From Dendrobates tinctorius (Eukaryota), in the NCBI RefSeq assembly GCF_039654945.1, contig NW_027362008.1, forward strand, positions 4,092,001 to 4,156,000: a DNA stretch of 64,000 nt, read 5' to 3'. The translations under genes were made by a program, and so were the position numbers. The notes under the pieces were generated by a model. That model was not told the DNA's origin and made no database searches. It saw only the letters and a list, made by a program, of their open reading frames with translations. This document shows positions 1-64,000 of this stretch, piece after piece (the first letter of the stretch is position 1; every line of letters starts with the position of its first letter).

Positions 1-1950
1 ACAAATACAGGATGATTTTGATTGACAAGAATTATTGCAGCTGGTGACAATCCTTGTGCTTTTGCTTTGCACACAATTCCTTTCAATTTGCAGGACCCTG
101 GTATAACCAGGCAGCTGATACAGCAATGGATTCACCAGTTGCCGTGACTTGTATACTGTATATATTTTTTGGAGAAAGATACTTAATTTGAACAATCCAT
201 TTCTATTACATATCAAATTATTCTTACAATTTAAAGACAATATTCTTATAGTAAGAAGAGATGTGTCTTTTACTTTTTGGAAAGCATGCAGTAAAAAATA
301 AAATCATTATGAGTCAGCACAAATTCTAATAATTTGAAAACAAAACTCTTGAGTGACTGAATATGATTGCCCTTTGTGCTCAAAAATATTTTACTGCCTG
401 AGTTCCCAATTCATAACAGATTCTGGTATAAAATGTCTCAATGTAAAGTCTCACTATCATTCTTGTGGGTGGCCAGGACTTCCAGCATCACCAGACCTCT
501 GACTTCACTGTGCCTTTGTTGGGAAAAAACTTGGCACTCATAGTAAAATCAGAGGATTTTATATTTGAATTTATTTAACATTGTCGGAGAAGAGATTTCT
601 ATTTCTACTTGGGTAGTTTCTGTCTTATGGGTACCCATGCAATGAAGCATAATGAGAGAGACAGACTGCTCGCTGTGTTTCCAAATCGTCTCTAAGGTTT
701 ATTGACAGTGTGAACTTTTATAGAACAAGATCAAAAAGAAATGAAGAATACATAAGAATTGGCAAAATAGAAAGGGAGGTTACACAATCGTTGACATAAA
801 AAGATAGGTTATACAATGAGTTGTCAACCACATCCTCGGACACAAGATAAAATTAAATGAAAAATGACAGGAATACAGGGGTGCTTTCCAAAAGTCAATG
901 TGCTCTAAGTTAATAGTCATGAGTTCATATTCAAAAGATATTTTTCTAAAAAGATGTTAGAACATTTCACCTCAAAAGGGAAGAGAATGCATGTCCTTCA
1001 GATTTTCTGGGAATTGTAGGAACTGACCATTAGCCATAGGACTGTGACCACATAGACAGATGATAACTGGATGTCACGACTAGTGACGAGTTCGCTGCCG
1101 AGCCAACACCTCCACGTCGACGACCACGACGATGTGGGGTGAGCGTCCCAAGTGGGGATGGAATGTGGACCCACTGAACCACAGGGGGGACCCAGGCCTA
1201 CCCAGACTAGGGAAGAGTAGCAACCGGGGTCTGTGGCAGCTGAGCATGTGGACGAGGAGGCAGAATGACATGACACCGCACACTTCAGGTATAGACATAA
1301 AGTTTACTTGAACAAGACATGGTACATAAACGAAACAGTTATGCAAGGCTCCCGGTTCCGCACATCAGGGAAGGGTACATGTCTCAGGATAACAGAAGAA
1401 AGGCAGGAGGTCATTACGGGTTGAGCAGTCCAGGGTTGTCTGGCATGGGTATACTAGGGCGGCCTCTTCCTCAGTCCTCAGGGGTAGCAAAGGGTCACCA
1501 GGAGAATATCAGACACCGACCACAAACAGACTTCAGAAAATGGCAGGCATTGTCTGACATTTCAATCACATCCATACACGCAGTACTTCTGTATTCTCCC
1601 GCTACCCGTATTTTATCAAAAAAGCTCTAATGCCAATGGACAAAAACATAAATCTTATCTATTTATAGAAACTCTTGGTTGGTTCACTATATCCTCTAAT
1701 TAGTGTCCTATCTGAGTACCCGGTTGCATACAAAAAAATTGAGCAATTATATTCACATATTGTCTTCACGTGATTTTCCCACTTCATTACAAACTCCCAC
1801 CCGGTTCCTTCCATTAGGTTTTTCCAAGGAGCAACTAACCAGAGAGTTTTATCTTAATCGCTGCTTTGAGCAACAAAAAGGCTGTTTATACACTGAGCAC
1901 ACATCATTTAGTCTCCATACATCAACAGAGCTGCTTTACAGTAGTACGAA

Positions 1951-2443
1951 ATGAATATGTTGAAGTGTATTTTCCTGGGCCCAACCAGTATGTGGGTACC
2001 AAGGTGTAATGGGGTGCTTAGGACTATGCAGCAGGGCAGACATTGCTGTCACTCTGTAAACAAAAGAGTAGGGGAGAACCGTATGAATATGGTGAAGTGT
2101 ATTTTTTTCCTGGGCCCATCCAGTATGTGGGTTCCAAGTGTTTAATGGGGTGCATATGACTATGGTATGAATCTCGGAAAAAAATATTTAAAGCTGTGAA
2201 CTAGGAGTCAGGAATGCTTCCAGGGGCGATCCCCATGAATTCCCCATTTCATTTGAGCAGTGTTTAAATCATTTTCAGATGTTTCTAGACCTTAAAATGA
2301 CCCCCTTGGGGGATCACAGCAAAAATGCTCGGGTTTCCCATAGACTTATATTGGGCTCGTTGTTCTGTCCGAGTACCCAAGTATTACAATTTGCTCGACC
2401 CGAACAACGAGTGCCCAAGCATTTTAGTGCTCGCTCATCACTA
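1951..2443. mobile_element. Truncated non-autonomous DNA transposon end, probably hAT-type (copies at 18115-18607, 29191-29683, 45353-45845, 62729-63221)
   Basis: Ends in ...gctcgctcatcacta (reverse complement TAGTGATGAGCGAGC, a TAG-initiated hAT-like TIR). It has subterminal ctcg/cgag repeats and an internal ~130-bp tandem duplication (1951-2028 vs 2083-2164). No partner TIR was seen and the left boundary is approximate. Confidence 0.5.
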
Positions 2444-2459
2444 ATCCCAGTACTTAAAA

Positions 2460-2873
2460 AGCGATACTCAATTCATGGAGAATAACTTCTCTGAAATTCA
2501 AATTAATTGGGAAAATCCAAACGGTTAAGCGATTTTGAATTTTGCTGATCTGACCCATGTTATAAAACAATCTTATCATATATTGTGCACGATGAATGCC
2601 GCATGAAGGGAAAAGTGAAAAACTGCTAAACTTGCTATTCTTGTTCATCTTACCTCACTAAAAAATTGAATTAAAAAAATCATGTATCCCAACGCTGTAC
2701 CAAAACAACTAGTTTTGTACCCAAAAACATGTCCTCATGCAGATCTGCATTCAGAAAAATAAAAAGCAATGACTCTCAATATGACAGCTATAAAAAACAT
2801 ATTGTGATTTTCTTGGGTATGAACATAATCATGTCAGCACACAGAATAAAGTGAACAAGTCAATTATACTGCT
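2460..2873. repeat. Left arm of a ~410-bp inverted repeat; the partner is 9211-9591 plus 11894-11925, split by CR1-B
   Basis: The reverse complement of 2460-2873 aligns with 9211-9591 and resumes after CR1-B (…cagagaagttattctccatgaattgagtatcgct), roughly 90% identical by eye. Confidence 0.9.
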
Positions 2874-4035
2874 TACGTTTGAAAATCCACCAGGCTTCCC
2901 TATTTTGTAATGTAACCTCCGTATCACCCCCTCTGATGGGTGTGTGTATTTTTTCAATTGCATACACCAGAAGTGTTTTCAGGTCATCTTTATGACATTC
3001 AATAAAATGTTTTGACACCTGAGATGTGTTCCTCTCCATGTTAATATTCTCTGTGTCATAGATGTGTTCCCCAATTCTTTTCTTCAGCTTGCGTTTTGTG
3101 CTTCCAACACATTTTAGATGGCAGAAGGTGCACTCCATAATATATACCAAGGTTTTAGTGCTACAATTGATAAAGGTTTTAGTAGCAAAATTCTTGCTTT
3201 CACTAGAATCTCCAAAGCTAGAGCTCTCTTTAGTGTATTTACAGGACTTAGCGCCACACTTATAAAAACCCTTGGTTTTCTGCCAATTTGTGGATTGAAT
3301 TTGAGACATATTCAAAAAACTTGGCAAAAGGCTCTGACCTAAAGATGGTGCTCTCCTAGAGTCTATTCTAAATCCTTTCCCTATAATACTATCTATATCT
3401 GGATCCTCTTTTAATACAGATAAATTATTTTGAATAATTCGTTCAATAGAGGCAAACTGGTTACTACACTGCGAGACCAATGTTACAGGAGTGACTGAAT
3501 GTTCATGTGTGTTACACTTAGGTTTGAATCGCGGTTTTTCAGCCACAATGTTTTCAGCTTTGCTTAAACTCCATTGGGTATAACCCCTTTGGGTCAATCA
3601 CTGCTTAATGTTAGAAACTTCCTGTTGATAATCTGTATTTGTGCTACAATTGCATTTCGCTCTCGTCATCCCCCCAACAGGTATACTTTTAATTGTATGT
3701 TTAGGATGATGGCTTTTTCCATGGAGTATAGCATTGCCTGCTGTGTTCTTTCTAAATTTTTGTGTTACTACAGGTTTACCTGAAATTCCTTGTAAAATCA
3801 AATAAAAAAAATCAATGCATGAAATTTTATGGCGGACCACAAATTTTAAATTCAAGGGATTGCAATTAATATAAAAATTAAAATCCTGTATGGCAGATAC
3901 ATCAGAATTCCAGGTGATAATGATATCATCTATGTATCTGCCTTACCAATAGACACAATCTTTAAATGGATTATTTACAGTATAAATATACAGCTCTTCC
4001 CACCAGCTCATTACCAAGTGAAATTAGCAAGTGAA
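2874..4035 (-). mobile_element. Decayed, 5'-truncated Penelope-like retroelement (RT C-terminus, Cys-rich linker, GIY-YIG endonuclease; Neptune-like)
   Basis: Motifs are SLAN..MSWWEE, RYIDDII, NAILHGKSHHPKH, the linker KGFYKCG..CK, and the GIY-YIG region LVYIMEC..CHLK(C/H)VGST.R.LK.RI.EH…REAWWI. There are in-frame stops (e.g. 3598-3600), and the C-terminus is cut at the inverted-repeat arm. Confidence 0.88.
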
Positions 4036-4046
4036 GTTGTCAAGCT

Positions 4047-4390
4047 ATCCACTATATGACCAAGATGAAAATCTTTCTTTGCAATTGCGGCTTGTTCCCA
4101 GTCAACTTACGTGCATCGTTATATTTTACTTTTGGTTATGTGTGTTTTTCCATGCGTTATTCATCCTGTTTTGAATGTGAATGTTTTTTCTTTGTCATCT
4201 AGGAATATTTAACACCATCCACTATATGATTAAGATATAAAGTATTTTTCGCAATTGCGGCTTGTTCCTCGCTAGTTTATGTGGATTGTTATGCAGGAGC
4301 ATATTGCTATCTGTGTTTTTTTATGCGATGTACATCTGGTTTTGAATTAAATTGTTTTCATTTTTGCTTTCACCTAGGTACTTTTACCCT
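4047..4390 (+). repeat. Diverged 2-copy tandem repeat, period 170 bp
   Basis: atccactatatga…gcaattgcggcttgttcc occurs at 4047 and 4217, and is present in U1-U4. Confidence 0.8.
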
Positions 4391-4496
4391 CCTCCGCTGA
4401 AATTGTGTTTTTAGATCTGTGTCTCTTACTATTACTCTATGACACTCAGTGTATGATAGAGAGAAATGTATTTTTCTTCTTTCTATGATTGTTATT

Positions 4497-7400
4497 GAAT
4501 CATAGAATCATAGAATCATAGAATCATAGAATCGTAGAGTTGGAAGGGACCTCCTGGGCCATCTGGTCCAACCCCCTGCTCAAAGCAGGATTCGCTAAAT
4601 CATCCCAGTCAGATGTCTGTCCAGCCTCTGTTTGAAGACTTCCATTGAAGGAGAACTCACCACTTCTCGTGGCAGCCTGTTCCACTCATTGATCACTCTA
4701 ACTGTCAAAAAGTTTTTTCTAATATCTAATCTGTGTCTCTTCCCATTCAGTTTCATCCCATTGCTTCTAGTCTTTCCTTGTGCAAATGAGAATAAAGTTG
4801 ATCCTTCTACAATGTGACAGCCCTTTAGATATTTGTAGACAGCTATTAAGTCTCCTCTCAGTCTTCTCTTTTGCAAACTAAACATTCCCAAATCCTGCAA
4901 CCTTTCCTCATAAGACAGGGATTGCAGACCGGTCACCATTCTGGTCGCTCTTTTCTGAACTTGCTCCAGTTTGTTGATGTCTTTTTTAAAATGTGGTGCC
5001 CAAAACTGGACACAATATTCCAGATGAGGTCTGACCAAAGAGGAGTAGAGGGAAATAATGACTTCACGTGATCTAGACTGTATGCTTCTGTTAATACATC
5101 CTAGAATTGCATTTGCCTTTTTTGCTGCTGCATCACACTGTTGACTCATTTTCAGTCTGTGATCTATTAGTATACCCAAGTCTTTTTCACATGTGCTGTC
5201 ACTTAGCCCTATTCCTCCCATTCTATATATGCTTTTTTCATTTTTATTGCCCAGATGTAGTACTTTGCATTTCTCCCTGTTAAAAACCATTCTGTTAGTT
5301 GCTGCCCACTTCTCCAGTTTATTTAAATCTTTTTGAATCCTCTCTCTCTCTTCTCTAGTATTAGCTATCCCTCCTAGCTTTGTGTCATCAGCAAATTTAA
5401 TCAGTTTACCCTCAATTCCTTCATCTAAATCGTTGATAAAGATGTTGAACAATACAGGGCCCAGGACAGAGCCCTGTGGTACCCCACATGAGACATTCTT
5501 CCAACTGGATGTGCAGCCATTTACGACCACTCTTTGGGTCCGATCACTAAGCCAGTTATGAATCCACCTAACAGTTGCCTTGTCCATTCCATACTTAGTC
5601 ATTTTTTCAATAAGGATTGTATGAGAGACTTTGTCAAATGCTTTGCTGAAGTCAAGATATACTATATCTACAGCATTTCCTTGATCCACCCAATCAGTGA
5701 TACCGTCATAGAAGGAAATTAAGTTAGTCTGACATGACTTATTAGTTAGAAACCCATGCTGACTCTGTTTAATCACTTCATTCTTATCCAGGTATTGACA
5801 TACAAGTTGTTTAATAATTTGTTCAAAGATCTTTCCTGGTATAGAAGTCAGACTCACCAGCCTATAGTTGCCTGGGTCCACCTTCTTCCCCTTTTTGAAG
5901 ATAGGAACAACATTTGCTCTTCTCCAGTCTTCTGGCACTTCTCCTGTTCTCCAAGAATTTTCAAAGATTATGGAGAGGGGTTCAAAAATTTCTTCTGCTA
6001 TCTCCTTCAGTACTCTGGGTTGTAATTCATCTGGACCTGGAGACTTGAATTCATTTAGGTTAGCTAACTGTTTCCTCACTATCTTTCTGTTTATAGATAT
6101 CCTGGATTCTTCTATTCCCTTAATAGGACAGTGAATAACAGTTGATGTTGCATTTCCTTTCTGAGAGAAAGCAGATGCAAAATAGGAATTTAAAAGTTCA
6201 GCCTTCTCAACATCCTGTCTTACCATTTCATCATTTTCATCCTGTAAAAATCCTATAGCATCTTTGACTTTTCTTTTACTTTTGACATATCCCCAAATTC
6301 CTTTATTATTGCTTTTGACATCTCTTGCAAGCCTCAGTTCATTTTCAGCTTTAGCTAATCTGATTTGTGCCCTGCAGGTTCTGCAGACAGCATTATATTC
6401 TTCTTTAGATATGCCTCCCTCTTTCCATTTTATAAACATTTTTTTCTTCCTTTTAGCATGTGCTTAAGTTCTGTGTTCATCCATCCTGGTTTCCTTAAAT
6501 GCTTCCTATTCTTCCCTCTTTTTGGAATTGTTAACAACTGTGCTTTGAGAATTTCATTTTTCAAGATTTCCCATCCTTCCTGGACATTTTTGTCTTTAAG
6601 GATATCCAGCCATTGGATCCCTCCAATTCTCTTTCTGAATCCCTTAAAATCTGCCTTTCTGAAATCTAACCTTGACGTCTGAGTCTTCACAGGTCTTCCA
6701 CCTCTAGTAATCCAAAATTCTAAAATAGCATGGTCGCTACCTCCTAGGGTCCCAGCCACTTTTACCTCCTCAACCATTTCCTCCCTGTTTATAAGGATTA
6801 GATCCAAGGTAGCAGTTCCCCTTGTTTTCTCCCTTACCTTTTGGAAGATAAAGTTGTCAGCAAGAGAGGATAAGAATTTCCTTGACCTGTTAGTTTTGCC
6901 TGAGAGAGATTCCCAACAAATGTCTGGATAGTTGAAATCTCCCATGACAACTATGTCATATTTTTTGGAGAACTTGGCCATCTGATGCATAAAGAGTTCA
7001 TCTATATCTTTGGCTTGCACAGGCGGCCTGTAGTAAATGCCTACAATGGTGTCCTTTCCATTGTTCTGTCCTTGTATTCTTACGCAAACAGTTTCCACAG
7101 AACTCCCAGTCTCTGAAGCTTCAATCTCTGTGCAGATATACGCGTTTCGAACATACAATGCGACACCCCCTCCTCGTTTATCAAGTCTGTTTCTTGCAAA
7201 TAAGTTGTATCCTTCTAGTCTTGTATTCCAATCATGTGTATTGTCCCACCAAGTTTCAGTGATTCCAATTACATCATATTTCTGTTCCTGTGTTAGTAGT
7301 TCCAATTCTCCTTGTTTGTTGCCCATGCTTTGTGCATTAGTATAGAAACATTTTAGTTTGTGATTGGTTTCTCTTTCTCCAATATTTTTATTAATTAGAT

Positions 7401-7513
7401 TCTTTCGTCTTTGTTCTTCCTTTCCACTTCTAATAGAAGAGTTCTCAATAGCATTTGTCAGGTGTATGGCTTTTTCTGGTCTTTTGCTTCCCTTCCCATG
7501 TTGTTCTTGAGAA
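4497..7513 (-). mobile_element. CR1 LINE copy A (ORF2 with APE endonuclease and RT; one frameshift near 6440-6455)
   Basis: The 3' tail (ATTCTATG)n is at 4497-4536. APE motifs: YTNAQS, ITETWW, GGGVALYV, MGDFN, SDH. RT motifs: [23 protein letters not shown]. The 5' boundary is approximate. Confidence 0.95.
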
Positions 7514-7549
7514 ATTGAGAATAATATAATAGAAAAAATGTCTTTGTAA

Positions 7550-7929
7550 GGCTGTGTGCCCACATTGCGCTTTTTCAGAGTTTCTGTGGTGATTTTAAAC
7601 AAGTGATTCTGCCGCTGAAATGCTTAAGAAAATCATTCCATGTTATCATAATTGATTCCGCACATGTTGTGCTAATGGTGCGTATTTTACCGCTGCGGAA
7701 TTGCTTAGCGGTAAAAAACACAGCATGTTCATTAATTTTGTGGAATCGCATGCGATTATGCATACATACACTTGTATTGCAAAAGCGCATAGGAAACCGC
7801 ATGTTAAAACATATGACAAATGCATCAAAATTGCTAAAATCTTCAAAACTGCATGCGTTTTTCCAGCTAAGGGTGTGCGTTTCTCCTCAGGAATATTCTA
7901 CTTCAAAACTGCAATGTGGGCACATAGCC
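7550..7929. mobile_element. PIF/Harbinger-type MITE, 380 bp (copies at 34788-35167 and 50950-51329)
   Basis: 19-bp TIRs GGCTGTGTGCCCACATTGC / GCAATGTGGGCACATAGCC with 1 mismatch, flanked by TAA and TGA (imperfect 3-bp TSD). No coding capacity. Confidence 0.8.
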
Positions 7930-8334
7930 TGAAAGTGGCTTTTCTATCCTCTAGTCTGAGTAGATGGCTGTAATTTTTCATTCTGACGTTTGATCCATCA
8001 TATGATTTTCACTCTGTTCCAGAGTGAAATTGTATTTTCCTCTTTGGTTGTTTTGTAAAAACTCAACATCAATTTTTACAATTATGGTTCTTTCATTTGC
8101 TCCCTTATATAAATGTATATTTCTCTACTTCTGTACTGTGGCTGCTAAGAAGAATTTACAATATACTGCGTTTGTTCTGCGCAATTGAAATACATTCTCG
8201 CCTTTATGCCATGTGGAAATCACATTCCTGATTTTAGCCATGTATGTCATCACTTGTAATTCATTTACGTTAATTAGATATGTTACTTGTCTTTCACTAG
8301 TGTTCAGCATATTAGTGCTTTCTCGAACAATGCC

Positions 8335-8382
8335 TGTTATCATGACTAAGGGTGCTGAGACACCTGAAACGCATTGATAACA
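8335..8382 (+). ncRNA. Minimal type-I hammerhead ribozyme-like motif (degenerate core) in a Penelope-type tail
   Basis: Stem I TGTTATC/GATAACA, core ATGACTA (canonical CUGANGA), stem II GGGTG/CACCT, then GAAAC-GC-ATT. An AATAAA lies ~50 nt downstream. Confidence 0.6.
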
Positions 8383-9591
8383 CAATCTTATGTACCATTC
8401 ATGCTGATATTTTATCTATTCACATCTGAGTGAATAAAGAATTTGTGTTTTCACTTCTGGATCATGGCTTTTTTGTTACATTAGCCATACCTTTCTTTTC
8501 TGGGCAATATAGATGTAAAAGTGTTTTTTAAGTATCAGTTATATTTGTCAATACACTTTTTAAGTGGAACTTATTAGCATGATTTTATAAGCACTTTTTT
8601 GCAAGAGAAATAAAGAAAACAGTAATTTTAACATTTATTTGTAGTTTAAAGTTTGTGTTATCTGATTTGCTGAAAAAATAAAGCAGTAACTGCATTCAGT
8701 AGGTCAGTACTAATATGGTGCTGGTAAATTTGTATAATCTTAATTGTTTTTTATGTTTTGTACAATATACACTTTAAAAAAAACCCATTTTTATACTGTT
8801 TTACAATTTTTTGTTAGTGGCGTGGTATGAAGATTTATTTTTGCCTGAAAATCTGTAGCTTTTGTTGTTAACAGTTTGTTGTACATGCAACTTTTTGATC
8901 ACTTTTACATTATTTAGGAGGCAAAATGAAAGAAAAACACGTAAATTCTGAATTTGTTTTAATATTTTTTTAAACCCCAGTCACTGTTGGGTATAACTGT
9001 CATGGTATCTTTATTTGGTGGACGATATCATCACCATATTCTCATAAACTTCACTTATTTATTTTTCGGTTTATTGTAGGTGACGCTGATTGAGGCTTTG
9101 TTTTTGGTTATATATGCCTTTCTAGTTATTATTTATCTCATTGTTTTGCTGGGAAGCAGAAACAAACAGCTATGAATTGGAAATAGTTGTTATTTTTATG
9201 GAGTTCGTCCAGCAGTATAATTGACATGATTACTTTATTCTGTGTGCTGATATGATTATGTTCATATCTAAGAAAATCACAATACATTTTTTATAGCTGT
9301 CACATTGTGAGTCAATGCTTTGTATTTTTCTGACTGCAGATCTGTATGAGGACATGTTTTTGGGTAACAAACTAGTTATTTTGGTATAGCATCGGGATAC
9401 ATGATTTTTTAATTCAGTTTTTTAGTGAGGTAAGATGAACAAGAATAGCAAGTTTAGCAGTTTCTCACTTTTCCCCTCATACGGCATTGATCATGCACAA
9501 TAAATGATAAGATTGTTTTATAACATGGGTCAGATCAGCAAAATTCAAAATCGCTTAACTGTTTGGATTTTCCCAATTAATTTGATTTTCA

Positions 9592-11885
9592 TAGAATCAT
9601 AGAATCATAGAATCATAGAATCGTAGAGTTGGAAGGGACCTCCTGGGCCATCTGGTCCAACCCCCTGCTCAAAGCAGGATTCGCTAAATCATCCCTGTTA
9701 GATGTCTGTCCAGCCTCTGTTTGAAGACTTCCATTGAAGGAGAACTCACCACTTCTCGTGGCAGCCTGTTCCACTCATTGATCACTCTAACTGTCAAAAA
9801 GTTTTTTCTAATATCTAATCTGTGTCTCCTCCCATTCAGCTTCATCCCATTGCTTCTAGTCTTTCCTTGTGCAAATGAGAATAAAGTTGATCCTTCTACA
9901 ATGTGACAGCCCTTTAGATATTTGTAGACAGCTATTAAGTCTCCTCTCAGTCTTCTCTTTTGCAAACTAAACATTCCCAAATCCTGCAACCTTTCCTCAT
10001 AAGACAGGGTTTGCAGACCGGTCACCATTCTGGTCGCTCTTTTCTGAACTTGCTCCAGTTTGTTGATGTCTTTTTTAAAATGTGGTGCCCAAAATTGGAC
10101 ACAATATTCCAGATGAGGTCTGACCAAAGAGGAGTAGAGGGAAATAATTACTTCACGTGATCTAGACTGTATGCTTCTGTTAATACATCCTAGAATTGCA
10201 TTTGCCTTTTTTGCTGCTGCATCACACTGTTGACTCATATTCAGTCTGTGATCTATTAGTATACCCAAGTCTTTTTCACATGTGCTGTCACTTAGCCCTA
10301 TTCCTCCCATTCTATATATGCTTTTTTCATTTTTATTGCCCAGATGTAGTACTTTGCATTTCTCCCTGTTAAAAACCATTCTGTTAGTTGCTGCCCACTT
10401 CTCCAGTTTATTTAAATCTTTTTGAATCCTCTCTCTCTCTTCTCTAGTATTAGCTATCTCTCCTAGCTTTGTGTCATCAGCAAATTTAATCAGTTTACCC
10501 TCAATTCCTTCATCTAAATCGTTGATAAAGATGTTGAACAATACAGGGCCCAGGACAGAGCCCTGTGGTACCCCACTTGAGACATTCTTCCAACTGGATG
10601 TGCAGCCATTTACGACCACTCTTTGGGTCCGATCACTAAGCCAGTTATGAATCCACCTAACAGTTGCCTTGTCCATTCCATACTTAGTCATTTTTTCAAT
10701 AAGGATTGTATGAGAGACTTTGTCAAATGCTTTGCTGAAGTCAAGATATACTATATCTACAGCATTTCCTTGATCCACCCAATCAGTGATACCGTCATAG
10801 AAGGAAATTAAATTAGTCTGACATGACTTATTATTTACAAACCCATGCTGACTCTGTTTAATCACTTCATTCTTATCCAAGTATTGACATACATGTTGTT
10901 TAATAATTTGTTCAAAGATCTTTCCTGGTATAGAAGTCAGACTCACCGGCCTATAGTTGCCTGGGTCCACCTTCTTCCCCTTTTTGAAGATAGGAACAAC
11001 ATTTGCTCTTCTCCAGTCTTCTGGCACTTCTCCTGTTCTCCAAGAATTTTCAAAGATTATGGAGAGGGGTTCAAAAATTTCTTCTGCTATCTCCTTCAGT
11101 ACTCTGGGGTGTAATTCATCTGGACCTGGAGACTTGAATTCATTTAGGTTAGCTAAGTGTTTCCTCACTATCTTTCTGTTTATAGATATCCTGGATTCTT
11201 CTATTCCCTTAATAGGACAGTGAATAACAGTTGATGTTACATTTCCTTTCTGAGAGAAAACAGATGCAAAATAGGAATTTAAAAGTTCAGCCTTCTCAAC
11301 ATCCTGTCTTACCATTTCATCATTTTCATCCTGTAAAAATCCTATAGCATCTTTGACTTTTCTTTTACTTTTGACATATCCCCAAAATCCTTTATTATTG
11401 CTTTTGACATCTCTTGCAAGTCTCAATTCATTTTCAGCTTTAGCTAATCTGATTTGTGCCCTGCAGGTTCTGCAGACAGCATTATATTCTTCTTTAGATA
11501 TGCCTCCCTCTTTCCATTTTATAAACATTTTTTTCTTCCTTTTTAGCATGTGCTTAAGTTCTGTGTTCATCCATCCTGGTTTCCTTAAATGCTTCCTATT
11601 CTTCCCTCTTTTCGGAATTGTTAACAACTGTGCTTTGAGAATTTCATTTTTCAAGATTTCCCATCCTTCCTGGACATTTTTGTCTTTAAGGATATCCAGC
11701 CATTGGATCCCTCCAATTCTCTTTCTGAATCCCTTAAAATCTGCCTTTCTGAAATCTAACGTTGACGTCTGAGTCTTCACAGGTCTTCCGCCTCTAGTTA
11801 TCCAAAATTCTAAAATAGCATGGTCGCTACCTCCTAGGGTCCCAGCCACTTTTACCTCCTCAACCATTTCCTCCCTGTTTATAAG
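9592..11885 (-). mobile_element. CR1 LINE copy B, 5'-truncated, with an open 727-aa ORF2 remainder (9684-11867)
   Basis: Octamer tail and RT motifs. An 8-bp TSD GATTTTCA sits at 9584-9591 and 11886-11893. Confidence 0.96.
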
Positions 11886-13534
11886 GATTTTCAGAGAAGT
11901 TATTCTCCATGAATTGAGTATCGCTGATTATGTACTGGAATCTCTCCATGCTGATATTTTATCGTCTTTTCAAATCTGAGTGAACAAAGAATTTGTTTTT
12001 TCACTTCATCGTTAAGCTAGGTCATCTCTTTTTTGGATTTTTTTATTCCAAGACATGGCAGTTCTGTGCTCAGAGCTTCATGATCTATTAACGCTGTGAG
12101 ATGGATTGTTTTATATGTCTAATGTAACGCAACAAGTATAAAAATGTTCTATAGTGAAGGTCAAAACTGGCTCCAGTATGTAACAATAAAAATGAAATAA
12201 TGTGAAAACTTTTTTCACTATCTCATAAAGCTAAATTTATAAACCTTTCCAAAAATAAAATGAGATTGGCGTACAAAATCAGCTCATCAAATAAGGAAAT
12301 TCTCCCATTACACTAAAAATAAATTTGCAGAAACTGGTACATGACCTGTACCCATAGCGGTGCCATTTACTTGGTGGAAAGGGATGAAATTAAAAATAAA
12401 ATCATTTGAGTCAACTAAACATCCAATAATATTTTAAAACAAACCTGTTTTGTGACTAAAAACAGATCTGCTCATCTCTCATCAGTACATGGGTGGTAGA
12501 GGTTAGCAGTGAAACAATAGAAATTTATTTAGATGCATTTACATTGTTACATGATATGAATACAGTTATGTTAGATGTCTTGTGACTACAGGTAAATGTT
12601 CTTTACCCAATTTAATAAAAAAATCTACTTACATCCAAATCTTCATTTCACTTGACCAAATAGTGAGATGTTGATGTAATTATCCTTTACAGAAACCTCT
12701 TGATTATGTCTTCTGCTGACATACTCACACTTTTTAAAGAAATGTTTTTATTCAATATTGGCTCGTTCACCCGTCTTAATCTAAAGTCACTGGATGCTTC
12801 TATAATTAAATGTAAATAAAAAAAAAGAAGGGGTTACCAGATATGAAGATGCTATGTTACTGTGAAGGTAACGTGGCAAATGCATTTCCAGTAGATGTAA
12901 AAACAGTAAATTTCTGAAGATCATAAAAAAATAGACATCAATCAGCTATAAAAAGCTAACACATGTATTACATTCTTCAATATGTTGTACACTTGGACGG
13001 GATGGCCATGGGGGTGGCATTCACGCCAAATAAGTATCAACACAATATCTCAGTGCAATTTTGCACATCTTTAATATTGTATAAAATATAGAAAGCCACT
13101 TCTACTAGATGTCTAATAGCATGTAAATGAAGACTGTTATAGCTCCCATTTACATGAATTACACACGTATATACAAGATGTATGAAGCATGGAACACCTT
13201 ACTATATTAATAAATAATACAATTGAGCAATTTGAAGCAAACACTGCACTCAGCAGCTATTAATCAGGTAATCATAGCAGTGGCCCTAACAATTTCAATA
13301 CCATGGTCATTGCATATTTTAGAAATTTTGTCTCTTGACTTCATGAAACTATCATGAAATAATACAATGAATAACATTTCTCTCTTTAGTTTACCTAATT
13401 ATCAGCACAATGGTGAATAGTATCACAGGGCACCACAGGAAATTTCTATCCCTTTGTGTTGTCCCAAACCAGCATTCTCCCTGGAGAGATTTATAAATGT
13501 CAGTTTATATGTAAATGGAGACAGTAAGTCTTGG

Positions 13535-13586
13535 CCAATGACAATATCCCACTAATTAACAACCCCCTGCTCTTCCCAGATATAAA
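13535..13586 (+). promoter_or_regulatory. Putative Pol II promoter of the kinase gene (copies at 24611-24662, 40773-40824, 58149-58200)
   Basis: CCAAT at 13535 and TATAAA at 13581. These precede a probable non-coding exon ending at AAG|GTGAAT (13753) that would splice to the acceptor ttttattcag|A-ATG (13974). Confidence 0.55.
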
Positions 13587-13974
13587 CTGTTTCCTCCTCT
13601 CAGTGACATCTACTTCACTCCAGGTATTATTTGTGGTCAGAACTGGCCTCTGAGGAGCATCAAGCTGTAGACTTGTTGGTGTACAGGAGGAGTTCAGCAC
13701 CGACTATCATCTCTTTCAGTAGCAGTAGACATCTTCAATCTCCATCTACAAAGGTGAATATATGATAAGTATAGCACAGCATATAGTAGATGGTATTACT
13801 GCAGATCCCTGGGGAATTATGCAATGCTGGAACATTATTACAGTGACTGCACACTATTATACAATTGTGCATTTCTAGTCGCAGTTTACACGAGGTGATT
13901 ACAGTATGTTATTATGGGTCTCAAAGATGTTTCATGCTTTATTCAATGCCATATCTCATTTCATTTTATTCAGA

Positions 13975-15624
13975 ATGGCCACCAACATCAAGGAAGCAAG
14001 CAAGAACACGGCAAAACACCTTCTTCATCTGATATCAGAAACTTCCAAGAACCTGAAGATGATGGAAGTGACTGACAACTTTGAACTTTTGCTAGAACTT
14101 GGGACTGGATCTTTTGGAAATGTACACATGGGAAAACACAAACATTCAGGTGAGATGATGATGATGGATGATGACTATGAAGATGACTGAGCCATCAGGG
14201 TGGTTTTAGATGAATGTGAAAGATGAAATTGAAATCTGCTTGTACCCTGACAAACTGTACTTGTTAACAATCATTAAGTATGACCCTAGTTGTATCCTAT
14301 CTACAACGCGTCATTAGTATTCTGCACCACTACCCTCTAGTCTTATGAATGCTCCTGTGTAAAGTGATTGATCAGGTTGTTTATATGGTTTTAAAAGTGT
14401 TATGGAATATGATGAGGATGAACATTAACAATTATAATGTTTATTCAACAGGACAGACCGTGGCAATTAAAATGATGGCAAAGAAGAAGACTCCAGAAGA
14501 CAACTTCTTTCTGGAATATTGCATTTCACAAACCCTCAGCATTCATCGGAACATCATATTTACTCACGACATCTTCTTCCATACCAGTAGGGATTTTGTG
14601 TTTGTTCAGGAAGTGGCACCGGCCGGAAATCTCCAGTCCATCCTTGTACCTAAAGTAAGATCTTAAGCTGTTCTCCACTTTTACATATTTAAGCATTATT
14701 CATACTGCTGAAGAAAAAAATTAGTGGTCTTTATTGTAGATCTGACATCTAACATTACCCTATTTCCTCAGATTTAATAAACTCATATTTCTGTAAGTAG
14801 CAGTATGGGACCCCCATAATTAGGCAGGTTTAGGTTGTATGAGTATGTGTGAGCTAGTAAAATCCTCTATGTGAGAGATATTTAATTTTTAGTGGAAATC
14901 TCACATTATAGAGGATATCTGATTAATAGCAGAGTAGAACTGATGTCTGCAGGAATTATATCTACTAGTAGAAGATATCTATAAGTCTTCTGTTCTTTTA
15001 TATCAGATATGTTTTCCCTTCTGCTGTTCAGCTGTGTAATCTTCTGTGTTGTCTTTTTCTTAGGTCGGCATGCAGGAGGACATGTTGAAGCGTTGTGTTC
15101 CTCAGATCGCCAGTGCTCTGGACTTTATGCATAACAGAGGAATGGTTCATCGGGATATCAAGCCGAATAATATTCTTCTGATGGATGCAGAATGTCACTG
15201 GATAAAGCTGGCAGACTTTGGACTCACCAGGCTCCAGGGCACATTTGTTCCTTTTGTGCCCTGGTATAAACCCTACACTGCTCCAGAGCTCTGCTGCCTT
15301 AGACCAGGAGAACAGTTGTTGCTACATCCTAGTCTTGATGTCTGGGCTTTTGGTGTAGTCATTTATTATGCTCTTTCTGGACTCTTTCCTTGGCATGGGG
15401 CAAAACGCGGTGATCGAGATTATAAAGAGTTTGCCTGGTGGCAGGTTGGAAGGGATCTGTCAAAAGCTCCAAAAAAGTGGAAGAAAATTTCAGTGGAGGC
15501 CAGAGTAATGTTCTGGGAACTGCTTCAAATAAATGCCTCTAAGAGAGGCTCGGCCATTGACATTCTAAAATTTATGCACTTGCCATGGAAAGCCGAGGAA
15601 TGTTCAGAGACCGAAGCAACCTGA
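13975..15624 (+). CDS. SBK-family (SBK1-like) Ser/Thr protein kinase, 312 aa; exons 13975-14149, 14452-14654, 15064-15624
   Basis: GT-AG introns in compatible phases (1, 0) join GTGSFG, VAIK, alphaC Glu (FFLEY), HRDIKPNN, DFG, PYTAPE and DVWAFG. 175+203+561=939 nt. The motifs QEVAPAGNL, D.EC..IKLADFG and PYTAPE.C resemble SBK kinases. Confidence 0.92.
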
Positions 15625-15661
15625 TATGTTGAATCTATGACAAACTGCAATATGATATTTG

Positions 15662-15729
15662 TTTTTTTAATCAATAATGTCTACAAAGCAGACTGTGAAC
15701 TATTGTAAATAGCTCAATAAATGAATAAA
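15662..15729 (+). terminator. 3' end signals of the kinase: U-rich CPE-like element and tandem AATAAA (copies at 26738-26805, 42900-42967, 60276-60343)
   Basis: TTTTTTTAAT at 15662-15671; AATAAA at 15716-15721 and 15724-15729, ~90-100 nt after the stop. Confidence 0.6.
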
Positions 15730-18700
15730 ACAGACTTGAATCTTACTAAAGTTTATCTCGAGAAAAACAGAAAAAAATATAGAAGTTACGGGTATACGAA
15801 CATGGGACACTCCCAAAACATTTTTTAAGTCAGTTTTTTTCATAAAAGTAACAAAACATAAAAAGTGATATAGAAAAGGAATTGTCATGGTATTGCTATT
15901 CACATTCTACATATTTCACATTGACATGCTTTAGCACTACAGAGTGCATCTTTTTTGTTTATTGAAAATGAAGGTAACTGCAGCTAGTTGGCTCCTGTTC
16001 ACATTAGCTTGGAAGTGCCAGTCTTTTTGTCACTAAAAAAATAATACTGGTACTTTATTCCCAAATTTGATAAATATGCTGAGCCTCCATCTTGCTATTT
16101 GCACTGGATATTATGCCCATTGGTTAAGAAAACTCCCTTGGTTATACAGGACTCAAGATTTTTTACAAATACAGGATGATTTTGATTGACAAGAATTATT
16201 GCAGCTGGTGACAATCCTTGTGCTTTTGCTTTGCACACAATTCCTTTCAATTTGCAGGACCCTGGTATAACCAGGCAGCTGATACAGCAATGGATTCACC
16301 AGTTGCCGTGACTTGTATACTGTATATATTTTTTGGAGAAAGATACTTAATTTGAACAATCCATTTCTATTACATATCAAATTATTCTTACAATTTAAAG
16401 ACAATATTCTTATAGTAAGAATAGATGTGTCTTTTACTTTTTGGAAAGCATGCAGTAAAAAATAAAATCATTATGAGTCAGCACAAATTCTAATAATTTG
16501 AAAACAAAACTCTTGAGTGACTGAATATGATTGCCCTTTGTGCTCAAAAATATTTTACTGCCTGAGTTCCCAATTCATAACAGATTCTGGTATAAAATGT
16601 CTCAATGTAAAGTCTCACTATTATTCTTGTGGGTGGCCAGGACTTCCAGCATCACCAGACCTCTGACTTCACTGTGCCTTTGTTGGGAAAAAACTTGGCA
16701 CTCATAGTAAAATCAGAGGATTTTATATTTGAATTTATTTAACATTGTCGGAGAAGAGATTTCTATTTCTACTTGGGTAGTTTCTGTCTTATGGGTACCT
16801 ATGCAATGAAGCATAATGAGAGAGACAGACTGCTCGCTGTGTTTCCAAATCGTCTCTAAGGTTTATTGACAGTGTGAACTTTTATAGAACAAGATCAAAA
16901 AGAAATGAAGAATACATAAGAATTGGCAAAATAGAAAGGGAGGTTACACAATCGTTGACATAAAAAGATAGGTTATACAATGAGTTGTCAACCACATCCT
17001 CGGACACAAGATAAAATTAAATGAAAAATGACAGGAATACAGGGGTGCTTTCCAAAAGTCAATGTGCTCTAAGTTAATAGTCATGAGTTCATATTCAAAA
17101 GATATTTTTCTAAAAAGATGTTAGAACATTTCACCTCAAAAGGGAAGAGAATGCATGTCCTTCAGATTTTCTGGGAATTGTAGGAACTGACCATTAGCCA
17201 TAGGACTGTGACCACATAGACAGATGATAACTGGATGTCACGACTAGTGACGAGTTCGCTGCCGAGCCAACACCTCCACGTCGACGACCACGACGATGTG
17301 GGGTGAGCGTCCCAAGTGGGGATGGAATGTGGACCCACTGGACCACAGGGGGGACCCAGGCCTACCCAGACTAGGGAAGAGTAGCGACCGGGGTCTGTGG
17401 CAGCTGAGCATGTGGACGAGGAGGCAGAATGACATGACACCGCACACTTCAGGTATAGACATAAAGTTTACTTGAACAAGACATGGTACATAAACGAAAC
17501 AGTTATGCAAGGCTCCCGGTTCCGCACATCAGGGAAGGGTACATGTCTCAGGATAACAGAAGAAAGGCAGGAGGTCATTACGGGTTGAGCAGTCCAGGGT
17601 TGTCTGGCATGGGTATACTAGGGCGGCCTCTTCCTCAGTCCTCAGGGGTAGCAAAGGGTCACCAGGAGAATATCAGACACCGACCACAAACAGACTTCAG
17701 AAAATGGCAGGCATTGTCTGACATTTCAATCACATCCATACACGCAGTACTTCTGTGTTCTCCCGCTACCCGTATTTTATCAAAAAAGCTCTAATGCCAA
17801 TGGACAAAAACATAAATCTTATCTATTTATAGAAACTCTTGGTTGGTTCACTATATCCTCTAATTAGTGTCCTATCTGAGTACCCGGTTGCATACAAAAA
17901 AATTGAGCAATTATATTCACATATTGTCTTCACGTGATTTTCCCACTTCATTACAAACTCCCACCCGGTTCCTTCCATTAGGTTTTTCCAAGGAGCAACT
18001 AACCAGAGAGTTTTATCTTAATCGCTGCTTTGAGCAACAAAAAGGCTGTTTATACACTGAGCACACATCATTTAGTCTCCATACATCAACAGGGCTGCTG
18101 TACAGGAGTACGAAATGAATATGTTGAAGTGTATTTTCCTGGGCCCAACCAGTATGTGGGTACCAAGGTGTAATGGGGTGCATAGGACTATGCAGCAGGG
18201 CAGACATTGCTGTCACTCTGTAAACAAAAGAGTAGGGGAGAACCGTATGAATATGGTGAAGTGTATTTTTTTCCTGGGCCCATCCAGTATGTGGGTTCCA
18301 AGTGTTTAATGGGGTGCATATGACTATGGTATGAATCTCGGAAAAAAATATTTAAAGCTGTGAACTAGGAGTCAGGAATGCTTCCAGGGGCGATCCCCAT
18401 GAATTCCCCATTTCATTTGAGCAGTGTTTAAATCATTTTCAGATGTTTCTAGACCTTAAAATGACCCCCTTGGGGGATCACAGCAAAAATGCTCAGGTTT
18501 CCCATAGACTTATATTGGGCTCGTTGTTCTGTCCGAGTACCCAAGTATTACAATTTGCTCGACCCGAACAACGAGTGCCCAAGCATTTTAGTGCTCGCTC
18601 ATCACTAATCCCAGTACTTAAAAAGCGATACTCAATTCATGGAGAATAACTTCTCTGAAATTCAAATTAATTGGGAAAATCCAAACGGTTAAGCGATTTT

Positions 18701-19037
18701 GAATTTTGCTGATCTGACCCATGTTATAAAACAATCTTATCATATATTGTGCACGATGAATGCCACATGAAGGGAAAAGTGAAAAACTGCTAAACTTGCT
18801 ATTCTTGTTCATCTTACCTCACTAAAAAATTGAATTAAAAAAATCATGTATCCCAACGCTGTACCAAAACAACTAGTTTTGTACCCAAAAACATGTCCTC
18901 ATGCAGATCTGCATTCAGAAAAATAAAAAGCAATGACTCTCAATATGACAGCTATAAAAAACATATTGTGATTTTCTTGGGCATGAACATAATCATGTCA
19001 GCACACAGAATAAAGTGAACAAGTCAATTATACTGCT

Positions 19038-20200
19038 TACGTTTGAAAATCCACCAGGCTTCCCTATTTTGTAATGTAACCTCCGTATCACCCCCTCTGA
19101 TGGGTGTGTGTATTTTTTCAATTGCATACACCAGAAGTGTTTTCAGGTCATCTTTATGACATTCAATAAAATGTTTTGACACCTGAGATGTGTTCCTCTC
19201 CATGTTAATATTCTCTGTGTCATAGATGTGTTCCCCAATTCTTTTCTTCAGCTTGCGTTTTGTGCTTCCAACATGTTTTAGATGGCAGAAGGTGCACTCC
19301 ATAATATATACCAAGGTTTTAGTGCTACAATTGATAAAGGTTTTAGTAGCAAAATTCTTGCTTTCACTAGAATCTCCAAAGCTAGAGCTCTCTTTAGTGT
19401 ATTTACAGGACTTAGCGCCACACTTATAAAAACCCTTGGTTTTCTGCCAATTTGTGGATTGAATTTGAGACATATTCAAAAAACTTGGCAAAAGGCTCTG
19501 ACCTAAAGATGGTGCTCTCCTAGAGACTATTCTAAATCCTTTCCCTATAATACTATCTATATCTGGATCCTCTTTTAATACAGATAAATTATTTTGAATA
19601 ATTCGTTCAATAGAGGCAAACTGGTTACTACACTGCGAGACCAATGTTACAGGAGTGACTGAATGTTCATGTGTGTTACACTGAGGTTTGAATCGCGGTT
19701 TTTGAGCCACAATGTTTTCAGCTTTGCTTAAACTCCATTGGGTATAACCCCTTTGGGTCAATCACTGCTTAATGTTAGAAACCTCCTGTTGATAATCTGT
19801 ATTTGTGCTACAATTGCATTTCGCTCTCGTCATCTCCCCAACAGGTATACCTTTTAATTGTATGTTTAGGATGATGGCTTTTTCCATGGAGTATAGCATT
19901 GCCTGCTGTGTTCTTTCTAAATTTTTGTGTTACTACAGGTTTACCTGAAATTCCTTGTAAAATCAAATAAAAAAAATCAATGCATGAAATTTTATGGCGG
20001 ACCACAAATTTTAAATTCAAGGGATTGCAATTAATATAAAAATTAAAATCCTGTATGGCAGATACATCAGAATTCCAGATGATAATGATATCATCTATGT
20101 ATCTGCCGTCCCAATAGACACAATCTTTAAATGGATTATTTACAGTATAAATATACAGCTCTTCCCACCAGCTCATTACCAAGTGAAATTAGCAAGTGAA
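19038..20200 (-). mobile_element. Decayed Penelope-like element, U2 copy
   Basis: ORF 19808-20182 contains YWDGRYIDD, which is open here and a stop in the other units. It has a private +1 frameshift near 19850. The GIY-YIG ORF is 19024-19761. Confidence 0.88.
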
Positions 20201-20661
20201 GTTGTCAAGCTATCCACTATATGACCAAGATTAAAATCTTTCTTTGCAATTGCGGCTTGTTCCCAGTCAACTTACGTGCATCGTTATATTTTACTTTTGG
20301 TTATGTGTGTTTTTCCATGCGTTATTCATCCTGTTTTGAATGTGAATGTTTTTTCTTTGTCATCTAGGAATATTTAACACCATCCACTATATGATTAAGA
20401 TATAAAGTATTTTTCGCAATTGCGGCTTGTTCCTCGCTAGTTTATGTGGATTGTTATGCAGGAGCATATTGCTATCTGTGTTTTTTTATGCGATGTAGAT
20501 CTGGTTTTGAATTAAATTGTTTTCATTTTTGCTTTCACCTAGGTACTTTTACCCTCCTCCGCTGAAATTGTGTTTTTAGATCTGTGTCTCTTACTATTAC
20601 TCTATGACACTCAGTGTATGATAGAGAGAAATGTATTTTTCTTCTTTCTATGATTGTTATT

Positions 20662-22961
20662 GAATCATAGAATCATAGAATCATAGAATCATAGAATCGT
20701 AGAGTTGGAAGGGACCTCCTGGGCCATCTGGTCCAACCCCCTGCTCAAAGCAGGATTCGCTAAATCATCCCAGTCAGATGTCTGTCCAGCCTCTGTTTGA
20801 AGACTTCCATTGAAGGAGAACTCACCACTTCTCGTGGCAGCCTGTTCCACTCATTGATCACTCTAACTGTCAAAAAGTTTTTTCTAATATCTAATCTGTG
20901 TCTCTTCCCATTCAGTTTCATCCCATTGCTTCTAGTCTTTCCTTGTGCAAATGAGAATAAAGTTGATCCTTCTACAATGTGACAGCCCTTTAGATATTTG
21001 TAGACAGCTATTAAGTCTCCTCTCAGTCTTCTCTTTTGCAAACTAAACATTCCCAAATCCTGCAACCTTTCCTCATAAGACAGGGATTGCAGACCGGTCA
21101 CCATTCTGGTCGCTCTTTTCTGAACTTGCTCCAGTTTGTTGATGTCTTTTTTAAAATGTGGTGCCCAAAACTGGACACAATATTCCAGATGAGGTCTGAC
21201 CAAAGAGGAGTAGAGGGAAATAATGACTTCACGTGATCTAGACTGTATGCTTCTGTTAATACATCCTAGAATTGCATTTGCCTTTTTTGCTGCTGCATCA
21301 CACTGTTGACTCATTTTCAGTCTGTGATCTATTAGTATACCCAAGTCTTTTTCACATGTGCTGTCACTTAGCCCTATTCCTCCCATTCTATATATGCTTT
21401 TTTCATTTTTATTGCCCAGATGTAGTACTTTGCATTTCTCCCTGTTAAAAACCATTCTGTTAGTTGCTGCCCACTTCTCCAGTTTATTTAAATCTTTTTG
21501 AATCCTCTCTCTCTCTTCTCTAGTATTAGCTATCCCTCCTAGCTTTGTGTCATCAGCAAATTTAATCAGTTTACCCTCAATTCCTTCATCTAAATCGTTG
21601 ATAAAGATGTTGAACAATACAGGGCCCAGGACAGAGCCCTGTGGTACCCCACATGAGACATTCTTCCAACTGGATGTGCAGCCATTTACGACCACTCTTT
21701 GGGTCCGATCACTAAGCCAGTTATGAATCCACCTAACAGTTGCCTTGTCCATTCCATACTTAGTCATTTTTTCAATAAGGATTGTATGAGAGACTTTGTC
21801 AAATGCTTTGCTGAAGTCAAGATATACTATATCTACAGCATTTCCTTGATCCACCCAATCAGTGATACCGTCATAGAAGGAAATTAAGTTAGTCTGACAT
21901 GACTTATTAGTTAGAAACCCATGCTGACTCTGTTTAATCACTTCATTCTTATCCAGGTATTGACATACAAGTTGTTTAATAATTTGTTCAAAGATCTTTC
22001 CTGGTATAGAAGTCAGACTCACCGGCCTATAGTTGCCTGGGTCCACCTTCTTCCCCTTTTTGAAGATAGGAACAACATTTGCTCTTCTCCAGTCTTCTGG
22101 CACTTCTCCTGTTCTCCAAGAATTTTCAAAGATTATGGAGAGGGGTTCAAAAATTTCTTCTGCTATCTCCTTCAGTACTCTGGGGTGTAATTCATCTGGA
22201 CCTGGAGACTTGAATTCATTTAGGTTAGCTAAGTGTTTCCTCACTATCTTTCTGTTTATAGATATCCTGGATTCTTCTATTCCCTTAATAGGACAGTGAA
22301 TAACAGTTGATGTTACATTTCCTTTCTGAGAGAAAACAGATGCAAAATAGGAATTTAAAAGTTCAGCCTTCTCAACATCCTGTCTTACCATTTCATCATT
22401 TTCATCCTGTAAAAATCCTATAGCATCTTTGACTTTTCTTTTACTTTTGACATATCCCCAAAATCCTTTATTATTGCTTTTGACATCTCTTGCAAGTCTC
22501 AATTCATTTTCAGCTTTAGATAATCTGATTTGTGCCCTGCAGGTTCTGCAGACAGCATTATATTCTTCTTTAGATATGCCTCCCTCTTTCCATTTTATAA
22601 ACATTTTTTTCTTCCTTTTTAGCATGTGCTTAAGTTCTGTGTTCATCCATCCTGGTTTCCTTAAATGCTTCCTATTCTTCCCTCTTTTCGGAATTGTTAA
22701 CAACTGTGCTTTGAGAATTTCATTTTTCAAGATTTCCCATCCTTCCTGGACATTTTTGTCTTTAAGGATATCCAGCCATTGGATCCCTCCAATTCTCTTT
22801 CTGAATCCCTTAAAATCTGCCTTTCTGAAATCTGACGTTGACGTCTGAGTCTTCACAGGTCTTCCGCCTCTAGTTATCCAAAATTCTAAAATAGCATGGT
22901 CGCTACCTCCTAGGGTCCCAGCCACTTTTACCTCCTCAACCATTTCCTCCCTGTTTATAAG
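20662..22961 (-). mobile_element. Chimeric CR1 (3' part from copy A, 5' part from copy B), open 727-aa ORF at 20760-22943
   Basis: It has the A-type left flank and residues (GKRHR, QSLSY, SCGV, FLTNK, QLVC) with B-type residues (KHLAN, SVFSQKGNV) and the B-type right junction GATTTTCA. Confidence 0.95.
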
Positions 22962-25050
22962 GATTTTCAGAGAAGTTATTCTCCATGAATTGAGTATCGC
23001 TGATTATGTACTGGAATCTCTCCATGCTGATATTTTATCGTCTTTTCAAATCTGAGTGAACAAAGAATTTGTTTTTTCACTTCATCGTTAAGCTAGGTCA
23101 TCTCTTTTTTGGATTTTTTTATTCCAAGACATGGCAGTTCTGTGCTCAGAGCTTCATGATCTATTAACGCTGTGAGATGGATTGTTTTATATGTCTAATG
23201 TAACGCAACAAGTATAAAAATGTTCTATAGTGAAGGTCAAAACTGGCTCCAGTATGTAACAATAAAAATGAAATAATGTGAAAACTTTTTTCACTATCTC
23301 ATAAAGCTAAATTTATAAACCTTTCCAAAAATAAAATGAGATTGGCGTACAAAATCAGCTCATCAAATAAGGAAATTCTCCCATTACACTAAAAATAAAT
23401 TTGCAGAAACTGGTAAATGACCTGTACCCATAGCGGTGCCATTTACTTGGTGGAAAGGGATGAAATTAAAAATAAAATCATTTGAGTCAACTAAACATCC
23501 AAAAATATTTTAAAACAAACCTGTTTTGTGACTAAAAACAGATCTGCTCATCTCTCATCAGTACATGGGTGGTAGAGGTTAGCAGTGAAACAATAGAAAT
23601 TTATTTAGATGCATTTACATTGTTACATGATATGAATACAGTTATGTTAGATGTCTTGTGACTACAGGTAAATGTTCTTTACCCAATTTAATAAAAAAAT
23701 CTACTTACATCCAAATCTTCATTTCACTTGACCAAATAGTGAGATGTTGATGTAATTATCCTTTACAGAAACCTCTTGATTATGTCTTCTGCTGACATAC
23801 TCACACTTTTTAAAGAAATGTTTTTATTCAATATTGGCTCGTTCACCCGTCTTAATCTAAAGTCACTGGATGCTTCTATAATTAAATGTAAATAAAAAAA
23901 AAGAAGGGGTTACCAGATATGAAGATGCTATGCTACTGTGAAGGTAACGTGGCAAATGCATTTCCAGTAGATGTAAAAACAGTAAATTTCTGAAGATCAT
24001 AAAAAAATAGACATCAATCAGCTATAAAAAGCTAACACATGTATTACATTCTTCAATATGTTGTACACTTGGACGGGATGGCCATGGGGGTGGCATTCAC
24101 GCCAAATAAGTATCAACACAATATCTCAGTGCAATTTTGCACATCTTTAATATTGTATAAAATATAGAAAGCCACTTCTACTAGATGTCTAATAGCATGT
24201 AAATGAAGACTGTTATAGCTCCCATTTACATGAATTACACACGTATATACAAGATGTATGAAGCATGGAACACCTTACTATATTAATAAATAATACAATT
24301 GAGCAATTTGAAGCAAACACTGCACTCAGCAGCTATTAATCAGGTAATCATAGCAGTGGCCCTAACAATTTCAATACCATGGTCATTGCATATTTTAGAA
24401 ATTTTGTCTCTTGACTTCATGAAACTATCATGAAATAATACAATGAATAACATTTCTCTCTTTAGTTTACCTAATTATCAGCACAATGGTGAATAGTATC
24501 ACAGGGCACCACAGGAAATTTCTATCCCTTTGTGTTGTCCCAAACCAGCATTCTCCCTGGAGAGATTTATAAATGTCAGTTTATATGTAAATGGAGACAG
24601 TAAGTCTTGGCCAATGACAATATCCCACTAATTAACAACCCCCTGCTCTTCCCAGATATAAACTGTTTCCTCCTCTCAGTGACATCTACTTCACTCCAGG
24701 TATTATTTGTGGTCAGAACTGGCCTCTGAGGAGCATCAAGCTGTAGACTTGTTGGTGTACAGGAGGAGTTCAGCACCGACTATCATCTCTTTCAGTAGCA
24801 GTAGACATCTTCAATCTCCATCTACAAAGGTGAATATATGATAAGTATAGCACAGCATATAGTAGATGGTATTACTGCAGATCCCTGGGGAATTATGCAA
24901 TGCTGGAACATTATTACAGTGACTGCACACTATTATACAATTGTGCATTTCTAGTCGCAGTTTACACGAGGTGATTACAGTATGTTATTATGGGTCTCAA
25001 AGATGTTTCATGCTTTATTCAATACCATATCTCATTTCATTTTATTCAGA

Positions 25051-26700
25051 ATGGCAACCAACATCAAGGAAGCAAGCAAGAACACGGCAAAACACCTTCT
25101 TCATCTGATATCAGAAACTTCCAAGAACCTGAAGATGATGGAAGTGACTGACCACTTTGAACTTTTGCTAGAACTTGGGACTGGATCTTTTGGAAATGTA
25201 CACATGGGAAAACACAAACATTCAGGTGAGATGATGATGATGGATGATGACTATGAAGATGACTGAGCCATCAGGGTGGTTTTAGATGAATGTGAAAGAT
25301 GAAATTGAAATCTGCTTGTACCCTGACAAACTGTACTTGTTAACAATCATTAAGTATGACCCTAGTTGTATCCTATCTACAACGTGTCATTAGTATTCTG
25401 CACCACTACCCTCTAGTCTTATGAATGCTCCTGTGTAAAGTGATTGATCAGGTTGTTTATATGGTTTTAAAAGTGTTATGGAATATGATGAGGATGAACA
25501 TTAACAATTATAATGTTTATTCAACAGGACAGACCGTGGCAATTAAAATGATGGCAAAGAAGAAGACTCCAGAAGACAACTTCTTTCTGGAATATTGCAT
25601 TTCACAAACCCTCAGCATTCATCGGAACATCATATTTACTCACGACATCTTCTTCCATACCAGTAGGGATTTTGTGTTTGTTCAGGAAGTGGCACCGGCC
25701 GGAAATCTCCAGTCCATCCTTGTACCTAAAGTAAGATCTTAAGCTGTTCTCCACTTTTACATATTCAAGCATTATTCATACTGCTGAAGAAAAAAAATAG
25801 TGGTCTTTATTGTAGATCTGACATCTAACATTACCCTATTTCCTCAGATTTAATAAACTCATATTTCTGTAAGTAGCAGTATGGGACCCCCATAATTAGG
25901 CAGGTTTAGGTTGTATGAGTATGTGTGAGCTAGTAAAATCCTCTATGTGAGAGATATTTAATTTTTAGTGGAAATCTCACATTATAGAGGATATCTGATT
26001 AATAGCAGAGTAGAACTGATGTCTGCAGGAATTATATCTACTAGTAGAAGATATCTATAAGTCTTCTGTTCTTTTATATCAGATATGTTTTCCCTTCTGC
26101 TGTTCAGCTGTGTAATCTTCTGTGTTGTCTTTTTCTTAGGTCGGCATGCAGGAGGACATGTTGAAGCGTTGTGTTCCTCAGATCGCCAGTGCTCTGGACT
26201 TTATGCATAACAGAGGAATGGTTCATCGGGATATCAAGCCGAATAATATTCTTCTGATGGATGCAGAATGTCACTGGATAAAGCTGGCAGACTTTGGACT
26301 CACCAGGCTCCAGGGCACATTTGTTCCTTTTGTGCCCTGGTATAAACCCTACACTGCTCCAGAGCTCTGCTGCCTTAGACCAGGAGAACAGTTGTTGCTA
26401 CATCCTAGTCTTGATGTCTGGGCTTTTGGTGTAGTCATTTACTATGCTCTTTCTGGACTCTTTCCTTGGCATGGGGCAAAACGCGGTGATCAAGATTATA
26501 AAGAGTTTGCCTGGTGGCAGGTTGGAAGGGATCTGTCAAAAGCTCCAAAAAAGTGGAAGAAAATTTCAGTGGAGGCCAGAGTAATGTTCTGGGAACTGCT
26601 TCAAATAAATGCCTCTAAGAGAGGCTCGGCCATTGACATTCTAAAATTTATGCACTTGCCATGGAAAGCCGAGGAATGTTCAGAGACCGAAGCAACCTGA
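25051..26700 (+). CDS. SBK-family kinase copy 2; exons 25051-25225, 25528-25730, 26140-26700
   Basis: Same structure as copy 1; differs by N>H (DHF) and R>Q (GDQD). Confidence 0.92.
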
Positions 26701-29700
26701 TATGTTGAATCTATGACAAACTGCAATATGATATTTGTTTTTTTAATCAATAATGTCTACAAAGCAGACTGTGAACTATTGTAAATAGCTCAATAAATGA
26801 ATAAAACAGACTTGAATCTTACTAAAGTTTGTCTCGAGAAAAACAGAAAAAAATATAGAAGTTACGGGTATACGAACATGGGACACTCCCAAAACATTTT
26901 TTAAGTCAGTTTTTTTCATAAAAGTAACAAAACATAAAAAGTGATATAGAAAAGGAATTGTCATGGTATTGCTATTCACATTCTACATATTTCACATTGA
27001 CATGCTTTAGCACTACAGAGTGCATCTTTTTTGTTTATTGAAAATGAAGGTAACTGCACCTAGTTGGCTCCTGTTCACATTAGCTTGGAAGTGCCAGTCT
27101 TTTTGTCACTAAAAAAATAATACTGGTACTTTATTCCCAAATTTGATAAATATGCTGAGCCTCCATCTTGCTATTTGCACTGGATATTATGCCCATTGGT
27201 TAAGAAAACTCCCTTGGTTATACAGGACTCAAGATTTTTTACAAATACAGGATGATTTTGATTGACAAGAATTATTGCAGCTGGTGACAATCCTTGTGCT
27301 TTTGCTTTGCACACAATTCCTTTCAATTTGCAGGACCCTGGTATAACCAGGCAGCTGATACAGCAATGGATTCACCAGTTGCCGTGACTTGTATACTGTA
27401 TATATTTTTTGGAGAAAGATACTTAATTTGAACAATCCATTTCTATTACATATCAAATTATTCTTACAATTTAAAGACAATATTCTTATAGTAAGAAGAG
27501 ATGTGTCTTTTACTTTTTGGAAAGCATGCAGTAAAAAATAAAATCATTATGAGTCAGCACAAATTCTAATAATTTGAAAACAAAACTCTTGAGTGACTGA
27601 ATATGATTGCCCTTTGTGCTCAAAAATATTTTACTGCCTGAGTTCCCAATTCATAACAGATTCTGGTATAAAATGTCTCAATGTAAAGTCTCACTATCAT
27701 TCTTGTGGGTGGCCAGGACTTCCAGCATCACCAGACCTCTGACTTCACTGTGCCTTTGTGGGGAAAAAACTTGGGACTCATAGTAAAATCAGAGGATTTT
27801 ATATTTGAATTTATTTAACATTGTCGGAGAAGAGATTTCTATTTCTACTTGGGTAGTTTCTGTCTTATGGGTACCTATGCAATGAAGCATAATGAGAGAG
27901 ACAGACTGCTCGCTGTGTTTCCAAATCGTCTCTAAGGTTTATTGACAGTGTGAACTTTTATAGAACAAGATCAAAAAGAAATGAAGAATACATAAGAATT
28001 GGCAAAATAGAAAGGGAGGTTACACAATCGTTGACATAAAAAGATAGGTTATACAATGAGTTGTCAACCACATCCTCGGACACAAGATAAAATTAAATGA
28101 AAAATGACAGGAATACAGGGGTGCTTTCCAAAAGTCAATGTGCTCTAAGTTAATAGTCATGAGTTCATATTCAAAAGATATTTTTCTAAAAAGATGTTAG
28201 AACATTTCACCTCAAAAGGGAAGAGAATGCATGTCCTTCAGATTTTCTGGGAATTGTAGGAACTGACCATTAGCCATAGGACTGTGACCACATAGACAGA
28301 TGATAACTGGATGTCACGACTAGTGACGAGTTCGCTGCCGAGCCAACACCTCCACGTCGACGACCACGACGATGTGGGGTGAGCGTCCCAAGTGGGGATG
28401 GAATGTGGACCCACTGGACCACAGGGGGGACCCAGGCCTACCCAGACTAGGGAAGAGTAGCGACCGGGGTCTGTGGCAGCTGAGCATGTGGACGAGGAGG
28501 CAGAATGACATGACACCGCCCACTTCAGGTATAGACATAAAGTTTACTTGAACAAGACATGGTACATAAACGAAACAGTTATGCAAGGCTCCCGGTTCCG
28601 CACATCAGGGAAGGGTACATGTCTCAGGATAACAGAAGAAAGGCAGGAGGTCATTACGGGTTGAGCAGTCCAGGGTTGTCTGGCATGGGTATACTAGGGC
28701 GGCCTCTTCCTCAGTCCTCAGGGGTAGCAAAGGGTCACCAGGAGAATATCAGACACCGACCACAAACAGACTTCAGAAAATGGCAGGCATTGTCTGACAT
28801 TTCAATCACATCCATACACGCAGTACTTCTGTATTCTCCCGCTACCCGTATTTTATCAAAAAAGCTCTAATGCCAATGGACAAAAACATAAATCTTATCT
28901 ATTTATAGAAACTCTTGGTTGGTTCACTATATCCTCTAATTAGTGTCCTATCTGAGTACCCGGTTGCATACAAAAAAATTGAGCAATTATATTCACATAT
29001 TGTCTTCACTTGATTTTCCCACTTCATTACAAACTCCCACCCGGTTCCTTCCATTAGGTTTTTCCAAGGAGCAACTAACCAGAGAGTTTTATCTTAATCG
29101 CTGCTTTGAGCAACAAAAAGGCTGTTTATACACTGAGCACACATCATTTAGTCTCCATACATCAACAGAGCTGCTTTACAGTAGTACGAAATGAATATGT
29201 TGAAGTGTATTTTCCTGGGCCCAACCAGTATGTGGGTACCAAGGTGTAATGGGGTGCATAGGACTATGCAGCAGGGCAGACATTGCTGTCACTCTGTAAA
29301 CAAAAGAGTAGGGGAGTACCGTATGAATATGGTGAAGTGTATTTTTTTCCTGGGCCCATCCAGTATGTGGGTTCCAAGTGTTTAATGGGGTGCATATGAC
29401 TATGGTATGAATCTCGGAAAAAAATATTTAAAGCTGTGAACTAGGAGTCAGGAATGCTTCCAGGGGCGATCCCCATGAATTCCCCATTTCATTTGAGCAG
29501 TGTTTAAATCATTTTCAGATGTTTCTAGACCTTAAAATGACCCCCTTGGGGGATCACAGCAAAAATGCTCGGGTTTCCCATAGACTTATATTGGGCTCGT
29601 TGTTCTGTCCGAGTACCCAAGTATTACAATTTGCTCGACCCGAACAACGAGTGCCCAAGCATTTTAGTGCTCGCTCATCACTAATCCCAGTACTTAAAAA

Positions 29701-30113
29701 GCGATACTCAATTCATGGAGAATAACTTCTCTGAAATTCAAATTAATTGGGAAAATCCAAACGGTTAAGCGATTTTGAATTTTGCTGATCTGACCCATGT
29801 TATAAAACAATCTTATCATATATTGTGCACGATGAATGCCGCATGAAGGGAAAAGTGAAAAACTGCTAAACTTGCTATTCTTGTTCATCTTACCTCACTA
29901 AAAAATTGAATTAAAAAAATCATGTATCCCAACGCTGTACCAAAACAACTAGTTTGTTACCCAAAAACATGTCCTCATGCAGATCTGCATTCAGAAAAAT
30001 AAAAAGCATTGACTCTGAATATGACAGCTATAAAAAACATATTGTGATTTTCTTGGGTATGAACATAATCATGTCAGCACACAGAATATAGTGAACATGT
30101 CTATTAAAATGCT

Positions 30114-31275
30114 TAAGTTTGAAAATCCACCAGGCTTCCCTATTTTGTAATGTAACCTCCGTATCACCCCCTCTGATGGGTGTGTGTATTTTTTCAATTG
30201 CATACACCAGAAGTGTTTTCAGGTCATCTTTATGACATTCAATAAAATGTTTTGACACCTGAGATGTGTTCCTCTCCATGTTAATATTCTCTGTGTCATA
30301 GATGTGTTCCCTAATTCTTTTCTTCAGCATGCGTTTTGTGCTTCCAACATGTTTTAGATGGCAGAAGGTGCACTCCATAATATATACCAAGGTTTTAGTG
30401 CTACAATTGATAAAGGTTTTAGTAGCAAAATTCTTGCTTTCACTAGAATCTCCAAAGCTAGAGCTCTCTTTAGTGTATTTACAGGACTTAGCGCCACACT
30501 TATAAAAACCCTTGGTTTTCTGCCAATTTGTGGATTGAATTTGAGACATATTCAAAAAACTTGGCAAAAGGCTCTGACCTAAAGATGGTGCTCTCCTAGA
30601 GTCTATTCTAAATCCTTTCCCTATAATACTATCTATATCTGGATCCTCTTTTAATACAGATAAATTATTTTGAATAATTCGTTCAATAGAGGCAAACTGG
30701 TTACTAGACTGCGAGACCAATGTTACAGGAGTGACTGAATGTTCATGTGTGTTACACTGAGGTTTGAATCGCGGTTTTTGAGCCACAATGTTTTCAGCTT
30801 TGCTTAAACTCCATTGGGTATAACCCCTTTGGGTCAATCACTGCTTAATGTTAGAAACTTCCTGTTGATAATCTGTATTTGTGCTACAATTGCATTTAGC
30901 TCTTGTCATCTCCCCAACAGGTATACTTTTAATTGTATGTTTAGGATGATGGCTTTTTCCATGGAGTATAGCATTGCCTGCTGTGTTCTTTCTAAATTTT
31001 TGTGTTACTACAGGTTTACCTGAAATTCCTTGTAAAATCAAATAAAAAAAATCAATGCATGAAATTTTATGGCGGACCACAAATTTTAAATTCAAGGGAT
31101 TGCAATTAATATAAAAATTAAAATCCTGTATGGCAGATACATCAGAATTCCAGATGATAATGATATCATCTATGTATCTGCCTTACCAATAGACACAATC
31201 TTTAAATGGATTATTTACAGTATAAATATACAGCTCTTCCCACCAGCTCATTACCAAGTGAAATTAGCAAGTGAA
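30114..31275 (-). mobile_element. Decayed Penelope-like element, U3 copy
   Basis: GIY-YIG ORF 30028-30837 reads through into the flank; RT fragment at 30838-31095. Confidence 0.88.
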
Positions 31276-31736
31276 GTTGTCAAGCGATCCACTATATGAC
31301 CAAGATGAAAATCTTTCTTTGCAATTGCGGCTTGTTCCCAGTCAACTTACGTGCATCGTTATATTTTACTTTTGGTTATGTGTGTTTTTCCATGCGTTAT
31401 TCATCCTGTTTTGAATGTGAATGTTTTTTCTTTGTCATCTAGGAATATTTAACACCATCCACTATATGATTAAGATATAAAGTATTTTTCGCAATTGCGG
31501 CTTGTTCCTCGCTAGTTTATGTGGATTGTTATGCAGGAGCATATTGCTATCTGTGTTTTTTTATGCGATGTAGATCTGGTTTTGAATTAAATTGTTTTCA
31601 TTTTTGCTTTCACCTAGGTACTTTTACCCTCCTCCGCTGAAATTGTGTTTTTAGATCTGTGTCTCTTACTATTACTCTATGACACTCAGTGTATGATAGA
31701 GAGAAATGTATTTTTCTTCTTTCTATGATTGTTATT

Positions 31737-34700
31737 GAATCATAGAATCATAGAATCATAGAATCATAGAATCGTAGAGTTGGAAGGGACCTCCTGGGCC
31801 ATCTGGTCCAACCCCCTGCTCAAAGCAGGATTCGCTAAATCATCCCAGTCAGATGTCTGTCCAGCCTCTGTTTGAAGACTTCCATTGAAGGAGAACTCAC
31901 CACTTCTCGTGGCAGCCTGTTCCACTCATTGATCACTCTAACTGTCAAAAAGTTTTTTCTAATATCTAATCTGTGTCTCTTCCCATTCAGTTTCATCCCA
32001 TTGCTTCTAGTTTTTCCTTGTGCAAATGAGAATAAAGTTGATCCTTCTACAATGTGACAGCCCTTTAGATATTTGTAGACAGCTATTAAGTCTCCTCTCA
32101 GTCTTCTCTTTTGCAAACTAAACATTCCCAAATCCTGCAACCTTTCCTCATAAGACAGGGATTGCAGACCGGTCACCATTCTGGTCGCTCTTTTCTGAAC
32201 TTGCTCCAGTTTGTTGATGTCTTTTTTAAAATGTGGTGCCCAAAACTGGACACAATATTCCAGATGAGGTCTGACCAAAGAGGAGTAGAGGGAAATAATG
32301 ACTTCACGTGATCTAGACTGTATGCTTCTGTTAATACATCCTAGAATTGCATTTGCCTTTTTTGCTGCTGCATCACACTGTTGACTCATTTTCAGTCTGT
32401 GATCTATTAGTATACCCAAGTCTTTTTCACATGTGCTGTCACTTAGCCCTATTCCTCCCATTCTATATATGCTTTTTTCATTTTTATTGCCCAGATGTAG
32501 TACTTTGCATTTCTCCCTGTTAAAAACCATTCTGTTAGTTGCTGCCCACTTCTCCAGTTTATTTAAATCTTTTTGAATCCTCTCTCTCTTCTCTAGTATT
32601 AGCTATCCCTCCTAGCTTTGTGTCATCAGCAAATTTAATCAATTTACCCTCAATTCCTTCATCTAAATCGTTGATAAAGATGTTGAACAATACAGGGCCC
32701 AGGACAGAGCCCTGTGGTACCCCACATGAGACATTCTTCCAACTGGATGTGCAGCCATTTACGACCACTCTTTGGGTCCGATCACTAAGCCAGTTATGAA
32801 TCCACCTAACAGTTGCCTTGTCCATTCCATACTTAGTCATTTTTTCAATAAGGATTGTATGAGAGACTTTGTCAAATGCTTTGCTGAAGTCAAGATATAC
32901 TATATCTACAGCATTTCCTTGATCCACCCAATCAGCGATACCGTCATAGAAGGAAATTAAGTTAGTCTGACATGACTTATTAGTTAGAAACCCATGCTGA
33001 CTCTGTTTAATCACTTCATTCTTATCCAGGTATTGACATACAAGTTGTTTAATAATTTGTTCAAAGATCTTTCCTGGTATAGAAGTCAGACTCACCGGCC
33101 TATAGTTGCCTGGGTCCACCTTCTTCCCCTTTTTGAAGATAGGAACAACATTTGCTCTTCTCCAGTCTTCTGGCACTTCTCCTGTTCTCCAAGAATTTTC
33201 AAAGATTATGGAGAGGGGTTCAAAAATTTCTTCTGCTATCTCCTTCAGTACTCTGGGGTGTAATTCATCTGGACCTGGAGACTTGAATTCATTTAGGTTA
33301 GCTAACTGTTTCCTCACTATCTTTCTGTTTATAGATATCCTGGATTCTTCTATTCCCTTAATAGGACAGTGAATAACAGTTGATGTTGCATTTCCTTTCT
33401 GAGAGAAAGCAGATGCAAAATAGGAATTTAAAAGTTCAGCCTTCTCAACATCCTGTCTTACCATTTCATCATTTTCATCCTGTAAAAATCCTATAGCATC
33501 TTTGACTTTTCTTTTACTTTTGACATATCCCCAAAATCCTTTATTATTGCTTTTGACATCTCTTGCAAGCCTCAGTTCATTTTCAGCTTTAGCTAATCTG
33601 ATTTGTGCCCTGCAGGTTCTGCAGACAGCATTATATTCTTCTTTAGATATGCCTCCCTCTTTCCATTTTATAAACATTTTTTTCTTACTTTTAGCATGTG
33701 CTTAAGTTCTGTGTTCATCCATCCTGGTTTCCTTAAATGCTTCCTATTCTTCCCTCTTTTCGGAATTGTTAACAACTGTGCTTTGAGAATTTCATTTTTC
33801 AAGATTTCCCATCCTTCCTGGACATTTTTGTCTTTAAGGATATCCAGCCATTGGATCCCTCCAATTCTCTTTCTGAATCCCTTAAAATCTGCCTTTCTGA
33901 AATCTAACCTTGACGTCTGAGTCTTCACAGGTCTTCCACCTCTAGTAATCCAAAATTCTAAAATAGCATGGTCGCTACCTCCTAGGGTCCCAGCCACTTT
34001 TACCTCCTCAACCATTTCCTCCCTGTTTATAAGGATTAGATCCAAGGTAGCAGTTCCCCTTGTTTTCTCCCTTACCTTTTGGAAGATAAAGTTGTCAGCA
34101 AGAGAGGATAAGAATTTCCTTGACCTGTTAGTTTTGCCTGAGAGAGATTCCCAACAAATGTCTGGATAGTTGAAATCTCCCATGACAACTATGTCATATT
34201 TTTTGGAGAACTTGGCCATCTGATGCATAAAGAGTTCATCTATATCTTTGGCTTGCACAGGCGGCCTGTAGTAAATGCCTACAATGGTGTCCTTTCCATT
34301 GTTCTGTCCTTGTATTCTTACGCAAACAGTTTCCACAGAACTCCCAGTCTCTGAAGCTTCAATCTCTGTGCAGATATACGCGTTTCGAACATACAATGCG
34401 ACACCCCCTCCTCGTTTATCAAGTCTGTTTCTTGCAAATAAGTTGTATCCTTCTAGTCTTGTATTCCAATCATGTGTATTGTCCCACCAAGTTTCAGTGA
34501 TTCCAATTACATCATATTTCTGTTCCTGTGTTAGTAGTTCCAATTCTCCTTGTTTGTTGCCCATGCTTTGTGCATTAGTATAGAAACATTTTAGTTTGTG
34601 ATTGGTTTCTCTTTCTCCAATATTTTTATTAATTAGATTCTTTCGTCTTTGTTCTTCCTTTCCACTTCTAATAGAAGAGTTCTCAATAGCATTTGTCAGG

Positions 34701-34751
34701 TGTATGGCTTTTTCTGGTCTTTTGCTTCCCTTCCCATGTTGTTCTTGAGAA
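31737..34751 (-). mobile_element. CR1 copy A, U3 (two frameshifts)
   Basis: ORF pieces 33668-34840, 32559-33677 and 31835-32530, with an extra 2-bp loss in the (CT)n run near 32580. Confidence 0.95.
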
Positions 34752-35572
34752 ATTGAGAATAATATAATAGAAAAAATGTCTTTGTAAGGCTGTGTGCCCA
34801 CATTGCGCTTTTTCAGAGTTTCCGTGGTGATTTTAAACAAGTGATTCTGCCGCTGAAATGCTTAAGAAAATCATTCCATGTTATCATAATTGATTCCGCA
34901 CATGTTGTGCTAATGGTGCGTATTTTACCGCTGCGGAATTGCTTAGCGGTAAAAAACACAGCATGTTCATTAATTTTGTGGAATCGCATGCGATTATGCA
35001 TACATACACTTGTATTGCAAAAGCGCATAGGAAATCGCATGTTAAAACATATGACAAATGCATCAAAATTGCTAAAATCTTCAAAACTGCATGCGTTTTT
35101 CCAGCTAAGGGTGTGCGTTTCTCCTCAGGAATATTCTACTTCAAAACTGCAATGTGGGCACATAGCCTGAAAGTGGCTTTTCTATCCTCTAGTCTGAGTA
35201 GATGGCTGTAATTTTTCATTCTGACGTTTGATCCATCATATGATTTTCACTCTGTTCCAGAGTGAAATTGTATTTTCCTCTTTGGTTGTTTTGTAAAAAC
35301 TCAACATCAATTTTTACAATTATGGTTCTTTCATTTGCTCCCTTATATAAATGTATATTTCTCTACTTCTGTACTGTGGCTGCTAAGAAGAATTTACAAT
35401 ATACTGCGTTTGTTCTGCGCAATTGAAATACATTCTTGCCTTTATGCCATGTGGAAATCACATTCCTGATTTTAGCCATGTATGTCTTCACTTGTAATTC
35501 ATTTACGTTAATTAGATATGTTAATTGTCTTTCACTAGTGTTCAGCATATTAGTGCTTTCTCGAACAATGCC

Positions 35573-35620
35573 TGTTATCATGACTAAGGGTGCTGGGACA
35601 CCTGAAACGCATTGATAACA
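35573..35620 (+). ncRNA. Minimal hammerhead-like motif, U3 copy
   Basis: Same fold as 8335-8382; the stem II loop is CTGGGA. Confidence 0.6.
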
Positions 35621-36829
35621 CAATCTTATGTACCATTCATGCTGATATTTTATCTATTCACATCTGAGTGAATAAAGAATTTGTGTTTTCACTTCTGGAT
35701 CATGGCTTTTTTGTTACATTAGCCATACCTTTCTTTTCTGGGCAATATAGATGTAAAAGTGTTTTTTAAGTATCAGTTATATTTGTCAATACACTTTTTA
35801 AGTGGAACTTATTAGCATGATTTTATAAGCACTTTTTTGCAAGAGAAATAAAGAAAACAGTAATTTTAACATTTATTTGTAGTTTAAAGTTTGTGTTATC
35901 TGATTTGCTGAAAAAATAACGCAGTAACTGCATTCAGTAGGTCAGTACTAATATGGTGCTGGTAAATTTGTATAATCTTAATTGTTTTTTATGTTTTGTA
36001 CAATATACACTTTAAAAAAAACCCATTTTTATACTGTTTTACAATTTTTTGTTAGTGGCGTGGTATGAAGATTTATTTTTGCCTGAAAATCTGTAGCTTT
36101 TGTTGTTAACAGTTTGTTGTACATGCAACTTTTTGATCACTTTTACATTATTTAGGAGGCAAAATGAAAGAAAAACACGTAAATTCTGAATTTGTTTTAA
36201 TATTTTTTTAAACCCCAGTCACTGTTGGGTATAACTGTCGTGGTATCTTTATTTGGTGGACGATATCATCACCATATTCTCATAAACTTCACTTATTTAT
36301 TTTTCGGTTTATTGTAGGTGACGCTGATTGAGGCTTTGTTTTTGGTTATATATGCCTTTCTAGTTATTATTTATCTCATTGTTTTGCTGGGAAGCAGAAA
36401 CAAACAGCTATGAATTGGAAATAGTTGTTATTTTTATGGAGTTCGTCCAGCAGTATAATTGACATGATTACTTTATTCTGTGTGCTGATATGATTATGTT
36501 CATATCTAAGAAAATCACAATACATTTTTTATAGCTGTCACATTGTGAGTCAATGCTTTGTATTTTTCTGACTGCAGATCTGTATGAGGACATGTTTTTG
36601 GGTAACAAACTAGTTATTTTGGTATAGCATCGGGATACATGATTTTTTAATTCAGTTTTTTAGTGAGGTAAGATGAACAAGAATAGCAAGTTTAGCAGTT
36701 TCTCACTTTTCCCCTCATACGGCATTGATCATGCACAATAAATGATAAGATTGTTTTATAACATGGGTCAGATCAGCAAAATTCAAAATCGCTTAACTGT
36801 TTGGATTTTCCCAATTAATTTGATTTTCA

Positions 36830-39123
36830 TAGAATCATAGAATCATAGAATCATAGAATCGTAGAGTTGGAAGGGACCTCCTGGGCCATCTGGTCCAACC
36901 CCCTGCTCAAAGCAGGATTCGCTAAATCATCCCTGTTAGATGTCTGTCCAGCCTCTGTTTGAAGACTTCCATTGAAGGAGAACTCCCCACTTCTCGTGGC
37001 AGCCTGTTCCACTCATTGATCACTCTAACTGTCAAAAAGTTTTTTCTAATATCTAATCTGTGTCTCCTCCCATTCAGCTTCATCCCATTGCTTCTAGTCT
37101 TTCCTTGTGCAAATGAGAATAAAGTTGATCCTTCTACAATGTGACAGCCCTTTAGATATTTGTAGACAGCTATTAAGTCTCCTCTCAGTCTTCTCTTTTG
37201 CAAACTAAACATTCCCAAATCCTGCAACCTTTCCTCATAAGACAGGGTTTGCAGACCGGTCACCATTCTGGTCGCTCTTTTCTGAACTTGCTCCAGTTTG
37301 TTGATGTCTTTTTTAAAATGTGGTGCCCAAAATTGGACACAATATTCCAGATGAGGTCTGACCAAAGAGGAGTAGAGGGAAATAATTACTTCACGTGATC
37401 TAGACTGTATGCTTCTGTTAATACATCCTAGAATTGCATTTGCCTTTTTTGCTGCTGCATCACACTGTTGACTCATATTCAGTCTGTGATCTATTAGTAT
37501 ACCCAAGTCTTTTTCACATGTGCTGTCACTTAGCCCTATTCCTCCCATTCTATATATGCTTTTTTCATTTTTATTGCCCAGATGTAGTACTTTGCATTTC
37601 TCCCTGTTAAAAACCATTCTGTTAGTTGCTGCCCACTTCTCCAGTTTATTTAAATCTTTTTGAATCCTCTCTCTCTCTTCTCTAGTATTAGCTATCCCTC
37701 CTAGCTTTGTGTCATCAGCAAATTTAATCAGTTTACCCTCAATTCCTTCATCTAAATCGTTGATAAAGATGTTGAACAATACAGGGCCCAGGACAGAGCC
37801 CTGTGGTACCCCACTTGAGACATTCTTCCAACTGGATGTGCAGCCATTTACGACCACTCTTTGGGTCCGATCACTAAGCCAGTTATGAATCCACCTAACA
37901 GTTGCCTTGTCCATTCCATACTTAGTCATTTTTTCAATAAGGATTGTATGAGAGACTTTGTCAAATGCTTTGCTGAAGTCAAGATATACTATATCTACAG
38001 CATTTCCTTGATCCACCCAATCAGTGATACCGTCATAGAAGGAAATTAAATTAGTCTGACATGACTTATTATTTACAAACCCATGCTGACTCTGTTTAAT
38101 CACTTCATTCTTATCCAAGTATTGACATACATGTTGTTTAATAATTTGTTCAAAGATCTTTCCTGGTATAGAAGTCAGACTCACCGGCCTATAGTTGCCT
38201 GGGTCCACCTTCTTCCCCTTTTTGAAGATAGGAACAACATTTGCTCTTCTCCAGTCTTCTGGCACTTCTCCTGTTCTCCAAGAATTTTCAAAGATTATGG
38301 AGAGGGGTTCAAAAATTTCTTCTGCTATCTCCTTCAGTACTCTGGGGTGTAATTCATCTGGACCTGGAGACTTGAATTCATTTAGGTTAGCTAAGTGTTT
38401 CCTCACTATCTTTCTGTTTATAGATATCCTGGATTCTTCTATTCCCTTAATAGGACAGTGAATAACAGTTGATGTTACATTTCCTTTCTGAGAGAAAACA
38501 GATGCAAAATAGGAATTTAAAAGTTCAGCCTTCTCAACATCCTGTCTTACCATTTCATCATTTTCATCCTGTAAAAATCCTATAGCATCTTTGACTTTTC
38601 TTTTACTTTTGACATATCCCCAAAATCCTTTATTATTGCTTTTGACATCTCTTGCAAGTCTCAATTCATTTTCAGCTTTAGCTAATCTGATTTGTGCCCT
38701 GCAGGTTCTGCAGACAGCATTATATTCTTCTTTAGATATGCCTCCCTCTTTCCATTTTATAAACATTTTTTTCTTCCTTTTTAGCATGTGCTTAAGTTCT
38801 GTGTTCATCCATCCTGGTTTCCTTAAATGCTTCCTATTCTTCCCTCTTTTCGGAATTGTTAACAACTGTGCTTTGAGAATTTCATTTTTCAAGATTTCCC
38901 ATCCTTCCTGGACATTTTTGTCTTTAAGGATATCCAGCCATTGGATCCCTCCAATTCTCTTTCTGAATCCCTTAAAATCTGCCTTTCTGAAATCTAACGT
39001 TGACGTCTGAGTCTTCACAGGTCTTCCGCCTCTAGTTATCCAAAATTCTAAAATAGCATGGTCGCTACCTCCTAGGGTCCCAGCCACTTTTACCTCCTCA
39101 ACCATTTCCTCCCTGTTTATAAG
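36830..39123 (-). mobile_element. CR1 copy B, U3 (open 727-aa ORF at 36922-39105)
   Basis: Octamer tail; TSD GATTTTCA at 36822-36829 and 39124-39131. Confidence 0.96.
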
Positions 39124-41212
39124 GATTTTCAGAGAAGTTATTCTCCATGAATTGAGTATCGCTGATTATGTACTGGAATCTCTCCATGCTGATATTTTAT
39201 CGTCTTTTCAAATCTGAGTGAACAAAGAATTTGTTTTTTCACTTCATCGTTAAGCTAGGTCATCTCTTTTTTGGATTTTTTTATTCCAAGACATGGCAGT
39301 TCTGTGCTCAGAGCTTCATGATCTATTAACGCTGTGAGATGGATTGTTTTATATGTCTAATGTAACGCAACAAGTATAAAAATGTTCTATAGTGAAGGTC
39401 AAAACTGGCTCCAGTATGTAACAATAAAAATGAAATAATGTGAAAACTTTTTTCACTATCTCATAAAGCTAAATTTATAAACCTTTCCAAAAATAAAATG
39501 AGATTGGCGTACAAAATCAGCTCATCAAATAAGGAAATTCTCCCATTACACTAAAAATAAATTTGCAGAAACTGGTACATGACCTGTACCCATAGCGGTG
39601 CCATTTACTTGGTGGAAAGGGATGAAATTAAAAATAAAATCATTTGAGTCAACTAAACATCCAATAATATTTTAAAACAAACCTGTTTTGTGACTAAAAA
39701 CAGATCTGCTCATCTCTCGTCGGTACATGGGTGGTAGAGGGTAGCAGTGAAACAATAGAAATTTATTTAGATGCATTTACATTGTTACATGATATGAATA
39801 CAGTTATGTTAGATGTCTTGTGACTACAGGTAAATGTTCTTTACCCAATTTAATAAAAAAATCTACTTACATCCAAATCTTCATTTCACTTGACCAAATA
39901 GTGAGATGTTGATGTAATTATCCTTTACAGAAACCTCTTGATTATGTCTTCTGCTGACATACTCACACTTTTTAAAGAAATGTTTTTATTCAATATTGGC
40001 TCGTTCACCCGTCTTAATCTAAAGTCACTGGATGCTTCTATAATTAAATGTAAATAAAAAAAAAGAAGGGGTTACCAGATATGAAGATGCTATGCTACTG
40101 TGAAGGTAACGTGGCAAATGCATTTCCAGTAGATGTAAAAACAGTAAATTTCTGAAGATCATAAAAAAATAGACATCAATCAGCTATAAAAAGCTAACAC
40201 ATGTATTACATTCTTCAATATGTTGTACACTTGGACGGGATGGCCATGGGGGTGGCATTCACGCCAAATAAGTATCAACACAATATCTCAGTGCAATTTT
40301 GCACATCTTTAATATTGTATAAAATATAGAAAGCCACTTCTACTAGATGTCTAATAGCATGTAAATGAAGACTGTTATAGCTCCCATTTACATGAATTAC
40401 ACACGTATATACAAGATGTATGAAGCATGGAACACCTTACTATATTAATAAATAATACAATTGAGCAATTTGAAGCAAACACTGCACTCAGCAGCTATTA
40501 ATCAGGTAATCATAGCAGTGGCCCTAACAATTTCAATACCATGGTCATTGCATATTTTAGAAATTTTGTCTCTTGACTTCATGAAACTATCATGAAATAA
40601 TACAATGAATAACATTTCTCTCTTTAGTTTACCTAATTATCAGCACAATGGTGAATAGTATCACAGGGCACCACAGGAAATTTCTATCCCTTTGTGTTGT
40701 CCCAAACCAGCATTCTCCCTGGAGAGATTTATAAATGTCAGTTTATATGTAAATGGAGACAGTAAGTCTTGGCCAATGACAATATCCCACTAATTAACAA
40801 CCCCCTGCTCTTCCCAGATATAAACTGTTTCCTCCTCTCAGTGACATCTACTTCACTCCAGGTATTATTTGTGGTCAGAACTGGCCTCTGAGGAGCATCA
40901 AGCTGTAGACTTGTTGGTGTACAGGAGGAGTTCAGCACCGACTATCATCTCTTTCAGTAGCAGTAGACATCTTCAATCTCCATCTACAAAGGTGAATATA
41001 TGATAAGTATAGCACAGCATATAGTAGATGGTATTACTGCAGATCCCTGGGGAATTATGCAATGCTGGAACATTATTACAGTGACTGCACACTATTATAC
41101 AATTGTGCATTTCTAGTCGCAGTTTACACGAGGTGATTACAGTATGTTATTATGGGTCTCAAAGATGTTTCATGCTTTATTCAATGCCATATCTCATTTC
41201 ATTTTATTCAGA

Positions 41213-42862
41213 ATGGCCACCAACATCAAGGAAGCAAGCAAGAACACGGCAAAACACCTTCTTCATCTGATATCAGAAACTTCCAAGAACCTGAAGATGA
41301 TGGAAGTGACTGACCACTTTGAACTTTTGCTAGAACTTGGGACTGGATCTTTTGGAAATGTACACATGGGAAAACACAAACATTCAGGTGAGATGATGAT
41401 GATGGATGATGACTATGAAGATGACTGAGCCATCAGGGTGGTTTTAGATGAATGTGAAAGATGAAATTGAAATCTGCTTGTACCCTGACAAACTGTACTT
41501 GTTAACAATCATTAAGTATGACCCTAGTTGTATCCTATCTACAACGTGTCATTAGTATTCTGCACCACTACCCTCTAGTCTTATGAATGCTCCTGTGTAA
41601 AGTGATTGATCAGGTTGTTTATATGGTTTTAAAAGTGTTATGGAATATGATGAGGATGAACATTAACAATTATAATGTTTATTCAACAGGACAGACCGTG
41701 GCAATTAAAATGATGGCAAAGAAGAAGACTCCAGAAGACAACTTCTTTCTGGAATATTGCATTTCACAAACCCTCAGCATTCATCGGAACATCATATTTA
41801 CTCACGACATCTTCTTCCATACCAGTAGGGATTTTGTGTTTGTTCAGGAAGTGGCACCGGCCGGAAATCTCCAGTCCATCCTTGTACCTAAAGTAAGATC
41901 TTAAGCTGTTCTCCACTTTTACATATTCAAGCATTATTCATACTGCTGAAGAAAAAAATTAGTGGTCTTTATTGTAGATCTGACATCTAACATTACCCTA
42001 TTTCCTCAGATTTAATAAACTCATATTTCTGTAAGTAGCAGTATGGGACCCCCATAATTAGGCAGGTTTAGGTTGTATGAGTATGTGTGAGCTAGTAAAA
42101 TCCTCTATGTGAGAGATATTTAATTTTTAGTGGAAATCTCACATTATAGAGGATATCTGATTAATAGCAGAGTAGAACTGATGTCTGCAGGAATTATATC
42201 TACTAGTAGAAGATATCTATAAGTCTTCTGTTCTTTTATATCAGATATGTTTTCCCTTCTGCTGTTCAGCTGTGTAATCTTCTGTGTTGTCTTTTTCTTA
42301 GGTCGGCATGCAGGAGGACATGTTGAAGCGTTGTGTTCCTCAGATCGCCAGTGCTCTGGACTTTATGCATAACAGAGGAATGGTTCATCGGGATATCAAG
42401 CCGAATAATATTCTTCTGATGGATGCAGAATGTCACTGGATAAAGCTGGCAGACTTTGGACTCACCAGGCTCCAGGGCACATTTGTTCCTTTTGTGCCCT
42501 GGTATAAACCCTACACTGCTCCAGAGCTCTGCTGCCTTAGACCAGGAGAACAGTTGTTGCTACATCCTAGTCTTGATGTCTGGGCTTTTGGTGTAGTCAT
42601 TTATTATGCTCTTTCTGGACTCTTTCCTTGGCATGGGGCAAAACGCGGTGATCGAGATTATAAAGAGTTTGCCTGGTGGCAGGTTGGAAGGGATCTGTCA
42701 AAAGCTCCAAAAAAGTGGAAGAAAATTTCAGTGGAGGCCAGAGTAATGTTCTGGGAACTGCTTCAAATAAATGCCTCTAAGAGAGGCTCGGCCATTGACA
42801 TTCTAAAATTTATGCACTTGCCATGGAAAGCCGAGGAATGTTCAGAGACCGAAGCAACCTGA
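41213..42862 (+). CDS. SBK-family kinase copy 3; exons 41213-41387, 41690-41892, 42302-42862
   Basis: Splice sites and catalytic motifs are intact. Confidence 0.92.
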
Positions 42863-45800
42863 TATGTTGAATCTATGACAAACTGCAATATGATATTTGT
42901 TTTTTTAATCAATAATGTCTACAAAGCAGACTGTGAACTATTGTAAATAGCTCAATAAATGAATAAAACAGACTTGAATCTTACTAAAGTTTGTCTCGAG
43001 AAAAACAGAAAAAAATATAGAAGTTACGGGTATACGAACATGGGACACTCCCAAAACATTTTTTAAGTCAGTTTTTTTCATAAAAGTAACAAAACATAAA
43101 AAGTGATATAGAAAAGGAATTGTCATGGTATTGCTATTCACATTCTACATATTTCACATTGACATGCTTTAGCACTACAGAGTGCATCTTTTTTGTTTAT
43201 TGAAAATGAAGGTAACTGCAGCTAGTTGGCTCCTGTTCACATTAGCTTGGAAGTGCCAGTCTTTTTGTCACTAAAAAAATAATACTGGTACTTTATTCCC
43301 AAATTTGATAAATATGCTGAGCCTCCATCTTGCTATTTGCACTGGATATTATGCCCATTGGTTAAGAAAACTCCCTTGGTTATACAGGACTCAAGATTTT
43401 TTACAAATACAGGATGATTTTGATTGACAAGAATTATTGCAGCTGGTGACAATCCTTGTGCTTTTGCTTTGCACACAATTCCTTTCAATTTGCAGGACCC
43501 TGGTATAACCAGGCAGCTGATACAGCAATGGATTCACCAGTTGCCGTGACTTGTATACTGTATATATTTTTTGGAGAAAGATACTTAATTTGAACAATCC
43601 ATTTCTATTACATATCAAATTATTCTTACAATTTAAAGACAATATTCTTATAGTAAGAAGAGATGTGTCTTTTACTTTTTGGAAAGCATGCAGTAAAAAA
43701 TAAAATCATTATGAGTCAGCACAAATTCTAATAATTTGAAAACAAAACTCTTGAGTGACTGAATATGATTGCCCTTTGTGCTCAAAAATATTTTACTGCC
43801 TGAGTTCCCAATTCATAACAGATTCTGGTATAAAATGTCTCAATGTAAAGTCTCACTATTATTCTTGTGGGTGGCCAGGACTTCCAGCATCACCAGACCT
43901 CTGACTTCACTGTGCCTTTGTTGGGAAAAAACTTGGCACTCATAGTAAAATCAGAGGATTTTATATTTGAATTTATTTAACATTGTCGGAGAAGAGATTT
44001 CTATTTCTACTTGGGTAGTTTCTGTCTTATGGGTACCTATGCAATGAAGCATAATGAGAGAGACAGACTGCTCGCTGTGTTTCCAAATCGTCTCTAAGGT
44101 TTATTGACAGTGTGAACTTTTATAGAACAAGATCAAAAAGAAATGAAGAATACATAAGAATTGGCAAAATAGAAAGGGAGGTTACACAATCGTTGACATA
44201 AAAAGATAGGTTATACAATGAGTTGTCAACCACATCCTCGGACACAAGATAAAATTAAATGAAAAATGACAGGAATACAGGGGTGCTTTCCAAAAGTCAA
44301 TGTGCTCTAAGTTAATAGTCATGAGTTCATATTCAAAAGATATTTTTCTAAAAAGATGTTAGAACATTTCACCTCAAAAGGGAAGAGAATGCATGTCCTT
44401 CAGATTTTCTGGGAATTGTAGGAACTGACCATTAGCCATAGGACTGTGACCACATAGACAGATGATAACTGGATGTCACGACTAGTGACGAGTTCGCTGC
44501 CGAGCCAACACCTCCACGTCGACGACCACGACGATGTGGGGTGAGCGTCCCAAGTGGGGATGGAATGTGGACCCACTGGACCACAGGGGGGACCCAGGCC
44601 TACCCAGACTAGGGAAGAGTAGCGACCGGGGTCTGTGGCAGCTGAGCATGTGGACGAGGAGGCAGAATGACATGACACCGCACACTTCAGGTATAGACAT
44701 AAAGTTTACTTGAACAAGACATGGTACATAAACGAAACAGTTATGCAAGGCTCCCGGTTCCGCACATCAGGGAAGGGTACATGTCTCAGGATAACAGAAG
44801 AAAGGCAGGAGGTCATTACGGGTTGAGCAGTCCAGGGTTGTCTGGCATGGGTATACTAGGGCGGCCTCTTCCTCAGTCCTCAGGGGTAGCAAAGGGTCAC
44901 CAGGAGAATATCAGACACCGACCACAAACAGACTTCAGAAAATGGCAGGCATTGTCTGACATTTCAATCACATCCATACACGCAGTACTTCTGTATTCTC
45001 CCGCTACCCGTATTTTATCAAAAAAGCTCTAATGCCAATGGACAAAAACATAAATCTTATCTATTTATAGAAACTCTTGGTTGGTTCACTATATCCTCTA
45101 ATTAGTGTCCTATCTGAGTACCCGGTTGCATACAAAAAAATTGAGCAATTATATTCACATATTGTCTTCACGTGATTTTCCCACTTCATTACAAACTCCC
45201 ACCCGGTTCCTTCCATTAGGTTTTTCCAAGGAGCAACTAACCAGAGAGTTTTATCTTAATCGCTGCTTTGAGCAACAAAAAGGCTGTTTATGCACTGAGC
45301 ACACATCATTTAGTCTCCATACATCAACAGGGCTGCTTTACAGTAGTACGAAATGAATATGTTGAAGTGTATTTTCCTGGGCCCAACCAGTATGTGGGTA
45401 CCAAGGTGTAATGGGGTGCATAGGACTATGCAGCAGGGCAGACATTGCTGTCACTCTGTAAACAAAAGAGTAGGGGAGAACCGTATGAATATGGTGAAGT
45501 GTATTTTTTTCCTGGGCCCATCCAGTATGTGGGTTCCAAGTGTTTAATGGGGTGCATATGACTATGGTATGAATCTCGGAAAAAAATATTTAAAGCTGTG
45601 AACTAGGAGTCAGGAATGCTTCCAGGGGCGATCCCCATGAATTCCCCATTTCATTTGAGCAGTGTTTAAATCATTTTCAGATGTTTCTAGACCTTAAAAT
45701 GACCCCCTTGGGGGATCACAGCAAAAATGCTCGGGTTTCCCATAGACTTATATTGGGCTCGTTGTTCTGTCCGAGTACCCAAGTATTACAATTTGCTCGA

Positions 45801-46275
45801 CCCGAACAACGAGTGCCCAAGCATTTTAGTGCTCGCTCATCACTAATCCCAGTACTTAAAAAGCGATACTCAATTCATGGAGAATAACTTCTCTGAAATT
45901 CAAATTAATTGGGAAAATCCAAACGGTTAAGCGATTTTGAATTTTGCTGATCTGACCCATGTTATAAAACAATCTTATCATATATTGTGCACGATGAATG
46001 CCGCATGAAGGGAAAAGTGAAAAACTGCTAAACTTGCTATTCTTGTTCATCTTACCTCACTAAAAAATTGAATTAAAAAAATCATGTATCCCAACGCTGT
46101 ACCAAAACAACTAGTTTTGTACCCAAAAACATGTCCTCATGCAGATCTGCATTCAGAAAAATAAAAAGCAATGACTCTCAATATGACAGCTATAAAAAAC
46201 ATATTGTGATTTTCTTGGGTATGAACATAATCATGTCAGCACACAGAATAAAGTGAACAAGTCAATTATACTGCT

Positions 46276-47437
46276 TACGTTTGAAAATCCACCAGGCTTC
46301 CCTATTTTGTAATGTAACCTCCGTATCACCCCCTCTGATGGGTGTGTGTATTTTTTCAATTGCATACACCAGAAGTGTTTTCAGGTCATCTTTATGACAT
46401 TCAATAAAATGTTTTGACACCTGAGATGTGTTCCTTTCCATGTTAATATTCTCTGTGTCATAGATGTGTTCCCCAATTCTTTTCTTCAGCTTGCGTTTTG
46501 TGCTTCCAACATGTTTTAGATGGCAGAAGGTGCACTCCATAATATATACCAAGGTTTTAGTGCTACAATTGATAAAGGTTTTAGTAGCAAAATTCTTGCT
46601 TTCACTAGAATCTCCAAAGCTAGAGCTCTCTTTAGTGTATTTACAGGACTTAGCGCCACACTTATAAAAACCCTTGGTTTTCTGCCAATTTGTGGATTGA
46701 ATTTGAGACATATTCAAAAAACTTGGCAAAAGGCTCTGACCTAAAGATGGTGCTCTCCTAGAGTCTATTCTAAATCCTTTCCCTATAATACTATCTATAT
46801 CTGGATCCTCTTTTAATACAGATAAATTATTTTGAATAATTCGTTCAATAGAGGCAAACTGGTTACTACACTGCGAGACCAATGTTACAGGAGTGACTGA
46901 ATGTTCATGTGTGTTACACTTAGGTTTGAATCGCGGTTTTTGAGCCACAATGTTTTCAGCTTTGCTTAAACTCCATTGGGTATAACCCCTTTGGGTCAAT
47001 CACTGCTTAATGTTAGAAACTTCCTGTTGATAATCTGTATTTGTGCTACAATTGCATTTAGCTCTTGTCATCTCCCCAACAGGTATACTTTTAATTGTAT
47101 GTTTAGGATGATGGCTTTTTCCATGGAGTATAGCATTGCCTGCTGTGTTCTTTCTAAATTTTTGTGTTACTACAGGTTTACCTGAAATTCCTTGTAAAAT
47201 CAAATAAAAAAAATCAATGCATGAAATTTTATGGCGGACCACAAATTTTAAATTCAAGGGATTGCAATTAATATAAAAATTAAAATCCTGTATGGCAGAT
47301 ACATCAGAATTCCAGATGATAATGATATCATCTATGTATCTGCCTTACCAATAGACACAATCTTTAAATGGATTATTTACAGTATAAATATACAGCTCTT
47401 CCCACCAGCTCATTACCAAGTGAAATTAGCAAGTGAA
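46276..47437 (-). mobile_element. Decayed Penelope-like element, U4 copy
   Basis: ORFs 46262-46999 and 47000-47257. Confidence 0.88.
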
Positions 47438-47898
47438 GTTGTCAAGCGATCCACTATATGACCAAGATGAAAATCTTTCTTTGCAATTGCGGCTTGTTCC
47501 CAGTCAACTTACGTGCATCGTTATATTTTACTTTTGGTTATGTGTGTTTTTCCATGCGTTATTCATCCTGTTTTGAATGTGAATGTTTTTTCTTTGTCAT
47601 CTAGGAATATTTAACACCATCCACTATATGATTAAGATATAAAGTATTTTTCGCAATTGCGGCTTGTTCCTCGCTAGTTTATGTGGATTGTTATGCAGGA
47701 GCATATTGCTATCTGTGTTTTTTTATGCGATGTAGATCTGGTTTTGAATTAAATTGTTTTCATTTTTGCTTTCACCTAGGTACTTTTACCCTCCTCCGCT
47801 GAAATTGTGTTTTTAGATCTGTGTCTCTTACTATTACTCTATGACACTCAGTGTATGATAGAGAGAAATGTATTTTTCTTCTTTCTATGATTGTTATT

Positions 47899-50800
47899 GA
47901 ATCATAGAATCATAGAATCATAGAATCATAGAATCGTAGAGTTGGAAGGGACCTCCTGGGCCATCTGGTCCAACCCCCTGCTCAAAGCAGGATTCGCTAA
48001 ATCATCCCAGTCAGATGTCTGTCCAGCCTCTGTTTGAAGACTTCCATTGAAGGAGAACTCACCACTTCTCGTGGCAGCCTGTTCCACTCATTGATCACTC
48101 TAACTGTCAAAAAGTTTTTTCTAATATCTAATCTGTGTCTCTTCCCATTCAGTTTCATCCCATTGCTTCTAGTTTTTCCTTGTGCAAATGAGAATAAAGT
48201 TGATCCTTCTACAATGTGACAGCCCTTTAGATATTTGTAGACAGCTATTAAGTCTCCTCTCAGTCTTCTCTTTTGCAAACTAAACATTCCCAAATCCTGC
48301 AACCTTTCCTCATAAGACAGGGATTGCAGACCGGTCACCATTCTGGTCGCTCTTTTCTGAACTTGCTCCAGTTTGTTGATGTCTTTTTTAAAATGTGGTG
48401 CCCAAAACTGGACACAATATTCCAGATGAGGTCTGACCAAAGAGGAGTAGAGGGAAATAATGACTTCACGTGATCTAGACTGTATGCTTCTGTTAATACA
48501 TCCTAGAATTGCATTTGCCTTTTTTGCTGCTGCATCACACTGTTGACTCATTTTCAGTCTGTGATCTATTAGTATACCCAAGTCTTTTTCACATGTGCTG
48601 TCACTTAGCCCTATTCCTCCCATTCTATATATGCTTTTTTCATTTTTATTGCCCAGATGTAGTACTTTGCATTTCTCCCTGTTAAAAACCATTCTGTTAG
48701 TTGCTGCCCACTTCTCCAGTTTATTTAAATCTTTTTGAATCCTCTCTCTCTTCTCTAGTATTAGCTATCCCTCCTAGCTTTGTGTCATCAGCAAATTTAA
48801 TCAGTTTACCCTCAATTCCTTCATCTAAATCGTTGATAAAGATGTTGAACAATACAGGGCCCAGGACAGAGCCCTGTGGTACCCCACATGAGACATTCTT
48901 CCAACTGGATGTGCAGCCATTTACGACCACTCTTTGGGTCCGATCACTAAGCCAGTTATGAATCCACCTAACAGTTGCCTTGTCCATTCCATACTTAGTC
49001 ATTTTTTCAATAAGGATTGTATGAGAGACTTTGTCAAATGCTTTGCTGAAGTCAAGATATACTATATCTACAGCATTTCCTTGATCCACCCAATCAGTGA
49101 TACCGTCATAGAAGGAAATTAAGTTAGTCTGACATGACTTATTAGTTAGAAACCCATGCTGACTCTGTTTAATCACTTCATTCTTATCCAGGTATTGACA
49201 TACAAGTTGTTTAATAATTTGTTCAAAGATCTTTCCTGGTATAGAAGTCAGACTCACCGGCCTATAGTTGCCTGGGTCCACCTTCTTCCCCTTTTTGAAG
49301 ATAGGAACAACATTTGCTCTTCTCCAGTCTTCTGGCACTTCTCCTGTTCTCCAAGAATTTTCAAAGATTATGGAGAGGGGTTCAAAAATTTCTTCTGCTA
49401 TCTCCTTCAGTACTCTGGGGTGTAATTCATCTGGACCTGGAGACTTGAATTCATTTAGGTTAGCTAACTGTTTCCTCACTATCTTTCTGTTTATAGATAT
49501 CCTGGATTCTTCTATTCCCTTAATAGGACAGTGAATAACAGTTGATGTTGCATTTCCTTTCTGAGAGAAAGCAGATGCAAAATAGGAATTTAAAAGTTCA
49601 GCCTTCTCAACATCCTGTCTTACCATTTCATCATTTTCATCCTGTAAAAATCCTATAGCATCTTTGACTTTTCTTTTACTTTTGACATATCCCCAAAATC
49701 CTTTATTATTGCTTTTGACATCTCTTGCAAGCCTCAGTTCATTTTCAGCTTTAGCTAATCTGATTTGTGCCCTGCAGGTTCTGCAGACAGCATTATATTC
49801 TTCTTTAGATATGCCTCCCTCTTTCCATTTTATAAACATTTTTTTCTTCCTTTTAGCATGTGCTTAAGTTCTGTGTTCATCCATCCTGGTTTCCTTAAAT
49901 GCTTCCTATTCTTCCCTCTTTTCGGAATTGTTAACAACTGTGCTTTGAGAATTTCATTTTTCAAGATTTCCCATCCTTCCTGGACATTTTTGTCTTTAAG
50001 GATATCCAGCCATTGGATCCCTCCAATTCTCTTTCTGAATCCCTTAAAATCTGCCTTTCTGAAATCTAACCTTGACGTCTGAGTCTTCACAGGTCTTCCA
50101 CCTCTAGTAATCCAAAATTCTAAAATAGCATGGTCGCTACCTCCTAGGGTCCCAGCCACTTTTACCTCCTCAACCATTTCCTCCCTGTTTATAAGGATTA
50201 GATCCAAGGTAGCAGTTCCCCTTGTTTTCTCCCTTACCTTTTGGAAGATAAAGTTGTCAGCAAGAGAGGATAAGAATTTCCTTGACCTGTTAGTTTTGCC
50301 TGAGAGAGATTCCCAACAAATGTCTGGATAGTTGAAATCTCCCATGACAACTATGTCATATTTTTTGGAGAACTTGGCCATCTGATGCATAAAGAGTTCA
50401 TCTATATCTTTGGCTTGCACAGGCGGCCTGTAGTAAATGCCTACAATGGTGTCCTTTCCATTGTTCTGTCCTTGTATTCTTACGCAAACAGTTTCCACAG
50501 AACTCCCAGTCTCTGAAGCTTCAATCTCTGTGCAGATATACGCGTTTCGAACATACAATGCGACACCCCCTCCTCGTTTATCAAGTCTGTTTCTTGCAAA
50601 TAAGTTGTATCCTTCTAGTCTTGTATTCCAATCATGTGTATTGTCCCACCAAGTTTCAGTGATTCCAATTACATCATATTTCTGTTCCTGTGTTAGTAGT
50701 TCCAATTCTCCTTGTTTGTTGCCCATGCTTTGTGCATTAGTATAGAAACATTTTAGTTTGTGATTGGTTTCTCTTTCTCCAATATTTTTATTAATTAGAT

Positions 50801-50913
50801 TCTTTCGTCTTTGTTCTTCCTTTCCACTTCTAATAGAAGAGTTCTCAATAGCATTTGTCAGGTGTATGGCTTTTTCTGGTCTTTTGCTTCCCTTCCCATG
50901 TTGTTCTTGAGAA
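47899..50913 (-). mobile_element. CR1 copy A, U4 (two frameshifts, same as U3)
   Basis: ORF pieces 49830-51002, 48721-49839 and 47997-48692. Confidence 0.95.
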
Positions 50914-51734
50914 ATTGAGAATAATATAATAGAAAAAATGTCTTTGTAAGGCTGTGTGCCCACATTGCGCTTTTTCAGAGTTTCCGTGGTGATTTTAAAC
51001 AAGTGATTCTGCCGCTGAAATGCTTAAGAAAATCATTACATGTTATCATAATTGATTCCGCACATGTTGTGCTAATGGTGCGTATTTTACCGCTGCGGAA
51101 TTGCTTAGCGGTAAAAAACACAGCATGTTCATTAATTTTGTGGAATCGCATGCGATTATGCATACATACACTTGTATTGCAAAAGCGCATAGGAAATCAC
51201 ATGTTAAAACATATGACAAATGCATCAAAATTGCTAAAATCTTCAAAACTGCATGCGTTTTTCCAGCTAAGGGTGTGCGTTTCTCCTCAGGAATATTCTA
51301 CTTCAAAACTGCAATGTGGGCACATAGCCTGAAAGTGGCTTTTCTATCCTCTAGTCTGAGTAGATGGCTGTAATTTTTCATTCTGACGTTTGATCCATCA
51401 TATGATTTTCACTCTGTTCCAGAGTGAAATTGTATTTTCCTCTTTGGTTGTTTTGTAAAAACTCAACATCAATTTTTACAATTATGGTTCTTTCATTTGC
51501 TCCCTTATATAAATGTATATTTCTCTACTTCTGTACTGTGGCTGCTAAGAAGAATTTACAATATACTGCGTTTGTTCTGCGCAATTGAAATACATTCTTG
51601 CCTTTATGCCATGTGGAAATCACATTCCTGATTTTAGCCATGTATGTCTTCACTTGTAATTCATTTACGTTAATTAGATATGTTAATTGTCTTTCACTAG
51701 TGTTCAGCATATTAGTGCTTTCTCGAACAATGCC

Positions 51735-51782
51735 TGTTATCATGACTAAGGGTGCTGGGACACCTGAAACGCGTTGATAACA
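51735..51782 (+). ncRNA. Minimal hammerhead-like motif, U4 copy (best preserved)
   Basis: Retains GAAACGCGTT, with the palindromic ACGCGT stem III typical of Penelope minimal hammerheads. Confidence 0.65.
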
Positions 51783-51943
51783 CAATCTTATGTACCATTC
51801 ATGCTGATATTTTATCTATTCACATCTGAGTGAATAAAGAATTTGTGTTTTCACTTCTGGATCATGGCTTTTTTGTTACATTAGCCATACCTTTCTTTTC
51901 TGGGCAATATAGATGTAAAAGTGTTTTTTAAGTATCAGTTATA

Positions 51944-53164
51944 CACTCACTGGCCACTTTATTAGGTACACCATGCTAGTAAGGGGTTGGACCCCCTTTT
52001 GCCTTCAGAACTGCCTCAATTCTTCGTGGCAGAGATTCAACAAGGTGCTGGAAGCATTCCTCAGAGATTTTGGACCATATTGACATGATGGCATCACACA
52101 GTTGGCGCAGATTTGTCGGCTGCACATCCCTGATGCGAATCTCCCGTTCCACCACATCCCAAAGATGCTCTATTGGATTGAGATCTGGTGACTGAGGAGG
52201 CCATTTGAGTACAGTAAACTCATTGTCATGTTCAAGAAACCAATCTGAGATGATTTGAGCTTTATGACATGGCGCATTATCCTGCTGAAAGTAGCCATCA
52301 GATGTTGGGTACATTGTGGTCATAAAGGGATGGACATGGTCAGCAACAATACTCAGGTAGGCTGTGGCGTTGCAACGATGCTCAATTGGTACCAAGGGGC
52401 CCAAAGAGTGCCCAGAAAAAATTCCCCACACCATGACACCACCACCACCAGCCTGAACCGTTGATACAAGGCAGGATGGATCCATGCTTTCATGTTGATT
52501 ACGCCAAATTCTGACCCTACCATCCGAATGTCGCAGCAGACATCGAGACTCATCAGACCAGGCAACGTTTTTCCAATCTTCTACTGTCCAATTTCGATGA
52601 GCTTGTGCAAATTGTAGCCTCAGTTTCCTGTTCTTAGCTGAGAGGAGTGGTACCCAGTGTGGTCTTCTGCTGCTGTAGCCCATCTGCCTCAAAGTTCGAC
52701 GCACTGTGCGTTCAGAGATGCTCTTCTGCCTACCTTGGTTGTAACGGGTGGCAATTTGAGTCACTGTTGCCTTTCTATCAGCTCGAACCAGTCTGCCCAT
52801 TCTCCTCTGACCTCTGGCATCAACATGGCATTTCCGGCCACAGAACTGCCGCTCACTGGATTTTTTTTCTTTTTCGGACCATTCTCTGTAAACCCTAGAG
52901 ATGGTTGTGCGTGAAAATCCCAGTAGATCAGCAGTTTCTGAAATTCTCAGACCAGCCCTTCTGGCACCAACAATCATGCCACATTCAAAGGCACTCAAAT
53001 CACCTTTCTTCCCCATACTGATGCTCGGTTTGAACTGCAGGAGATTGTCTTGACCATGTCTACATGCCTAAATGCACTGAGTTGCCGCCATGTGATTGGC
53101 TGATTAGAAATTAAGTCTTAACACACAGTTGGACAGGTGTACCTAATAAAGTGGCCAGTGAGTG
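51944..53164 (-). mobile_element. Full-length Tc1/mariner transposon, DD36E (Incomer-like), 1221 bp
   Basis: Perfect 29-bp TIRs CACTCACTGGCCACTTTATTAGGTACACC (51944-51972, 53136-53164) and a TA TSD. The empty site cagttaTAtttgtc is present in U1 and U3. Confidence 0.97.
51976..53016 (-). CDS. Intact Tc1-family transposase, 346 aa, DD36E triad
   Basis: N-terminal HTH region, then WSDES, QQDNAPCH and SPDLNPIEHLW, with 36 residues between the second D and E. Confidence 0.96.
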   Translation of the reverse strand: MGKKGDLSAFECGMIVGARRAGLRISETADLLGFSRTTISRVYREWSEKEKKSSERQFCGRKCHVDARGQRRMGRLVRADRKATVTQIATRYNQGRQKSISERTVRRTLRQMGYSSRRPHWVPLLSAKNRKLRLQFAQAHRNWTVEDWKNVAWSDESRCLLRHSDGRVRIWRNQHESMDPSCLVSTVQAGGGGVMVWGIFSGHSLGPLVPIEHRCNATAYLSIVADHVHPFMTTMYPTSDGYFQQDNAPCHKAQIISDWFLEHDNEFTVLKWPPQSPDLNPIEHLWDVVEREIRIRDVQPTNLRQLCDAIMSIWSKISEECFQHLVESLPRRIEAVLKAKGGPTPY

Positions 53165-54214
53165 TATTTGTCAATACACTTTTTAAGTGGAACTTATTAG
53201 CATGATTTTATAAGCACTTTTTTGCAAGAGAAATAAAGAAAACAGTAATTTTAACATTTATTTGTAGTTTAAAGTTTGTGTTATCTGATTTGCTGAAAAA
53301 ATAAAGCAGTAACTGCATTCAGTAGGTCAGTACTAATATGGTGCTGGTAAATTTGTATAATCTTAATTGTTTTTTATGTTTTGTACAATATACACTTTAA
53401 AAAAAACCCATTTTTATACTGTTTTACAATTTTTTGTTAGTGGCGTGGTATGAAGATTTATTTTTGCCTGAAAATCTGTAGCTTTTGTTGTTAACAGTTT
53501 GTTGTACATGCAACTTTTTGATCACTTTTACATTATTTAGGAGGCAAAATGAAAGAAAAACACGTAAATTCTGAATTTGTTTTAATATTTTTTTAAACCC
53601 CAGTCACTGTTGGGTATAACTGTCATGGTATCTTTATTTGGTGGACGATATCATCACCATATTCTCATAAACTTCACTTATTTATTTTTCGGTTTATTGT
53701 AGGTGACGCTGATTGAGGCTTTGTTTTTGGTTATATATGCCTTTCTAGTTATTATTTATCTCATTGTTTTGCTGGGAAGCAGAAACAAACAGCTATGAAT
53801 TGGAAATAGTTGTTATTTTTATGGAGTTCGTCCAGCAGTATAATTGACATGATTACTTTATTCTGTGTGCTGATATGATTATGTTCATATCTAAGAAAAT
53901 CACAATACATTTTTTATAGCTGTCACATTGTGAGTCAATGCTTTGTATTTTTCTGACTGCAGATCTGTATGAGGACATGTTTTTGGGTAACAAACTAGTT
54001 ATTTTGGTATAGCATCGGGATACATGATTTTTTAATTCAGTTTTTTAGTGAGGTAAGATGAACAAGAATAGCAAGTTTAGCAGTTTCTCACTTTACCCCT
54101 CATATGGCATTGATCATGCACAATAAATGATAAGATTGTTTTATAACATGGGTCAGATCAGCAAAATTCAAAATCGCTTAACTGTTTGGATTTTCCCAAT
54201 TAATTTGATTTTCA

Positions 54215-56500
54215 TAGAATCATAGAATCATAGAATCGTAGAGTTGGAAGGGACCTCCTGGGCCATCTGGTCCAACCCCCTGCTCAAAGCAGGATTCGCT
54301 AAATCATCCCTGTTAGATGTCTGTCCAGCCTCTGTTTGAAGACTTCCATTGAAGGAGAACTCACCACTTCTCGTGGCAGCCTGTTCCACTCATTGATCAC
54401 TCTAACTGTCAAAAAGTTTTTTCTAATATCTAATCTGTGTCTCCTCCCATTCAGCTTCATCCCATTGCTTCTAGTCTTTCCTTGTGCAAATGAGAATAAA
54501 GTTGATCCTTCTACAATGTGACAGCCCTTTAGATATTTGTAGACAGCTATTAAGTCTACTCTCAGTCTTCTCTTTTGCAAACTAAACATTCCCAAATCCT
54601 GCAACCTTTCCTCATAAGACAGGGTTTGCAGACCGGTCACCATTCTGGTCGCTCTTTTCTGAACTTGCTCCAGTTTGTTGATGTCTTTTTTAAAATGTGG
54701 TGCCCAAAATTGGACACAATATTCCAGATGAGGTCTGACCAAAGAGGAGTAGAGGGAAATAATTACTTCACGTGATCTAGACTGTATGCTTCTGTTAATA
54801 CATCCTAGAATTGCATTTGCCTTTTTTGCTGCTGCATCACACTGTTGACTCATATTCAGTCTGTGATCTATTAGTATACCCAAGTCTTTTTCACATGTGC
54901 TGTCACTTAGCCCTATTCCTCCCATTCTATATATGCTTTTTTCATTTTTATTGCCCAGATGTAGTACTTTGCATTTCTCCCTGTTAAAAACCATTCTGTT
55001 AGTTGCTGCCCACTTCTCCAGTTTATTTAAATCTTTTTGAATCCTCTCTCTCTCTTCTCTAGTATTAGCTATCCCTCCTAGCTTTGTGTCATCAGCAAAT
55101 TTAATCAGTTTACCCTCAATTCCTTCATCTAAATTGTTGATAAAGATGTTGAACAATACAGGGCCCAGGACAGAGCCCTGTGGTACCCCACTTGAGACAT
55201 TCTTCCAACTGGATGTGCAGCCATTTATGACCACTCTTTGGGTCCGATCACTAAGCCAGTTATGAATCCACCTAACAGTTGCCTTGTCCATTCCATACTT
55301 AGTCATTTTTTCAATAAGGATTGTATGAGAGACTTTGTCAAATGCTTTGCTGAAGTCAAGATATACTATATCTACAGCATTTCCTTGATCCACCCAATCA
55401 GTGATACCGTCATAGAAGGAAATTAAATTAGTCTGACATGACTTATTATTTACAAACCCATGCTGACTCTGTTTAATCACTTCATTCTTATCCAAGTATT
55501 GACATACATGTTGTTTAATAATTTGTTCAAAGATCTTTCCTGGTATAGAAGTCAGACTCACCGGCCTATAGTTGCCTGGGTCCACCTTCTTCCCCTTTTT
55601 GAAGATAGGAACAACATTTGCTCTTCTCCAGTCTTCTGGCACTTCTCCTGTTCTCCAAGAATTTTCAAAGATTATGGAGAGGGGTTCAAAAATTTCTTCT
55701 GCTATCTCCTTCAGTACTCTGGGGTGTAATTCATCTGGACCTGGAGACTTGAATTCATTTAGGTTAGCTAAGTGTTTCCTCACTATCTTTCTGTTTATAG
55801 ATATCCTGGATTCTTCTATTCCCTTAATAGGACAGTGAATAACAGTTGATGTTACATTTCCTTTCTGAGAGAAAACAGATGCAAAATAGGAATTTAAAAG
55901 TTCAGCCTTCTCAACATCCTGTCTTACCATTTCATCATTTTCATCCTGTAAAAATCCTATAGCATCTTTGACTTTTCTTTTACTTTTGACATATCCCCAA
56001 AATCCTTTATTATTGCTTTTGACATCTCTTGCAAGTCTCAATTCATTTTCAGCTTTAGATAATCTGATTTGTGCCCTGCAGGTTCTGCAGACAGCATTAT
56101 ATTCTTCTTTAGATATGCCTCCCTCTTTCCATTTTATAAACATTTTTTTCTTCCTTTTTAGCATGTGCTTAAGTTCTGTGTTCATCCATCCTGGTTTCCT
56201 TAAATGCTTCCTATTCTTCCCTCTTTTCGGAATTGTTAACAACTGTGCTTTGAGAATTTCATTTTTCAAGATTTCCCATCCTTCCTGGACATTTTTGTCT
56301 TTAAGGATATCCAGCCATTGGATCCCTCCAATTCTCTTTCTGAATCCCTTAAAATCTGCCTTTCTGAAATCTAACGTTGACGTCTGAGTCTTCACAGGTC
56401 TTCCGCCTCTAGTTATCCAAAATTCTAAAATAGCATGGTCGCTACCTCCTAGGGTCCCAGCCACTTTTACCTCCTCAACCATTTCCTCCCTGTTTATAAG
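54215..56500 (-). mobile_element. CR1 copy B, U4 (open 727-aa ORF at 54299-56482)
   Basis: TSD GATTTTCA at 54207-54214 and 56501-56508; the tail is one octamer shorter. Confidence 0.96.
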
Positions 56501-58588
56501 GATTTTCAGAGAAGTTATTCTCCATGAATTGAGTATCGCTGATTATGTACTGGAATCTCTCCATGCTGATATTTTATCGTCTTTTCAAATCTGAGTGAAC
56601 AAAGAATTTGTTTTTTCACTTCATCGTTAAGCTAGGTCATCTCTTTTTTGGATTTTTTTATTCCAAGACATGGCAGTTCTGTGCTCAGAGCTTCATGATC
56701 TATTAACGCTGTGAGATGGATTGTTTTATATGTCTAATGTAACGCAACAAGTATAAAAATGTTCTATAGTGAAGGTCAAAACTGGCTCCAGTATGTAACA
56801 ATAAAAATGAAATAATGTGAAAACTTTTTTCACTATCTCATAAAGCTAAATTTATAAACCTTTCCAAAAATAAAATGAGATTGGCGTACAAAATCAGCTC
56901 ATCAAATAAGGAAATTCTCCCATTACACTAAAAATAAATTTGCAGAAACTGGTACATGACCTGTACCCATAGCGGTGCCATTTACTTGGTGGAAAGGGAT
57001 GAAATTAAAAATAAAATCATTTGAGTCAACTAAACATCCAATAATATTTTAAAACAAACCTGTTTTGTGACTAAAAACAGATCTGCTCATCTCTCATCAG
57101 TACATGGGTGGTAGAGGTTAGCAGTGAAACAATAGAAATTTATTTAGATGCATTTACATTGTTACATGATATGAATACAGTTATGTTAGATGTCTTGTGA
57201 CTACAGGTAAATGTTCTTTACCCAATTTAATAAAAAAATCTACTTACATCCAAATCTTCATTTCACTTGACCAAATAGTGAGATGTTGATGTAATTATCC
57301 TTTACAGAAACCTCTTGATTATGTCTTCTGCTGACATACTCACACTTTTTAAAGAAATGTTTTTATTCAATATTGGCTCGTTCACCCGTCTTAATCTAAA
57401 GTCACTGGATGCTTCTATAATTAAATGTAAATAAAAAAAAGAAGGGGTTACCAGATATGAAGATGCTATGCTACTGTGAAGGTAACGTGGCAAATGCATT
57501 TCCAGTAGATGTAAAAACAGTAAATTTCTGAAGATCATAAAAAAATAGACATCAATCAGCTATAAAAAGCTAACACATGTATTACATTCTTCAATATGTT
57601 GTACACTTGGACGGGATGGCCATGGGGGTGGCATTCACGCCAAATAAGTATCAACACAATATCTCAGTGCAATTTTGCACATCTTTAATATTGTATAAAA
57701 TATAGAAAGCCACTTCTACTAGATGTCTAATAGCATGGAAATGAAGACTGTTATAGCCCCCATTTACATGAATTACACACGTATATACAAGATGTATGAA
57801 GCATGGAACACCTTACTATATTAATAAATAATACAATTGAGCAATTTGAAGCAAACACTGCACTCAGCAGCTATTAATCAGGTAATCATAGCAGTGGCCC
57901 TAACAATTTCAATACCATGGTCATTGCATATTTTAGAAATTTTGTCTCTTGACTTCATGAAACTATCATGAAATAATACAATGAATAACATTTCTCTCTT
58001 TAGTTTACCTAATTATCAGCACAATGGTGAATAGTATCACAGGGCACCACAGGAAATTTCTATCCCTTTGTGTTGTCCCAAACCAGCATTCTCCCTGGAG
58101 AGATTTATAAATGTCAGTTTATATGTAAATGGAGACAGTAAGTCTTGGCCAATGACAATATCCCACTAATTAACAACCCCCTGCTCTTCCCAGATATAAA
58201 CTGTTTCCTCCTCTCAGTGACATCTACTTCACTCCAGGTATTATTTGTGGTCAGAACTGGCCTCTGAGGAGCATCAAGCTGTAGACTTGTTGGTGTACAG
58301 GAGGAGTTCAGCACCGACTATCATCTCTTTCAGTAGCAGTAGACATCTTCAATCTCCATCTACAAAGGTGAATATATGATAAGTATAGCACAGCATATAG
58401 TAGATGGTATTACTGCAGATCCCTGGGGAATTATGCAATGCTGGAACATTATTACAGTGACTGCACACTATTATACAATTGTGCATTTCTAGTCGCAGTT
58501 TACACGAGGTGATTACAGTATGTTATTATGGGTCTCAAAGATGTTTCATGCTTTATTCAATGCCATATCTCATTTCATTTTATTCAGA

Positions 58589-60238
58589 ATGGCCACCAAC
58601 ATCAAGGAAGCAAGCAAGAACACGGCAAAACACCTTCTTCATCTGATATCAGAAACTTCCAAGAACCTGAAGATGATGGAAGTGACTGACCACTTTGAAC
58701 TTTTGCTAGAACTTGGGACTGGATCTTTTGGAAATGTACACATGGGAAAACACAAACATTCAGGTGAGATGATGATGATGGATGATGACTATGAAGATGA
58801 CTGAGCCATCAGGGTGGTTTTAGATGAATGTGAAAGATGAAATTGAAATCTGCTTGTACCCTGACAAACTGTACTTGTTAACAATCATTAAGTATGACCC
58901 TAGTTGTATCCTATCTACAACGTGTCATTAGTATTCTGCACCACTACCCTCTAGTCTTATGAATGCTCCTGTGTAAAGTGATTGATCAGGTTGTTTATAT
59001 GGTTTTAAAAGTGTTATGGAATATGATGAGGATGAACATTAACAATTATAATGTTTATTCAACAGGACAGACCGTGGCAATTAAAATGATGGCAAAGAAG
59101 AAGACTCCAGAAGACAACTTCTTTCTGGAATATTGCATTTCACAAACCCTCAGCATTCATCGGAACATCATATTTACTCACGACATCTTCTTCCATACCA
59201 GTAGGGATTTTGTGTTTGTTCAGGAAGTGGCACCGGCCGGAAATCTCCAGTCCATCCTTGTACCTAAAGTAAGATCTTAAGCTGTTCTCCACTTTTACAT
59301 ATTCAAGCATTATTCATACTGCTGAAGAAAAAAATTAGTGGTCTTTATTGTAGATCTGACATCTAACATTACCCTATTTCCTCAGATTTAATAAACTCAT
59401 ATTTCTGTAAGTAGCAGTATGGGACCCCCATAATTAGGCAGGTTTAGGTTGTATGAGTATGTGTGAGCTAGTAAAATCCTCTATGTGAGAGATATTTAAT
59501 TTTTAGTGGAAATCTCACATTATAGAGGATATCTGATTAATAGCAGAGTAGAACTGATGTCTGCAGGAATTATATCTACTAGTAGAAGATATCTATAAGT
59601 CTTCTGTTCTTTTATATCAGATATGTTTTCCCTTCTGCTGTTCAGCTGTGTAATCTTCTGTGTTGTCTTTTTCTTAGGTCGGCATGCAGGAGGACATGTT
59701 GAAGCGTTGTGTTCCTCAGATCGCCAGTGCTCTGGACTTTATGCATAACAGAGGAATGGTTCATCGGGATATCAAGCCGAATAATATTCTTCTGATGGAT
59801 GCAGAATGTCACTGGATAAAGCTGGCAGACTTTGGACTCACCAGGCTCCAGGGCACATTTGTTCCTTTTGTGCCCTGGTATAAACCCTACACTGCTCCAG
59901 AGCTCTGCTGCCTTAGACCAGGAGAACAGTTGTTGCTACATCCTAGTCTTGATGTCTGGGCTTTTGGTGTAGTCATTTATTATGCTCTTTCTGGACTCTT
60001 TCCTTGGCATGGGGCAAAACGCGGTGATCGAGATTATAAAGAGTTTGCCTGGTGGCAGGTTGGAAGGGATCTGTCAAAAGCTCCAAAAAAGTGGAAGAAA
60101 ATTTCAGTGGAGGCCAGAGTAATGTTCTGGGAACTGCTTCAAATAAATGCCTCTAAGAGAGGCTCGGCCATTGACATTCTAAAATTTATGCACTTGCCAT
60201 GGAAAGCCGAGGAATGTTCAGAGACCGAAGCAACCTGA
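58589..60238 (+). CDS. SBK-family kinase copy 4; exons 58589-58763, 59066-59268, 59678-60238
   Basis: Intact; the protein is identical to copy 3 in the ORF track. Confidence 0.92.
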
Positions 60239-60778
60239 TATGTTGAATCTATGACAAACTGCAATATGATATTTGTTTTTTTAATCAATAATGTCTACAA
60301 AGCAGACTGTGAACTATTGTAAATAGCTCAATAAATGAATAAAACAGACTTGAATCTTACTAAAGTTTGTCTCGAGAAAAACAGAAAAAAATATAGAAGT
60401 TACGGGTATACGAACATGGGACACTCCCAAAACATTTTTTAAGTCAGTTTTTTTCATAAAAGTAACAAAACATAAAAAGTGATATAGAAAAGGAATTGTC
60501 ATGGTATTGCTATTCACATTCTACATATTTCACATTGACATGCTTTAGCACTACAGAGTGCATCTTTTTTGTTTATTGAAAATGAAGGTAACTGCAGCTA
60601 GTTGGCTCCTGTTCACATTAGCTTGGAAGTGCCAGTCTTTTTGTCACTAAAAAAATAATACTGGTACTTTATTCCCAAATTTGATAAATATGCTGAGCCT
60701 CCATCTTGCTATTTGCACTGGATATTATGCCCATTGGTTAAGAAAACTCCCTTGGTTATACAGGACTCAAGATTTTTT

Positions 60779-63700
60779 ACAAATACAGGATGATTTTGAT
60801 TGACAAGAATTATTGCAGCTGGTGACAATCCTTGTGCTTTTGCTTTGCACACAATTCCTTTCAATTTGCAGGACCCTGGTATAACCAGGCAGCTGATACA
60901 GCAATGGATTCACCAGTTGCCGTGACTTGTATACTGTATATATTTTTTGGAGAAAGATACTTAATTTGAACAATCCATTTCTATTACATATCAAATTATT
61001 CTTACAATTTAAAGACAATATTCTTATAGTAAGAAGAGATGTGTCTTTTACTTTTTGGAAAGCATGCAGTAAAAAATAAAATCATTATGAGTCAGCACAA
61101 ATTCTAATAATTTGAAAACAAAACTCTTGAGTGACTGAATATGATTGCCCTTTGTGCTCAAAAATATTTTACTGCCTGAGTTCCCAATTCATAACAGATT
61201 CTGGTATAAAATGTCTCAATGTAAAGTCTCACTATCATTCTTGTGGGTGGCCAGGACTTCCAGCATCACCAGACCTCTGACTTCACTGTGCCTTTGTTGG
61301 GAAAAAACTTGGCACTCATAGTAAAATCAGAGGATTTTATATTTGAATTTATTTAACATTGTCGGAGAAGAGATTTCTATTTCTACTTGGGTAGTTTCTG
61401 TCTTATGGGTACCCATGCAATGAAGCATAATGAGAGAGACAGACTGCTCGCTGTGTTTCCAAATCGTCTCTAAGGTTTATTGACAGTGTGAACTTTTACA
61501 TAACAAGATCAAAAAGAAATGAAGAATACATAAGAATTGGCAAAATAGAAAGGGAGGTTACACAATCGTTGACATAAAAAGATAGGTTATACAATGAGTT
61601 GTCAACCACATCCTCGGACACAAGATAAAATTAAATGAAAAATGACAGGAATACAGGGGTGCTTTCCAAAAGTCAATGTGCTCTAAGTTAATAGTCATGA
61701 GTTCATATTCAAAAGATATTTTTCTAAAAAGATGTTAGAACATTTCACCTCAAAAGGGAAGAGAATGCATGTCCTTCAGATTTTCTGGGAATTGTAGGAA
61801 CTGACCATTAGCCATAGGACTGTGACCACATAGACAGATGATAACTGGATGTCACGACTAGTGACGAGTTCGCTGCCGAGCCAACACCTCCACGTCGACG
61901 ACCACGACGATGTGGGGTGAGCGTCCCAAGTGGGGATGGAATGTGGACCCACTGGACCACAGGGGGGACCCAGGCCTACCCAGACTAGGGAAGAGTAGCG
62001 ACCGGGGTCTGTGGCAGCTGAGCATGTGGACGAGGAGGCAGAATGACATGACACCGCACACTTCAGGTATAGACATAAAGTTTACTTGAACAAGACATGG
62101 TACATAAACGAAACAGTTATGCAAGGCTCCCGGTTCCGCACATCAGGGAAGGGTACATGTCTCAGGATAACAGAAGAAAGGCAGGAGGTCATTACGGGTT
62201 GAGCAGTCCAGGGTTGTCTGGCATGGGTATACTAGGGCGGCCTCTTCCTCAGTCCTCAGGGGTAGCAAAGGGTCACCAGGAGAATATCAGACACCGACCA
62301 CAAACAGACTTCAGAAAATGGCAGGCATTGTCTGACATTTCAATCACATCCATACACGCAGTACTTCTGTATTCTCCCGCTACCCGTATTTTATCAAAAA
62401 AGCTCTAATGCCAATGGACAAAAACATAAATCTTATCTATTTATAGAAACTCTTGGTTGGTTCACTATATCCTCTAATTAGTGTCCTATCTGAGTACCCG
62501 GTTGCATACAAAAAAATTGAGCAATTATATTCACATATTGTCTTCACGTGATTTTCCCACTTCATTACAAACTCCCACCCGGTTCCTTCCATTAGGTTTT
62601 TCCAAGGAGCAACTAACCAGAGAGTTTTATCTTAATCGCTGCTTTGAGCAACAAAAAGGCTGTTTATACACTGAGCACACATCATTTAGTCTCCATACAT
62701 CAACAGAGCTGCTTTACAGTAGTACGAAATGAATATGTTGAAGTGTATTTTCCTGGGCCCAACCAGTATGTGGGTACCAAGGTGTAATGGGGTGCATAGG
62801 ACTATGCAGCAGGGCAGACATTGCTGTCACTCTGTAAACAAAAGAGTAGGGGAGAACCGTATGAATATGGTGAAGTGTATTTTTTTCCTGGGCCCATCCA
62901 GTATGTGGGTTCCAAGTGTTTAATGGGGTGCATATGACTATGGTATGAATCTCGGAAAAAAATATTTAAAGCTGTGAACTAGGAGTCAGGAATGCTTCCA
63001 GGGGCGATCCCCATGAATTCCCCATTTCATTTGAGCAGTGTTTAAATCATTTTCAGATGTTTCTAGACCTTAAAATGACCCCCTTGGGGGATCACAGCAA
63101 AAATGCTCGGGTTTCCCATAGACTTATATTGGGCTCGTTGTTCTGTCCGAGTACCCAAGTATTACAATTTGCTCGACCCGAACAACGAGTGCCCAAGCAT
63201 TTTAGTGCTCGCTCATCACTAATCCCAGTACTTAAAAAGCGATACTCAATTCATGGAGAATAACTTCTTTGAAATTCAAATTAATTGGGAAAATCCAAAC
63301 GGTTAAGCGATTTTGAATTTTGCTGATCTGACCCATGTTATAAAACAATCTTATCATATATTGTGCACGATGAATGCCGCATGAAGGGAAAAGTGAAAAA
63401 CTGCTAAACTTGCTATTCTTGTTCATCTTACCTCACTAAAAAATTGAATTAAAAAAATCATGTATCCCAACGCTGTACCAAAACAACTAGTTTTGTACCC
63501 AAAAACATGTCCTCATGCAGATCTGCATTCAGAAAAATAAAAAGCAATGACTCTCAATATGACAGCTATAAAAAACATATTGTGATTTTCTTGGGTATGA
63601 ACATAATCATGTCAGCACACAGAATAAAGTGAACAAGTCAATTATACTGCTTACGTTTGAAAATCCACCAGGCTTCCCTATTTTGTAATGTAACCTCCGT

Positions 63701-64000
63701 ATCACCCCCTCTGATGGGTGTGTGTATTTTTTCAATTGCATACACCAGAAGTGTTTTCAGGTCATCTTTATGACATTCAATAAAATGTTTTGACACCTGA
63801 GATGTGTTCCTTTCCATGTTAATATTCTCTGTGTCATAGATGTGTTCCCCAATTCTTTTCTTCAGCTTGCGTTTTGTGCTTCCAACATGTTTTAGATGGC
63901 AGAAGGTGCACTCCATAATATATACCAAGGTTTTAGTGCTACAATTGATAAAGGTTTTAGTAGCAAAATTCTTGCTTTCACTAGAATCTCCAAAGCTAGA
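60779..64000 (+). repeat. Tandem array unit U5 (partial, runs off the window)
   Basis: Colinear with 1-3222 at offset +60778. Confidence 0.95.
63652..64000 (-). mobile_element. Penelope-like element, U5 copy (partial, GIY-YIG end)
   Basis: ORF 63638-63928. Confidence 0.85.

Follow-up and report, generated by a model that had tools for sequence, protein, structure and literature searches.

The human TSPY genes form an ampliconic tandem array on the Y chromosome, which is homogenised by unequal exchange. This array consists of head-to-tail units of tens of kilobases with one intact gene each, and the units are more than 99% identical. Another multi-copy system is mouse Smok/Tcr of the t-complex, a family of protein kinases in which Smok is related to MARK and not to SBK. 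Lineage-specific tandem families evolving by birth-and-death and concerted evolution are a further class, with copies that cluster by species and length variants arising from recombination between repeats. The SBK family itself comprises SBK1, SBK2 and SBK3, which have a helix before the kinase domain. In mammals, SBK2 and SBK3 are single-copy genes with heart-selective expression (PMC12217965, PMC7438927).

Here, an SBK-family kinase array of the dyeing poison frog, Dendrobates tinctorius (HiFi assembly GCA_039654945.1), is compared with these systems. The window, meaning the whole stretch of 64,000 nucleotides that was analysed, shares with TSPY its head-to-tail organisation, a unit size in the tens of kilobases, one intact gene per unit, identity above 99% and probable homogenisation by unequal exchange, and the array has many such tandem copies, as ampliconic arrays do; the gene families are unrelated. 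The likeness to Smok, which the first-pass annotation had invoked in connection with transmission distortion, is one of organisation only, and the probable assignment to a different kinase family is judged from the named non-amphibian matches, which are all SBK. With the lineage-specific tandem families the array shares the clustering by species, the divergent ends of its accession series and the length variants produced by recombination. No difference in kind separates it from them, and it is a further example rather than a new mechanism. The locus is of an ordinary kind.

Repeat units and the elements they carry

Unit borders were taken from self-blastn and from a MAFFT alignment of the units. 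The window holds four complete, near-identical head-to-tail units and a partial fifth, as the first-pass annotation had proposed, with starts at 1, 16165, 27241, 43403 and 60779, all on the plus strand. Unit 1 (1..16164; 16,164 bp) is the full-length form, unit 2 (16165..27240; 11,076 bp) lacks 5.09 kb, which appears as an alignment gap, unit 3 (27241..43402) has 16,162 bp, and unit 4 (43403..60778; 17,376 bp) has the full-length form with an inserted Tc1 element. The fifth unit (60779..64000; 3222 bp) is represented by its start, ended by the window edge, and is 99.7% identical to positions 1-3222.

The description of 11-17 kb units stuffed with transposable elements proved accurate, and the lengths are explained by a loss between two CR1 copies and the gain of a Tc1 element. 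Both CR1 LINE copies of unit 1 lie on the minus strand. Copy a (4500..7602, stated without a fixed 5′ limit) carries reverse transcriptase and endonuclease ORFs (Pfam RVT_1 and Exo_endo_phos) and, at its 3′ end, an 8-bp microsatellite whose plus-strand repeats read CATAGAAT. Copy b (9589..11889), which is 5′-truncated, contains an ORF of 727 aa and shares 98.8% identity with copy a. In unit 2, the two copies are fused as one chimeric CR1 ORF (20760-22943), and the 5.09 kb deletion equals the spacing of CR1a and CR1b as direct repeats, 5089 bp. The Tc1-type transposon, found in unit 4 only (51942..53166, minus strand), is delimited by an alignment gap and has Pfam HTH_Tnp_Tc3_2 and DDE_3 matches; this 1.2-kb element contains an intact 346-aa transposase ORF (51976-53016). 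Every unit also has a 245-aa ORF of the GIY-YIG nuclease type (2860..3597, minus strand), which has no Pfam match, reaches 0.97 to GIY-YIG clusters in protein-atlas features and presumably resembles Penelope-like retroelements. An inverted repeat of ~400 bp has its left arm at 2487..2873 and its partner at 9211-9596, the arms being 88-95% complementary.

The kinase had been regarded as the sole host gene of the unit, and this holds within the RefSeq annotation and the searches made. Around the nine array copies that encode the identical protein, RefSeq places no other gene at a distance of up to 10 kb, the search for non-coding RNA cargo in the unit gave no Rfam family at the gathering score and no tRNA, and the remaining long ORFs are those of the CR1 reverse transcriptase/endonuclease, the Tc1 transposase and the GIY-YIG type.

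Substitution divergence between unit pairs is 0.27-0.46% (0.22-0.68% in pairs with the short partial unit), which supports the recent amplification or homogenisation suggested earlier. The 94 substitution sites among the units (of ~16,200) are mostly private to one unit, and 20 of them are CpG transitions. The transition:transversion ratio is only ~1, lower than expected for vertebrate point mutations. Small indels are confined to 4 alignment columns, besides an 8-column gap in unit 4. The unit variants behave as genuine paralogous differences. A cluster of variants private to unit 3 was compared with the inverted partner arm for gene conversion, and only 5 of the 10 variants match the partner. 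A higher-order repeat of two units was also considered and was rejected, because no neighbour effect is seen in the pairwise distances and the variants follow a star-like pattern.

The array was said to continue past both ends of the window, and this is confirmed by the repeat running to both edges in self-blastn and by nine places on the 7.24-Mb scaffold that encode an identical protein (P0001), with eight variant proteins coming from the same scaffold. The window is the middle of ~17-18 RefSeq genes named "SBK1-like" (XP_073418306-323), which encode nine distinct proteins. A gene spacing of 11,075 bp is also found between two P0001-encoding copies distinct from copies 1 and 2 of the window, so the short form of the unit was propagated in its own right. 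Among members outside the window, one (P0042) carries HQD in place of HRD, and a second (P0041) is a truncated protein of 275 aa. The variants with 4-9 aa changes, including the HQD protein, and the truncated protein are the lowest and highest accessions of the series, and some array copies may be decaying. The genes of the array are already annotated in RefSeq. The literature searched for frog SBK1-like arrays yielded no published description of it, and the D. tinctorius genome paper (PMC11152451) makes no mention of SBK or kinases.

The kinase and its place in the SBK family

Each complete unit contains one intact three-exon kinase gene of 312 aa on the plus strand, as the first-pass annotation had stated, and GT-AG introns, a 312-codon open frame and a TGA stop are present in all four copies. 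Copy 1 (13975..15624; exons 13975-14149, 14452-14654 and 15064-15624), followed by a polyA signal near 15718, encodes the N35 variant XP_073418314 (P0040). Copy 2 (25051..26700; exons 25051-25225, 25528-25730 and 26140-26700) encodes the H35/Q244 variant XP_073418315 (P0043). Copy 3 (41213..42862; exons 41213-41387, 41690-41892 and 42302-42862) and copy 4 (58589..60238; exons 58589-58763, 59066-59268 and 59678-60238) are both identical to P0001, the commonest protein of the array. These RefSeq matches were checked exon by exon for all four copies. Four of the 939 coding sites vary, two synonymously (A2, Y227) and two non-synonymously (N35H, R244Q), and the largest difference between copies is 2 aa, in agreement with the earlier reading. 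In its conservation, the coding sequence does not exceed the remainder of the unit (4/939 vs 94/~16,200 variable sites), and because of this similarity, recent purifying selection is not demonstrated within the window.

Full-length searches, the alignment and the fold used RefSeq P0001, and exon 3 was searched separately. The latter matches the Pfam Pkinase domain (PF00069, E=2.3e-27). All four window copies show the motifs GTGSFG, VAIK, LEY, HRDIKPNN, DFG and APE, and G43/G45/G48, K65, E80, R156, D157, K159, N162, D177-F178-G179 and P200-E201 are invariant in 44 SBK-family proteins. Since all catalytic residues are present, the array kinase should be catalytically active. The AF2 model (pLDDT 93.4, pTM 0.91) has the kinase domain of CHK1 as its best structural match; among the 60 best solved structures matched there is no SBK, and the top ones are general CAMK-like kinases.

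The array kinase is a 'minimal' form, consisting of an N-terminal helix and the kinase domain and ending ~12 residues past it. The helix and the catalytic motifs are common to it and SBK1/2/3, whereas SBK1 differs by its C-terminal tail, its 'SGT' activation loop and its high conservation, the array kinase being multi-copy and fast-evolving. The SBK1 tail is proline-rich and SH3-binding; in the SBK1 protein P0096 it has ~75 residues, and it is absent from the array kinase. A tblastn search covering the kinase gene and the 3 kb past its stop detected no remnant of this tail, and on the same result an overlooked fourth exon for the conserved tail of long-form relatives was rejected. In the activation loop, the Ser and Thr of 'SGT' are replaced (VPWYK), and because of this replacement the array kinase is probably independent of activation-loop phosphorylation.

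The SBK identity given by the first-pass annotation is upheld by the non-amphibian matches, all named SBK1, SBK2 or SBK3 (identity 35-45%), and by the phylogeny against SBK1/2/3 that it had proposed. In this tree, the array protein falls inside the SBK radiation and outside the clade of true SBK1. The D. tinctorius copies are grouped in a single clade (SH-aLRT 99), and the anuran clade (support 99) is sister to Ambystoma and nearer to SBK3 (bird) than to SBK1. The possibility that the array kinase is the SBK1 orthologue was rejected on the basis of the separate clade and of a distinct, conserved SBK1 in Ranitomeya, Phyllobates and Anomaloglossus. Judged by its sequence, the array kinase belongs to an SBK paralog family that only frogs and salamanders share.

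Many anurans and the axolotl have multiple copies of this family, and it is apparently absent from Xenopus, which has no member among the search matches. In Phyllobates, tandem neighbours lie 8.2 kb apart. The copies of Ranitomeya, Phyllobates, Bufo and Pelobates cluster by species or genus, and within Ranitomeya the R. variabilis and R. imitator groups separate, with one R. variabilis copy unplaced. Such paralogs, closer within a species than orthologues are between sister species, point to concerted evolution or birth-and-death. The multi-copy family in other frogs, together with the RefSeq annotation, weakens the singularity of the D. tinctorius array. Logan contigs of relatives (L001-L003) were considered as a sign of transcription and rejected, as they have no spliced junction and look genomic: L002 retains the intron between exons 2 and 3, and exon 3 alone is present in L001 and L003.

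The family also differs from true SBK1 in its rate of evolution. True SBK1 is more than 93% conserved across frogs, and between Ranitomeya and Phyllobates the identity is 99.5% for SBK1 and 84.8% for the array-kinase family. The family protein changes ~30 times faster than true SBK1, with every catalytic residue kept. A rough, protein-based estimate places the mean interspecies dN/dS at ~0.4-1.3, depending on the assumed rate.

Formation of the array and reasons for its amplification

The locus is, with high probability, a real mid-array segment (~250 kb with 17-18 genes in total) homogenised by recombination, with a kinase family that is functional, weakly constrained and evolving through birth-and-death plus concerted evolution. 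The mechanism of its formation is a textbook one. The basic unit of 16.16 kb would have been multiplied and homogenised through unequal crossing-over of misaligned units. Recombination via internal repeats would generate the length variants, CR1a × CR1b exchange removing 5.09 kb, and later transposon insertions, such as Tc1 in unit 4, would tag single units. For the age, a substitution rate of ~1e-9 per site and year is one possible assumption. With this rate and that of 2.5e-9 per site per year (PMC11152451), the last common sequence of the units may date back roughly 0.5-2 million years.

Why the gene was amplified can be read in several ways. The amplification may be a neutral by-product of a transposon-rich region prone to unequal crossing-over, in which the kinase is a passenger and redundancy relaxes constraint. 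To this reading we assign a little less than an even chance. The direct CR1 repeats within the unit demonstrably recombine, coding constraint is not detectable within the window, the most altered proteins (one HQD) and the truncated one stand at the first and last accessions, and the whole protein changes rapidly. However, the catalytic residues have been invariant since before the frog-salamander split, from which it follows that at least some copies were always under selection, and the multi-copy state recurs in many lineages.

The first-pass annotation had put forward the hypothesis of a dosage-selected or conflict-driven amplification. Copy number would here be kept for the kinase dose in germ cells, the oocyte or the early embryo, or through conflict such as transmission distortion. 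The identical or near-identical intact frame retained in the four window copies and nine array copies agrees with it, but chance is expected to leave frames intact at a divergence of 0.3%. The repeated multi-copy state across frogs, in species-specific clades, and the fast protein evolution around an invariant catalytic core also speak for selection. Fast evolution with an invariant core is a common pattern in reproductive and conflict genes. Against this, the rough dN/dS of ~0.4-1.3 equally fits relaxed constraint, and no paper was found that ties frog SBK-like genes to the germline or to drive. Selected amplification is, on this balance, rather unlikely.

A more specific proposal is that the SBK paralogs of frogs and salamanders, with recurrent young species-specific arrays, a near-neutral surface and a frozen core, are arms-race kinases, of which the D. 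tinctorius array would be the latest burst. We consider this improbable. The arena of such a race could be, for example, competition between gametes or embryos, transmission distortion or an interaction with pathogens.

Finally, highly similar repeats pose difficulties for assembly, but the inflation of one or two copies by HiFi mis-assembly or unpurged haplotigs is scarcely credible, given three structural forms with unit-private substitutions rather than homopolymer indels, 17-18 genes with nine distinct proteins that two haplotypes cannot yield, tandem copies in related frogs and a PacBio HiFi/hifiasm assembly from reads of >10 kb and DNA sheared to ~19 kb, close to the unit length (PMC11152451).

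The wider meaning of such a locus lies in what young tandem arrays of intact enzyme genes offer as natural experiments on gene dosage, on concerted evolution and possibly on genetic conflict. The D. tinctorius array is cleanly resolved and carries datable structural variants, namely the CR1 × CR1 deletion and the Tc1 insertion. The SBK paralog family appears to be unstudied, perhaps since no search match came from Xenopus, the main amphibian model. Expression of the copies in germ cells or embryos would make the array a tractable vertebrate example of an amplified kinase; otherwise it would be another by-product of a transposon-rich 6-Gb genome.

Repeat units and growth of the array

Exon 3 of the kinase, used as a query, retrieves 'serine/threonine-protein kinase SBK1-like [Dendrobates tinctorius]', a RefSeq protein of 312 aa with 100% identity, which is encoded on a 7.24-Mb scaffold of GCA_039654945.1. 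This assembly was generated with PacBio HiFi and hifiasm from DNA sheared to ~19 kb, with only reads >10 kb (PMC11152451). The borders of the repeat units were obtained from self-blastn and MAFFT alignment of the units, and they place unit 1 at position 1 (16164 bp), unit 2 at 16165 (11076 bp), unit 3 at 27241 (16162 bp), unit 4 at 43403 (17376 bp) and the partial unit 5 at 60779 (3222 bp). The complete units differ by substitutions at 0.27-0.46%. The 94 variable sites across these four units are in the majority private to a single unit, and they are distributed in a star-like pattern, in which adjacent units are no closer to each other than distant ones. CpG-type transitions account for 20 of the variants, the transition:transversion ratio is ~1, which is below expectation, and small indels occupy just four alignment columns, besides one 8-column gap in unit 4. 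This profile fits true paralogous variation better than HiFi sequencing errors, the majority of which are homopolymer indels. The anatomy, recent origin and intactness of the array proposed in the first-pass annotation are borne out.

The array extends beyond the window. The RefSeq series from XP_073418306 to XP_073418323 comprises nine places encoding P0001, the commonest array protein, and eight variant proteins, giving an array of about 17-18 genes over roughly 250 kb. The central accessions are identical to P0001 or one residue off. At one end, XP_073418306 differs by 9 aa and XP_073418307 (P0041) is annotated as a truncated protein of 275 aa; at the other, XP_073418321 (P0042) differs by 7 aa, including the change of HRD to HQD (R156Q), XP_073418322 by 7 aa and XP_073418323 by 4 aa. 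Provided that the accession order reflects the genomic order, the most divergent members would lie at both ends of the series, and a uniform centre between divergent ends would be the pattern that unequal exchange typically leaves when it homogenises an array. Growth and homogenisation of the array by unequal crossing-over are well supported. The mean pairwise divergence of the units is ~0.33%, which at an assumed substitution rate of ~1e-9 would correspond to an age of about 1.7 million years.

Transposons and length variants of the unit

Not less than 43% of the unit consists of recognisable transposon sequence. CR1a (4500-6799) and CR1b (9589-11889) are two direct copies of a CR1 LINE on the minus strand of the full unit, each ending in an 8-bp microsatellite; they share 98.8% identity at a spacing of 5089 bp. 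The interval missing from unit 2 is exactly this spacing, and unit 2 is therefore the product of recombination between CR1a and CR1b. A gene spacing of 11,075 bp is also found for a pair of array genes with P0001 as their common product; since this pair cannot be copies 1 and 2, the short unit form has itself been duplicated. The deletion junction of unit 2 (20760-22943) carries a chimeric CR1 ORF of 727 aa, the frame of which is still open in the recombinant. The 727-aa reverse transcriptase ORF of CR1b is open in every unit (9684-11867, 36922-39105 and 54299-56482), and CR1a is broken into two or three ORFs.

A Tc1-type transposon of 1.2 kb with an intact 346-aa transposase ORF (51942-53166) is present in unit 4, one of the four units, so its insertion postdates the last homogenisation; transposition of the Tc1 family probably continues. 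Each unit also contains an inverted repeat of ~400 bp and a 245-aa GIY-YIG-type ORF, which scores 0.97 with protein-atlas features and has no match in a Pfam search. The GIY-YIG domain is typical of Penelope-like elements. In unit 3, ten private substitutions, every one a transversion, fall within 160 bp (29956-30116) inside the left inverted-repeat arm. This patch abolishes the stop of the GIY-YIG ORF, extending it to 269 aa, and the inverted partner arm, a possible donor of the patch, matches only five of the ten substitutions. The unit yields no Rfam family at the gathering score and no tRNA, and no other RefSeq genes are called within 10 kb of nine array copies.

Structure of the kinase gene and its protein

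The kinase gene consists of three exons, separated by GT-AG introns in phases 1 and 0, and its ORF of 312 codons ends in TGA, with AATAAA ~95 bp downstream. All four copies in the window are intact and differ at four coding sites; the changes are silent at two of these and alter a residue at the others (N35H and R244Q). Exon-by-exon comparison assigns copy 1 to XP_073418314, copy 2 to XP_073418315, and copies 3 and 4 to P0001; the full-length analyses were performed on this database protein rather than on exons joined by hand. Two stretches, 18609-18689 and 13392-13439, share homology with exons that lie upstream in gene models of Ranitomeya imitator (P0052, P0054). The former is part of an inverted-repeat arm, which precedes the kinase by ~11 kb in a full unit, and the latter lacks a GT donor in D. 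tinctorius. The transcription unit may begin in a transposon-derived repeat, and the CR1 and GIY-YIG elements may be its antisense intronic passengers.

Pfam identifies a kinase domain in the array protein, and the catalytic residues are all invariant in the alignment of 44 SBK-family proteins. The AlphaFold2 model built from this alignment (pLDDT 93.4, pTM 0.91) forms a helix at residues 2-25, followed by the canonical kinase fold. Its best match among solved structures is the kinase domain of CHK1, an enzyme whose activity is independent of activation-loop phosphorylation. The activation segment is DFGLTRLQGTFVPFVPWYKPYTAPE, and both Dendrobates and Ranitomeya have VPWY at the position of VSGT in SBK1, a replacement which suggests that the array kinase is regulated by other means than the usual phosphorylation of this loop.

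Relatives of greater length occur in Bufo, Eleutherodactylus, Rana, Ascaphus and Ambystoma, where the protein continues into a ~45-aa tail with SLTIGAEVEIT at its end. The 312-aa dendrobatid forms terminate ahead of this tail, and no remnant of it was found from the kinase gene through 3 kb past the stop. In a Logan genomic contig from a ranoid-like frog (L001:97-769), a match to the C-terminal tail, resembling the conserved tail of the Nanorana long form, directly follows exon 3 in a different frame. With the tail in this position and out of frame, the short forms may have arisen via a frameshift or a stop codon where the kinase domain ends.

Family placement and possible causes of amplification

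In a maximum-likelihood tree with 73 proteins, the copies of D. tinctorius fall into a single clade (support 99), the sister of which is a Ranitomeya clade where the R. variabilis and R. imitator copies group apart, with one R. variabilis copy unplaced. The next branches outward are Phyllobates and then Anomaloglossus; all anuran members are united in one clade (99), with the Ambystoma sequences as its sister group (98). True SBK1 is placed elsewhere, as is the SBK2-like group with the Xenopus proteins, and bird SBK3 is closer to the array family than either. The homologue search found no array-family member in Xenopus or other pipids. The array kinase is thus a member of the SBK family, but not SBK1.

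The two lineages also differ in rate. True SBK1 forms one 90% cluster from Ascaphus to the dendrobatids, with 99.5% identity between Ranitomeya and Phyllobates and 93.9% between Ranitomeya and Ascaphus, whereas the array family retains 84.8% and 54.9%, respectively. Estimated from identities and from divergence times given in PMC11152451, rather than by a codon model, the average dN/dS of the array family would be roughly 0.4-0.5, or near 1 under a slower rate.

No paper on these kinase genes was found in the literature. The amplification may reflect selected dosage or conflict, as the first-pass annotation had proposed, or it may represent neutral turnover of a redundant family, and the results do not separate one from the other. 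The array is a solid, yet ordinary, case of a known kind, the functional question of which is testable.
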